DNA of 49,483 nucleotides. It comes from an uncultured Gammaproteobacteria bacterium. Its GTDB lineage: Bacteria; Patescibacteriota; Microgenomatia; UBA1406; GWC2-37-13. A program made the translations under genes and the position numbers. Shown in pieces: positions 1 to 49,483 of this stretch. Numbering within the stretch: the stretch's first letter is position 1; each line of letters begins with the position of its first letter. Location: NCBI GenBank assembly GCA_964358305.1, contig CAYHOJ010000001.1, positions 1 through 49,483 of the forward strand. Direction: 5' to 3'. The notes beneath the pieces were generated by a model. It saw nothing but the letters and a program-made list of their open reading frames with translations. It had not been told where the DNA came from and made no database searches.

Positions 1-184
1 CAAGCCGTTTCATTTTCAAAGATTCTCAAAAAAAGTAAAATGGTAAGTCAGGAAGAGTTTGAAAAAGCAGTTCTTCACTTTTTCAAAACCATCCATCGTT
101 ATGACGCAGAACTCAAAACCTTACTGACCGATAGTTTTCAAACAATTTCAATTTAAAGTTGCAATTTCAGTTGAGTTGGGTATA
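1..184 (+). mobile_element. Probable 3' end of an IS630-family element (transposase C-terminus 1-156, then putative right terminus ending in TA)
   Basis: Frame 1 is open to TAA at 156 and ends EEFEKAVLHFFKTIHRYDAELKTLLTDSFQTISI, which resembles IS630 transposase C-termini; followed by ...AATTTCAGTTGAGTTGGGTATA. Catalytic motifs not visible in the window. Confidence 0.45.
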
Positions 185-334
185 CTTCCAATAAAAAGTA
201 TAGCATATCTTGATGGGTCAGCTATGTTAGGCTAAGTTCAATAAAAAGTTCTTTAAAATTTTTGCGTTTTTTTTTACGAATATTTAGTTTCAGTTAATCT
301 TTTAGGCAGGCAAGAATTTTTTAAACGGTTAAGA

Positions 335-475
335 TTATTTTTGAGGAAAAGAAAAATTTTCTGAAACTGGAGTAATTCTTTCTTTATTATGTTCCTCGAT
401 TCGTCTTTGGAGATCTTTCGTCTGTTCGCAGTAAAGTGAATTATCCGAACAGCGGAGGAGATATAGATAGTACAT
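335..475 (-). pseudogene. Truncated GIY-YIG nuclease (YazA/UPF0213-like)
   Basis: Manual translation MYYLYLLRCSDNSLYCEQTKDLQRRIEEHNKEELLQFQKNFSFPQK*: N-terminal GIY-YIG pattern with the conserved Gly replaced by Glu, similarity lost after HN. Confidence 0.75.
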
Positions 476-478
476 ATA

Positions 479-961
479 TCATTTGATTATTTTTACCAGT
501 GTTAAAGAAGTAAGAAATAGGATAATAAAACTGCTGATAAACCAACTCAAAAGAAGTTGAAAAGGTAAATTAAAAAGAAGATAGACTGGTAGAGTGAAAA
601 AGATAAATGAAGTTCCAATCATCAAGTCGGTAAAAAAGGTTACTCGATGCCAAAATTGTTTTGGTAAAAGGTTTCTTATGTAGTAATAAACAAGTCCGAT
701 TGACAATCCACTGGCAAAAGTAAATGTGGAAGATGTAACTATAAAATTGAGTGGGGGAGGTCCCGTATTAGGCATCATTGATTGACTCCATACGCCAAAA
801 TACTGGGGCATAAGGTAGTATCTCATAGTTAAGATTATTTCTATTTGGCGAATAGCAGTTGCAAAAACAAGATAGAGCAGTCCACAGAGAAATAATTTCC
901 CCCATTTTATTTCTTTAATCCATTTAATTGTGTGTTTTGGCCATTCCGGTGTAACGAGCAT
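479..961 (-). CDS. Hypothetical membrane protein (about 4 TM)
   Basis: 160-aa ORF with four hydrophobic segments. Confidence 0.75.
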   Translation of the reverse strand: MLVTPEWPKHTIKWIKEIKWGKLFLCGLLYLVFATAIRQIEIILTMRYYLMPQYFGVWSQSMMPNTGPPPLNFIVTSSTFTFASGLSIGLVYYYIRNLLPKQFWHRVTFFTDLMIGTSFIFFTLPVYLLFNLPFQLLLSWFISSFIILFLTSLTLVKIIK

Positions 962-1082
962 TGTTTATAAATAGAGTATCATATTTTTTAAAAATGTAAA
1001 ACTCTGTGCTGGTGTAAAAAATTATACATATTTAATCTATCCTTAGTGGTTTAATTCCCCGATGCTTGCGTCGGAATATGTT

Positions 1083-1114
1083 TGTCATCAATCCCCATCT
1101 CCACAGGGATGACA
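1083..1114. repeat. Imperfect palindrome TGTCATC...AGGGATGACA, left flank of small-ORF cassette
   Basis: Similar ends and length to the copy at 1523-1555. Confidence 0.5.
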
Positions 1115-1157
1115 TCTATCGTCAAAAGAATCCTTTCCCAACAACATAATTCCTTAC

Positions 1158-1205
1158 TTTTGTAGGTTATAAGCGACTGACAAATGAAAAAGGATTGTTT
1201 ATAGT
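1158..1205 (+). promoter_or_regulatory. Leader motif TTTTGTAGGTTATAAGCG plus sigma70-like promoter (CTGACA-N17-TATAGT)
   Basis: Same motif at 23548 (interrupted) and 42629, each 1 nt before a -35-like hexamer. Confidence 0.65.
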
Positions 1206-1214
1206 TATTCTAAG

Positions 1215-1397
1215 ATGAAAATAATAGTTGACGTAAAAATATCTTATTTAAAAATTATTTCATCTTTATCTGTTAACTGTGCCTCTGGAATTTTATTAAC
1301 ATTACCAGTTGTTAAGAACACCTCAATTTTAATAGCAAATATAATTTTTGCTATACTATTATTAATTTTAGCAGTTAAGATTGAAGATATAATATAA
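1215..1397 (+). CDS. Small 2-TM membrane protein
   Basis: 60-aa hydrophobic ORF directly after a promoter. Confidence 0.6.
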   Translation: MKIIVDVKISYLKIISSLSVNCASGILLTLPVVKNTSILIANIIFAILLLILAVKIEDII

Positions 1398-1399
1398 CT

Positions 1400-1519
1400 A
1401 TGTTTAATCTTGATGAGTACTATCGTAGAGGTCAGATAGGATTAGGTTTAGCACTTATCTCCGTACTTCTTTTATTAATTTTTTCCGTTAAAGTTGGTAA
1501 AGCTAGTAAAAATAAATAA
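1400..1519 (+). CDS. Small single-TM protein (39 aa, not in ORF track)
   Basis: MFNLDEYYRRGQIGLGLALISVLLLLIFSVKVGKASKNK*, starts 2 nt after the previous stop. Confidence 0.55.
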   Translation: MFNLDEYYRRGQIGLGLALISVLLLLIFSVKVGKASKNK

Positions 1520-1522
1520 TTC

Positions 1523-1555
1523 TGTCGTCAGGCAGGGGAAGGAATAGGGATGACA
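1523..1555. repeat. Imperfect palindrome TGTCGTC...AGGGATGACA, right flank of small-ORF cassette
   Basis: Matches 1083-1114 at both ends. Confidence 0.5.
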
Positions 1556-1647
1556 GTAAGAATATTTATTTGAAGAATATTAACAATACTATTGCATATA
1601 CAAAGTCGTCCCAATCACATTTAAAAAAGCAGTTTTTAAAATTTTTG

Positions 1648-1718
1648 TTGGGAGACTAGGAATCGGACCTAGATAACAACATCCAAAGTGTTGTGTCCTA
1701 CCGTTGGACGATCTCCCA
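1648..1718 (-). tRNA. tRNA-Gln(UUG), CCA not encoded
   Basis: Acceptor TGGGAGA/TCTCCCA (U1-A72), anticodon arm CAACA-CTTTGGA-TGTTG, T arm CTAGG-TCCGATT-CCTAG. Confidence 0.93.
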
Positions 1719-1778
1719 TAAGTTAAACAGAGTATATTTTACCAAAAAACAGCTTCTATAGTTTGCTATAATTTTGCT

Positions 1779-2936
1779 ATGAACGACACAATTACTTGTC
1801 CGCACTGCAAAAAAAAGTTTCCCCTCGATCAGGCGATGACTCACGAGATAAAGGAACAACTTGAGGTAGAGACAAATAAAAAATTAGAAGATGAGAAAAA
1901 ACGTTTAAATGATGAAGCCCACAGTTGGAGAGAAAATCAACTAACAAAATTAAAAGAGAAAGCCAAAGAAGAGATGAAAATGCAGCTTAAAGATAAAAGT
2001 AATGAACTTGAGGAATTAAGGAATCAGAAAAAAACTTTGCAGGAACAAACATTAGAACTGAATAAACTAATACGCCAAATAAAACAAGAAAGTGACAATC
2101 AAAGAATTGAAATGGAAAAGAAATTAATGACTTCACAAGAAAATATTAGGGAAGAGGAAAAAAGAAAGTCTGACGAAGAAAACAAACTAAAAATTTTGGA
2201 AAAAGATAAGAAAATATCAGACGCAATGAAAATGGTTGAAGAATATAAAAGAAAATTAGAACAAGGATCTCAGCAGTCTCAAGGAGAAGTAATGGAAGAT
2301 GAATTAAAAAAAATATTAGGAACAGAATTCCCTTATGATTTTATATCCGACGTACCCAAAGGTATTCGAGGAGCTGATTTAGTACAGACAGTAAAAAATA
2401 ACGCCGGAAAAGAATGCGGAACGATTTTATGGGAGTCAAAAAGAACTAAAGCCTGGACTGAGGGATGGATATCTAAATTGAAACAAGATCAAAGAGAAAT
2501 AAAAGCAGAACTGGCTATTATTGTGACTCAAGTTATGCCGCAGGGGGTAAAAAATTTTGGGTTGAAGGATGGAATCTGGGTGGTTGATTATAAAACAGTA
2601 ATAGGAGCGGCAATATCTCTCAGAAACAATTTGATAGAAGTATTTGGTGTTCGTTCAGCAAATCGCGGCAAAGAAGAAAAAAAAGAAATTTTATGGAACT
2701 ATTTAACCAGTGTAGAATTTAAACAACGGGTTGAAGCAATCTACGAATCTTATAACAGTTTGCGTGATGAATTACAAAAAGAAAAAGATTGGTTCACTCA
2801 TAAATGGGCTAGGGAAGAAAAAAATATTTCTTTAATTAAAGATAATTTACTTGGTATGCATGGAGATTTGGAAGGGATTGTGGGAAAGACACTCCCGGAA
2901 TTAGAGCAGTTGAAAGAACTAGGATCAGGAAAATAA
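1779..2936 (+). CDS. DUF2130 family coiled-coil protein
   Basis: N-terminal CPHC, long coiled coil, GSQQSQGEV, GAD and ILWESKRTKAW motifs. Confidence 0.85.
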   Translation: MNDTITCPHCKKKFPLDQAMTHEIKEQLEVETNKKLEDEKKRLNDEAHSWRENQLTKLKEKAKEEMKMQLKDKSNELEELRNQKKTLQEQTLELNKLIRQIKQESDNQRIEMEKKLMTSQENIREEEKRKSDEENKLKILEKDKKISDAMKMVEEYKRKLEQGSQQSQGEVMEDELKKILGTEFPYDFISDVPKGIRGADLVQTVKNNAGKECGTILWESKRTKAWTEGWISKLKQDQREIKAELAIIVTQVMPQGVKNFGLKDGIWVVDYKTVIGAAISLRNNLIEVFGVRSANRGKEEKKEILWNYLTSVEFKQRVEAIYESYNSLRDELQKEKDWFTHKWAREEKNISLIKDNLLGMHGDLEGIVGKTLPELEQLKELGSGK

Positions 2937-2946
2937 AAAAACGGAA

Positions 2947-3033
2947 GTCATTCCCGCGAAGGCGGGAATCCAGACTAAAATAACTTTTTAAAATGTAATT
3001 ATCGACTGGATCCCCTCCTACGAGGGGATGACA
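2947..3033. repeat. Inverted doublet of GTCATTCCCGCGAAGGCGGGAATCCAG-type REP (dRS3-like)
   Basis: Hairpin 2947-2973 and an inverted variant 3004-3032 around an AT-rich spacer. Confidence 0.85.
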
Positions 3034-3038
3034 AACTT

Positions 3039-3593
3039 ATGAAATCAAATATTATAGATAATCCAAACCTTCATAATTTTTTCTCCTTCATCTCAAAAGC
3101 GGTAATAATTATTCCGATTTTTATTTTGATTATTTCATTATTCTTAAAATTTGGACAATCAAAAACGGGTTTGATAAATCAAACCCCAACAAAAGTACAG
3201 ACGCCCAATTTGGGCGTCTCTACAAAAAATAATGATTTCAAATTTGATCTTAAAGGACCAATTGTTTGTGATAGTTTATTTATTAAAGATAAAAAAATAT
3301 TATTAAAAAATAAATCAACAAATTATATATTAAATGGCGATTGTCTCTATATCTGGGAAACTGGAAAATTTAATGGGGAAAAGAAATGTGGTTTATCCAG
3401 CTATGTTAGCTTAGCTGAAACGTACTTAGATTTTATGAGTGTTGATGATTTAATCAATAATAATTTAATCAAAGACAAAATCAAAAACAAAGATATCGAT
3501 TTATGGAAAGTGATAAAAAGTTGCAAAAGGGAAGAAATTAAAGATAAAATAATATTTAACGTGCCTAAAAATATTCTATTTAAATTAAAATAA
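3039..3593 (+). CDS. Hypothetical membrane-anchored protein
   Basis: N-terminal TM, CxYxW/GxKxC motifs; contains an in-frame REP at 3195-3223. Confidence 0.75.
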   Translation: MKSNIIDNPNLHNFFSFISKAVIIIPIFILIISLFLKFGQSKTGLINQTPTKVQTPNLGVSTKNNDFKFDLKGPIVCDSLFIKDKKILLKNKSTNYILNGDCLYIWETGKFNGEKKCGLSSYVSLAETYLDFMSVDDLINNNLIKDKIKNKDIDLWKVIKSCKREEIKDKIIFNVPKNILFKLK

Positions 3594-3610
3594 TATTTTT
3601 TCCCAATAAA

Positions 3611-3737
3611 AATGTCCCGGCTACGACCTACTTTCCCTTCATCTTTCGATGTGAGTATCATTGGCGCTGACTCGTTTCACGACCTTGTTCGGGATGGAAA
3701 AGGGTGGGACCAAGTCGCTCAAGTAACCAGGACGATT
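3611..3737. repeat. Long imperfect GC-rich hairpin
   Basis: Nested complementary blocks such as GTCC/GGAC, CTTTCC..TTCATCT/GGGATGGAAAAG, TGTGA/TCAC. Confidence 0.5.
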
Positions 3738-3758
3738 GATAGTATATAATATAAATGA

Positions 3759-4313
3759 ATGGAAAACAATAATAAAAAAAGCTCTGCTTTCTATTCTTAT
3801 ATTTATAATCCTCAGATTAAATTTGATACCCAAGAGGATGGGGAAAATATATATTTATTACTTCGTAGTCATCCTTTTACTCAAATTGGTTGGATATTAG
3901 CTTCAATTTTACTTGTCATTTTATTTTTTGGACTAAATTTTTTTATTGTAAATTTATTTGATTTAGAACAATTATTTATAATAAATTTATTTTTTATTGT
4001 TTTTATTTTTAGTTTTATTTGGCTTAATGTTTTAAATTGGTATTTTAACGCAGGAATTGTGACCAATAAGAAGGTTATTGATATAGATTTTTACTCGGTG
4101 ATCTATAAAGAAATAACCGTGGCCCAGTTAGGAAAAATTGAAGATATCACTGTAAAAAGTGGTGGTTATTTTGGGTCATATTTTGATTACGGATCAGTCT
4201 TTATTCAAACAGCAGGAAGCGCAGTCAATGTAGAATTTATCAATATCCCTCATCCTTCCAATGTAGCCCAAACGATCAATAAATTATTAGGAAAAAAACA
4301 TGGATCTCAATAA
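3759..4313 (+). CDS. Membrane protein with bacterial PH (bPH_2-like) domain
   Basis: Two TMs, then IVTNKKVIDID, IEDITV, FDYGSVFIQTAG. Confidence 0.8.
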   Translation: MENNNKKSSAFYSYIYNPQIKFDTQEDGENIYLLLRSHPFTQIGWILASILLVILFFGLNFFIVNLFDLEQLFIINLFFIVFIFSFIWLNVLNWYFNAGIVTNKKVIDIDFYSVIYKEITVAQLGKIEDITVKSGGYFGSYFDYGSVFIQTAGSAVNVEFINIPHPSNVAQTINKLLGKKHGSQ

Positions 4314-4548
4314 CTTTTTTTCAACCATAAACGAGATAGGGATAAAGAATATTTTTTTTATGTTGTTTGCAATGATTTTTGCCATTTTTTATTTTTTTTA
4401 TGCTTTAGTAATCTCAAAGCAAGTTCAGGTCATGGATAAAGCCCTTCAAGATAAATATAACTGGCTTATTCTTTTCGTGACTTCATTGCAAGTGACAGCG
4501 TCATTGGCTATATTGATAATAGTATTACTCGCCGTATTTATTGTTTAA
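4300..4548 (+). CDS. Small 2-TM membrane protein
   Basis: 82 aa, overlaps upstream stop, operon-like. Confidence 0.7.
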   Translation: MDLNNFFSTINEIGIKNIFFMLFAMIFAIFYFFYALVISKQVQVMDKALQDKYNWLILFVTSLQVTASLAILIIVLLAVFIV

Positions 4549-4660
4549 AAATTTTAAATTTTAAATTTCAAATCACAAATAAATCATAAATAATAAATTT
4601 AAAACAGTTTATTATTTAAATTTTATTTGGAGCTTGGGATTTAGGATTTAGAATTTATTT
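4546..4660. repeat. Two-armed heptamer-periodic inverted repeat
   Basis: AAATTTT/AAATTTC/AAATCAC arm and TTGGAGC/TTGGGAT/TTAGGAT/TTAGAAT arm; related single arm at 46341-46398. Confidence 0.7.
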
Positions 4661-4662
4661 TT

Positions 4663-6354
4663 ATGTTTAAGCAAGAAATTGGCTTCTATTTAGGTCGTGA
4701 GAAACCTGATGGTTTTTCCGGTTTTGTTGACGAAAACAATTTATTTTTGAGCGTTGAAATTGAGACGGGTATTACTCCGGATCGCGGTCGAGAATTAACT
4801 GCCTACATTCGAGAAAAAATTAGCGTCATCAAGATTGAAAACTTACAACAATTTGATGTCTTTATTTCAAACATTATTAAAGAAAAGAATCTGCCGTCAG
4901 GGTTTTCTCTTTCTGCCGGTTATTTAAAAGGAAGTATTTTTTATTTGAAGACAGTTAATCAGGGTAAAGTCTATATTCGGCGCAATAATAAACTGGCCCT
5001 TCTTATCGAACGGGACGAAACTGCCTCAGGATATATTAAAGAAGAAGATGTTTTTGTCTTTACTTTTAATAGATTTATGAAACTGTTGGGAGAGGAAACT
5101 GGATTGAACCAAAAATTTGATCACAGATCAATCTTAGATATTATTGATGAAATAACCCCAGAATTACTTGAGCTCGATGACCAGGGGACGGCGGCTTTAT
5201 TTTTAAAACTAAAAAAAATAGAAGAAGAAATAACAAGAGCAAATGATTTTAGTTTAAAAGATTTCTATCAACGATTCGGTCAGCAAAAAACTTTAACATT
5301 CATCACGGTTTTTATTTTGGGAATAATTCTATTTTGGAGTGTCGGTTTTGGGTATATGCGTCGTTCAAACGAGAATAATCAGAAAAAAATTAATTTAACT
5401 CGTGATCTTATAAGTCAAAAATTGAATCAGGCAGAGGAAGTATCATTCTTAAATATGTCAAGTGCGTTAAGTTTGATCGCAGATAGTAAGGAAGAAGTGA
5501 AAAAGCTGGAAAAACAGATAGGAGATAAGAGAAAGGAGTTGGGCGAGATAAACAAAATGATTATTGATAGTGAGAACAAGATTTTGAAAAAAGAAGAAAA
5601 AAAATATACAGAATTTTTTGATTTGACCGTTGATGATAAAAATGCAAAAGGAGATAAAATCTATCTTAGCAACGACCGTCTTCTAGTTAGTGATAAGACA
5701 AGAGGAGTTCTGTATGAACTTTCACTTGATAAGAAATCTTTAGACAAAGATCAATCTAATGAAATAAAAAAATCTACCCTGATTGCTTTGTCTGAAGAAA
5801 AAAAATATTTTTATGTTGAAGGCGCTGGTGTTTATCAGATCATTGATGGAAAAACGAATAAGATCATTGAAGATGATAAGGATTGGGGCAAGATTGTTGA
5901 CCTGGAAGTTTTTAACAGTAATATTTATTTGTTAGACCAGGGAAAAGATCAAATTTGGAAATATATGGTTGCGGAATCAGGATTTGGTAGTAAAAGTTCT
6001 TATTTTCAATCTGGTCAATCAGTTGATTTATCTCAAGTAAATTCTTTGAGCATTGATGGCTCGGTTTATTTGGCTGGGGATGCGATTATGATCAAATATA
6101 CATCAGGTCTTCGTGACGGATTCAAAATTGATCTGCCTGATGGAAGCGCCAACATAAATAAAATCTTTACCACTCGCGATTTGGAAAAAGTGTACGGTTG
6201 GGATAAAAAGAGGGGAATAATTTATGTGATGAATAAAAACGGAGATTATCAGGAGCAGGTGAATTCAAAAATTTTGTCTACTGCCACAGACTTTGTAGTT
6301 TATAAAAATTCGATCTATGTTCTGCAGGGGGGCAAGATCTATAAGATAGAATAA
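4663..6354 (+). CDS. Single-pass membrane protein: degenerate PP2C-like N-domain, coiled coil, beta-propeller
   Basis: Central TM, repeated beta-blade patterns (NIYLLD, IDGSVY). Confidence 0.7.
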   Translation: MFKQEIGFYLGREKPDGFSGFVDENNLFLSVEIETGITPDRGRELTAYIREKISVIKIENLQQFDVFISNIIKEKNLPSGFSLSAGYLKGSIFYLKTVNQGKVYIRRNNKLALLIERDETASGYIKEEDVFVFTFNRFMKLLGEETGLNQKFDHRSILDIIDEITPELLELDDQGTAALFLKLKKIEEEITRANDFSLKDFYQRFGQQKTLTFITVFILGIILFWSVGFGYMRRSNENNQKKINLTRDLISQKLNQAEEVSFLNMSSALSLIADSKEEVKKLEKQIGDKRKELGEINKMIIDSENKILKKEEKKYTEFFDLTVDDKNAKGDKIYLSNDRLLVSDKTRGVLYELSLDKKSLDKDQSNEIKKSTLIALSEEKKYFYVEGAGVYQIIDGKTNKIIEDDKDWGKIVDLEVFNSNIYLLDQGKDQIWKYMVAESGFGSKSSYFQSGQSVDLSQVNSLSIDGSVYLAGDAIMIKYTSGLRDGFKIDLPDGSANINKIFTTRDLEKVYGWDKKRGIIYVMNKNGDYQEQVNSKILSTATDFVVYKNSIYVLQGGKIYKIE

Positions 6355-6390
6355 TATTAAATTAAATAAGAATTTAAAGTCCGGCTGGAA

Positions 6391-6419
6391 TTGACAACCA
6401 TAAAGCGATGCTTTATACT
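6391..6419 (+). promoter_or_regulatory. sigma70 promoter TTGACA-N17-TATACT with operator-like IR ATAAAGC-N3-GCTTTAT
   Basis: Near-consensus hexamers; ATG 8 nt after the -10. Confidence 0.75.
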
Positions 6420-6427
6420 TTGTTCAT

Positions 6428-7468
6428 ATGAAAAACTTATTTAGTGATCTGATTAAAAAGAAAAAAAAATTAGATAGCCTTTTACCTTTAAAAAAAGAAT
6501 TCTTAACAGAGATAGAAGACTGGTTGAAAGTGGAGTTAACTTATTCTTCAAATGCTATTGAGGGCAATACTTTAACCCGTAAAGAAACAGCCGAAGTCTT
6601 AGAAAAGGGAATTACTGCCGTTATATCTGGAAAACCTCTTAGAGATCAAATAGAGGCAATCAATCATGCTAAGGCTATAGAATTTATAAAAGATTTGGCT
6701 AAAAGAAAAAAAGAACATACAGAGATTAAAGAAGAAGATGTAAATAATATTCATAGGATTATTTTGACAGGTATTGATGATAAATGGGCTGGAAAATATA
6801 GAGAAACAGAAGTATTTATTAAGGGATCAAATGTTGATTTACCTCAACCTATAAAAGTTCCATATTTGATGAATGGGTTTATTCAGTGGTTATCAACTCA
6901 GAGAAAGGTTAACCCAATAAAAGTGGCCGCAGACGCCCATTATAAATTAGTAAGTATTCATCCCTATATTGATGGAAATGGTCGAACAGCAAGGCTTTTA
7001 ATGAATTTAATTCTTATTATCAACGACTATCCAATGGTAATCATAAGAAACGAAGAAAGGATTCAATACTTAGATTCATTAGAAGAAGCCCAACTAAAAG
7101 GAAAAATGGATTTGTATTATCATCTTATTACTTTGTCAGTTGATCGTTCACTTGAAGCTTATATCAATGCTGCTTCAAGTAAGCCCATTTTGCCGGCTTT
7201 TGAAAAAAAATCAACTTTTAAATATAAATCTAAGCGAGGATTTATCACCTATTTTGAACTTCTAAAAATTGGCGAATTAGCAAAAGAGACAGGAGAGACA
7301 ATTCACACTCTAAGATATTGGACAAAGATGGGGTTATTAAAAGTGACCAAACATACAGAGGGTGGATATCAATTATATTCTCCTGAAGTTATAAAGCAAG
7401 CTGAAAAAATAAGAAAACTTCAAAAAGAAAAAAGATTAACGATAGAAGAAATAAAAAAATTAATTTAA
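6428..7468 (+). CDS. Fic domain protein with C-terminal MerR-type HTH
   Basis: HPYIDGNGRTAR, inhibitory SNAIEGN, C-terminal LKIGELAKETGETIHTLRYWTKMGLL. Confidence 0.9.
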   Translation: MKNLFSDLIKKKKKLDSLLPLKKEFLTEIEDWLKVELTYSSNAIEGNTLTRKETAEVLEKGITAVISGKPLRDQIEAINHAKAIEFIKDLAKRKKEHTEIKEEDVNNIHRIILTGIDDKWAGKYRETEVFIKGSNVDLPQPIKVPYLMNGFIQWLSTQRKVNPIKVAADAHYKLVSIHPYIDGNGRTARLLMNLILIINDYPMVIIRNEERIQYLDSLEEAQLKGKMDLYYHLITLSVDRSLEAYINAASSKPILPAFEKKSTFKYKSKRGFITYFELLKIGELAKETGETIHTLRYWTKMGLLKVTKHTEGGYQLYSPEVIKQAEKIRKLQKEKRLTIEEIKKLI

Positions 7469-7469
7469 A

Positions 7470-7847
7470 CTATTCTCCCAAGGTTGGTAATTTTATTTCA
7501 AATCCACCACCCTCAATTGGCACAATAATTCCTAAAATATTACCTGCTAAAAGGTTAAAGACTACCAAAACCACAAAAACTAAAACTATCCCAATTAAAG
7601 CATTAGTGATTTTATTTTGGGCTTTGGTGATTTTTTCTTTCTCTCCACTTGAAGAAATCCAATCAAAGGCACCCCACAAAAGATAAACCAGCATAAACAA
7701 ACCGGCAACCAGTATAAACATTTGGATACCAAAGCCAATAAATTTACCCAATCCCTGAACGGGATTATCACCCCCTACATTCATGGCGGGAGGTGGGGAA
7801 ATGCCACCAAATAGTTCATCGATTGCTGCGTCTGCTAATAGTTTCAT
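7470..7847 (-). CDS. VirB2/TrbC-like pilin
   Basis: TM-SSGEKEKITKAQNKITNALIG-TM pattern. Confidence 0.75.
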   Translation of the reverse strand: MKLLADAAIDELFGGISPPPAMNVGGDNPVQGLGKFIGFGIQMFILVAGLFMLVYLLWGAFDWISSSGEKEKITKAQNKITNALIGIVLVFVVLVVFNLLAGNILGIIVPIEGGGFEIKLPTLGE

Positions 7848-8140
7848 TTTGGTATGATATCAGTCTTTAAGACAACTCCTAATAATTGGATAACTAAGTA
7901 ACTAATAACAACAATAATCAGGCCCAAGACGGCAGTTGCAATTGATGCGTAAGCTTTTTTTAAAGCGTCAGGATTATCACCATGAGTCAAAATATCAAAA
8001 GCGGCTTTAAGAGTGACAAATAAAAAAATAAGTCCAGCCCCGGTCATAGCTAAAGGAAGAGCAAGACTGACAATTTGACCAATACTTGTTATTTTTGCTG
8101 CAGGAAAACTATTTTGATCAATCTTGAATGCGTAGACCAT
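7844..8140 (-). CDS. VirB2/TrbC-like pilin (start revised to ATG 8140)
   Basis: TM-GDNPDALKKAYASIATAVLG-TM; TATAAT 6 nt upstream of ATG 8140. Confidence 0.7.
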   Translation of the reverse strand: MVYAFKIDQNSFPAAKITSIGQIVSLALPLAMTGAGLIFLFVTLKAAFDILTHGDNPDALKKAYASIATAVLGLIIVVISYLVIQLLGVVLKTDIIPK

Positions 8141-8167
8141 GAAGAAATTATAAGTTATAATTATCCT
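8141..8167. promoter_or_regulatory. Back-to-back -10 boxes for divergent leaderless genes
   Basis: TATAAT on - (8152-8147) and on + (8156-8161), each exactly 6 nt from an ATG. Confidence 0.65.
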
Positions 8168-9211
8168 ATGTTCAACCCTACTTTTACGATTACCAACAAA
8201 ATTCTTACTAATATTTCCAAGATAGAAGCATCTGAGGAAGTAATCAAGCATTCGCCGCTTTTACCTCTTTGGGAAAAACAGTTTAAGGAAGAAGCTTTGA
8301 TTAGAGCGGTTTATCATGGCACTCATCTTGAGGGTAATATTCTTCATAAGGACGATGCTAAAGATATTCTCATGGGTCGCGACGTCATTGGTCGACCGCG
8401 TGATATTCAGGAGATAATTAATTACAGAAAAGTAATTGAGTTTATAGATGACGAAGCAAATAAAAAAATTGATAAAATTTCTGAACAAATTATCAAGAAA
8501 TTACATCGAATTTTGACCGACAAAATTTTAATTGGCGAGCAAATAGGTGAATATAGAACAAAACAAGTAATTATCAGAAATTCCGCCAATGGTGAAGTGA
8601 CTTTTCGTCCGCCTCCTCCAATTGAAGTACCTTTTTTAATGCGCGAATTTGTCTATTGGTTGAATCGCGATGATAAAGATAAATTACATCCGGTTTTAAA
8701 AGCGGGGATTGCCCATCATGAATTAGTGCGTATTCATCCATTTTTAGATGGTAACGGTCGGGTTTCTCGCGTATTGGCGACTTTGATTTTATTCTTAGGA
8801 GGATATGATATCCGTCGGTTTTTTTCGCTTGAAGAATATTATGACAAAGATGCGATTACCTATTATCAGAACTTACAGAAAGCTTCGGCTGGGGATTTAA
8901 GCAGTTGGTTAGAATACTTTACATCCGGGGCAGGAATAGAATTTGAAAAAGTTAAAGAAAAAATCTTGAAATTATCTAAAGACGTAAAGTTAAAAGAAAA
9001 GTTCGGTGGTCAGCAGATTTTTTTAACGGAGCGTCAGATGAAGATGATTGAGTATATTCAAGAAATAGGCTATATTCAGAATCAAACTTTTGGAGATGTT
9101 TTTCCTGACGTGTCAGAAGATACGGTTTTACGTGATCTTCAGGATCTAATAAAGAAAGGTTTGCTTAAAAAAATTGGAAGTACTAAATCGGCACGTTATA
9201 CTATGGTTTAG
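8168..9211 (+). CDS. Fic domain protein with C-terminal winged HTH (start revised to ATG 8168)
   Basis: HPFLDGNGRVSR, THLEGN, C-terminal VSEDTVLRDLQDLIKKGLL. Confidence 0.9.
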   Translation: MFNPTFTITNKILTNISKIEASEEVIKHSPLLPLWEKQFKEEALIRAVYHGTHLEGNILHKDDAKDILMGRDVIGRPRDIQEIINYRKVIEFIDDEANKKIDKISEQIIKKLHRILTDKILIGEQIGEYRTKQVIIRNSANGEVTFRPPPPIEVPFLMREFVYWLNRDDKDKLHPVLKAGIAHHELVRIHPFLDGNGRVSRVLATLILFLGGYDIRRFFSLEEYYDKDAITYYQNLQKASAGDLSSWLEYFTSGAGIEFEKVKEKILKLSKDVKLKEKFGGQQIFLTERQMKMIEYIQEIGYIQNQTFGDVFPDVSEDTVLRDLQDLIKKGLLKKIGSTKSARYTMV

Positions 9212-9323
9212 AATTCTTATAGATTCTGTCACTCGAGACGACTATTCCCCTGCGAGCCTCTGCGGTATACACCGCAATCCGGTTCTCGGGGAACCTTTTC
9301 TCTTCGTGACATCTATAAGAATT
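9212..9323. repeat. Long imperfect hairpin
   Basis: TTCTTATAGAT/ATCTATAAGAA, TGTCAC/GTGACA, TTCCCC/GGGGAA, TGCGGT/ACCGCA. Confidence 0.75.
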
Positions 9324-9328
9324 TCTCT

Positions 9329-9360
9329 GTCATCCCCGCGGAGGCGGGGATCCAGTCTAG
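9329..9360. repeat. dRS3-like REP GTCATCCCCGCGGAGGCGGGGATCCAG
   Basis: Variant of the 2947 hairpin with a compensatory stem change. Confidence 0.8.
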
Positions 9361-9384
9361 AATTACAGTATTTAAAATTGTTTT

Positions 9385-11139
9385 ATGCTTTTTTCTGAGC
9401 TTTCTAAATATTTTGAAAGAATTGAAAAAAATTCTTCCCGCCTGGAAATAACGAGAATATTAGCGGAATTATTTAAGTTATTGAATGTTCAAGAGATCAC
9501 AAAAGTTGTTTATTTACTTCAAGGAAGAGTGGGCCCCGCCTATGAAGGAATTGATTTTGGCATGGCTGAGAGAACCATCATTAAATCTGCCATGTCCGCT
9601 CTCAACATTGACCGGAATTATTTTGAAAAAGAGTTTAAAAAGAGCGGTGATCTAGGGCAGACTGTTGAAAGTTTTAAAAAACTTTATAAGTCGTTTGAAG
9701 AAAAAGATATGGAAGTACTGGCAGTTTTTGATTTTTTTTATAAACTAGCGACTGCCTCTGGGAACGGTTCACAAGACGTTAAAGTAAGTCTTCTCTCTCA
9801 ATTAATTCGCCAACTTGACCCGTTATCAGGAAGATATTTAGTCCGTCTTCCGACCGGTATTATCCGCCTCGGGTTTTCTGATATGACGATACTTGATGCT
9901 TATTCTTGGATGTTAAAAGGAGATAAGAGTTTGCGATCAATTATTGAGACCGCCTATCACGTCCGGCCTGACTTAGGATTTATTGGAAAAATATTAAAAG
10001 AAAAAGGAATTAAGGGTTTAGAAGAAATAGAACCAAAAGTCTTTACACCGATTATTATGATGAAGGCGGAAAGAATGTCATCAGCCAAAGAAATAATCAA
10101 GCAAATTGGCAAATGTTTAGTTGAGCCTAAATTTGATGGGTTTAGGTTGCAGGTGCATTATCTAGGGTCTGACCCTCGACGAGGGTCAGACCCTACCGAA
10201 AGCCTTCCAAAGGTTAGATTGTTCTCCCGAAGTCTCGAGGACGTTACATACATGTATCCTGATATTGTTGAAGGAGTAAGGAGGGAAATTAAAGCTGATG
10301 AATTAATCATTGAGGGGGAGGCGATTGGTTATAATCCAAAGACAGGTGAGTTTCTTCCGTTTCAGGAAACAGTTCAGCGTAAACGAAAATATGATATTGG
10401 GGCAAAATCAATTGAAGTGCCTTTAAAACTTTTTGCTTTTGAGCTTTTATATCTAAACGGAAAAAATTTTATAAAAAAACCGTTTATTGAACGAAGAAAA
10501 GCTCTGGAACAGGTGACGATAAAAAATAAGGATATAAGTAAGCAAATCATAGTTGTTGATCATCAAGAAGAAGTAGACAAAGAAGAACGGCTAGAGGAAA
10601 TTTTTGATCAGGCGGTTGCTAAAAAGTTAGAAGGGGTGATTGCTAAAAAAATTGATGGTATCTATCAACCGGGCGCTCGCGGTTGGAATTGGATCAAGTA
10701 TAAAAGGAGCTATTCTTCAAAGGTTAACGATACAATTGATTGTCTGGTGATGGGCTATGACTTTGGGAAAGGAAAGAGGACGGATTTTGGTATGGGAGCG
10801 TTTTTGGTTGGGGTAAGAGAAGAAAAAAATGATAAATTTGTGACGGTGGCTAAAATTGGTACAGGGTTGACAGATGAGGAATGGAGGTTTCTCAAAATTA
10901 AATCTCAAATATCAAAACTCAAAGATAAGCCAATGAATTATTCTGTTGATAAAGCTATGAATTGCGATGTGTGGATTTCTCCTGCAATTGTGGTTGAGAT
11001 TAGGGCTGATGAAATTACTAAGTCACCAACTCATACAGCCGGCTTGGCATTACGGTTTCCTCGTTTAGAAAAATTTAGAGATGATAAAAAACCAGATGAT
11101 GTAACTACGCTGGAAGAGTTAAAGGGACTCTCTTTATAA
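9385..11139 (+). CDS. lig: ATP-dependent DNA ligase
   Basis: EPKFDGFR adenylation motif, EGE, EGVIAK, WIKYK, ALRFPR. Confidence 0.95.
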   Translation: MLFSELSKYFERIEKNSSRLEITRILAELFKLLNVQEITKVVYLLQGRVGPAYEGIDFGMAERTIIKSAMSALNIDRNYFEKEFKKSGDLGQTVESFKKLYKSFEEKDMEVLAVFDFFYKLATASGNGSQDVKVSLLSQLIRQLDPLSGRYLVRLPTGIIRLGFSDMTILDAYSWMLKGDKSLRSIIETAYHVRPDLGFIGKILKEKGIKGLEEIEPKVFTPIIMMKAERMSSAKEIIKQIGKCLVEPKFDGFRLQVHYLGSDPRRGSDPTESLPKVRLFSRSLEDVTYMYPDIVEGVRREIKADELIIEGEAIGYNPKTGEFLPFQETVQRKRKYDIGAKSIEVPLKLFAFELLYLNGKNFIKKPFIERRKALEQVTIKNKDISKQIIVVDHQEEVDKEERLEEIFDQAVAKKLEGVIAKKIDGIYQPGARGWNWIKYKRSYSSKVNDTIDCLVMGYDFGKGKRTDFGMGAFLVGVREEKNDKFVTVAKIGTGLTDEEWRFLKIKSQISKLKDKPMNYSVDKAMNCDVWISPAIVVEIRADEITKSPTHTAGLALRFPRLEKFRDDKKPDDVTTLEELKGLSL

Positions 11140-11167
11140 AGACAGTCTTATTTAAGACTGTCTTTAT
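11136..11167. terminator. Perfect 15-bp inverted repeat between convergent genes (likely bidirectional terminator or REP)
   Basis: ATAAAGACAGTCTTA-TT-TAAGACTGTCTTTAT. Confidence 0.65.
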
Positions 11168-11854
11168 TTAAACCAAGTGACGATGAGATTTGAGCATATT
11201 TATAAACCTTAGAGGATATTCAATAAAAAATGAGGAAGGATTATATCTGATTCTTCTTCCAGATATCTTAACAACAACATCAGGTTCAAAATATATTTCC
11301 CCATATTTTTTTAAATGGATAGCTAAATCAATATCTTCATGAACTTTTTTATCATCGGTACAAAGCTCGTTTTTTACCTTTAGCCAAGTCTCTTTCCTTA
11401 TACCCATGGAAGGTCCGATTAACGTCGGGATGCCAATAATTGCTTTAGACAAATAATAAAAGATATCTGATGGTAATGAAGATTTAGTTGCAACAGGGAG
11501 ATCATATAACACAATTGGATTAGTAAAACCTACAACATTTTCATTTTTTGAAAAAACTTCTTTGATTTTTTTTACCCAATTATTTGGAAGGATGCTATCT
11601 GCGTCACAACGAGCGATGATTTCGTATTTAGCAGTATCAAAGCCTTTATTTCTAGTTGGAGTAATTCCTTGTTTTTTTTCAAAAACAAGCATGATGTCTT
11701 TATATTTTTTTACTATTGATACAGTGTTATCCGTACTATTATTATCAATAACGATGATTTCATCGGGTTTTTCACTCTGATTAAGCAAAGAATCAAGGCA
11801 TTTTTTAATTCGTTTTTCTTCGTTATATACCGGTATAACAACGGAAACTTTCAT
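11168..11854 (-). CDS. Glycosyltransferase family 2
   Basis: VSVVIPVYNEE, DNNSTD, DAD, HED. Confidence 0.92.
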   Translation of the reverse strand: MKVSVVIPVYNEEKRIKKCLDSLLNQSEKPDEIIVIDNNSTDNTVSIVKKYKDIMLVFEKKQGITPTRNKGFDTAKYEIIARCDADSILPNNWVKKIKEVFSKNENVVGFTNPIVLYDLPVATKSSLPSDIFYYLSKAIIGIPTLIGPSMGIRKETWLKVKNELCTDDKKVHEDIDLAIHLKKYGEIYFEPDVVVKISGRRIRYNPSSFFIEYPLRFINMLKSHRHLV

Positions 11855-12606
11855 AAATTAATTTTTTTTATCAAATTATTTTTAACATATTTAATTAATT
11901 TATCAATTTGATTATTATTTTTGTTAGGTTTTTTAATATAGAAAGAATATAGATATGATTTAAGTAAATAAGAAATAGGATTTTGTTGTTTCAGTATTTC
12001 AGATAGAATATCAAAGCTTTCCACAAGAAATAATTTAGCAACAATATCATAGGTTTGTTTTTCATACTTTAATGTTGTTTTTACCCCATTCAACGGAAAT
12101 AGTTGCATTTTTTTATTTCGAAAAATATAGTTTAAATATAATTCCAACCCATAACCTTTCTTAGACATTTCTCTTAAATAAGGAGTAAGGTTTTTTTTCC
12201 AATAAGCTCTTTCACCACTGAGAGGTAGGAATAATTTGTCAGTTTTTATATCATTTGGATAACCAATAACAACTTCTTTTTTTCCTAAAATTAAAGGCTT
12301 AATTAATTTTGCCAAATGTGAATCATTTAATCCTGTTAAGTCGGCATCAATAAAAACAACAATCTCTCCTATTGATTTTTTAATTCCTTTTACAATAGCA
12401 TAGCTTTTACCATGATTTTTTTTCAAACTGATTAATTTTATTTTTTTAAACTTTCTGACTATGGAAAGAGTATTATCATTAGAACCGTCATTAATAATTA
12501 TTATTTCGTCTACTAAAGAAGAATTAATCAGAGATTTTAGTACGCCGCCAATTTTTTTTTCTTCGTTATAAGCGGGAACAATAACAGAAATAAGGCATTT
12601 TTTCAT
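11851..12606 (-). CDS. Glycosyltransferase family 2
   Basis: SVIVPAYNEE, NDGSND, FIDADL. Confidence 0.92.
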   Translation of the reverse strand: MKKCLISVIVPAYNEEKKIGGVLKSLINSSLVDEIIIINDGSNDNTLSIVRKFKKIKLISLKKNHGKSYAIVKGIKKSIGEIVVFIDADLTGLNDSHLAKLIKPLILGKKEVVIGYPNDIKTDKLFLPLSGERAYWKKNLTPYLREMSKKGYGLELYLNYIFRNKKMQLFPLNGVKTTLKYEKQTYDIVAKLFLVESFDILSEILKQQNPISYLLKSYLYSFYIKKPNKNNNQIDKLIKYVKNNLIKKINL

Positions 12607-14282
12607 AAGAAGATCATATAAATAGTAAAACCATTATTTTGATATGCAATCGGGAATTGATATTGACTAGGCTTTTCGGAGACAAAATATTTGGCTCCAT
12701 ATTTTTTTGATATTCTTAAAATATCATTCTCAGATAAAGAATGGTAGGCATTTTTTGTAATCTTAATGTTTTTAATAGGGTCAATTGAGAATTTGATTAA
12801 GGCTCCTGGGGCGACGTCTTCAAACCTTGGCCGCCAGTAATCTATATAAGAAGGGAGAAATGCACCTTCAAGTAACTCAGATAAGGTTGAGACGGAAGAT
12901 CTTTCCGAGACGACCCTCCATTCCAGGTCATAAAACCACCAAAGAGCAGGCGGAGTAATAAAAACAGTATCCTTTGGCGTATTATTTTTCGCCCATATCT
13001 GGACATCATAGCCATCATCTTTTATTGGCCAGATATTAATCCCAGGCCTCCAAACATTCATTGATTTAAAAATAAATAGCGTTAACAAAAATATAAAAAT
13101 AATTAAACACTTAATTATTTTAATTAAATTATCTTTATCTATTTTTTTGTAAATAAACAGGGCAACTAAGGCAATTAGTGGAGATATTGAAAAAAATAGA
13201 GCAAAGATAAGTAGAATAATTTTATTTGTTTTTATTTTTTCGGAATAAAATAATTCAGATATGTAGCCGGCAAAATATAAATAGGCAAAAATATTAATAA
13301 ACAACCCGACTCTGATAATCTGCGACTGAATAATTATAGTTAATGGGAGCCAAGTTCCTGCGACCGCCTGAACAATCAGAATAATTATGGAAGCCCAGAT
13401 AAAATTTCTGACAATTAAATCATTATTGGATTTTTTTGTCGGCATGGTTAAAAAAAAGATAATCACAGTGGCAACACCGCTCAAGGTAGTAAAGTTTATT
13501 AAAGGATTTGTTGTAATAAGAGTAAAGACGTGAGCTAAAAGACTATTATTGATGATATAGAGCAAGCTTCGATCTAAGCCAACGTCAACATGTGAATTGC
13601 TGAACTTCCATATCAAAACGGGAGAAGCAAATAAAAGAAAAGTAAAAAATTGTTTTATAAAATTTTTGGCTCCTACTTCTTTAATTCTTAATAAAGAATC
13701 AAAAATAAACATTGCTAATACAAAATTTACTGATATGACGTGAAGGTTATACATTAATCCTAAAATTAAAAAAGCATACAAAGTTTTTTTATTGAGATAT
13801 AAATTAATAGCAATCAACAAAAATGGGAGAACAAAAGTCCTGTTTAATAAACTAAATTCAAAGATTGGAAAACCAGCAAAACCAAGATGAGGGAAAATAA
13901 AAGCAATTACAGCTAAAAAAGGAGCAATTGGATTTTTGAATAATGTTTTTGCGAGATTGTAAATAGCCAAAAAAGTTAAGAACGTTGCCAAAAAATGCGT
14001 AATAAACATAGTAATTTCAAGTATTCCTAGCCGATAAAATGGAATAAAAAAATACCAAAAAAAAGAATAATGATAGTTTCGTAGTTCCAAAAATTTATCA
14101 TTAGGGTAGAGGCTAAGATCGGATATTTTTTTTAAATCTGGGATATGAATGGCCTGATCAAAAGTACCAAAATAATAACCCATTAAGAGTATGGTTGCTA
14201 ACGAAGCTATAGCAAAAAATATATATTGGTAAATTTTAATTTGCGAAATTTTGTAGCTAATTAATGTCAATAACTTTATCAT
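12603..14282 (-). CDS. Polytopic membrane protein (possible GT-C-like / DUF6798-like)
   Basis: Many TMs, C-terminal WAKNNTPKDTVFITPP domain; operon with GT2 genes. Confidence 0.65.
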   Translation of the reverse strand: MIKLLTLISYKISQIKIYQYIFFAIASLATILLMGYYFGTFDQAIHIPDLKKISDLSLYPNDKFLELRNYHYSFFWYFFIPFYRLGILEITMFITHFLATFLTFLAIYNLAKTLFKNPIAPFLAVIAFIFPHLGFAGFPIFEFSLLNRTFVLPFLLIAINLYLNKKTLYAFLILGLMYNLHVISVNFVLAMFIFDSLLRIKEVGAKNFIKQFFTFLLFASPVLIWKFSNSHVDVGLDRSLLYIINNSLLAHVFTLITTNPLINFTTLSGVATVIIFFLTMPTKKSNNDLIVRNFIWASIIILIVQAVAGTWLPLTIIIQSQIIRVGLFINIFAYLYFAGYISELFYSEKIKTNKIILLIFALFFSISPLIALVALFIYKKIDKDNLIKIIKCLIIFIFLLTLFIFKSMNVWRPGINIWPIKDDGYDVQIWAKNNTPKDTVFITPPALWWFYDLEWRVVSERSSVSTLSELLEGAFLPSYIDYWRPRFEDVAPGALIKFSIDPIKNIKITKNAYHSLSENDILRISKKYGAKYFVSEKPSQYQFPIAYQNNGFTIYMIFL

Positions 14283-14284
14283 TT

Positions 14285-15070
14285 TTATATTTTGAAAATT
14301 GAAATAATAGGATAATGATCGGAAGAATGAGATTCGATTCTTTCAGTTTTAATTAATTTTAAACCTCGGTAGAAAGAATAATCAGTTTTTATTTGCTTAG
14401 CAACCAACATGTTAATAAATGGCAATGTAAGGCGTTGGAACAAATTAAATTTTTCAAACTTGCCATTTCCAGAAAATTTTATCGTTTGTCTGATATTGGC
14501 AGTTGCCTCTAATAATCCAAATTTAGCCATCATCTTCTCAAGTCGCATTCTTTTATATGGAAAATAATTAAAATCACCGACGATAATCAATGGAGCTTTT
14601 ATTGAAAGATGAATTGACTTTAGTGCTTGGTTGATATGTTTGACCCTCAATTCATTACTGCCAACAACGTATAGATGAACATTACATATACAGATTTTTT
14701 TCTTTGTCAGTTTATGGGTGAAATTTGTTTCTAAAACCGTTTTTGGTTGGTTATACCCAAGGACAATTCTTAGGATATTAAAAAAGAAATCACCCAAGTT
14801 AATTCCAAGATCAAGTTTAAATGAATCATTATATTCAAGGCCTTTTGGATTATAAAAAGTAATTACTCCAAAAATTTTTCCAAATTTGACAAATGAATTA
14901 GAATAATCAGCCATTTTATAGCCAAATTTTTCAATTTTTTGAACACTTTTATCATCAGTCAAAGCTTCCTGTAAGCAAATTATGTCCGGATGATAAGAAT
15001 CGATCACTTCGCCAAGTTTATTGACGCCATTGTTGAATAAAGTATTGTAGGTGAGCAGGGACAAATTCAT
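14285..15070 (-). CDS. Endonuclease/exonuclease/phosphatase (EEP) family protein
   Basis: LTYN, DIICLQE, NVHL, GDFN, SSDHYP. Confidence 0.92.
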   Translation of the reverse strand: MNLSLLTYNTLFNNGVNKLGEVIDSYHPDIICLQEALTDDKSVQKIEKFGYKMADYSNSFVKFGKIFGVITFYNPKGLEYNDSFKLDLGINLGDFFFNILRIVLGYNQPKTVLETNFTHKLTKKKICICNVHLYVVGSNELRVKHINQALKSIHLSIKAPLIIVGDFNYFPYKRMRLEKMMAKFGLLEATANIRQTIKFSGNGKFEKFNLFQRLTLPFINMLVAKQIKTDYSFYRGLKLIKTERIESHSSDHYPIISIFKI

Positions 15071-15111
15071 ATGAATATTATACTAGAAAAGCTATTTTAG
15101 AGTATAAACAT

Positions 15112-15136
15112 AGTTATCCACAGACTCTGGATAACT
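15112..15136. promoter_or_regulatory. Inverted pair of DnaA-box-like 9-mers
   Basis: TTATCCACA (15114-15122) and inverted TTATCCAGA (15134-15126). Confidence 0.5.
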
Positions 15137-15186
15137 TTTATCATATTGTTGTAATAATCTAAAACGAAATATTAATACTATAAGAT

Positions 15187-15248
15187 GTCCTATAGACAAC
15201 GTTATATTATCTATAGGACTTGACAAACAATTTAATTTTGTTTATAGT
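15187..15248 (+). promoter_or_regulatory. Palindrome GTCCTATAGA-N13-TCTATAGGAC abutting promoter TTGACA-N17-TATAGT
   Basis: Read directly; ATG 7 nt after the -10. Confidence 0.65.
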
Positions 15249-15255
15249 AAGGCAT

Positions 15256-15384
15256 ATGAAGAAATCAATAATCTTTAAAAATAAGTATCAAAAGAAAAAT
15301 GAACTAATTGGATTTGTTGCCGATCAATTTAAAAAATTAACGAAGAAGAATCTGAGAATACCGGTAACGTTGTATCATTTGTGA
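15256..15384 (+). CDS. Small basic protein (42 aa, not in ORF track)
   Basis: MKKSIIFKNKYQKKNELIGFVADQFKKLTKKNLRIPVTLYHL*, directly after a consensus promoter. Confidence 0.6.
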   Translation: MKKSIIFKNKYQKKNELIGFVADQFKKLTKKNLRIPVTLYHL

Positions 15385-15500
15385 TAGATAAGATCCGCCA
15401 TCGTTCAGGTTCGTTTCGAGGATTACATCCACGCAAACGAATCTTCACTCAAGGCGGATTCAAGAAACAGTAATTTCAATAAATTGAAAACTGTTTCTAG

Positions 15501-15554
15501 AAAAAAGAGCATCACTACCGCTCGTATTTGAGGGAACGACGTATAGTAATGCCC
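15501..15554 (-). ncRNA. Candidate ~54-nt hairpin sRNA
   Basis: Own promoter TTGACA(15589-15584)-N17-TATCGT(15566-15561); stem GGGCATTACTA/TAGTGATGCTC followed by T6. Confidence 0.45.
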
Positions 15555-15587
15555 GGTACTACGATAGCAAATAAAAATTGGTTTGTC

Positions 15588-15610
15588 AACCCCGACTCAG
15601 TCGGGGTTTT
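15588..15610 (+). terminator. Rho-independent terminator-like hairpin
   Basis: AACCCCGAC-TCA-GTCGGGGTT-TT between convergent units. Confidence 0.7.
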
Positions 15611-15614
15611 GCGT

Positions 15615-17723
15615 TTATTGATTTAGTCTATACAAAGCCCCAAACCCATTAGAAGACTTGAAAATTAACCTACCTATTTTTGACCACTTTTTCTCGTCTA
15701 AATTAGGGTATTTTTGGCGTTCTAATCGAGAGATTATCACATATTTTATTTGGTATTTCTTAATTAATAATTTAGTTTCATCAATACTATTTGATTCATA
15801 AAGAGAAACAACTTCTGGAATACGCTTTCCAACTACATCGGAAGATCCACGCCAGAGCCATTCATGGACCCACCAGCCGGCGACTGTTGGTAGACCAGTA
15901 AAGGAAGATATCCTCTCATAGTCAGTGTACGAGTCCCCTTGGGCCTCTAAAATGACAGGTTGTCCTTTTTCGTTTTTGTTTAGATAATCAATGATCTCAT
16001 CATCTTCAAGAAAGCTTGTCTTTAACCAATCTTGACCATCCAATTGCACTGGACGATTAAGCGTGCCGTAGTATGAGGGAACAGAAAAATAAGGGTAGAT
16101 TGACGGGAAGAAGAGGAAAACGACAAAGATGATAGATGATAGATAATAGATGATAGACTTTTTGATATTTTTTAACAAATAAAATGTGATGATTGAAGCG
16201 ATTCCCATCATGGAAAAAGCTTGATAACCAAGCTTAAACATGGTGTTAGCCCGGAAATGAGCAGGGTAAATATCTTTGATATAAAAAAATTCAGGAATGA
16301 TTGTTAGGAATATTCCAAATGAAAAAAGAATCAAAATAAAATTGTTATATGGTTTTATTGCTATATTGTTATGAATTCTGTTTTTGATTATTAAAAATAT
16401 GATAAAACTAACCCAGAAAAATCCCCAGAGGAGAAAAAGCATCCAAAAAGGGGAGATCTGACAGTTGCCGGCTTCAAAAATAAATGGTCCGATCTTACCG
16501 ATACTGGTCAAAAATTTAGGGGAACAGTTGACTCCAATACCGCTGACAAAAGGTTTAAAAAACCAAGAAAATGGCAAGGAAAAAATGACAAATGAAAAAA
16601 TAAGAACAAATGAATTTAAAAATAATTTATAAGAGAATCGAAACATGACAAGGAAAATAAATAAAGTAAGCAATATATAGATTGGGCCGTCAAATGCGTT
16701 AGTCATATAGTGAATGGCGGACATGAAACCGAGAAAAATTATTGTAGAGACGCGGCATGCCGCGTCTGTACGTAATCTATTGGCAAAGAAAATAAATAAT
16801 ATTCCCAACGTTAATAATACAAACGGAATGTCAAATACATGTCCATGAAGGTCTGCAACTACGTACGAATATGAGGGAAATTCATGAATGGTGAAAGGAA
16901 TAAGACGGGTGGCATTTGGATACCAATAAGCAGTCGGGTTGAAGACTGACAGAATTTTCCAGAAAGGAATAGGAGTTTCGTTTGGATAGCCTTTGGTAAA
17001 AAGATAGATCGTGTGAAGATTTCCACCGAGATTAACCAAATAAGCCCCGATTAAACCAAAGACAATAGCTTTATATTGAGATATTTTTTGATCATATTTT
17101 TTAATAATATTTATAACCAGCGAGAATACCTGAGTCACTCCTTGAGCAAAAATCGTCGCAAGAATTAAATTATAGCCAATAGAAGCTTTTATATTACTGA
17201 GTTTTATCAATAGAGCGCCGGATAAATGACCGAAATAATAGTAGTTGATTGGTTCGGATGAATACCAAATATCTTTTGGGGGAAAGAATTTAGTCCGTAA
17301 TATTGAATTTATAAATCCAAAATCCATAAACTTTTCCAGGCCATGAATTGAAGGTTCTTGACTGCGGATAAAGGTCCAAAAGAAGAGGCAGAAGATAAAG
17401 AGGAATTCTTCGAAAATTATTACCTGTAGAGACGCGGCATGCCGCGTCTGTACGTCAGAAGAATTTTTTTTATAAATAAACCAATTAATAATTGCGAATA
17501 AACACAGGGAAAAGATTAACGCGGAACGATCAAACGGTAAAATTCTGACGATTCCTAAAACGAAAACAAAATAACTAAGAAGAATAATTCCTAAGGTTTT
17601 AGCGAATGGATAACCAAAGTCAAAAGAAAAGCTTTTAAATATTTTCTTGGTTAAGGGAGTAAAAACGATGCCAATAATGAGTAAAATTATATACCATTGA
17701 AGCGTAATTAGAATCCAGTTCAT
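15615..17723 (-). CDS. DUF2298 / YYY-motif membrane protein
   Basis: EKFMDFGF, PINYYYFG, IHEFPSYS, DLHGH, RANTMFK. Confidence 0.88.
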   Translation of the reverse strand: MNWILITLQWYIILLIIGIVFTPLTKKIFKSFSFDFGYPFAKTLGIILLSYFVFVLGIVRILPFDRSALIFSLCLFAIINWFIYKKNSSDVQTRHAASLQVIIFEEFLFIFCLFFWTFIRSQEPSIHGLEKFMDFGFINSILRTKFFPPKDIWYSSEPINYYYFGHLSGALLIKLSNIKASIGYNLILATIFAQGVTQVFSLVINIIKKYDQKISQYKAIVFGLIGAYLVNLGGNLHTIYLFTKGYPNETPIPFWKILSVFNPTAYWYPNATRLIPFTIHEFPSYSYVVADLHGHVFDIPFVLLTLGILFIFFANRLRTDAACRVSTIIFLGFMSAIHYMTNAFDGPIYILLTLFIFLVMFRFSYKLFLNSFVLIFSFVIFSLPFSWFFKPFVSGIGVNCSPKFLTSIGKIGPFIFEAGNCQISPFWMLFLLWGFFWVSFIIFLIIKNRIHNNIAIKPYNNFILILFSFGIFLTIIPEFFYIKDIYPAHFRANTMFKLGYQAFSMMGIASIITFYLLKNIKKSIIYYLSSIIFVVFLFFPSIYPYFSVPSYYGTLNRPVQLDGQDWLKTSFLEDDEIIDYLNKNEKGQPVILEAQGDSYTDYERISSFTGLPTVAGWWVHEWLWRGSSDVVGKRIPEVVSLYESNSIDETKLLIKKYQIKYVIISRLERQKYPNLDEKKWSKIGRLIFKSSNGFGALYRLNQ

Positions 17724-17742
17724 AGGAAATTATTATATAATA

Positions 17743-19869
17743 ATGAGCATTAATATGGATTCAAAATATCAGCCGCAATTAGTCGAAGAGAAAATTTATA
17801 AAGAGTGGGAGGAAAAAGGTTATTTCAAAGCAAGTGTTAATAAAAAGAAAAAACCATTTTCAATTATTTTACCTCCACCAAACGCCAACGGTAGTCTTCA
17901 CTTGGGACACGCAATGTTTACCTATGAAGACATCATGATCAGATTCAATAAAATGATGGGAAAGGAAACTCTTTGGTTATTAGGACTAGATCATGCAGGG
18001 ACAGAGACACAATTTGTATTTGAAAAATATTTAAAAAAACAAGGCAAAAGTCGATATGACTACAAACGTGATGAACTTTATAAAATGATTTGGGACTATG
18101 TGGCTGAAAATAAAAATAATATTAAAAACCAATTAAAACGATTAGGATTTGCTCTTGATTGGAGTCGGGAAAAATTTACAATGGATCCAGAGATAGTCAA
18201 AATTGTTTATAAAACTTTTAAAGATTTATATAATCAAGGATTAATTTATAGAGCAAATAAATTAATTAATTATTGTACTAACTGTGGAACTTCATTTTCA
18301 GATCTGGAGGTAGTTTACGTTGAGAGAACTGATTCATTGTATTTCATGAAGTATGGACCTTTCACTTTGGCAACAACCAGACCAGAAACAAAGTTTGGTG
18401 ATACCGCTGTGGCTGTTCACCCTGACGATAAGCGTTATCAGAAATGGATAGGTAAGGAGATAGAGGTTGATGGACTAATAGGAAAATTCAAAGTAATAGT
18501 GGTTGCCGATTGGGCAGTTGATCCTAAATTTGGAACAGGGGCAGTAAAAGTCACACCAGCTCATGATTTTAACGACTATGAAATTTCCAAAAGACATAAC
18601 CTTCCCATGAAGCAGGTGATAGGATTTGACGGTAAGTTAAATGAACTAGCCGGGAAGTATCAAGGGTTAAGAATTTTTTCTGCTCGTCAACAGGTTGTTG
18701 CGGACCTCCAAGCAAAAGGGCAGATGGTAAAAATAAAAGAAGATTATGTACATCGTGTAGGAACGTGTTATAAGTGTGGAAAAGTTCTTGAGCCGCTCCC
18801 AAAAGAACAATGGTTTATAAAAATAAAACCCTTAGCTGATAAAGCAAAAGAACTAATTGAAAAAAAAGAAACTGAAGTTTTACCAAAAAGGTTTAAAAAA
18901 AGATTAACAACGATTTTAGATGATTTTATTGATTGGAATATATCTCGTCAGGTTGTGTGGGGCATACGAATTCCAGCTTATCGATGTAAGGCAAAAAATG
19001 AATGGTTTATTTCAACAGATAAGCCAGATAAATGTCAGATCTGTGATGGAAATGATTTTGAACAAGACGAAGACACTTTTGATACCTGGTTCTCATCGGC
19101 CCAATGGCCCTACGCCACATTAATGACAGAAGGACAAGAAACTTTTGATTATTTTTACCCAACTTCAGTAATGGAAACAGGGCATGATATACTCCGAGCT
19201 TGGGTTGCCAGAATGATGATGATTGGATATTTTTCCACAAAAAAAACTCCCTTCAAGACAATATTTTTACACGGAATGGTCCGTGATTCCAAGGGTCAGA
19301 AGATGAGTAAAAGTAAAGGAAATGTAATTGATCCAATTCTAATGATTGATAAATATGGGGCCGATGCTCTTAGGTCAGCGCTTATTTTTGGAACCAAAGA
19401 AGGAGGAGATATTTCTTTATCTGAAGAAAAAGTGATTGGAATGAGAAATTTTATTAATAAGATTTGGAACGTTGGAAGATTTATTGAAATAAATAATAAA
19501 GTAGTGGAGCAATTTATTGCTCCAAAAATTAATGGTGCGATGAATCGCACCACAACAAAAACATTATTAAAAGAATTGGAAAAAGAATACAAAAAAGAAA
19601 AGAAACAATATATAAGATACATGGATTCGTATCAGTTCTCAAAGGCTTTGGGGTTAGTCTACGAGTTTATTTGGCATCGGTTTGCCGATTATTACATAGA
19701 ACAATTGAAAGATGAAGTAATTAATGGTAATATAGAAGCTCTCGGTAAATTGAAAGAAGTATATTTAGAGAATCTAAAAATGCTTCACCCGTTTATCCCA
19801 TTTGTAACTGAGACGGTTTGGAAGGTGTTTAATAAGGAAGACAGTTCAATATTAGAAGTTAATTTATAA
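17743..19869 (+). CDS. valS: Valine--tRNA ligase (short form; start may be 17755)
   Basis: [37 protein letters not shown]. Confidence 0.97.
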
Positions 19870-19882
19870 TACGAATACCACT

Positions 19883-20017
19883 ATGAAACGTACCTATCAG
19901 CCAAAAAAAGCTAAAAGAGTAAAAAAACACGGATTTTTAAAGAGAATGGATAGTCATGATGGAAGAAAAGTGCTGAAAAGAAGAAGAGGAAAAGGAAGAG
20001 CGAAGCTAACAGTATAA
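19883..20017 (+). CDS. rpmH: 50S ribosomal protein L34 (not in ORF track)
   Basis: [44 protein letters not shown]. Confidence 0.97.
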
Positions 20018-20118
20018 TACGAATACTACGAATAAAGAAATCCGAATGCTGCAAATTATGCGAATATTCGTATAATTCGTATCATTTGCATAAAGATTCG
20101 TATCATTCGTATTATATT
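20015..20118 (+). repeat. Empty CGAAT/ATTCG two-armed element (copy A)
   Basis: Begins with the rpmH TAA, ends directly at the yidC ATG; arms joined at GAATATTC. Confidence 0.9.
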
Positions 20119-20946
20119 ATGTTAAATCCAAACTTATTTAATACTGTCTTTGTCATTCCAATTTTAAATTTATTGGTTGTTTTTTATAAGTTATTTTTAT
20201 TTATTAAGCTTCCTGGTGCTTTCGGATTTGCGATTATTGCTTTAACAGTCGCTGTCCGCTTACTTTTTCAACCTTTTTTTCAGAAACAGATAGAGACAGC
20301 CAAAAAAATGCAGGAACTCAAACCTCATTTAGATAATCTTTCTTCAAAACATAAAGATGATAAAAAACAACTTCAAGCTGAGCAGTTGAAGCTTTATCAA
20401 CAACATGGAATTAATCCGACTTCCGGTTGTTTGGTAATGATTATCCAACTACCAATCTTTATTGCTTTATATAACACCCTAAATTTATTTTTATTAAACG
20501 GTCATGCAGAAAAGACAATTACGGCTATAAATAAAGTTTTGTATTTTTCTTTTTTGAAAATTGATTCAGTTAATTCTTGGTTTTTTGGATTGGATTTGGT
20601 TAAAACGCCAAAACAAGCCGGTACATGGATATATTTATTAATTCCGTTGATAACAGGAATTCTACAATATTTTCAAGCTCAAGCCTCTATGCCGTCAACC
20701 TCAGGAGAGAAAACCTCCGCGGTTGGCTTAAGCAAGAAACCAGGGCAAACCGCGGAGGTTAAAAACAAGGATGGTGGCGGTGATTTCCAAAAAGCCATGA
20801 ACACGCAAATGAAATACATGTTTCCGCTGATGATCGGTTGGTTCTCATATACTTTGCCAATAGGCTTAGCTTTATATTGGAATATTTTTTCGATTATGGG
20901 TATAATACAGTACAAAAAGGTGAATGGAAAATTAAAAGTTAAATAA
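20119..20946 (+). CDS. yidC: Membrane protein insertase YidC/Oxa1 (start revised to 20119)
   Basis: FGFAIIALTVAVR, LYQQHGINP..GCL..IQLPIF, GLALYW. Confidence 0.95.
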   Translation: MLNPNLFNTVFVIPILNLLVVFYKLFLFIKLPGAFGFAIIALTVAVRLLFQPFFQKQIETAKKMQELKPHLDNLSSKHKDDKKQLQAEQLKLYQQHGINPTSGCLVMIIQLPIFIALYNTLNLFLLNGHAEKTITAINKVLYFSFLKIDSVNSWFFGLDLVKTPKQAGTWIYLLIPLITGILQYFQAQASMPSTSGEKTSAVGLSKKPGQTAEVKNKDGGGDFQKAMNTQMKYMFPLMIGWFSYTLPIGLALYWNIFSIMGIIQYKKVNGKLKVK

Positions 20947-20947
20947 A

Positions 20948-21046
20948 TAATACAAATACAACGAATGAAGAAATGCAAATGACACGAATTATACGAATAT
21001 TCGCATAATTTGCAGCATTCGCATAAAAATTCGTATCATTCGTATT
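20948..21046 (+). repeat. Empty CGAAT/ATTCG two-armed element (copy B)
   Basis: Starts 1 nt after the yidC stop; aligns with copy A. Confidence 0.9.
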
Positions 21047-21060
21047 TTAAAAATAATATT

Positions 21061-21516
21061 ATGGATAAGACACAGGTTATCAAAACTGAAACGGAAGAAC
21101 TATTGGGAAAAATGATTACAAAGTTTGAGGTGGAAGTGACCGATGATGGCGGAGTTTTTCAGGTAATTATTAAAACTGATGAAGAAGTATCAACTGTAAT
21201 CGGTCGCCATGGAGAAACAATCCGAGCCATTCAAAAAATATTAGAAGTAATTCTTTACAAAAAATTTAATGAAAGAGTTGAAATTTTAGTGAACGTCAAC
21301 GACTTTCGGGAAAAACAAAAGGAACGACTTGAAACAATGGCTCGTGAATATGCAGATCAAACCAAAGCAGCCGGAACAGCCGGATATATTCGCTCACTTT
21401 CATCTTTTGAGAGAAAGTTGATTCACGAATTTATAACTGCCAACTATCCTGACCTGACCACTTCGTCAGTTGGAGAGGGTAGGGAAAGACAGTTGGTGAT
21501 TGAAGCCAAAAAATAA
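21061..21516 (+). CDS. jag: Jag/EloR-like RNA-binding protein (KH + R3H, no Jag_N); start revised to 21061
   Basis: VIGRHGETIRAIQ (KH), SFERKLIH (R3H), located after yidC. Confidence 0.88.
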   Translation: MDKTQVIKTETEELLGKMITKFEVEVTDDGGVFQVIIKTDEEVSTVIGRHGETIRAIQKILEVILYKKFNERVEILVNVNDFREKQKERLETMAREYADQTKAAGTAGYIRSLSSFERKLIHEFITANYPDLTTSSVGEGRERQLVIEAKK

Positions 21517-22016
21517 TACGAATACCGCGAATAAAGAAATACGAATATAGCAAATTATGCTAATATTGGGTTATGGGGAAAATTATACACCCAGAGCTTT
21601 CGTTTAAAGTTAATGGAATTCTATTTAAAACTCATAATCAATTGGGAAGATATTATAGCGAAGGACAATATGCTGATTTTGTAGAAAAACTTCTCAAAGA
21701 ATCCAATATTAGGTATGAACGCGAAAAAATACTTCCACCGATATTTGATGGAGAAAAGACTGGAAGAAATAAAGTAGATTTCTTAATAGAAGATACAATT
21801 ATTTTAGAATTAAAATCAAAGACAATAATTACAAAAGACGATTATTATCAAGTAAAAAGATATTTGACGGCGCTAAATAAAAAACTTGGAATTATAGTTA
21901 ATTTTAGATCTTCTTACATTTATCCAAAAAGAGTTTTGAATTCTTCAGCAAATGAATAAGTTTTTATTCGTATAATTTACATCATTTGCATAAAATTCGT
22001 AGATTCGTATTTTATT
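21514..22016 (+). mobile_element. Filled CGAAT/ATTCG element carrying the GxxExxY gene
   Basis: Left arm 21514-21567 and right arm 21965-22016 match the two halves of the empty copies. Confidence 0.7.
21573..21959 (+). CDS. GxxExxY family PD-(D/E)XK nuclease-like protein
   Basis: LGRYYSEGQY, VDFLIEDTIILELKS, QVKRYL, LGIIVNF. Confidence 0.9.
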   Translation: MGKIIHPELSFKVNGILFKTHNQLGRYYSEGQYADFVEKLLKESNIRYEREKILPPIFDGEKTGRNKVDFLIEDTIILELKSKTIITKDDYYQVKRYLTALNKKLGIIVNFRSSYIYPKRVLNSSANE

Positions 22017-22053
22017 AGTTGTTTAGCTTCGTGATTTTTGTTAAAGTGTAATC

Positions 22054-22431
22054 ATGGCTGACGAAAAATTTATTTTAGATGTCAATGATCAAGATGGGTT
22101 TAGAAAGTTTATTGAATATGAAGCAGCTACATTAATTATTTCCCTCCTTGAAAAAGGGTCGGTCGATGAGGATAAGGCAGGTAAGCTTTCACAGTTAACT
22201 CTCGACTTGATAATTCCCGGAATGACCGTTGAGGAACTTTATTTGAGCGGAGTCAAGCTTGATGATCACGATCCAGAATTGGCTCCGGTCGTCTACAAAA
22301 TCATGAAGATCTATGAAGAAAAATTTGAGAAAAAAGCCATCGCTCAAGTCTCAGTCATGGTCAAAAACAAGCAGTTTGGCCAGGCACAGGATTTAGTAAA
22401 AAAAATTTTACAATTTAAGATGGGTAATTAA
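22054..22431 (+). CDS. Hypothetical protein
   Basis: 125-aa ORF; its last 16 codons are duplicated at 24452-24499. Confidence 0.75.
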   Translation: MADEKFILDVNDQDGFRKFIEYEAATLIISLLEKGSVDEDKAGKLSQLTLDLIIPGMTVEELYLSGVKLDDHDPELAPVVYKIMKIYEEKFEKKAIAQVSVMVKNKQFGQAQDLVKKILQFKMGN

Positions 22432-22451
22432 TTCTGTTATAATACTTGAGT

Positions 22452-22754
22452 ATGACCAACGAAAATAAAAATAAGGCAATAAAAATAATCGAGAAACTTA
22501 GACTTATTGAAAGCGAAATATTTCGCCTGTCTTCTAAGTATGGTGTAAAAACAGTTGACGAATTAGACCTTCTAATTAAAAAAGGTAAATTGACTGAAGA
22601 AGATGCCGGAAACGAAGTCTTTCTTTTTGATTATTTGATTAGTGAAAAGGAAATTCTAGAAAAAGAATTAAAAAAATTAGAGATAAGCAAAGCCTTGATA
22701 TGGAAAAATTTGCAAAGTTTGCTCGAATTGCCGAAATTGAGTTTTCAGACATAA
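22452..22754 (+). CDS. Putative antitoxin partner of the DUF6516 protein
   Basis: Small helical protein (KYGVKTVDEL), extended -10 8 nt upstream, overlaps next gene. Confidence 0.55.
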   Translation: MTNENKNKAIKIIEKLRLIESEIFRLSSKYGVKTVDELDLLIKKGKLTEEDAGNEVFLFDYLISEKEILEKELKKLEISKALIWKNLQSLLELPKLSFQT

Positions 22755-23083
22755 TTCTCTCAACTCATTTACTTGATCTAAAACTCAGAATTTACTTTAA
22801 AGACAAAAGTTATCTTGATTTTTTCTATACAACACATCTTAGAATTCAAAGATTTTCGATTCATTGGGAAAGAAATCATGTAGATAAAACAATCTATAGA
22901 CTTGATAATACTCCGGACACAAAATGGAAACGGGTTCAAACATTTCCATTTCATTTTCATGACGGTAAGTATGATAAAGTAAAACAAACACCATTTTTTA
23001 TCAAAGATGACTTCAAATTAGAAGAAATATTTAGAGATTTTTTGAAGTTTGCGAGAAAAATTATTGTTCAAAAAAATGTTTGA
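22700..23083 (+). CDS. DUF6516 / TumE-like putative toxin
   Basis: YRLDNTP...TFPFHFHDG motif. Confidence 0.7.
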   Translation: MEKFAKFARIAEIEFSDIILSTHLLDLKLRIYFKDKSYLDFFYTTHLRIQRFSIHWERNHVDKTIYRLDNTPDTKWKRVQTFPFHFHDGKYDKVKQTPFFIKDDFKLEEIFRDFLKFARKIIVQKNV

Positions 23084-23128
23084 ACCGGTATGAACACCCA
23101 TCCAGACAATTGTAATTATACTAACAAA

Positions 23129-23410
23129 TTAGGTAAATTTTTGAAAGCTAATATTCATTTTATAATTCATTACTTCAGCCATTTTCTCCAGGAAGCCTAA
23201 AGAAGGATTGACGTTGCCAGCTTCAAAACGGGCAATCGCTGACTGTTTGGTACCAATTTTTTGGGCAAGCTCTTTTTGAGTTATCCCATTTTTCAAACGA
23301 GCAGATATTAACTCGGAAATTATTTTATAACGAGGAGCCAACCTATCATATTCCTTTTTGACAGCCTTATTTTGCAAAAGCTCTGATTTTAATTTTTTCC
23401 AGTCTTTCAT
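23129..23410 (-). CDS. XRE-family HTH (HigA-like) orphan antitoxin/regulator
   Basis: ARLKNGITQKELAQKIGTKQSAIARFEAGNVNPS. Confidence 0.9.
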   Translation of the reverse strand: MKDWKKLKSELLQNKAVKKEYDRLAPRYKIISELISARLKNGITQKELAQKIGTKQSAIARFEAGNVNPSLGFLEKMAEVMNYKMNISFQKFT

Positions 23411-23418
23411 ATGAGATT

Positions 23419-23447
23419 AGTATAACATGAATGTTATGTCATGTCAA
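23419..23447 (-). promoter_or_regulatory. Promoter TTGACA-N17-TATACT with operator-like IR ATAACAT-N2-ATGTTAT
   Basis: Consensus spacing; ATG 8 nt downstream. Confidence 0.75.
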
Positions 23448-23475
23448 AAAAATAAATATATCTTTATAAATAAAT

Positions 23476-23674
23476 ATAACTTAACAACGGCCGTGGGTAA
23501 GATATATATCGAAGAAATTACATTGTCCCAAAAATCTAATCAACTACTTTTGTAGGTTATCCTTCGACTTCGCTCAGGACAAGTAAGCGGTTGACAAGAT
23601 TAATACCACTATTTAAATTTAACTTGAGATAAGTTAATTATAAATTACATCTATCCCACGGCCGTGGACAAGAT
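23476..23674 (+). promoter_or_regulatory. Two ACGGCCGT-core palindromes bracketing the interrupted leader motif and TTGACA promoter
   Basis: Palindromes at 23476-23505 and 23649-23674; motif 23548-23589 with a 24-bp insert. Confidence 0.7.
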
Positions 23675-23691
23675 AACTAAATTTCAATATT

Positions 23692-24279
23692 ATGAAAAAT
23701 TTAAAGGAGACAAAGTTGAAAAGAGGACAACTATATTGGTATATCTTAGAAATTATCGGTTTGACTTTAGTATCAGGCGGTAATCCGCTTCGACCGATTA
23801 TTCCTTTGGCTATTAAAGAAATCATTAAAATTCTAAAGGAAGTTAAAAATCTAAATGTTGAGGAGGTAAAAATAAGAAAAAGCTTAGAAAGATTGGAGGA
23901 AAAAGAAATCGTTGATATAGAAGAGAGAGATGGAAAAGTTTTCGTGAGATTAAAAGATCAAAATAATTCGACAATAATAAAATATTCGATCAAAGCACTT
24001 TTAGATTTTAAAAAGAAAGAGAAAAAATGGAATGGAAAATGGTTTCTAATTTTTTTTGATGTACCAGAAATACAAAGAAATAAACGGGATTATTTACGTG
24101 ATTATTTACAAAAAATAGGATTCTATAGATATCAACAGAGCGTTTACATTTTTCCTTACGAGTGTGAAAAGGAGATAGATTTAATCAAAAAGATTGTTGA
24201 GGGAGCAAAATATATGAGGTATATAATAGCCGAGAAAATAGAGGATGAAGAAAGAATTAAAACCTTTTTTAAACTGTAA
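23692..24279 (+). CDS. CPR-type PaaX-like protein (wHTH + Cas2-like domain)
   Basis: KWNGKWFLIFFDVPE..RNKRDYLRDYL..GFYRYQQSVYIFPYEC. Confidence 0.85.
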   Translation: MKNLKETKLKRGQLYWYILEIIGLTLVSGGNPLRPIIPLAIKEIIKILKEVKNLNVEEVKIRKSLERLEEKEIVDIEERDGKVFVRLKDQNNSTIIKYSIKALLDFKKKEKKWNGKWFLIFFDVPEIQRNKRDYLRDYLQKIGFYRYQQSVYIFPYECEKEIDLIKKIVEGAKYMRYIIAEKIEDEERIKTFFKL

Positions 24280-24282
24280 TAA

Positions 24283-24312
24283 TTATCTTACCTACGGCCG
24301 TGGAGGAGTTAA
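24283..24312. repeat. Third ACGGCCGT-core palindrome, 3 nt after the stop
   Basis: TTATCTTACCTACGGCCGTGGAGGAGTTAA. Confidence 0.75.
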
Positions 24313-24451
24313 TTAATTATTTGGGACTTCAGAAGAACTTGGTAGAGGGAGGGTCCGACCCTGTATATATAGACAGGGAGTGAAGATATCTGATATTATA
24401 AAGACATAAAGAGGAATTTAATAAAATTCCATAGGTTAGTAATTTAGCTAA

Positions 24452-24499
24452 GCCCAAGATCTGGTCAAAAAAGTTTTACAATTTAAGATGAGGAATTAA
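24452..24499 (+). repeat. Displaced duplicate of the 3' end of gene 22054-22431
   Basis: 40/48 nt identical by hand; AQDLVKKVLQFKMRN* vs AQDLVKKILQFKMGN*. Confidence 0.85.
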
Positions 24500-24503
24500 T
24501 AAT

Positions 24504-25616
24504 ATGGGTGCACCATTGAAAGATTCAGGACAAGGGCAGATTTATATTAGAGAAGCAAAGCTCAACGTAGTTGCTTCACAAGAAGCTAGACAGGTAGCAG
24601 AAAAAGCCGCAACTCAAGAAAGATTAGCTAAAGAAGCAATACAAAAAGCGCAAGTAGAAAGAGCTAGAGCAATCATAGTTTTAACAGGAGGCAATAAAGA
24701 ATCAGCGCGATTAAGACATGAAGCAATGAGAATGTTGTCCGGCGGAAATGCGACTCAGGAAACAATTGCAAATATGATGAGGGCAGAAACAAGAATCATT
24801 AATAATGAAAATATTCCCACTGATCAAAAGCAAGAAAAATTTCAAAAGGCAAAATCACAGTACGAAAAACTTCTAACATTTGCACAGTCTCGACAGGAGC
24901 AAACAAAAAAAAATATTGAAAAGATGAAAAAATCAAAAGATCCTATCCGCCAAGCTACTGGATTTGATATAGAAATAGCTTTAAAAAAAGCAGAAAAGAA
25001 TAGTTTTAAATTAGAAATAGATAGATATAATGATTTAATTAAGGCGGGTATAAATGATGAAGGCAAACAATTAAAACAGTCAGAATATCAAGAGTATCAA
25101 CTAACAGTAAGTAAACTTACTGAAAAACAAAGTGAGATTACAAAGCAACTTGATGGTGAGGAAGGTAAAGATGGACTAATAACACAAAGAGAAAATATTC
25201 CAGGAAGTAGCAGCATTCCTAATATAGTTGAAAAAATGGCCGTTGCATTAACTCCAGAGGTTGGCACAGAAATACTAAAAGGTGAAAAAATAGCAGGTGA
25301 AAACGCGGCTGCAGAAATTAAATTTGCCGATGAACACCCTGTCGAGTATTTGCAAAATTTTTTATCTGAAGCTTTAACCACTCCTGAAGGAATGAAGAAT
25401 TTAGAAGAAAGAATGGTTAAAGCAAATCTACTCACTGAAGCTGACAAAAAAAGCTTTGAAGATTTTATGAATTTGGGTTTAGATCCAAAAGAAAGAGCAG
25501 CTATGTACGCAAAGAATGGTGGGAAAGGTCTACTTGGATTAAGCGGAATCATGGGCTTGCTTGCCTATCTATCCTGGAAAAAAAGTCAAGAAGGAGCCGG
25601 ACAGCAAATGGGTTAG
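24504..25616 (+). CDS. Hypothetical helical protein with C-terminal TM
   Basis: 370 aa, charged, ends GLLGLSGIMGLLAYLSWKK. Confidence 0.8.
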   Translation: MGAPLKDSGQGQIYIREAKLNVVASQEARQVAEKAATQERLAKEAIQKAQVERARAIIVLTGGNKESARLRHEAMRMLSGGNATQETIANMMRAETRIINNENIPTDQKQEKFQKAKSQYEKLLTFAQSRQEQTKKNIEKMKKSKDPIRQATGFDIEIALKKAEKNSFKLEIDRYNDLIKAGINDEGKQLKQSEYQEYQLTVSKLTEKQSEITKQLDGEEGKDGLITQRENIPGSSSIPNIVEKMAVALTPEVGTEILKGEKIAGENAAAEIKFADEHPVEYLQNFLSEALTTPEGMKNLEERMVKANLLTEADKKSFEDFMNLGLDPKERAAMYAKNGGKGLLGLSGIMGLLAYLSWKKSQEGAGQQMG

Positions 25617-25674
25617 CACTTTCTCCTTGTTTAACTTCTCGAAAATTGATATATTTTTAGTATAGGTAAATTAA

Positions 25675-28600
25675 ATGAGAATAAATATGCTCGAACCAAA
25701 TGGTGAAGCTAACCCAGCTCAAGCTCCTGGCGAAAACGAGGCGCTTATTGCGCACATTCAATCAATGACAGCCCGTCAAATAGTTGCTGAGTTTAACAGT
25801 GCAAGAAACGACGGCCAAGATATAAAAGAGATAATCGATCGATCTGAGGCGAGTTCAAAGAAAATAGTTTCTATGGGTAGGGAACTTCCAGAGGAAGCAA
25901 AAACACCCAATAACCAACAGAAAATTGATAATGTGGTGGCTAGAGTTAAACAGGCGGTAGTGGCATTCCATCATAAGGAAGAAGTGAGGGCTCTGGTAGC
26001 AGATCCTGAATCACGCGACATTTTGAAAAAATTATGTGAAGAAAGATATCCGATCGATATTATAGTAAAAAAGATTGATGGAAATAATGCTATATATCTA
26101 TGTGATCTGATAGGTAAAGGACTTGATGGAAGACTGTCAACAACATCTGATTTAGTTAATGCCTTTGCCGATATAAAAAATCTTCAATATCTTGATAATA
26201 ATTTGTATATCTCGATTTCAGAATTATTTCAAGAGAAGGCGGAGCTTCTCCAAGCATCAAATGAGGAAATAGAACAATTAAAGAGCGAAGATCAAAAAGA
26301 AAGAGAAAAATCTGGAAAAGTAAAAGTTGATAGAAAGAAAATTTTTGAAAAACTTAAAAAAGATTCAGGTGAATTGACTGAAAGAATATCTCGTATTATA
26401 GATCGCTCTGTTAAATATGAGAATGTCAAAGGTTCAAGAATAGGAAAAGAAATTGAAGAATCAGCTTCAGGTGAAAGAGAATTGGATGAAAAAATTAGAG
26501 ATGAGGTACAGGGAGTGAAAGCAACTATTAAGTTTAAGCTTAGTCAGTTAACAGGGAATGAGGCTGGGGTATTTAGGCCAGATATGACTCCGGAAGAGGT
26601 AACTGCAGAAATGGTCAGAATAAGTACTTCCAAAAAATTCTTAAGCCACGAAGATGTTGAAAAAAATTTTGATAGATTCCAAGACTATATAGAGAGTCTA
26701 AGGTCAGCGAGAATTATTACGGGCCAAGATGTGGAAAGTATTTTACGTGTAGCAGAATCAATAAAAGAAAACTCTATGCAGCTGGTAGACTATCGAGAAT
26801 TTATGGGTACGGGTAGTCTATATCACTACGCACAAAACTATATTTCAAGTTGGGAAGAATCGCAAAAAGAATTATTAAAGGTTCTTGATGATAAATCTAA
26901 ATTTCTCGAATATGCTCAAAAAAAAGAAACTTATAATGGCTTTAAAGATCCAAAAGATTGGGAAAAATTTAAATCTGATATTAGATCTCTATTTGAAACA
27001 ATCTTTTCGGCAACCGCCTCAAACCCCAAAGATTTCTGGGAACGTTCTTTTAATGAGCTGACAGAGGGAATGGTCTATAAAATGTTGACTGGTTCCTTAA
27101 TTAAACTAGGAAACGAAGTACAGGGTGATCAGGCTTATGGAGTCGACAGTAAGATTAAGATTGGTGTCGCGGATTACTATGCTAAGAAAGAAACAGCTGC
27201 GTATCAAGGGTCCTTACTCCATGGAGGAGCTAATATTACTGAAAAAAAAATAATGGATGTAAACCTTGGGAAAGCGGTTGAATATCTGACTCATGAGATG
27301 ATTGATTATAAGGAGTTGAGTCAATATGGTCATGATGTCAACGTCTTGTGTGAGTTGGGGCTGGGCTTTGAAGAGTTGGCAAAATTATCCGGAAGACTGA
27401 GGATGGAGGATGTAACTCGAATGATTAAGAGTATGCCTGGTTTATCTGATGCCATGCAAATGTATCATACTAATTTACTACTTAGTACAGCTTTAGCTGG
27501 TAGAGCGATACCCGTTGATTTTGGTCGTCAGGGAATTGATCATCTGGACTCGGTCGGATGGCATACTTTTACTAAATTAAAAAGTTCAAAAAAGATAAGG
27601 GAAGCATATGGAAAGCGATACAATTTAAAAATTGCCGAAGACAGAATAAAATATGAGGCTGACATGAAGAGGCTTGTAAGACTTGCGACTGGATTGTCGA
27701 AAGGTGTAACTGGTGGTTTTTTTGGAGCAGCTTACTACAACTTAATATCTGTAGAGTATAAAACTGAAGCTGCAGAAGACAGAGCTAACGAGACAAGAGA
27801 GCATATAAAAAAGTTGATCATAGATGGGGATACAAGAGATGTAAGTGTATTAGTTGATGGTTATAAATCAATGAGCGATCGAGGAATCGAAAAAATGGTG
27901 ACTTCAATTGATGCATATCTTCAACAACGAAGATTTCAAAACCCTCGTTTAATTTCTGAATTTGATGGATCATATGCGCCAAGAGATTTGAAGGAATATA
28001 AACCAGATGCTGAAGACGAATGGACTAATCACACCGATATTAAAAAATGGCGAGATTTGCAAGATAGAGCGAGAGCTAATGGACGATGTAACGAATTGAT
28101 TGACAAAGATAAACGAGTGATTTTTTTTAATGAGGCAATGCGCACCAAATGTGAAGATTTAGGAATACGCGAAGGGTGGAGATTTTATGATTATCGACGT
28201 CATTTAGTATATGAGAAAGATGAGGTGGGTGCTCATACTATTCACGAAGTTTCGGGGCAAAGGAAAGTTGATTTTTATAAAACAATAAGACGCTTAGAAG
28301 GAGTAGGTACACAATTGGTAAAAATATTTATTAATGACCTTTTTGACGGAAGTTTTTCTTTTGAAAAAGAAGTATCAAATTTATCGCTCGAAGATGTAGG
28401 TAGACAAGTGATTATCGATAACATCGCATCTCTTCGGCCGCTTGCCTCCGCAAGTTGGGATCCAGAAGCAAATAATAAAAATAAATTATTGAACAAAGAT
28501 CAAAAAGATGCCTTAAAATTAATTTTATATGAAAAATATGTCTATGACCCACTTCGTCGAACTAGGCCTTCAGAGTTTATTGGCATGGAGGACAAAAGAT

Positions 28601-29964
28601 ATATGACGGAAGATGAAGTACGTGGTACTTTATTAAATGAGAGAGACAGGGATGGTAATTATCTAGCTACCGAACGATTGACATTTCATGATCAACTGAC
28701 ACAATATTTAATTGATAAATTTGGAAATAAGTATAGTACTTCCTGGATTGAGACAAATCTTCTACCCGCCTATATCAGCGCCGTCCAGGTGGTTGAAAAA
28801 AATGAATGGGATGAAAGATTAAAAATCTGGGAAAGGGAACAGGAATCAGGAGTAGTAACAAGTAACGAAAGTATCTTTGGTTATACTTTGGGAGCTGATG
28901 CTTTTGATAGCCATGAAAATTTCGAAAGCTTAAAAGAGGTATACCAAAGTTGTCGGGAAAAAATAGGTGCAACTAAAGAAGACGACAAAACCTTTTCGAT
29001 GAGAGATGAAGATTTTAGAGAATCGGTAAAAGGTTTCTATAATCGCATCACCACAGTTTTAAATACTGAAAGATGGGATCATAATCAGGAGCAAGACAGG
29101 GACGGTCGCTTCTATCACCCGACGTCTCACAAAAGGGAAAAATTGATAAAGCGATATGCGCGGATGTTAAAAAGCGGAGAGGGAGGCGTTGATAGATATC
29201 TCACATGGAATCTTCTCAATATGGACCAAATATATTTTGAAACATCAGGAAATAGAAGTCAAGAAAGAATGTATGGTGAATCGGCATTATTGGCAAAACA
29301 AATGGTACCTGCACTTGTCCATATTATAACCGATGGTATGACTTCGTTTACCAAAAAGATTGTCGACAATGTCCATGATTTGGAAAAATCAATTAAAGAA
29401 CATTTTGGGGAGGATTTTAAAAAGATACATGCGGCTGTGGCAAATATTGATACCGCTACAAGCTGGGATTACTGTGGAAAAATATTAATGTGTATGGAGA
29501 GGATGATGGTAAAAGATAAGGTCTTCCGACTTGGAGTTATTGGGCCAATAGCCGGGGGTCTTTATCGTAGAGTGGCCGAGGGTCAACAAAGTTTTATGAC
29601 AAGTAAGATACCCGTTACCGACTCTGAAGGAGCAACTGACTTAGATTCTACTGGAGCTTTTGTTTTCTATCGGGTGCTGGGCGATGCTATTGATATGCCT
29701 CGTGAGAAAGAGCAAGTTGTGGATTATGAAGCACCTAAATTTTTAGGTAAACCTTTAAAAGGTTTTTGGGCAAGAGTCATACCTGGAAAGCCGATACATG
29801 CCCATGGTAAGAAGGTTGTGGTAAGTATTCAACACTTAATTGAGAACTCAAAAGTAACTACAAAAAACAGGATTGTAGAACAATTACCGATGATCGGGCC
29901 AATATTTTTAATAATAATGGCAATGCTTGCAAAATTAGCTTTTGATAAGGATAATAAAAAATAG
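25675..29964 (+). CDS. Very large hypothetical protein with C-terminal TM
   Basis: 1429-aa ORF, no motif recognised, ends LPMIGPIFLIIMAMLAKLAFDKDNKK. Confidence 0.85.
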   Translation: MRINMLEPNGEANPAQAPGENEALIAHIQSMTARQIVAEFNSARNDGQDIKEIIDRSEASSKKIVSMGRELPEEAKTPNNQQKIDNVVARVKQAVVAFHHKEEVRALVADPESRDILKKLCEERYPIDIIVKKIDGNNAIYLCDLIGKGLDGRLSTTSDLVNAFADIKNLQYLDNNLYISISELFQEKAELLQASNEEIEQLKSEDQKEREKSGKVKVDRKKIFEKLKKDSGELTERISRIIDRSVKYENVKGSRIGKEIEESASGERELDEKIRDEVQGVKATIKFKLSQLTGNEAGVFRPDMTPEEVTAEMVRISTSKKFLSHEDVEKNFDRFQDYIESLRSARIITGQDVESILRVAESIKENSMQLVDYREFMGTGSLYHYAQNYISSWEESQKELLKVLDDKSKFLEYAQKKETYNGFKDPKDWEKFKSDIRSLFETIFSATASNPKDFWERSFNELTEGMVYKMLTGSLIKLGNEVQGDQAYGVDSKIKIGVADYYAKKETAAYQGSLLHGGANITEKKIMDVNLGKAVEYLTHEMIDYKELSQYGHDVNVLCELGLGFEELAKLSGRLRMEDVTRMIKSMPGLSDAMQMYHTNLLLSTALAGRAIPVDFGRQGIDHLDSVGWHTFTKLKSSKKIREAYGKRYNLKIAEDRIKYEADMKRLVRLATGLSKGVTGGFFGAAYYNLISVEYKTEAAEDRANETREHIKKLIIDGDTRDVSVLVDGYKSMSDRGIEKMVTSIDAYLQQRRFQNPRLISEFDGSYAPRDLKEYKPDAEDEWTNHTDIKKWRDLQDRARANGRCNELIDKDKRVIFFNEAMRTKCEDLGIREGWRFYDYRRHLVYEKDEVGAHTIHEVSGQRKVDFYKTIRRLEGVGTQLVKIFINDLFDGSFSFEKEVSNLSLEDVGRQVIIDNIASLRPLASASWDPEANNKNKLLNKDQKDALKLILYEKYVYDPLRRTRPSEFIGMEDKRYMTEDEVRGTLLNERDRDGNYLATERLTFHDQLTQYLIDKFGNKYSTSWIETNLLPAYISAVQVVEKNEWDERLKIWEREQESGVVTSNESIFGYTLGADAFDSHENFESLKEVYQSCREKIGATKEDDKTFSMRDEDFRESVKGFYNRITTVLNTERWDHNQEQDRDGRFYHPTSHKREKLIKRYARMLKSGEGGVDRYLTWNLLNMDQIYFETSGNRSQERMYGESALLAKQMVPALVHIITDGMTSFTKKIVDNVHDLEKSIKEHFGEDFKKIHAAVANIDTATSWDYCGKILMCMERMMVKDKVFRLGVIGPIAGGLYRRVAEGQQSFMTSKIPVTDSEGATDLDSTGAFVFYRVLGDAIDMPREKEQVVDYEAPKFLGKPLKGFWARVIPGKPIHAHGKKVVVSIQHLIENSKVTTKNRIVEQLPMIGPIFLIIMAMLAKLAFDKDNKK

Positions 29965-29967
29965 ACT

Positions 29968-30738
29968 ATGAAAAAAATTATTTTATCCATATTTCTATTA
30001 TTTTTTCTTTATTTTATACCAAAGATTACTTATGGACAAACACCAGTTCCAACAATAGGAATAAATATTGACGAAGATATATCAATACCTGTGTTGACTT
30101 GTGGTGTTGCTGGAGACACGGAAGGAAGAGATAAATGTTGCTATACACCTTTTGATAATCAATGTACGAGTCCATTATTAGATTTTGCGATTACAAATTC
30201 AACGTTAATTCCTCCATTACAGGCGATTTTGGCTAATGGTGTAGAAAAGTGCGAAAAAATAAAAAAATTTGCGAATGACAATAATGACACACCGTGCGTA
30301 ATCGGAGATCCTTCAACGTCTGACTATTCTAATCCAAGTTGCAAATGTACAAGTGCAATTCCACTTAGTTCAAATCAAGCGATGATTAATATGTGCTCTC
30401 GATATTTATCAACCAATCCAACAGAAGCAACAAGTTGCGTTAGGTGCGCTTCAAGTGACGGTATGTGGACGGGGATGGGTTGTCTGCCTTTGGACTTAAA
30501 TACTTTAATCAGTAGTTTTGTCCTGTCAATGGGCATTGGAATAGGGGGAATGTTTGCTCTTCTTTGTATAATTTATTCTGCCTTTATGATGCAATCATCA
30601 CAAGGCAATCCGGAGAAGTTAAAGAAGGCTCAAGAAATGATCACAAGTTGTATTATGGGGTTGATGTTAATTATATTTTCAGTCTTCATTATGAAGTTGA
30701 TAGGGGTGAATATTTTGCGAATACCTGGATTTGGTTAA
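29968..30738 (+). CDS. Cys-rich exported domain fused to VirB2-like pilin
   Basis: Signal peptide, many Cys, C-terminal SQGNPEKLKKAQEMITSCIMG between TMs. Confidence 0.75.
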   Translation: MKKIILSIFLLFFLYFIPKITYGQTPVPTIGINIDEDISIPVLTCGVAGDTEGRDKCCYTPFDNQCTSPLLDFAITNSTLIPPLQAILANGVEKCEKIKKFANDNNDTPCVIGDPSTSDYSNPSCKCTSAIPLSSNQAMINMCSRYLSTNPTEATSCVRCASSDGMWTGMGCLPLDLNTLISSFVLSMGIGIGGMFALLCIIYSAFMMQSSQGNPEKLKKAQEMITSCIMGLMLIIFSVFIMKLIGVNILRIPGFG

Positions 30739-30746
30739 CAAGATGG

Positions 30747-32468
30747 TTAGGGTTTATGTTGTTGTCCTGCGTTATCTGCGAATATCTGTTTACCACCAGG
30801 CAGTTTTTGTAATAAGTCTCTTACAGGTTTAATATAGAATCCAATTCCGGCGACCTTAGATAGTTCTCCAAGTCCGCCGGAAATTCCGGTTGTGGCACCG
30901 CCAAAGAATACGCCTGGACCGGCTTGATCAAGTAATCCCGGCTTGGGAATAAATACGGCTCTGACAGCTTTAACCAAATCCGGAGTCATGAAAAGTATAG
31001 CCATACCTATAATGTAACCAAAACTTTTTGGTTCTACTCCACCCAAAAGAGGGAATGTTACTAAATTTCCACTAGAAGCTTTATCAGCAATAATAGAACC
31101 AAGAACAAAAATTCCTATTACTAAAGGAAAGGTAATTAATTCTCCAGCTAAATTTTTTAACCAGTTAATAAATGCATTTTGACCCGGAATGGCTTCAAAT
31201 AGCAGGTAAATAGGAGATAAGATAATACTTAATAGAATTTTTATATAAGAACTAAAGAGCATAAACACTATTCTGAAAAATATAAATACTAAAGAAAACC
31301 AAATGATTAAGCCTAATAACAAATTAACTCCAGCATACATCAAAATACCGAACAATAATATTGTTGTTATAAAATTTGCTCCACCTAAAAATGGGTCTAC
31401 AATTGCTTTTAATTTGGCCGAAAGTTTAACGTTTGCTACGACTATACCTCCTTCAACCGCAGGCTCCGCTTCGCTCAATCCAGCAAGTGCTTTCTCGATT
31501 ATATGTGTTTCTACCCATTGAATTACAGGTAAAGACACATAAGTAAGAATACCTCCTCCAACAATTCTTGTTATTAAACCAAGACTAGGAATCAAACCTA
31601 AAATTGCATTTGGTAAAGTATATATAAATGTCCAAAATGAATTATCATTAAGTTTACCGGTACCAGTATAAACTGCGCCAAGATCTGCTGTGAGATAATA
31701 TTGTTGTAGAGCGGGTATATCTTTTGGAGCCGTAATACTGTTACCTCCAGTAAAATCATAGACTGGACCTAAAATTGAAATAATTACTGCAATTAGCATA
31801 TACATCAAATCAATCATAAATCCGGCGATGGCGAAGGAAAAGGTAATTAAGATTAAAGCAATTATGATTTTTGGGAGAGAATTTTCTACGGAGATGACAG
31901 TTTGAGGATTGATCTTAGTGCGGAACATAATCATAAAACCGATTGCTATTAAAACGACTACTAACAGTAGGTATGTTACATCTCGAAATATCTTCCAAAT
32001 TTTGGCAAAAGGCTGGATTGAGCCCATACCGATTCCTTCAGCGGCCAGAGTCTTTGGGACAAAACCGGCATTAGCAAGTCCTGAATAAGTCCAGGCAATT
32101 CCTGAAGCCGGTGGATTGGCAAAAGGCAAGACTATTAAATTACTCACAAATCCTAGAAAACTTTTTCCATAGTTTTTATCAGCATCGGCGGGATTATTGG
32201 TACAGGCTTCTCCCATCATCGAGCACATCATTCCTTTATACATAAAAATAGTCAGCTTGCCCTGGGTAGTTTTGTTAAGCTCTTTATCATTGATTACTTT
32301 GTAGATTTCTTTGCGGTTTTCTAAGATTGGATTCGTTTTGGATGTATTTAAAGCAATTTTGTCTTTACTTATAAAATGGGAAAAAAGTGAGATGACGGCA
32401 AAGTAGACGATGACGACTAAAAGAACTTTTTTTGCAATATTTAAGTAGGGTTTCAAAAATGAGAACAT
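30747..32468 (-). CDS. VirB6/TrbL-like polytopic membrane protein (start revised to 32468)
   Basis: WKIFRD..GFMIMFR..LPKIIIALILITFSFAIAGFMID and ILSPIYLLFEAIPG patterns. Confidence 0.65.
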   Translation of the reverse strand: MFSFLKPYLNIAKKVLLVVIVYFAVISLFSHFISKDKIALNTSKTNPILENRKEIYKVINDKELNKTTQGKLTIFMYKGMMCSMMGEACTNNPADADKNYGKSFLGFVSNLIVLPFANPPASGIAWTYSGLANAGFVPKTLAAEGIGMGSIQPFAKIWKIFRDVTYLLLVVVLIAIGFMIMFRTKINPQTVISVENSLPKIIIALILITFSFAIAGFMIDLMYMLIAVIISILGPVYDFTGGNSITAPKDIPALQQYYLTADLGAVYTGTGKLNDNSFWTFIYTLPNAILGLIPSLGLITRIVGGGILTYVSLPVIQWVETHIIEKALAGLSEAEPAVEGGIVVANVKLSAKLKAIVDPFLGGANFITTILLFGILMYAGVNLLLGLIIWFSLVFIFFRIVFMLFSSYIKILLSIILSPIYLLFEAIPGQNAFINWLKNLAGELITFPLVIGIFVLGSIIADKASSGNLVTFPLLGGVEPKSFGYIIGMAILFMTPDLVKAVRAVFIPKPGLLDQAGPGVFFGGATTGISGGLGELSKVAGIGFYIKPVRDLLQKLPGGKQIFADNAGQQHKP

Positions 32469-32478
32469 AAATTTATTA

Positions 32479-32532
32479 TAATACGAATGATGCGAATTAA
32501 GCAATGCGAATATAGCGAATTATGCGAATATT
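32479..32532 (-). repeat. Single (downstream) arm of the CGAAT/ATTCG element
   Basis: Five CGAAT units, co-oriented with the gene starting at 32468. Confidence 0.8.
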
Positions 32533-32539
32533 AAAATGA

Positions 32540-32599
32540 ATATTTAGTCTGGATTCCCGCCTCCCCTTCGATGGAACTCAGGGTAAACGCGGGAATGAC
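32540..32599. repeat. Composite REP: dRS3-like hairpin with 24-bp insert
   Basis: 60 nt identical to 46276-46335. Confidence 0.9.
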
Positions 32600-32794
32600 A
32601 TAAGGAATATTTACGCTTGACATGGGTAAATAGTTACTATGGAATGTTACTAAAATATGAAAATAGATACGTTGTTAAGTATCTAATTGTTACCTGTGGT
32701 ATTAAAAATAATAAACTTAATCTAAAAATTCACTTGACAATATTTTAGATTTGTAGTATAAGTAAAAGTATTATATATTGAGCAAAGTCGAAAT

Positions 32795-33034
32795 ATGAGA
32801 ACAATTACTGTCAGCCCACAAGGGCAAATAACTATACCGATGGATTTGCGTCGAGCTTTAAATTTAAAGTCAGGCTCAACGATGATACTTGATGTGGTTG
32901 ATTGGGTAAAAAGTAAAGCAATGGTATTACGACCAACTCCTAAAAATTGGGTCGATGAGGTATCAGGGTCCGGAGAGGGGCTTTGGGGTAAAGACTCGGA
33001 CGAGTATTTAGAAAAAACTAGAAATCAATGGTAA
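32795..33034 (+). CDS. AbrB/MazE-type antitoxin
   Basis: TITVSPQGQITIPMDLRRALNL; promoter TTGACA-N17-TATAAG at 32734-32762. Confidence 0.88.
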   Translation: MRTITVSPQGQITIPMDLRRALNLKSGSTMILDVVDWVKSKAMVLRPTPKNWVDEVSGSGEGLWGKDSDEYLEKTRNQW

Positions 33035-33477
33035 ATAAACTGATAAAAACTGCGATAGAAGCAAAGGTAGTAGGTGTTGATACGATGCTCTTCATTTATC
33101 TTTTCGAGAATAATAAAAAATATTTTTTAATTGTCAAAGAATTATTTTATTTGTTGGAAAAAGAAAAAATCACAGTAGTCACTTCAATTATCAGTCCTAT
33201 TGAGATAATATCAACGCCTTCGATCGAAGAATATCCGGAAAAACAACGACTATATCTTAGTTTTTTTAAAAAGATGAAAAATTTGAGAATAAAAGAAATA
33301 GATTGGGAACTGGTCGAAAAGGTGGGATATTTTCGAAGGAAATATAATTTGCGTACTCCAGATGCGATTCAACTAACAACAGCAATAGAATCACAGGCCA
33401 AAATCTTTATGACTAATGATATAAAGTTTAAGAAAGTAACAGAAATTCCAGTTTTGATTCTTGATGAGGTTATTTGA
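33028..33477 (+). CDS. PIN-domain (VapC-like) toxin
   Basis: VDTMLFIY, LRTPDAIQL, MTND. Confidence 0.9.
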   Translation: MVNKLIKTAIEAKVVGVDTMLFIYLFENNKKYFLIVKELFYLLEKEKITVVTSIISPIEIISTPSIEEYPEKQRLYLSFFKKMKNLRIKEIDWELVEKVGYFRRKYNLRTPDAIQLTTAIESQAKIFMTNDIKFKKVTEIPVLILDEVI

Positions 33478-33940
33478 GCAAGAATTTATCTGCACCTAAT
33501 CCAGAATAGTTTACTGTTCTCCAGCTTTCGAATTCTTTCTGGGCAGTATCTTTTGGATCTTTGAGGGTGACTACAAATTTATCTTGACTATAATCAAAGT
33601 CGATTGAGAAAGTGGAAAGACTGAGTGGAACCTTTGATTTTAGATCTTTTTTTTGGGCGGCCAAGTCAACTATTTGTTGAGGTATCGGTTCGTCGAGGGC
33701 ACCGGTAAAACCGGCCTTTATCGTTACTGGTGTAGGGTTGTTGGTGTTTGGTGACTGGTTGTTGTTGGCAGATGGATTAGTTTCGACAGTTGTGGGGAGG
33801 GGAGAATAGGGACTAGGGACTAGACTGTTAGGGGTTAGGGAAGAAGGTTTTTTGGTAAAAGGAATGACAATGATAAGAATAAGCAATATAATAAGAGCTC
33901 CGGAGATGGCGAGATAAACTTTGATATTTTGTGAATCCAT
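33470..33940 (-). CDS. Membrane-anchored hypothetical protein with Pro/Thr linker
   Basis: N-terminal TM, low-complexity linker, small C-domain. Confidence 0.75.
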   Translation of the reverse strand: MDSQNIKVYLAISGALIILLILIIVIPFTKKPSSLTPNSLVPSPYSPLPTTVETNPSANNNQSPNTNNPTPVTIKAGFTGALDEPIPQQIVDLAAQKKDLKSKVPLSLSTFSIDFDYSQDKFVVTLKDPKDTAQKEFESWRTVNYSGLGADKFLLK

Positions 33941-33941
33941 A

Positions 33942-34054
33942 AATATAATACGAATCTGCGAATTTATGCAAATTCTGCGAATTATGCGAATTTCTTTTGT
34001 TTTATTCGTATAATTCGTATCATTTGCATTTCTTCATTTGTGGTATTCGTATTA
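33942..34054 (-). repeat. Empty CGAAT/ATTCG element with short central spacer
   Basis: On the - strand starts 2 nt after stop 34057 and ends just before ATG 33940. Confidence 0.9.
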
Positions 34055-34056
34055 TT

Positions 34057-35121
34057 TTATTTCTTAACCCCAAATGCTAATCTATATAACGGATACGGGT
34101 AACGGGTATTTTCATTATAAGGGATTTGATAACGGCCATAAGCTGGATCATAGGCAAAAATATTTCCTTTAGCATCAATATCAGTGATCCAAAAATAATG
34201 GCCGCAACCTTTCTCGCAAAAACTTGCTAAAGTAAAAAATGTCCAACCGGCGTTTAGATATTTTCGGAGTTGTGGGACAACAGTATCTGCTTTTTCTAAA
34301 TCAAAAACAAGATAGTCGGTAGTTTTTAACCCGAGCGATTTCAAAAGTTCATGAGCATCAGAATAACGGGAACCGTCATTTCCAAGGAGATAATCATTTG
34401 ATTTATAAAGGCCAACGACAGTTTTCGGATCGTATTTTTTATCCATATAACTTGAGGAAATCATTGCGACCGTTGTTGGTCCACAACCGGCACTACATAG
34501 AGTTCCACCATCGGGTAAAGGTAAACTGCCTTGGTCACCGCATTGGGCATAATAAGTGAAAGAGGGATTAGGGGTTAGACCGTTAGGGGCTAGAGAAGAA
34601 GGGCTGGGGGATTGTTCGATTGTTCCATTGTTCGATTGTTGAGATCCTTCACCAATGTTATTTAGATCATCCATTAATTGAAAAAAGTCTTTTACTTTAT
34701 TTTCGAGCTTATGGATAGAATCGCTTGGGGTTGGAATAATTTTTTTATCAGTAAATAAAATATTTTTTTTGCCACCGCTACTGTTAATAATAGAACTTAA
34801 CTGATTTTGATCGACCCATTGATTAAACATTTCTTCAGCTTGGGGAGTTTTTTTCTCAACGACGACTTTGTTTAATTCAGGTACGTAGGCGGCTTTAAAA
34901 TCGAGTGTTTCAATTGATTCGAATGAATTTGATAAATTATCTAAATCTTTTAATCCTTGATCGCCACCTGTTCCATTAGTTCCTCGGTCAGGGAGACCGG
35001 TCGGGAAAGGAGAGTTATTTTGGGTGTCCGTCGTTGTTTTTTTTCCTAGAGAAAGAAGCATTGAGGTAATTACGAGAAGGATAAGGAAAGCTCCGGCAAT
35101 AACTAAATATATTTTTTTCAT
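34057..35121 (-). CDS. Membrane-anchored protein with peptidase C39-like domain
   Basis: YYAQC..AGCGPTTVAMI..GHYF..YDP. Confidence 0.8.
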   Translation of the reverse strand: MKKIYLVIAGAFLILLVITSMLLSLGKKTTTDTQNNSPFPTGLPDRGTNGTGGDQGLKDLDNLSNSFESIETLDFKAAYVPELNKVVVEKKTPQAEEMFNQWVDQNQLSSIINSSGGKKNILFTDKKIIPTPSDSIHKLENKVKDFFQLMDDLNNIGEGSQQSNNGTIEQSPSPSSLAPNGLTPNPSFTYYAQCGDQGSLPLPDGGTLCSAGCGPTTVAMISSSYMDKKYDPKTVVGLYKSNDYLLGNDGSRYSDAHELLKSLGLKTTDYLVFDLEKADTVVPQLRKYLNAGWTFFTLASFCEKGCGHYFWITDIDAKGNIFAYDPAYGRYQIPYNENTRYPYPLYRLAFGVKK

Positions 35122-35130
35122 AAAATTACA

Positions 35131-35260
35131 GTCACTAATTCATAAACTCGGTTTAGTATTTTTCGTCCGCCACACCCCCAAGGGGGCCCCTGGCGATTAA
35201 CGAAAAATACTTACACCTCGTTTAAAATTAGTTGACATTTGGTCGAATTTTCCTGATAAT
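35131..35260. repeat. Long imperfect hairpin overlapping the clp promoter (TTGACA-N17-GATAAT)
   Basis: AGTATTTTTCGT/ACGAAAAATACT, CGCCA/TGGCG, outer CTAATT/AATTAG. Confidence 0.7.
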
Positions 35261-35266
35261 GAAAAT

Positions 35267-38221
35267 ATGGCTGACTATTTTGATTTTATTAAAAAACCGA
35301 CTACTAATGCAACAGCAAATCCAGTAGGGCAAAATCAAACTTCAAATATCAAACCTCAAAGCCAAGATCAAAGTTTAAATCCTAAAACCAACATAACCCA
35401 ACCACCAATCAAAACTGTTCCAACATCTAATATTAATCCTCCACCTCCTACTACAAATAAACCCCTAGTCCCTAGTCACCAGTCACTAGTCACTAACAAC
35501 CTCGACCTAATGACCCATCTAACTCAACGTTCAAATCGGGTTATGATGGCGGCCCAGACAAAAGCAAAAGAGCTAAAATCAGATTTAGTCGACAGCGAAC
35601 ATCTTTTATACGCTTTGACAACTGACAGCGAAATCTACAACTTACTGGTTGAATCTAAAATCCAACCTCAGTTAATCACTGATGAATTAAATAAAATTTA
35701 TAAAAGAGGAACCGTTGATCGAGCTCCTCAATTTTCTCCTCGAATTAAAAAAATTCTTAATGATTCCTTAGTTGTTGCAAGAAAACTTGGATTTGAATTC
35801 ATAGCACCGGAACATATGATGTTAGGGCTGTATGAAGAAGGTGAAGGGGTAGGAGCGAGAGTATTGGTCAAGTTAGGTTTAACCAAGGAAACTCTTAATA
35901 AATTAGTTGTTGGAAAAAAAGAAGGTTTGAATGAAGAAGAAAAAAAAGCCCAGAATAAGAAAAAAGCATTAGAACAATTTACGATTGACTTAACGGCCAA
36001 GGCGTCTCAAGGATTACTTGATCCGGTTGTTGAACGATCAGCCGTGATTGAGCGGGTAATCCATATTCTATCCCGCCGGACTAAAAATAATCCTTCATTA
36101 GTCGGAGAAGCGGGGGTTGGAAAAACTGCCATCGTTGAGGGACTAGCCGAAAAAATTGTTGCCAAAGAAGTGCCGGAGCCGCTTTTAAACAAAAGAATTC
36201 TTCAGTTAGATCTGATGAGTATGTTAGCCGGTGCTTCCCACCGTGGTGAGTTTGAAGAAAGAATGAAAGATTTAATTGAAGAAGTAAAGGCCAGTCAAGG
36301 GTCAGACCTGCCTGCCGGCAGGCAGGTTATTTTATTTATTGACGAAATTCATAATATTGTTGGGGCCGGTGCCTCTGGCGAAGGGTCTCTCGACGCTTCC
36401 AATTTTTTAAAACCGGCGCTTGCTCGAGGTGAAATTCAAATAGTTGGGGCAACCACTTTAACAGAATATCGAAAATATGTGGAAAAAGATCCGGCTCTTG
36501 AGCGGCGATTCCAACCGGTTTTAGTTCCCGAGCCAACTGAAGAGCAGGGAATTAAGATGCTTAAAGCAATCAAAGATAAATACGAAGCTTTTCATCGAGT
36601 CAAAATTCCCGATGACGCCATTGAAGCCGCCGTTATCTTATCAAAACGTTACGTCGGAGACAGATTTTTACCTGATAAAGCCGTTGATCTAATTGATGAG
36701 GCGGCCGCCGCTGTTCGTCTGCCTTTAATTTCCTTACCCGAAGAAATAAAATCGCTTGAAACAAGAATCGCCCAGTTAAATCAAGAACTAAAAGAGTCAG
36801 AAAAAAAGGCAGATAAAGTCAAATCAAGAATATTACGATCAAAAATTGACGAAATTGATTCAGGCCTTAAAGAAAAGAAGGAAGAGTTTAATCTTAAAAA
36901 AAGCCAATCGACTGGAGCCGTGACTGTTGAAATCATTAAAGACATTATTGCCCGTTGGACAGGGATACCTGTAGCTAAAATTTCGTCATCCGAAACGGAA
37001 AAATTAACCCACTTGGAAGATATTATCCATAAAAGATTAATTGATCAGGAAGGCGCAGTCGCCTCTGTCTCCCAAGCAGTCAGGCGTGGACGGGCTGGAC
37101 TTAAATCAGCCGCCCGGCCAATCGGCAGCTTTATTTTCCTTGGACCAACCGGGGTAGGAAAAACTGAACTTGCCAAAGCCCTAGCTGACATTTTATTTGG
37201 CAGCGAAGAGTTAATGATTAGATTTGATATGACGGAATTTATGGAAAAACATGAAGTAGCTAAATTACTTGGAGCCCCACCAGGCTATGTAGGATATGAG
37301 GAAGGTGGAAAGTTAACAGAGCAGGTGAGAAGAAAACCATACAGCGTTGTTCTTTTTGATGAAGTAGAAAAAGCTCATCCAGATATTTTTAATATTCTTC
37401 TTCAAATACTTGATGACGGACGATTGACAGATAATAAAGGACGTATGATTTCTTTTAAAAATACGGTTGTTATTTGTACATCCAATCTTGGGACGAAATT
37501 AATTCAGGATGAGATGTTGAAGAATAAACCAAAGAACGTAGGGGTTGGGCGTGACCAACCCTCACAAAAGTCAAAAGTTGAAGACGAAAAAGATAAGAGC
37601 AACTTTAAAGGGATAAAAGACAAAGTAATGGGCGAATTGACAAAATTTTTTAAACCGGAGTTAATTAATCGTTTTGACGAAGTAATTGTATTTGAGCCAT
37701 TAAGATTTCAAGACATGGTTGAGATAGTTAAACTACAAATGAAAGGGATTATTAAGCTAATAGAAGAACAAAATATGGGATTTGCTTATACCGACGAAGT
37801 AATAAGCGAGATTGTTAAAGCAGGTTTTGACCCATTGTATGGAGCGCGACCTTTAAGAAGGGCAATTCAAAGATTGATTGAAAATCCGATTTCTAATTTA
37901 ATCATTGATGGAAAAGTAAAACCCGGAGATTTAATTAGGGCGAGAGTAGATCGAGATGAACTTATTTTTGAAATTGAAAAAACTGTTTTCCAGCCAAAAG
38001 TTACCAAGAAATACCATTGCCAGGCATGTGGGTGGGATTTTGAGAATGAGGTTATCCAAAATTCAACGACGATCTGCCCAAAGTGTGCGAAAAAAGATGT
38101 TATTTTGGCTGAATTAAAAAAGGAAGAAGTTAAACCAACTGAAATTAACTCGGCAACGCAATTTTTATCACACGAGAGTCTCACCATTCCGCCTGCGGCA
38201 GAACGGTCCCCTCGAAAGTGA
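35267..38221 (+). CDS. ClpB/ClpC-family AAA+ chaperone with C-terminal zinc ribbon
   Basis: Clp N repeats, [44 protein letters not shown]. Confidence 0.93.
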
Positions 38222-38246
38222 AAAAATTGCTTTTGCCTCATTAATT
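38143..38246. repeat. Long imperfect hairpin spanning the clp stop codon
   Basis: AATTAA/TTAATT, GGCAA/TTGCC, GCAATTTTT/AAAAATTGC. Confidence 0.7.
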
Positions 38247-38271
38247 ACTTGACTTCTGATATCATAGCTAT

Positions 38272-38907
38272 ATGATTGTTTTCTTACTTCAGATAATCGC
38301 AATTTACATTATCTCAAGGTTAATATTAAAAGAGCTTTTTTTATTTTTAAGAAAATTTTTTAGTACAGATTTTCCAGTTTTTATTTTAGTTTCTTTTATC
38401 TTTCTTCCTGGAACAATTATCCATGAAACCGCTCATTTTATCACGGCGTTATTTCTTATTTTACCCGTCAAAAGTATGTCAGTTTTCCCTAAATGGGACA
38501 ACAACGAGATAAAGTTAGGAGAAGTGCTTTTTGTAAAAAAAGATTTTCTAAGAGCAATTCTTGTTGGAATTGCTCCAATATTTTTTGGAATTGGAATATT
38601 ATTTTCGCTATTTTATTTTCATATATATCCAGCCAATAATATCGGATTAAATATTTTATATTCGTATTTAGTTTTTTCCATATCAGCCAATATGTTTTCT
38701 TCAAAACAAGATCTTAAAGATTTATTATTGGTTATTCCGGTAATAGTTTTACTGATAATAATATTTTATGTTTTTGATATTAAAATAAACATGAACAGTA
38801 TAAATGTTATAATGAATCAAATTAATTCATATATTTTTTTTGTTCTGATAATAGACATTGTTTTGTTTGGAGTTTTAAAATTATTAAATCGTTTTGTTAA
38901 AAGATGA
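38272..38907 (+). CDS. M50-like membrane metalloprotease
   Basis: LPGTIIHETAH (HExxH), GIAP, SKQD, several TMs. Confidence 0.75.
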   Translation: MIVFLLQIIAIYIISRLILKELFLFLRKFFSTDFPVFILVSFIFLPGTIIHETAHFITALFLILPVKSMSVFPKWDNNEIKLGEVLFVKKDFLRAILVGIAPIFFGIGILFSLFYFHIYPANNIGLNILYSYLVFSISANMFSSKQDLKDLLLVIPVIVLLIIIFYVFDIKINMNSINVIMNQINSYIFFVLIIDIVLFGVLKLLNRFVKR

Positions 38908-39227
38908 GATTTCTTGCGCAATCATTAAATATTGGAACGGATAATCCTGTAAAAATCGAGGGTCCGCTTGATGATAGTGTTAGCTCTCTAGGTCAAATTA
39001 TTTCTAAAGGTTTAGGTTTTATTATGCCAATGGCGGGGATAGTTCTTCTTTTTGTCCTAATTTCCGGAGGTTATGACTATATGATGTCACAGGGAAACCC
39101 TGATAAAATTAAGGCCGGTCAAGCAAAAATTACTTCAGGAATTATTGGTTTTGTTCTCTTAATCATCTCGTTTTTAGTGACCAGATTAATTGCTTACGTC
39201 TTTGGTCTTGGCGGTGGAATTTTTTGA
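38904..39227 (+). CDS. VirB2/TrbC-like pilin
   Basis: SQGNPDKIKAGQAKITSGIIG between TMs. Confidence 0.78.
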   Translation: MRFLAQSLNIGTDNPVKIEGPLDDSVSSLGQIISKGLGFIMPMAGIVLLFVLISGGYDYMMSQGNPDKIKAGQAKITSGIIGFVLLIISFLVTRLIAYVFGLGGGIF

Positions 39228-39249
39228 TTCAATAAACTACAATATATCT

Positions 39250-39945
39250 ATGCAAGAATCTCCAATTGTTATTTCCGTTGGCGGTAGTCTCATTGTCCCC
39301 AATGGCGGGATTGATACAGATTTTTTAATCAAGTTAAATAAATTAATAAGAGAAGAAGTCGCGAGTGGGAAGAGATTTATGCTAATTGCCGGTGGAGGCA
39401 AATTGGCCAGACGATATCAGGAAGCAGGGAGCGCTGTGATTGGAAAGTTGACAAAAGATGACTTAGACTGGTTGGGTATTCATTCAACTCATCTTAACGG
39501 ACATCTTCTTAGAACGATATTTCAAGATATTGCAAATCCCAGAGTCATCCAACATTATGATCGTCGCCTAGAAAATTGGACCGAATCGGTGGCAATCGGA
39601 GCTGGATGGATGCCTGGTTGCTCTACAGATTATGATGCGGTAATATTGGCGCGTGATCATAAAGCAAAAATGATAATTAACATGTCAAATATTGATTATG
39701 TTTTTGATCGCGATCCTGGTAAATTTTCCGATGCTAAACCATTAAAGAAAATCACATGGAAAGCAATGAAAGAATTAGTTGGAGACAAATGGATGCCTGG
39801 ACACAACTCTCCTTTTGATCCGATTGCAACAAAACTTGCTACAGGTTTGAACCTAACTGTTGTGATAGCCAACGGTAATGATATGAAAAATATTCAAAAA
39901 ATTATTAATGGAGAATCTTTTAAGGGAACCGTCATAAGCCCATGA
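39250..39945 (+). CDS. pyrH: UMP kinase, archaeal-type (start revised to 39250)
   Basis: VISVGGS, GGGKLARRYQ, DWLGIHST, PGCSTD, PFDP. Confidence 0.9.
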   Translation: MQESPIVISVGGSLIVPNGGIDTDFLIKLNKLIREEVASGKRFMLIAGGGKLARRYQEAGSAVIGKLTKDDLDWLGIHSTHLNGHLLRTIFQDIANPRVIQHYDRRLENWTESVAIGAGWMPGCSTDYDAVILARDHKAKMIINMSNIDYVFDRDPGKFSDAKPLKKITWKAMKELVGDKWMPGHNSPFDPIATKLATGLNLTVVIANGNDMKNIQKIINGESFKGTVISP

Positions 39946-41009
39946 TCCTCAAATCAATTTCTTTCCACAACTTTCGAAATTTTGACAAAAAACAATATAA
40001 AATTAACCCTTATTTAACGACGATATTTGGAGATAATGCTCTGGGAAAAACTAATTTACTGGAGGGAATTTACTTCATATTAAAGGGGGAAGGATTTCGG
40101 GAAAGTAAAGAAGAACAGCTAATTATTTTTAATGAAAAAAATGGTTACGTTGACGCAAAAATAGAAAATAAAAAAAATAAGGATATTAGCAATTTAAGAA
40201 TAGATTTAACAATTAATGACTTTGGTTTAAGTAAAACATATTTTTTAGAAAAGACAAAAAAGGGTCGTCATTCATATTTAAAAAATTTGATTCCTGTCGT
40301 GTTATTTTCTCCGGAACAAATAGAAGTAATTGATAGAACAATGTCGTATCGCCGTGAATATTTCGATAAATTTTTGTCTGAGATCGATTCAGAATATAAA
40401 AAATGTTTAACAAATTATAATCAGGCGCTAAGAAAAAGAAATAAGATTTTAGAATCGAGCTTTAATAGTCAGAACCTTGATGTAGAACTTGATTACTGGA
40501 ATAAACTTCTCATAGACAATGGTTCGTACTTAATTATGAAGAGGCGAGAATATATCTTTTTTTTAAATTCAAACAGTATTATTGATTCAAAAAAATTTAA
40601 AATAGAATATAAAGAAAATAAAATTAATAAGGAACGATTTACTGAATCACTTCAAAAAGAATTATTAATCAAAAGAACTTTAGTTGGCCCACATAGAGAC
40701 GAATACAATATTTTTATGATTGATAAATCGTCAGTTAAAAAAAATATCCACATGTACGGTTCCCGCAGCGAGCAACGCTTAAGTTTATTCTGGCTGAAGA
40801 TTAACGAATTAAAATATTTAGAAGATTTTTTTAAGAAAAAACCGATTTTATTACTTGACGATATATTCTCAGAGCTGGATCACAATAATCAAAAATTAAT
40901 ATTTAATTTAATTGGTAATTACCAAACGGTAGTCACTTCAACTGAAAAAAAATTAACAAAATTAATTAATCTTTCTGATGACGCCTCTTACGATACCATA
41001 GATCTGTAG
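39942..41009 (+). CDS. recF: DNA replication/repair protein RecF
   Basis: NFRNF, GDNALGKTNLLE, GPHRDE, LLLDDIFSELD. Confidence 0.93.
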   Translation: MILKSISFHNFRNFDKKQYKINPYLTTIFGDNALGKTNLLEGIYFILKGEGFRESKEEQLIIFNEKNGYVDAKIENKKNKDISNLRIDLTINDFGLSKTYFLEKTKKGRHSYLKNLIPVVLFSPEQIEVIDRTMSYRREYFDKFLSEIDSEYKKCLTNYNQALRKRNKILESSFNSQNLDVELDYWNKLLIDNGSYLIMKRREYIFFLNSNSIIDSKKFKIEYKENKINKERFTESLQKELLIKRTLVGPHRDEYNIFMIDKSSVKKNIHMYGSRSEQRLSLFWLKINELKYLEDFFKKKPILLLDDIFSELDHNNQKLIFNLIGNYQTVVTSTEKKLTKLINLSDDASYDTIDL

Positions 41010-41531
41010 ATCATTAATTGGGTAAAAAGGAGGGTATTTGGGATTAGCGGCCTCCAGATAATTAATATGTTTTTTCCTGTCAGTCTTTAATATTTTTAAA
41101 GTCCATTCGTTATCAATTTGGGCAAGAACAATACTGCCGGTATTAACATCTTTTTTTCGCTCAATTATAACAATATCCCCTTCAAATATTCCGACTCCTG
41201 TCATTGAATCACCCGAGACCTTAAGAAGAAATGAAGTTTGTGGGTTCTCGATCAGATAGTCATCTATCGTCAGATAGTCTTTATTTTCTTCAGCTAAAAT
41301 TGGAAAACCGGCTTTTATAACTCCAAGAAGGGGGAGAGCAAAAAACTTTCTTGTTGGGGATAATTTTTTACTTTCTTTTTCGATGAATCCGAGATCAATT
41401 AATTTATTAATTATTTTAAAAACAGCATTCTTAGAAGAGATATTAAAAAGCTTCAACATCTCAGAATAAGAAGGAAGCCTTCTGTTTTTACGAAAAAATT
41501 TTTTAATACTTGATAATCTATCTTCGATCAT
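40962..41531 (-). CDS. lexA: LexA-like repressor (wHTH + S24 peptidase)
   Basis: PSYSEM, IKAGFP cleavage site, VSGDSM, WTLK. Confidence 0.85.
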   Translation of the reverse strand: MIEDRLSSIKKFFRKNRRLPSYSEMLKLFNISSKNAVFKIINKLIDLGFIEKESKKLSPTRKFFALPLLGVIKAGFPILAEENKDYLTIDDYLIENPQTSFLLKVSGDSMTGVGIFEGDIVIIERKKDVNTGSIVLAQIDNEWTLKILKTDRKKHINYLEAANPKYPPFYPINDLQIYGIVRGVIRKIN

Positions 41532-41539
41532 AGAGAACC

Positions 41540-41569
41540 ATTATAGTAAACACTTGTTCACTTATGCAA
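41540..41569 (-). promoter_or_regulatory. lexA promoter with SOS-box-like GTGAAC-N4-GTTTAC
   Basis: TTGCAT-N18-TATAAT; the box fills most of the spacer; ATG 8 nt downstream. Confidence 0.7.
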
Positions 41570-41606
41570 ATGATTATTATTATAAGTTAGGAGATAGAGT
41601 GAAAGC

Positions 41607-41636
41607 TTATCTATGCCACGGCCGTGGGGGAGTTAT
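41607..41636. repeat. Orphan ACGGCCGT-core palindrome
   Basis: TTATCTATGCCACGGCCGTGGGGGAGTTAT; overlaps the stop of ORF 41611-42333. Confidence 0.75.
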
Positions 41637-42333
41637 TTGTTACTACTCCATTTATCTTATCAACAATACCCTCAATAAAATCAACGGAATCAGGAACACG
41701 ATCTCCATATCTCTTAAGAGCTTTTTCGGCAATTTCGACTCCATAATTTTTTTCTATCCAAGCACGACGTCCACTTTCAACAAAATAATTGAGGCCATAT
41801 TCTTTATCATCAAGTTCGTATCTTGGAACACCTTTTATTAAATCATTACCGGCTATATCGTTCATGATTTTAAAAATAAGCTCTTCACCATAATTTTTTC
41901 TTACCCAATGACCACGTTCTGCTACCCAAGGAATATGTTTTTTTGCTAAAACTATTAATTCTTTTGAGGTAAAAATTTTACTATCTATAAGACGTTTCAA
42001 ATCTTCTGGAGATATTCCTTTGATAACGTGTAAAAAAAGCTGGTCATTAGTCTCCATTATTTTTCTAAAAGCTTTAGGATTAGATGTTGCCGATTCAAGT
42101 AATAACTCAACTGTCTTAGCATTGCTAAGTGATTCTTTATAATTTTGAGTATTTATTCCACTTTTGACAGCTAATTTGGACATTAAAACAGATGTTTCGG
42201 GTAATGCTGTAAAAGTTGCAATATCATTTCCAAGTTGAGTACAATTTCTTTGTATGACTTTTAATACATTTTTCGACGGAGGTTCCATTAAATCTGCCGT
42301 ATTTAAAATGTGTGGAGCTTCACTATCAAGCAT
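41611..42333 (-). CDS. Hypothetical protein
   Basis: 240-aa ORF, no motif recognised. Confidence 0.7.
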   Translation of the reverse strand: MLDSEAPHILNTADLMEPPSKNVLKVIQRNCTQLGNDIATFTALPETSVLMSKLAVKSGINTQNYKESLSNAKTVELLLESATSNPKAFRKIMETNDQLFLHVIKGISPEDLKRLIDSKIFTSKELIVLAKKHIPWVAERGHWVRKNYGEELIFKIMNDIAGNDLIKGVPRYELDDKEYGLNYFVESGRRAWIEKNYGVEIAEKALKRYGDRVPDSVDFIEGIVDKINGVVTNNSPTAVA

Positions 42334-42493
42334 ATATAAAAATTTTACTACTACTACTACGAAGTCAAGAGTTTTTTCCCCGAGTTAATAATGAAAGTTT
42401 AGATAAAAAAATAAAAGATAATAAAAATGAAAGAGACGAAAGCAAAAAATAAAGTAACAATCAGCCAACAAATTAAACGAATATTCTAATTAA

Positions 42494-42678
42494 AAAATAC
42501 TTTAATTAATTAAAGTATTTTATAAGTAATGTTTTGCGAGTTTTTCCTTACTTTTTAAAAAACATGTGGCTGATAAGACAGAGTATACATCGATAAAAAT
42601 ATATTGTCTCATTAACCCGTTTGATTAGTTTTGTAGGTTATAAGCGGTGGACTGTCAAACTTTAATTAATTAAAGTTT
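42494..42678 (+). promoter_or_regulatory. Two ACTTTAATTAATTAAAGT palindromes bracketing the TTTTGTAGGTTATAAGCG leader
   Basis: Perfect palindromes 42494-42521 and 42657-42678; motif 42629-42646. Confidence 0.75.
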
Positions 42679-42683
42679 CTATT

Positions 42684-43115
42684 ATGACCAGAATTTCTAA
42701 ATATCGGCTTGAAGATAAGGTTTTGAAAAAACTTTATTCTTTGATGTTTGAGGTTATCTCCAACATGGATGAAGAAGAAAGATTTATAGGGATAATGAAC
42801 GAACTGTTATCTCTAACAGAAAAGATTATGATTGCAAAAAGGATAGCTATAATCTATCTACTAGTTAAAGATATTGATTATCTTGTAATATCAGATGTCC
42901 TTAAAGTTTCTTCCGGGACGATTGCTAAATTTCATTCAATGATGAATAAAGGCCGAGAAATTAAAAACATATTGAAGGGCATCACTGGAAACGAGAAGAT
43001 CAAAGATTTTTTTGAAGAATTATTTTTTCGTGAACCAGGAACTTATGGGACAAATTGGAAATCGGCCTGGAGGCAAAAATTTGAAATTGAGCGTAAAAAA
43101 CAAAGAGGAATTTAA
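42684..43115 (+). CDS. TrpR/YerC-YecD-like HTH protein (CPR type)
   Basis: ELLSLTEKIMIAKRIAIIYLL..YLVISDVLKVSSGTIAK. Confidence 0.82.
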   Translation: MTRISKYRLEDKVLKKLYSLMFEVISNMDEEERFIGIMNELLSLTEKIMIAKRIAIIYLLVKDIDYLVISDVLKVSSGTIAKFHSMMNKGREIKNILKGITGNEKIKDFFEELFFREPGTYGTNWKSAWRQKFEIERKKQRGI

Positions 43116-43119
43116 ACTA

Positions 43120-43143
43120 AATACTTTAATTAATTAAAGTATT
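43120..43143. repeat. Third ACTTTAATTAATTAAAGT palindrome, 4 nt after the stop
   Basis: Perfect 24-bp palindrome. Confidence 0.85.
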
Positions 43144-43168
43144 ATTTTAAAGATGATATACTTGATTT

Positions 43169-43858
43169 ATGTTTCTGATATTGAGTAAAAAGAAACTATT
43201 AAATCTTCTTAAAAAATTAGTCATTATTCTTTTTATTCCCTCGATTTTGCTCAATATTTTTTTTGGTTATAAAACTTTAAATCAAAGACAAACTAACTTA
43301 GTTAAAGTAATTGGGGTGATTGACGGGGACACAATTGTCCTTGAAAATAAAACAAGATTGCGACTTCGCCACATCGACGCTCCGGAGTTAGTAAATTGTG
43401 GGGGAGATCAGGCGAAACAGTTTGTTAATTCGTTGGTAAATGGTAAATCAATTACGATTGAAGAACAAATACCGGATCAGATGGGGAGAGCGATGGCACT
43501 TGTTTATGTAGATAAGATATTATTAAACGAAAAATTATTGGAAGCTGGTTTGGCTCGTTATCACTCTGATCAAACGACGAAAACTCCATTACTAAAAAAA
43601 GCTGCTGACACCGCAAAGATAAGTAGACTTGGCATTTTTAGCGCTATTTGTTTTTCAGAAACAAATTTAGAAAAACCCAACTGCATAATCAAAGGTAATT
43701 TTGAAAATAAAAGAGCCTCAGGTCGCAAGCTTTATTATCTTCCAAACTGTGCACAATATAAGTTTGTGATGGTGGAAAAAGATCTGGGCGAGAGCTGGTT
43801 TTGTACCGAAAAAGAGGCGAGTGCGGCTGGGTATATCAAAGCGGGGACGTGTAAATAA
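43169..43858 (+). CDS. Thermonuclease (SNase) family protein, membrane anchored
   Basis: VIDGDTI, RLRHIDAPE, DQMGR, C-terminal CIIKGN..WFCTE domain. Confidence 0.9.
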   Translation: MFLILSKKKLLNLLKKLVIILFIPSILLNIFFGYKTLNQRQTNLVKVIGVIDGDTIVLENKTRLRLRHIDAPELVNCGGDQAKQFVNSLVNGKSITIEEQIPDQMGRAMALVYVDKILLNEKLLEAGLARYHSDQTTKTPLLKKAADTAKISRLGIFSAICFSETNLEKPNCIIKGNFENKRASGRKLYYLPNCAQYKFVMVEKDLGESWFCTEKEASAAGYIKAGTCK

Positions 43859-43916
43859 AGACAAAATAGTGAGTACTCATTGACAAAGTCGTTAGTAAAT
43901 AGTAATATTTAACCAT

Positions 43917-44174
43917 ATGTTAACTCAAAAAGTTCAAATTACTCTAACACCGGAAGAAGTCAATGCTTTATCTTTTAAAGGTAAGACTTTAGGCTATAAC
44001 GTTACCAAGTACATTAAATTTATAATTACTAAAGAAGCATTCGAGACTGTTGAAGATTTTCCTCAATTATTAATGAGTCCTGAATTGGAAAAAAGAACAA
44101 TCAAAGCTGTCGAAGAACACAATAAAGGTAATTCAAAAAAAATGCATTCATTAGATGACTTGGATAGTCTATGA
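43917..44174 (+). CDS. Putative antitoxin (RelB/DinJ-like position)
   Basis: Small ORF overlapping the toxin start; promoter TTGACA-N17-TAATAT at 43880-43908. Confidence 0.7.
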   Translation: MLTQKVQITLTPEEVNALSFKGKTLGYNVTKYIKFIITKEAFETVEDFPQLLMSPELEKRTIKAVEEHNKGNSKKMHSLDDLDSL

Positions 44175-44437
44175 ATATATATTTTTCTCAAGAATTTATC
44201 AAAAATTATCGAAAAATAACAAAGAAGAATGTTCAGCTGAAGAAAAAAATAAAAATAAGGCTTTCTGTTTTTCGGGAAAATCCAAAACATCCCTCGCTTA
44301 GACTACATAGATTAAAAGGAAAAATGATTGAAGATTGGAGTATTTCGGTTCAATCGGATTTACGAATTATTTTTACTTATGTCTTAGGTGGAATCTTGCT
44401 CGTCGACATTGGAAATCATAAAGAAGTTTATAAATAA
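44171..44437 (+). CDS. RelE/YafQ-family toxin
   Basis: HPSLRLHRLKG..WSISVQSDLRIIF..DIGNHKEVY. Confidence 0.88.
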   Translation: MNIYFSQEFIKNYRKITKKNVQLKKKIKIRLSVFRENPKHPSLRLHRLKGKMIEDWSISVQSDLRIIFTYVLGGILLVDIGNHKEVYK

Positions 44438-44447
44438 TTAAAATAAA

Positions 44448-44822
44448 ATGAAACTAACTAAAATTCAAAGCGATAAATTGTGGGGAGAAGATGGACCATA
44501 TTCAGAAGTACATCTAATTATAGAAACGAGAATACTTGATGATAAAGTAACAAGAAAATTTATTATCGTTGAACAAAATATTAATCCTCTAAGTTTTGAA
44601 ATTTTAAAAAAGAATAGTGATAAATTTAAAAACGATATACCAATAATGCAATTATTTGAACATGCAGAATATCGTGGTCAAAAATTTGGATACGTCGTAT
44701 GTGCATTTATAAAAGAATATAGAGAATCGAGCGACTTAATAGAAGGACAAGAATGCGTGGATTTTTCTAAAGAAATGTTAATTAGAATTCATAAATTTGT
44801 GATGAATTATTTGGGGATTTGA
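44448..44822 (+). CDS. Hypothetical protein
   Basis: 124-aa ORF following the TA pair. Confidence 0.7.
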   Translation: MKLTKIQSDKLWGEDGPYSEVHLIIETRILDDKVTRKFIIVEQNINPLSFEILKKNSDKFKNDIPIMQLFEHAEYRGQKFGYVVCAFIKEYRESSDLIEGQECVDFSKEMLIRIHKFVMNYLGI

Positions 44823-44933
44823 TATTGAATAGATATCATCTTATGAGCGATCGTATATAAGATAATATAACCGCGTGATTAAACCAGTGATTAATCACTT
44901 GACAATTAATTAATTTTCTTATATCATAACTAT

Positions 44934-45185
44934 ATGAATACAATAATCCCCATCTCAGATTTGAGGAGAAAATTTGGAGAAATCGAAGCATTGCTTCCTT
45001 ATGTTGAGAATTTTACAATTACAAAAAAAGGGAGACCTTTTGCGACTCTTACCGCAACCGATGATATAAAAAAGTCGATTATCAAAAAATACGCAGGAAC
45101 TTTTAAAAATACAGATCTAGATAGTGATTCAATTTGGAAAGAAGTTTTAATCAAAAAATCCCGTAAAAAACAAATAAAAATATGA
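44934..45185 (+). CDS. Phd/YefM-type antitoxin
   Basis: IIPISDLRRKF..ITKKGRPFATL; promoter TTGACA-N17-TATCAT at 44899-44927. Confidence 0.85.
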   Translation: MNTIIPISDLRRKFGEIEALLPYVENFTITKKGRPFATLTATDDIKKSIIKKYAGTFKNTDLDSDSIWKEVLIKKSRKKQIKI

Positions 45186-45568
45186 AAACATATTTTTTGG
45201 ACACTTCGGTAATTATTGATTATCTCAGAGGAAAAGAAGATGCTGTTGATTTAGTAAATAATCTCAAAGGAAAGTTAGTGTCGAGCTATATCTGTCTATC
45301 CGAACTTTATGAAGGGATTTATAGATCAAAAAATAAAGATGCAGAATCAACGATTCTTGAGTTTTTCTCCGGACTAAGCAAAACACATGGTCTTAATCAA
45401 AAAATAGCGCAAGAATTTGGTCATTTGAGAAAAATTCTTAAACAAAAAGGAGAAATTATTGAAGACCTCGATATTATGATTGCGGCAACTTGTATAGTCT
45501 ACGGTCTAACATTAGTAACACTCAATAAAAAACATTTTTTGAGAATAAAAAAAATAAACATCATTTAA
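45182..45568 (+). CDS. PIN-domain VapC toxin
   Basis: FLDTSVIIDYLRG, ELYEG, DLDIMIAAT, LVTLNKKHF. Confidence 0.92.
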   Translation: MKTYFLDTSVIIDYLRGKEDAVDLVNNLKGKLVSSYICLSELYEGIYRSKNKDAESTILEFFSGLSKTHGLNQKIAQEFGHLRKILKQKGEIIEDLDIMIAATCIVYGLTLVTLNKKHFLRIKKINII

Positions 45569-45590
45569 GAAGTAATTATAGACGGGGGAA

Positions 45591-46259
45591 CTAATACCAC
45601 TCTTCATGAAGGGTGATTTTTCCTGAAGTTGAGTCGATAATTAAATATTGAGCGAAGCCGTAGAGGATTGCTCCACAACAGGCAAAGTGATTTTTTTCAT
45701 CAACTTCAGCCCAGTGATTATGACCAACAATAATAAACTCATTTTCTTTAATTGTTTTAATTGCTTTTCTTTTGGTCGCTATATTTCGGTAAGCAAATCG
45801 AAGGCGCAAAAAATTTCTTCCAAAAATATTTACTAGGTTTTGTCTTTTATAATGAGCAATTCGAACAACTAATGAAACAAAGGGTTTAAAAATTTTTTTT
45901 ATAAACAAATCAGGAGTTTTTCGAAATTGTTGGCCGTGGGTGAAAATTAGTTGATAATTGATAGTTGATAGATGATAGATAGATGTTTGGACATCGGAAA
46001 AAAGATTTAATCTCTTATCAGAAAATTTTTGTTGGTCGTGATTACCGAAGATATAAACGGCGTGTTTGTTTTTCAAAAGAGGAAAAAGTTGATTCCAAGG
46101 TGAATTAATAAAATCTTCAAAGCTGATCATGTAATCATCAAAGAAATCACCATTAATAATTACCTGGTCAGATTCAGAGATTATTTTTTTGAGAAAGTTA
46201 AATTTTTTTTGATCAAAGGGAAGGTAGAGATGTGTGTCAGAAAAAACAAGAATATTCAT
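45591..46259 (-). CDS. Calcineurin-like metallophosphoesterase
   Basis: SDTH, NGDFFD, GNHD, THG, GHNH. Confidence 0.9.
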   Translation of the reverse strand: MNILVFSDTHLYLPFDQKKFNFLKKIISESDQVIINGDFFDDYMISFEDFINSPWNQLFPLLKNKHAVYIFGNHDQQKFSDKRLNLFSDVQTSIYHLSTINYQLIFTHGQQFRKTPDLFIKKIFKPFVSLVVRIAHYKRQNLVNIFGRNFLRLRFAYRNIATKRKAIKTIKENEFIIVGHNHWAEVDEKNHFACCGAILYGFAQYLIIDSTSGKITLHEEWY

Positions 46260-46275
46260 AATTAAATTATAAGGT

Positions 46276-46335
46276 ATATTTAGTCTGGATTCCCGCCTCC
46301 CCTTCGATGGAACTCAGGGTAAACGCGGGAATGAC
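46276..46335. repeat. Composite REP: dRS3-like hairpin with 24-bp insert
   Basis: Identical to 32540-32599. Confidence 0.9.
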
Positions 46336-46340
46336 GTTTT

Positions 46341-46398
46341 GTTTGTAATTTAAAATTTATGATTTATTTGGAGCTTGGAGTTTATAATTTAGAATTTA
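46341..46398 (-). repeat. Single arm of heptamer-periodic element starting at the fusA stop
   Basis: Shares TTATTTGGAGCTTGG..ATTTAGAATTTATTT with 4623-4660. Confidence 0.7.
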
Positions 46399-48495
46399 TT
46401 TCTTTAGCATCAGCGCTATCACATTCTTCGGTACTTCTTCGTAGTGACTTGGTTCCATATAGAAAACGCCCCGGCCTTCAGTTAACGATCTGATAATAGT
46501 TGCATATCCTGAAAGTTCTGATAGGGGAACGTGGCTTTTAATGACAACGGCCCGGCTTCTTTTTTCAGTTCCCAAAATCTTTCCTCTTTTTGAAGAAATA
46601 TCACCAATAGCAACTCCCATAAAAGCTTCTGGAATAGTTACTTCCAATTTCATAATTGGTTCAACCAGTGTCGGACCAGCCTGTTTGACTGCCTCGTGCA
46701 AAGCCATTGATCCGGCAATTTTGAAAGCAATATCTGACGAGTCGACATCATGATAACTTCCGTCAACCAAAGTGACTTGAATATCTGTGATTGGATAACC
46801 CAAGAGAACACCTTTTTCAGTTGCCTCCATCACGCCTTTTTCAACAGAAGGAATGAACTCTGATGGTATTGAACCACCTTTGATTTTATTAACAAACTTT
46901 ACTCCTTCGCCTCGGGCGAGAGGTTCAACATTAATGACACAGTGTCCATATTGCCCGTGTCCTCCGGTCTGTTTTATATATTTTACTTCTACATCAACAG
47001 CTGGTTTTGTGATGGTTTCTTTATAGGCGACTTGAGGTTTTCCAACCGTGACATTCATACCCATTTCTGTCTTCATCCGGTCAACCAAAATCTCCAAATG
47101 AAGTTCTCCCATTCCGGACATGATGGTTTGATTCGTTTCGTGATTGACTTTGACTCTAAAAGTTGGATCTTCTTCAGCCAGTCGCTGGAGAGAATAAGAT
47201 AATTTTTCTTGATCGGCTTTGGTGGCAGGCTCAATAGCTAAAGAAATAACAGGCTCGGGGAAATTAATTTGCTCAAGTATTATTGGGTGATTTTGATCAG
47301 CTAAAGTATCTCCAGTCTTTGAATCTTTTGGTCCAATAACAGCAACAATTTCTCCGGCATAAGCTTTATCAATCTCTTCGCGGTTATTAGCATGCATCAA
47401 TAATATCCGACTGACTCTTTCCTGTTTATTTCTGTTGACATTATAAACATAAGAACCCGATTCCAAAACTCCGGAATAGATCCTGACATAAGTCAATTTT
47501 CCAACGTGAGGATCAAGTTGAATTTTAAAAGATAAACCGGTAAATGTTTCCTGCTGATTAAGAGTTCGTTTTTCTTCAAGTTTAGTTAGTGGGTTAATTC
47601 CTGTAATTTCTTTTAAATCGAGAGGAGATGGTAGAAAGTCAACTATAGCATCAAGTACCGGTTGAACAGCTTTATTACGCAGTGAAGTTCCGCAATAAAC
47701 AGGAACGATTTTATAAGCAACTGTGGCTTTTCTTAAAGTCGCCTTTAGTTCCTCAACGGTAATTTCTTCACCATTTAGATATTTATTTAAAAGAGAGTCA
47801 TCATGTTCGGCTATTTGCTCAACCATCTTTGACCGGGCCTTGGTTACTTTATCTTTAATATCTGCTGGAATTTCATCAGTTACGGTATATTTAATTCCTT
47901 GTGGATCTTGATCCCAAATCTTGGCTTTTAAGGTGAGAAGATCAACAATTCCTTTAAATTCAGATTCTTTTCCAATCGGAACGGTCATGATAATTGGGTT
48001 GGCACCTAATCTTTCCTTAATTTCCTCAACGGTTGCTTCAAAATCAGCACCGAGCTTATCCATTTTATTAATAAAACAAATACGAGGGACTTTGTATTTA
48101 TCAGCTTGACGCCAAACTGTTTCTGACTGACTCTGTACTCCTTCTTCAGCATCAAAAACGACTACTCCACCGTCGAGTACTCGAAGAGATCTTTCAACTT
48201 CGGCCGTAAAATCGACGTGACCAGGAGTATCAATGATGTTGATTCTATAGTCATTCCAAAAAGTAGTCGTGGCGGCAGAAACGATTGTGATTCCTCGTTC
48301 TCTCTCCTGTGGCATCCAATCTAATTGAGTGTCTCCATCATCAATATCTCCGATTTTGTAAGTTTTTCCGGTATAAAAAAGAAATCTTTCGCTAGTGGTA
48401 GTTTTTCCGGAATCAATATGAGCAATCACACCAATATTACGAATTTTATCAAGAGGGACATCGCGATTTTTTGTGACAACGGGTTGTTGAGCCAT
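46396..48495 (-). CDS. fusA: Elongation factor G
   Basis: IAHIDSGKTT, RGITI, DTPGHVDF, NKMD, MGELHLE. Confidence 0.98.
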   Translation of the reverse strand: MAQQPVVTKNRDVPLDKIRNIGVIAHIDSGKTTTSERFLFYTGKTYKIGDIDDGDTQLDWMPQERERGITIVSAATTTFWNDYRINIIDTPGHVDFTAEVERSLRVLDGGVVVFDAEEGVQSQSETVWRQADKYKVPRICFINKMDKLGADFEATVEEIKERLGANPIIMTVPIGKESEFKGIVDLLTLKAKIWDQDPQGIKYTVTDEIPADIKDKVTKARSKMVEQIAEHDDSLLNKYLNGEEITVEELKATLRKATVAYKIVPVYCGTSLRNKAVQPVLDAIVDFLPSPLDLKEITGINPLTKLEEKRTLNQQETFTGLSFKIQLDPHVGKLTYVRIYSGVLESGSYVYNVNRNKQERVSRILLMHANNREEIDKAYAGEIVAVIGPKDSKTGDTLADQNHPIILEQINFPEPVISLAIEPATKADQEKLSYSLQRLAEEDPTFRVKVNHETNQTIMSGMGELHLEILVDRMKTEMGMNVTVGKPQVAYKETITKPAVDVEVKYIKQTGGHGQYGHCVINVEPLARGEGVKFVNKIKGGSIPSEFIPSVEKGVMEATEKGVLLGYPITDIQVTLVDGSYHDVDSSDIAFKIAGSMALHEAVKQAGPTLVEPIMKLEVTIPEAFMGVAIGDISSKRGKILGTEKRSRAVVIKSHVPLSELSGYATIIRSLTEGRGVFYMEPSHYEEVPKNVIALMLKK

Positions 48496-48502
48496 GAATA
48501 AG

Positions 48503-48584
48503 AGTTATAAAGTTATAAAGTTCATCAAGTTCATCAAGATTATTTTTCTTGAAAAACTTGACAAACTTGAAACTTGATAAACTT
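48503..48584. repeat. Two-armed AAGTT/AACTT periodic inverted repeat in the rpsG-fusA spacer
   Basis: AGTTATAAAGTTATAAAGTTCATCAAGTTCATCAAG ... CTTGAAAAACTTGACAAACTTGAAACTTGATAAACTT. Confidence 0.75.
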
Positions 48585-48586
48585 CG

Positions 48587-49060
48587 TTACCACTTGAGGT
48601 GAGAAAAAGCCTTATTGGCTTCTGCTAATTTTTCAGTTTGTAGTTTTTTGGCTATGGCGGCTCCCTGATTTTTTGATGCTTCAACAATTTCGACCAATAA
48701 TTTTTGGTCAAAGGTATGAAACTCTTTATTGGTACGGGCCTTTGCGGCATCAATAATCCAATTAAGGGCGAGTTTTAGTTTTCGCTCTCGTCGTACTTCA
48801 GTCGGAACCAGATAAGAGGCACCTCCAAGACGGCGAGCTTTAACTTCGTGAATAGGGGCAACGTTTTCGATAGCTAAATGCAATAATTTTAAAGGTTCGT
48901 CAGACTGTTTTTTTAATTCGTCCATGACTTTATAAACAAGTCCTTCGGCGACTGATTTTTTACCGTTAATCATTATGTAATTGATTAATTTGGCCACTTC
49001 AAGACTGTCAAAAAGCTTATCTTTCTTGAAAATCCGTTTTTTGTAACTGTGACGTGGCAT
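48587..49060 (-). CDS. rpsG: 30S ribosomal protein S7
   Basis: GKKSVA, RRLGGASYLVP, AEANKAFSH. Confidence 0.98.
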   Translation of the reverse strand: MPRHSYKKRIFKKDKLFDSLEVAKLINYIMINGKKSVAEGLVYKVMDELKKQSDEPLKLLHLAIENVAPIHEVKARRLGGASYLVPTEVRRERKLKLALNWIIDAAKARTNKEFHTFDQKLLVEIVEASKNQGAAIAKKLQTEKLAEANKAFSHLKW

Positions 49061-49070
49061 ATTTTTTTAT

Positions 49071-49483
49071 TTACGCACTTTTAACTCGTGGTTTTTTTGT
49101 TCCGTATTTTGATCTTGAGCTAGTTCGTTTATCAACTCCGGCGGCATCAAATTTTCCGCGGACAATATGATATTTAACTCCTGGCAAATCTTTTACTCTT
49201 CCACCTTTAACTAGGACAATTGAATGTTCGGCTAAGTTATGACCAACGCCTTGAATATAGGCGGTCACTTCCATCTTATTTGACAATCTAACTCTAGCCA
49301 CTTTTCTTAAAGCTGAATTAGGTTTCTTTGGTGTCATGGTTTTAACCACGGTACAAACGCCTCGTTTTAATGGATTATTATCCTTAGTATATTTCCTTTT
49401 TAATGAGTTAAAACTCATTTTAAGGGCAATAGATTTAGATTTTTTAATCCTGTTTTTTCTCTTCCTTTTTATCAGTTGGTTGA
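49071..49483 (-). CDS. rpsL: 30S ribosomal protein S12 (5' end lies beyond the window)
   Basis: [22 protein letters not shown]; frame stays open to the window edge (NQLIKRKRK...). Confidence 0.97.

What the first reader, a model, noticed from the sequence alone, without database searches (positions are those of the whole stretch)
1132..42676. Shared leader module in front of three unrelated mini-cassettes
Seen: TTTTGTAGGTTATAAGCG occurs at 1158, 23548 (interrupted) and 42629. In all three it is preceded, exactly 17 nt earlier, by TT(G/T)TC(C/T)CA and followed after one purine by a -35-like hexamer (CTGACA, TTGACA, TGGACT) with a -10 17 nt later. Downstream genes are unrelated (two micro membrane proteins, PaaX/Cas2-like, TrpR-like) but each is bracketed by its own palindromes. 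Inference: a common recombination/mobilisation site or master-regulator site defining a family of single-gene cassettes.
Basis: partly seen in the sequence, partly recalled or inferred. Interest (0 to 1): 0.8.

Follow-up and report, generated by a model that had tools for sequence, protein, structure and literature searches.

The report
Controller-protein box of a competence regulon
The repeated leader is a promoter element that sits in front of DNA-uptake and recombination genes and many small accessory genes across one group of uncultured, ultra-small bacteria, and it is likely the switch by which a small regulator resembling restriction-system controller proteins turns on natural transformation.

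Summary
The genome holds 24 copies (19 intact, 5 split by a REP-like hairpin). Each has an 18-bp dyad centred 42.5 bp before the predicted transcription start, next to a sigma70-type promoter, usually with a 47-bp upstream extension. It is not the cassette breakpoint. In relatives the box precedes comEA(-comEC) (28/29), recA (21/30), radC (14/30) and dprA (11/29), and also comM and comF, against 13/649 ORFs in this genome. It does not precede lexA, uvrB or ssb (0/16). It matches the C.Esp1396I operator in sequence and the activating operator in position. A C-protein-like XRE gene, often directly after rpoD, carries the box itself (28/30). It keeps the residues that read the invariant bases and lacks the one that reads the variable bases. 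Best reading: a domesticated controller-type activator of a competence regulon in Roizmanbacteria, shared by mobile mini-cassettes. Binding, activation and competence are inferred, not shown, and the regulator gene is missing from this 81%-complete assembly. The scan noted analogous competence regulons in Omnitrophota and Actinobacteria, but not this motif.

The parts
1111..1157 (+). Upstream extension of module 1 (fixed 47 bp, loosely conserved; function unexplained)
   Evidence: logo of 178 copies
1158..1178 (+). Core box 1 (T-tract plus 18-bp dyad 1161-1178), predicted operator of the C-like regulator
1177..1205 (+). Predicted sigma70 promoter (-35 1177-1182, -10 1200-1205)
   Evidence: TAnnnT at +42 in 43% of 382 sites
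1215..1519 (+). Two micro ORFs (60 aa 1215-1397; 39 aa 1400-1519), hydrophobic, no Pfam hit; the first starts near the predicted transcription start
23485..23496 (.). Left palindrome of the PaaX-like cassette
   Evidence: repeat family D6
23501..23547 (+). Upstream extension of module 2
23548..23592 (+). Core box 2, split at its dyad centre; predicted not to be bound as an intact operator
23560..23583 (+). REP-like hairpin insertion (30 pattern matches in the genome; 5 modules are split at this position)
23591..23619 (+). Predicted sigma70 promoter (consensus -35 23591-23596, -10 23614-23619)
23656..23667 (.). Middle palindrome of the PaaX-like cassette
23692..24279 (+). PaaX-like gene (PF20803, Cas2-like central domain)
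24292..24303 (.). Right palindrome of the PaaX-like cassette
40962..41531 (-). LexA (TIGR00498 over cut-off); used as control, lacks the box
41546..41561 (-). Candidate LexA box, a different motif (AAC-N4-GTT dyad, upstream of 6 of 6 lexA genes)
42499..42516 (.). Left palindrome, at the left homology boundary of the TrpR-like cassette
42582..42628 (+). Upstream extension of module 3
42629..42649 (+). Core box 3 (dyad 42632-42649)
42648..42676 (+). Predicted sigma70 promoter (-35 42648-42653, -10 42671-42676); the cassette's middle palindrome 42659-42676 overlaps the -10
42684..43115 (+). TrpR-like gene (PF01371), start codon at the predicted transcription start (leaderless)
43123..43140 (.). 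Right palindrome, at the right homology boundary of the TrpR-like cassette

Best explanation
The module is a promoter element whose 18-bp dyad is likely bound by a small host XRE protein resembling restriction-modification controller (C) proteins, which would recruit sigma70 RNA polymerase to the adjoining -35 and so switch on DNA-uptake and recombination genes together with accessory cassettes that carry the same box. Shown: the box, its fixed geometry, the genes it precedes, the C-like gene with its own box, and the residue-to-base correspondence. Inferred: that this protein binds the box, that it activates (operator at the OL position, Glu25 kept, mostly non-consensus -35, no second operator seen at the OR position), that positive autoregulation gives a switch-like response, and that the cells become competent. 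TrpR-like and PaaX-like cassettes would be under dual control: switched on by the host factor and damped by their own product at their own palindromes. The 47-bp upstream extension likely binds alpha-CTD or a second factor; this part is weakest.
For: Target genes: box within 400 bp of recA 21/30, radC 14/30, dprA 11/29 (reversed controls 0, 1, 0) and within 800 bp of comEA 28/29 (control 0). comEC follows comEA in 5/5 relatives and in G000. Base rate is 13/649 ORFs. In G047 (97% complete) 13 of 14 pattern sites scored, and they precede comEA-comEC, comF, dprA, recA, radC, comM, a lamin-tail protein, the C-like gene and five others. Much the same gene set is under CRP-S sites in Pasteurellaceae (PMC5809987, passages). 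Site: dyad centre at TA|TA, no base-pair covariation and no coding signal. In 382 sites TG, G, TATA and C are 98-100% invariant, the ATG peak is at +54, and only 24% have TTGACA. The C.Esp1396I OM operator (PMC9803871 Table 1) matches every invariant base. OL lies 42.5-43.5 bp before the leaderless start codon (my arithmetic); ours lies at 42.5. Protein: top PDB hits are C.AhdI, C.BclI and C.Esp1396I. The box precedes 28/30 top loci and rpoD is near 17/30. A strong homologue is in 81/91 box-bearing versus 45/110 box-less genomes. R35 and T36 read the TG and C, and R46 reads GT (PMC3488213). In 78 proteins R46 is never Arg, and its two bases vary. Glu25, which contacts sigma70 (PMC2504287), is kept in 51/53 main-type proteins.
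Against: No binding, transcription or transformation data. The C-like gene is not in this assembly; neither are rpoD, recA, radC, comM or comF. G000 dprA lacks the box. In two box-rich genomes (G041, G058) recA lacks it. 45 genomes have a strong homologue without the strict box, and the pattern was derived from this genus. PDB E-values (1e-7 to 1e-9) are close to those of SinR and DdrO, which are repressors, and the symmetric OM site of Esp1396I represses. ssb and the pilus ATPases lack the box, unlike the Pasteurellaceae regulon, where ssb and pilA carry the site. The weight matrix is biased to genus g1, and related genomes are not independent.
Confidence: 0.62

Rival explanations
1. Same box and same XRE protein, but it represses (SinR/DdrO-like, or like C.Esp1396I at OM), and the regulon is induced when the repressor is removed.
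For: The dyad overlaps the -35 by 2 bp. SinR and DdrO are among the PDB hits. OM represses (PMC2691842). A CAAX-type protease gene follows the C-like gene in many genera (17 proteins; PF02517). The second paralogue lacks Glu25 in 24/25.
Against: The position equals the activating OL site, Glu25 is kept in 51/53 main-type proteins, and 76% of -35 hexamers are non-consensus.
Confidence: 0.17
2. The box marks the competence regulon but is read by another factor (another regulator or an alternative sigma); the C-like gene is only a target.
For: No binding data. The 47-bp extension suggests further factors. The C-like gene is missing from 5 box-rich genus genomes (80-90% complete). An earlier AI note proposes an ECF sigma for an analogous Omnitrophota regulon (untested here).
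Against: The promoter hexamers are sigma70-type and the box is a dyad upstream of them. It matches a solved C-protein operator. The invariant and variable bases follow the kept and lost contact residues, and the T/S residue tracks the right half-site of each gene's own box (T: ATC/GTC 28/32; S: AGC 9/11; paralogue: ACC/GCC 23/23, not phylogenetically independent).
Confidence: 0.11
3. The module is a shared recombination or mobilisation site for single-gene cassettes.
For: 17 of 24 copies in G000 precede accessory genes. Tandem module-gene-module arrays exist (C6, C35). The left edge often abuts the stop codon of the upstream gene. The core has a central TATA dyad and is unusually invariant in this clade.
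Against: Cassette homology ends at the cassette's own palindromes, about 80 bp outside the module, and the empty site has no box. 0/21 and 0/18 other loci carry a box. It sits at fixed comEA and recA loci; at recA in this genus it often overlaps the end of the upstream gene with no extension. Resolvase was not found in 3/5 genomes, including single-contig G058, and tyrosine recombinases number only 1-2 per genome.
Confidence: 0.06
4. It is the LexA (SOS) box.
For: It precedes recA, radC, transposases and toxin-antitoxin genes, and lexA lies beside copy 3.
Against: It is absent upstream of lexA 0/6 and uvrB 0/5, and lexA genes share a different dyad in 6/6.
Confidence: 0.02

Closest known systems
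R-M controller proteins C.Esp1396I / C.AhdI / C.BclI and their C-box operators (PDB 3CLC, 3S8Q, 3UFD, 1Y7Y, 2B5A)
   Same: XRE fold of about 70 aa with a DRTY/DRSY helix; TG-nn-G-nn-TATA-nn-C operator; box upstream of the regulator's own gene; operator centre 42.5 bp before a leaderless start; Glu25 equivalent.
   Different: No R-M genes among the neighbours; often directly after rpoD or beside dprA; one operator, no OR seen; Arg46 replaced; about 10-30 sites per genome rather than one or two promoters.
Competence regulons: CRP-S/Sxy (Pasteurellaceae; PMC5809987), and from memory ComX cin-box and ComK K-box
   Same: One promoter motif in front of comE/comEA, rec2/comEC, comF, comM, dprA and radC.
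   Different: Different motif and candidate regulator; ssb and pilus ATPases are not preceded by the box; most sites in this genus serve accessory cassettes.
Class II activator sites such as lambda cI at PRM (position recalled; Glu34-sigma70 contact cited in PMC2504287)
   Same: Dyad abutting the -35 and an acidic activating residue.
   Different: Chromosomal multi-gene regulon.
Site-specific recombination sites (res, attC, dif; recalled)
   Same: Central TATA dyad, fixed length, association with single-gene cassettes.
   Different: Not at the breakpoints and not left at empty sites; fixed to a promoter.

Membership tests
R-M controller (C) protein system | Small XRE protein with (D/H)R(T/S)Y recognition helix | tested here: met
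   D or N at position 34, T/S/A at 36
R-M controller (C) protein system | TATA-centred operator upstream of own gene at fixed distance, leaderless start | tested here: met
   28/30 loci, mostly 54-65 bp from box start to ATG; operator match
R-M controller (C) protein system | Two operators, OL and OR, in a 35-bp site | tested here: not met
   no conserved second TATA at +25..+28 in the logo
R-M controller (C) protein system | Linked endonuclease/methyltransferase genes | tested here: not met
   no R-M Pfam family among 52 representatives of 180 neighbouring ORFs from 59 loci, about 1.2-1.5 kb each side; some representatives had no hit
R-M controller (C) protein system | Binding and activation through sigma70 | not testable with these tools
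   Glu25 kept in 51/53 is indirect
Competence regulon | Shared motif before DNA-uptake and recombination genes | tested here: met
Competence regulon | Pilus genes and ssb in the regulon | tested here: not met
   ssb 0/5; pilus ATPases present in 5/5 genomes, none directly behind a listed site (one search compared by coordinates; upstream operon starts not traced)
Competence regulon | Co-induction and transformability | not testable with these tools
   needs RNA data or culture
LexA/SOS regulon | Motif upstream of lexA and uvr genes | tested here: not met
   0/6 lexA, 0/5 uvrB
Site-specific recombination site | Breakpoints within the site; site kept at the empty locus | tested here: not met
   few strictly syntenic pairs
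Structured RNA or REP-type hairpin | Compensatory base-pair changes | tested here: not met
   observed symmetry equals column-shuffled expectation; Rfam not searched

The most novel reading that the evidence does not exclude
Roizmanbacteria have domesticated a restriction-modification controller protein as the master switch for natural competence: a positively autoregulated activator beside rpoD, with a non-activating paralogue in one genus as a brake. Transposases, toxin-antitoxin pairs and palindrome-bracketed mini-genes have wired themselves to the same box, so they are expressed when DNA is being taken up and recombined.
Probability: 0.45. Interest if true: 0.85.

Novelty: new variant of a known kind. 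Interest (0 to 1): 0.72.

Why it matters
How and when the reduced, host-dependent Patescibacteria take up DNA is open, and my searches found no described competence regulator for them. This gives a motif, a gene list and a 72-residue candidate protein that can be tested in vitro and in E. coli without culturing the organism. It would also extend controller proteins from single mobile promoters to a global host regulon. It suggests why small accessory cassettes spread in these genomes, and it puts forward unannotated genes (lamin-tail protein, DUF3276, a hydrolase, a methyltransferase) as candidate transformation factors.

Tried and rejected
Peptide-coding reading: stop frequencies equal column shuffles in all six frames. 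RNA or ssDNA hairpin: no covariation. Recombination site and LexA box: see rivals. A ComK-like AAAA-N5-TTTT pair and dif, res or lux-box likeness were noticed from memory and not pursued. A second C-box inside the extension: none seen by eye in the logo. Viral contigs: 10 matches; the five printed lacked the extension and were left out. Four non-Patescibacteria genome matches (L096, L106, L114, L116) were dropped before logos; 23 listed records titled Gammaproteobacteria or Proteobacteria were kept on the inference that they are mislabelled. Expression: no RNA holder listed. Laying four contig sets gave one joint 41562-42491 with a 23-base side, too weak to use. The Patescibacteria SOS paper (PMID 28618189) is not held and may bear on the LexA box or on this motif. 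No structure or complex prediction was run. In one search, 22 of 30 tmk loci and 19 of 25 DUF2130 loci were examined; one tmk locus had only 73 bp, and G000's gene order after tmk differs from the others, so these are not strict empty sites. The radC set includes non-orthologous RadC-like genes and two loci with almost no upstream DNA.
Full report
Observation. The 18-mer is exact at 1158 and 42629 (chance mean 0.07) and split at 23548 by a 24-nt hairpin. The genome (752 kb, 73 contigs, 81% complete) has 16 exact and 18 near-exact copies, and 24 modules with the 5 split ones. A matrix built from other loci scores the intact copies 48-70 and finds nothing in the reversed genome. Named records with the degenerate core are mostly Roizmanbacteria or Patescibacteria (44 of 80 listed titles), so I place the window there by inference.

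Distribution. The exact 18-mer is in 12 of 24 sampled genus relatives. The others carry variants of the same site at the same place before homologous genes. A degenerate core is in 91 of 201 genomes of the order, 88 of 166 in the family, with control 0. Outside the order 8 of 280 genomes match, the same number as the control.

Anatomy. A logo of 178 copies shows a loosely conserved extension (-47 to -8), the core, a -35 at +19..+24 and TAnnnT at +42. The core is a dyad centred at TA|TA, with no covariation and no coding signal. In 382 sites the bases TG, G, TATA and C are 98-100% invariant, positions 8, 9, 14, 15 and 17 vary, TAnnnT is at +42 in 43% (1-9% at neighbouring offsets), ATG peaks at +54, and 24% have TTGACA. 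So the dyad centre lies 42.5 bp before the predicted start, and many transcripts would be leaderless.

Target genes. Clustering the downstream genes revealed ComEA, ComM, RadC, RecA, DprA and YraN-like proteins beside the cassettes. Direct tests: recA 21/30, radC 14/30, dprA 11/29 (controls 0, 1, 0); comEA 28/29; comEC behind comEA in 5/5 relatives and in G000; base rate 13/649. In G047, 13 scored sites precede comEA-comEC, comF, dprA, recA, radC, comM, a lamin-tail protein, the C-like gene, a GIY-YIG nuclease, an NYN protein, a methyltransferase, a hydrolase and a racemase (the comF and comEA NCBIfam hits are below cut-off, comM/YifB above). Against: lexA 0/6, uvrB 0/5 and ssb 0/5 lack the box, the pilus ATPases are not directly behind one, and G000 dprA lacks it. 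lexA has its own dyad, so this is not SOS. The gene set resembles the CRP-S regulon (PMC5809987, passages).

Cassettes. In G000, 17 of 24 modules precede accessory genes: TrpR-like 3, PaaX-like 2, Y1 transposase 4, toxin-antitoxin-like 3, micro membrane proteins 3, four-helix bundle 1 and coiled-coil 1. The other 7 precede comEA, the lamin-tail gene, DUF3276 (two modules), a hydrolase, a membrane protein and an SNase. The box precedes 28 of 29 TrpR-like loci, 4/4 Y1, 2/3 PaaX-like and 0/4 GIY-YIG genes. The window's TrpR-like cassette matches G008 from 42489 to 43146, palindrome to palindrome. In G021 lexA is joined to the gene at 45594 with no box. Other genomes have no box after tmk (0/21) or before DUF2130 (0/18). 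The box therefore travels inside the cassette as its promoter.

Candidate regulator. A 70-72 aa XRE gene recurred among the targets. Its best PDB matches are C.AhdI, C.BclI and C.Esp1396I. The published OM operator (PMC9803871, Table 1 passage) matches all invariant bases; on the g1-biased matrix it scores 15 of a possible 28. C genes are often leaderless, 17-18 nt after a 35-bp site (PMC2632904, passages), which puts the activating OL centre 42.5-43.5 bp before the ATG, as here. OL activates by recruiting sigma70, and Glu25 is the contact (PMC2504287, passages). R35, T36 and R46 read the operator (PMC3488213, passages). In 78 Roizmanbacteria-group proteins the R46 position is A, V, T or S, and the bases it would read vary. 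Glu25 is kept in 51/53 main-type proteins and lost in 24/25 of a second type. The gene has its own box at 28/30 top loci and is near rpoD at 17/30; in this genus it often lies beside dprA. A strong homologue (E<=1e-22) is in 81/91 box-bearing and 45/110 box-less genomes. No R-M gene was found beside it. It is absent from this assembly, as are rpoD, recA, radC, comM and comF, which I read as assembly gaps.

Mechanism. Shown: sequence, geometry, gene content and correspondences. Inferred: a dimer binds and bends the TATA, contacts sigma70 at the adjoining -35, amplifies its own synthesis, and switches on uptake and recombination genes and the cassettes, which their own repressors then damp (the TrpR-like palindrome overlaps the -10 at 42659-42676). 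Repression by the same protein is the main rival (OM represses; PMC2691842, passages).

Unexplained. The extension is kept at comEA across the genus and at C-like genes in other genera, but is mostly absent at recA. The core is nearly invariant in this clade. REP-like hairpins split 5 of 24 boxes at the same point.

Novelty. Searches (listings and abstract starts only) found no description of this motif or of a C-like competence regulator. PMC8565304 and PMC7739468 were seen only as reference passages. PMID 28618189 was not held and may bear on this; no supplements were read. The system works like a C-protein switch but fails two membership features (no OR, no R-M genes), so I file it as a new variant of a competence regulon. 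The competence reading was written down, before the analogous AI notes were seen.

Noticed in passing
L326, L328, L329, L332, L339, L340, L402: Genus g1 has two C-like genes, often in tandem. The second lacks the Glu25 equivalent (24/25) and has its own box subtype (right half ACC or GCC, weak -35). It may be an anti-activator.
   Followed up: partly
L296-L323 (e.g. L306:1764-2429): A CAAX-type (PF02517) membrane protease gene directly follows the C-like gene in many genera; possible signal processing.
   Followed up: no
window 41546-41561 (-): Candidate LexA box (AAC-N4-GTT dyad) before 6 of 6 lexA genes; resembles the Gram-positive SOS box (recalled). The same short dyad is before 4 of 30 recA and none of 5 uvrB genes.
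   Followed up: partly
window 23560-23583, 32565, 46301: REP-like hairpin family (30 pattern matches in G000) inserts into other repeats and into the centre of the box; flanks are often complementary to each other.
   Followed up: partly
L581 (G006 C59): An insertion of about 80 bp with a 9-bp direct repeat separates the extension from an intact core before the orthologous TrpR-like gene.
   Followed up: no
window 42499-43140 and L011-L040: Each TrpR-like paralogue is bracketed by its own variant palindrome, suggesting diversifying DNA specificity.
   Followed up: no
window 41616-41627: A fourth copy of the PaaX-type palindrome lies in the last codons of the 240-aa ORF upstream of lexA.
   Followed up: no
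window 20014-21567, 32478, 33966-34057: Low-complexity ATACGAAT-type repeat family around yidC, jag and a PD-(D/E)XK gene (21573-21959); these carry no box.
   Followed up: no
window 385-1720 versus L466-L489: The region past the 3' end of tRNA-Gln is highly variable in gene content between relatives.
   Followed up: partly
L388, L199, L195, L429: A lamin-tail protein, DUF3276, an LCAT-like hydrolase and a class I methyltransferase recur behind the box across genera; candidate transformation factors.
   Followed up: partly
L455, L457, L458, L459: comEC matches contain stop codons within the Pfam hit in 4 of 5 genomes; split genes or frameshifts not examined.
   Followed up: no
L222, L271, L361, L024, L213: Sister families carry a variant box (mostly TG-AT-G left half) before recA, dprA, TrpR-like or C-like genes, at the usual 54-55 bp from the start codon in G026.
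   Followed up: partly

What the first reader, a model, noticed from the sequence alone, without database searches (positions are those of the whole stretch)
21514..22016. GxxExxY nuclease gene sits inside a two-armed repeat that also occurs empty: candidate new minimal mobile element
Seen: the arms flanking the GxxExxY gene (21514-21567, 21965-22016) match the two halves of ~100-bp gene-less elements at 20015-20118, 20948-21046 and 33942-34054 (left arm 45/52 nt identical to copy A by hand). The cargo is bounded by TATT on both sides (21564-21567, 21965-21968); deleting between them recreates the empty junction AATATTCG seen in copies A and B. Established: GxxExxY proteins have a PD-(D/E)XK-type fold; I know of no assigned function. 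Inference: an autonomous/non-autonomous pair in which this nuclease spreads or is carried by the repeat, with no transposase or integrase involved.
Basis: partly seen in the sequence, partly recalled or inferred. Interest (0 to 1): 0.9.

Follow-up and report, generated by a model that had tools for sequence, protein, structure and literature searches.

The report
Nuclease mini-element with empty hairpin copies
A 0.5-kb cassette, a tiny nuclease-fold gene between two mirror-image repeat arms, and 13 gene-less copies of those arms sit in gaps between genes of this small-genome bacterium; the enzyme likely recognises its own arms and likely helps them spread without a transposase, which would assign a first role to an unstudied protein family.

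Summary
Observation confirmed. The GxxExxY gene (21573-21959) sits at the centre of a ~100-bp imperfect palindrome. The genome holds 13 gene-less copies and 3 half copies. The pairing is general: 65 of 74 related GxxExxY genes have inverted arms (24 of 669 control ORFs). Arm sequence tracks protein sequence across unrelated loci (rho 0.68), and no such arm flanked any of 30 four-helix-bundle genes. The gene is under purifying selection, with an invariant PD-(D/E)XK active site. Orthologous gaps in relatives are filled, bare, or hold other hairpin families. One cassette is 477/481 identical at two loci. New here: copies point with transcription (13 of 13) and crowd into stop-start gaps. They replace the native spacer without a visible target duplication. 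Best reading: a selfish element whose nuclease likely cuts at its own arms, with host recombination pasting it in; activity is untested. Closest described systems are Ssn/NTS and REPIN/RAYT; it belongs to neither. Not found in ten literature searches. This scan noted the same arrangement in at least 19 other genomes.

The parts
21513..21567 (+). Left arm of the filled cassette: five copies of the word RC(G/A/T)AAT; overlaps the jag stop codon (21514-21516)
21573..21959 (+). GxxExxY (TIGR04256 / PF13366) gene, 128 aa, PD-(D/E)XK fold; invariant E30 D69 K81 Q93 Y97 (numbering); dN/dS 0.10-0.13 against four relatives
21965..22011 (+). Right arm, inverted relative to the left arm (short right-arm subtype)
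20014..20116 (+). Empty copy A, filling the rpmH stop - yidC start gap; that gap is a few bases only in G002 and G017
20947..21047 (+). Empty copy B, filling the yidC - jag gap
33945..34055 (-). Empty copy C with a short AT-rich central spacer, between two minus-strand genes and oriented with them
32478..32531 (+). Lone left arm ending at the palindrome centre, followed by a different (REP-like) palindrome; likely the remnant of a second filled cassette, since metagenome contigs L149/L150 carry arm-gene-arm at this gap

Best explanation
This is a small mobile cassette (arm - GxxExxY gene - inverted arm) with gene-less copies, and its nuclease likely recognises the short word repeated in its own arms and likely cuts there, so that host recombination would paste filled or empty copies into gaps between genes. 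Shown: the anatomy, 13 empties, specific and co-varying gene-arm pairing, purifying selection on an intact active site, occurrence in dozens of unrelated gene gaps, presence/absence at orthologous gaps, spacer replacement without a visible target duplication, and orientation with transcription. Inferred: expression by read-through from the host operon; binding of the word arrays, most likely as single-stranded or extruded DNA as in Ssn/NTS; cutting near the arm ends or at the palindrome centre; and joining by host homologous plus microhomology repair, perhaps on DNA taken up by competence, since a 128-aa hydrolytic nuclease has no known strand-transfer chemistry. Empties would arise by loss of the central gene and be moved in trans.
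For: Arms flank 65 of 74 scorable GxxExxY loci against 24 of 669 control ORFs. Arm similarity follows protein identity over 1892 different-locus pairs of 63 proteins (rho 0.68, permutation p 0.0005; rho 0.41, p 0.001 inside the main clade). Across 20 empties the word is conserved while pairing shows little covariation (2 of 18 pairs with a two-sided change, term -0.32), as expected of binding-site arrays. Catalytic-type residues are invariant in 55 sequences, the fold is PD-(D/E)XK (pLDDT 94.5), and dN/dS is 0.05-0.13 over 10 pairs. Neighbours differ widely and the gene runs with them in 36 of 37 co-directional cases. A cassette 477/481 identical lies at the jag gap (L151) and at a second gap (L150), with identity ending a few bases past the arm ends. 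Among 43 genus genomes arms and gene co-occur (8 both, 3 arms only, 5 gene only, 27 neither; Fisher p 0.001, kin not independent). Carriers at jag are not one clade (AU p 1e-39 and 0.002). ComEC is present and no reverse transcriptase was found (81% complete genome).
Against: No activity was measured. Four-helix-bundle genes show the same armed layout (28 of 30) and have their own empties, and their words fill the same gaps in relatives, so a nuclease is not needed for this architecture. G002 has an intact cassette yet no further pattern hits, so the gene alone does not cause expansion. Three genomes have arms without a gene found. The near-identical pair carries a frameshift in both copies and a chimeric contig (L148) exists, so gene conversion or assembly mixing could explain it. 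Synonymous divergence of the jag copy (0.24-0.40) is only a little below that of jag and yidC (0.34-0.51) and the gene is more AT-rich, so this insertion may be old with repeated losses. No excision joint was listed in four runs' contigs. 11 of 30 phylum and 5 of 8 cultured GxxExxY genes scored below the arm cut-off.
Confidence: 0.5

Rival explanations
1. Passenger model: the hairpins spread by host recombination or another enzyme, and GxxExxY and four-helix-bundle genes merely ride inside them.
For: Two unrelated protein families share the layout; Y1 transposases and ComEC are present; a frameshifted cassette was still duplicated.
Against: Each cargo keeps its own word family (0 of 30 cross-overs); arm and protein co-vary, though co-inheritance alone also gives this; active site invariant and dN/dS about 0.1; the Y1 genes' flanks show other palindromes.
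Confidence: 0.17
2. Domesticated Ssn-like system: the nuclease cuts word-bearing single-stranded DNA to gate natural transformation for the host; the repeats are its marks and spread only as a by-product.
For: Ssn of Neisseria, a small repeat-flanked nuclease, cuts ssDNA beside its hairpin and modulates transformation (PMC11893778, sections 7, 8, 12). One copy per genome in most carriers, purifying selection, ComEC present.
Against: Patchy presence (13 of 43 in the genus, 54 of 401 in the phylum), many unrelated sites, and frameshifted or internally deleted copies fit a selfish element better than a kept host function.
Confidence: 0.13
3. RNA-level element like the rRNA intervening sequences: the arms pair in the mRNA and are cut out or bound there, and movement goes through RNA.
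For: 13 of 13 empties point with transcription, also in the three cases where GC skew suggests the opposite replication strand; about 10 of 14 sit in co-directional gaps of 30 bp or less, which make up about 3% of intergenic bases (rough gene calls); the four-helix-bundle family is the IVS protein family (PMC4990558 abstract; PMC11270868 passages).
Against: Little covariation; on the sense strand A-C mismatches outnumber G-U (85 to 43; copies related) and the antisense strand folds lower in most copies; no Rfam match of note; no reverse transcriptase found.
Confidence: 0.12
4. Homing into hairpins: the enzyme cuts the centre of an empty palindrome and repair from a filled copy, using the arms as homology, converts it to filled.
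For: Lone arms end at the palindrome centre in several genomes; in L098 the gene lies reversed relative to the left/right arms; weak sequence likeness to the junction resolvase T7 endonuclease I (E 0.01).
Against: This genome keeps 13 unfilled empties beside an intact gene; inversion between inverted arms explains L098 more simply; the model does not explain how empties reach new gaps; structure searches do not rank resolvases first.
Confidence: 0.08

Closest known systems
Ssn nucleases with NTS/SRM repeats (PMC11893778; abstract and sections 7, 8, 12 read)
   Same: Small single-domain nuclease gene flanked on both sides by cognate hairpin repeats that also occur gene-less; the authors note an IS-like layout and propose co-evolving pairs.
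   Different: Ssn is GIY-YIG, this is PD-(D/E)XK. Here the gene sits at the centre of one ~100-bp palindrome built of 4-5 short words per arm, not beside 20-50-nt hairpins.
REPIN / RAYT (TnpA-REP) systems (PMC3116915, PMC8266576; abstracts read)
   Same: Usually single-copy enzyme gene with cognate inverted repeats; gene-less hairpin doublets spread through extragenic space; enzyme and repeat co-evolve.
   Different: RAYT is a HUH/Y1 transposase able to do strand transfer; this protein is not. No GTAG-type tag was noted, and each arm is a word array rather than a self-folding REP.
rRNA intervening sequences with S23p / four-helix-bundle ORF (PMC4990558 abstract; PMC11270868 passages)
   Same: An ORF in the loop of a long stem; ORF-bearing and ORF-less forms; horizontal spread by an unknown route.
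   Different: Here in mRNA gene gaps, with a nuclease-fold cargo; RNase III excision untested; little pairing covariation.
MITEs and their parent IS elements (general knowledge)
   Same: Autonomous-looking and non-autonomous forms sharing terminal inverted repeats.
   Different: No DDE or other transposase in the cassette, no target-site duplication seen, native spacer replaced.

Membership tests
GxxExxY protein family (TIGR04256 / PF13366) | HMM score over the curated cut-off | tested here: met
   76.4 bits vs 35; 80.9 vs 22
PD-(D/E)XK nucleases | Restriction-enzyme-like fold with conserved E, D, (D/E)xK residues | tested here: met
   Model pLDDT 94.5; best matches are Cas4, RecB-like, lambda-exo and restriction enzymes, Z up to 7.8 (middling); E30 D69 K81 invariant
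PD-(D/E)XK nucleases | Metal-dependent cleavage activity | not testable with these tools
   needs purified protein
REPIN/RAYT | Associated enzyme is a HUH/Y1 tyrosine transposase | tested here: not met
   Cargo is PF13366; the four Y1 genes lie elsewhere with other flanking palindromes
REPIN/RAYT | Gene-less hairpin doublets in extragenic space, cognate to a flanked enzyme gene | tested here: met
   13 empties; covariation
Ssn/NTS | GIY-YIG (cd10448) nuclease | tested here: not met
   PF13366, not PF01541
Ssn/NTS | Gene flanked on both sides by cognate repeats | tested here: met
Ssn/NTS | Site-specific cutting of ssDNA only | not testable with these tools
   needs biochemistry
MITE / IS pair | Terminal inverted repeats shared by long and short forms | tested here: met
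MITE / IS pair | Target-site duplication | tested here: inconclusive
   None visible against bare alleles at rpmH-yidC, ftsA both sides, rplI-pnp, yebC, but those are other species, not strains
MITE / IS pair | Long form encodes a known transposase | tested here: not met
   only ORF is GxxExxY
rRNA intervening sequence | Located in an rRNA gene | tested here: not met
   between protein genes
rRNA intervening sequence | Excised from RNA by RNase III | not testable with these tools
   no RNA holder listed

The most novel reading that the evidence does not exclude
A class of transposase-free mobile elements exists in which unrelated ~120-aa proteins (GxxExxY nucleases and four-helix-bundle proteins) each read their own short-word arm arrays and drive insertion of filled and empty cassettes specifically into the stop-start junctions of transcribed operons, replacing native leaders. 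GxxExxY proteins would then be a large natural library of tiny sequence-specific nucleases whose targets can be read off their flanks.
Probability: 0.3. Interest if true: 0.9.

Novelty: new variant of a known kind. Interest (0 to 1): 0.72.

Why it matters
PF13366 is listed as function unknown with multiple transfers (PMC3424549, table row read). The arms give each member a candidate substrate, so the family becomes directly testable, as happened for Ssn. If the enzyme mobilises its arms, it is a route to repeat spread without any known transposase. It would also explain why operon junctions in these streamlined genomes turn over between hairpin families and lose their native ribosome-binding leaders. 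The parallel four-helix-bundle cassettes tie this to the open question of how rRNA intervening sequences move.

Tried and rejected
Rfam scan of 19500-23000: two weak matches, E>0.5. Promoter/terminator scan: no excess over shuffles and no terminator on the hairpins in either direction, so 'reverse orientation terminates transcription' got no support. Sequencing runs: no RNA holder listed. Contigs of four runs: no joint removing the gene or a whole copy; the listed joints come from repeats or have short sides. No strain-level bare allele was obtained, so the target-duplication question stays open. Viral contigs: 3 distant GxxExxY loci, none with a second query, no exact arm match. PDB sequence search: no family member, weak T7 endonuclease I likeness; structure hits generic. 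ESM Atlas: only PF13366 clusters. Replication-strand explanation of orientation: rejected on three copies whose gene direction opposes the GC skew (skew on short contigs is a weak guide). TATT as duplication: not conserved. Recent horizontal arrival of the jag copy: suggested by lower dS but weakened by composition and raw synonymous differences. No oligomer prediction was obtained. Literature, ten searches: GxxExxY, 2 listed, one passage read, unrelated; TIGR04256/PF13366/PDDEXK_3, 2 listed, listings only, none describing this element. The library lacks most subscription papers and no supplements were read; the Ssn paper's supplementary tables could mention it.

Full report
Setting. The window is contig C1 of a 752-kb, 35% GC draft genome, 81% complete. 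Record titles of loci with close GxxExxY relatives name Patescibacteria and Roizmanbacteria, so I infer that group. The finding lies in valS-rpmH-yidC-jag.

Observation. All coordinates and hand counts hold: 45/52 identity to copy A, TATT on both sides, and the joined junction AATATTCG. A profile of nine arms finds 13 full empty palindromes, three lone arms and the one filled copy. Empties are 77-100% identical to each other, median 89%. Ten have a clean centre and three a short AT-rich spacer. Each arm is an array of 4-5 words of the form RCRAAT. Over 20 aligned empties the words are conserved while compensatory pairing is scarce. Contigs from three runs of one study span the cassette.

The protein. 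It is TIGR04256/PF13366. In 55 aligned relatives E30, D69, K81, Q93 and Y97 are invariant. The model is confident and matches PD-(D/E)XK nucleases generically (Cas4, RecB-like, lambda exonuclease, restriction enzymes; best Z 7.8). dN/dS among five jag-site copies is 0.05-0.13.

Is the pairing general and specific? Of 85 distinct GxxExxY loci from the family-level and metagenome searches, 74 had scorable flanks. Of these 65 scored 34 or more for inverted flanks, against 24 of 669 ORFs of this genome; top controls include genes lying between two whole hairpins, a four-helix-bundle gene and a Y1 transposase. In the 30 loci fetched from a 401-genome phylum draw (54 genomes with the gene), 19 passed. 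So did 3 of 8 from cultured bacteria of other phyla and 1 of 3 viral loci, against 1 of 158 shifted controls. Among 63 full-length proteins, arm similarity rises with protein identity across different loci (rho 0.68; 0.41 within the main clade); shared descent of whole cassettes also yields this. For specificity I took 30 of 64 four-helix-bundle matches in 12 genus genomes: none had these arms, but 28 had inverted arms of other words.

Has it moved? The cassette fills the gap between unrelated genes at dozens of loci, mostly with about 40-100 bp on each side. At the jag gap, G002, G008, G114 and some metagenome contigs carry it. G022 and G004 are bare, G001, G009 and G023 carry four-helix-bundle cassettes in either direction, and G017, G018 and G021 carry other hairpins; none carried this family's empty. 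Carriers do not form a clade, which fits repeated loss or allele exchange; divergence data cannot separate these. A second gap, at window 32468-33470, holds a near-identical cassette in L149/L150 (477/481 to the jag-gap copy L151), a flipped gene in L098, and a lone left arm in this genome and G001. That pair shares a frameshift and comes from short-read assemblies with one chimera, so it shows copying between loci but not its route. Arms and gene co-occur in the genus. This genome has the largest expansion: 32 pattern matches against at most 8 in 42 others.

Target pattern. All 13 empties point left-to-right with the adjacent gene, as do 8 of 11 in relatives. Nine of 14 copies, ten once rpmH (below the script's length cut-off) is counted, sit in co-directional gaps of 30 bp or less, about 3% of intergenic bases by rough gene calls. 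At ftsQ-ftsA, ftsA-ftsZ, rplI-pnp and yebC (gene names partly recalled from the translations), five relatives each show either a bare junction of 0-15 bases or a different hairpin family. At yebC the G-rich leader is replaced; no duplication is visible. Selection and targeting cannot be told apart here.

Mechanism. I favour a selfish cassette whose nuclease reads its word arrays and cuts, with host repair completing insertion (0.5). The Ssn paper (PMC11893778, sections 7, 8, 12 read) shows a tiny repeat-flanked nuclease cutting ssDNA beside its cognate hairpin, and leaves repeat spread as a hypothesis. The genome has ComEC; no reverse transcriptase was found; four Y1 transposase genes have other flanks. 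The main difficulty is the parallel four-helix-bundle cassettes, which need either their own chemistry or a shared host route. That this is a mobile, co-inherited gene-arm unit with gene-less derivatives I put at about 0.9.

Novelty. It fails the enzyme test for REPIN/RAYT, Ssn and IS/MITE while working like them in layout. Ten literature searches showed no description; PMC3424549 lists PF13366 as unknown. Inverted heptamer arrays in Xanthomonas and Nostoc were described without a nuclease link (PMC4692102, passages; 0 hits for 'nuclease' or 'transposase'). Earlier notes of this scan report the same arrangement in at least 19 other genomes; these are unchecked notes and I used them only as leads. 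Verdict: real, apparently undescribed, a new variant of the nuclease-plus-cognate-repeat kind; interest 0.72.

Noticed in passing
G000:C36:1156-1367 and C36:5744-5828: A second GxxExxY arm family: an internally deleted cassette (about 34 codons left, both arms kept) and one empty copy; longer or intact genes lie at the same gap in G004, G019 and G114.
   Followed up: partly
G000:C8:3460-3506: A lone right arm lies in frame inside a 622-aa ORF (acetyl-CoA synthetase-like, name recalled), adding a short peptide.
   Followed up: partly
L247-L276; G000:C2:2742-3263: Four-helix-bundle (TIGR02436) genes are armed in 28 of 30 loci, each clade with its own word; their gene-less forms fill the same operon gaps in relatives and occur in this genome at C13 and C44.
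   Followed up: partly
window 2931-3033, 9328-9385, 32530-32599, 46266-46335; L195: A REP-like GC-rich palindrome family; in G002 it flanks a small ORF that reads like a GIY-YIG nuclease (recalled motif), i.e. an Ssn/NTS-like pair.
   Followed up: no
window 23503-23560, 42584-42641 and many contigs: A recurring motif ending TTTTGTAGGTTATAAGCGG precedes small regulator, Y1-transposase and four-helix-bundle genes; possibly a shared promoter or operator.
   Followed up: no
window 23476-24314, 41607-41638: PaaX-like gene (23692-24279) flanked by inverted CACGGCCGTG palindromes, with another copy at 41607.
   Followed up: no
G000:C44:154-360, C65:1543-1752: Small GIY-YIG genes directly between what look like tRNA 5' fragments and tRNA genes (tRNA identity not checked).
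   Followed up: no
L076, L009 (and long open frames): Some GxxExxY frames run on into the downstream pilin-like gene, giving 300-700 aa read-through ORFs.
   Followed up: no
window 22446-23083: TumE-like toxin gene pair next to the cassette; a similar pair follows a lone arm in G004 (L047).
   Followed up: no
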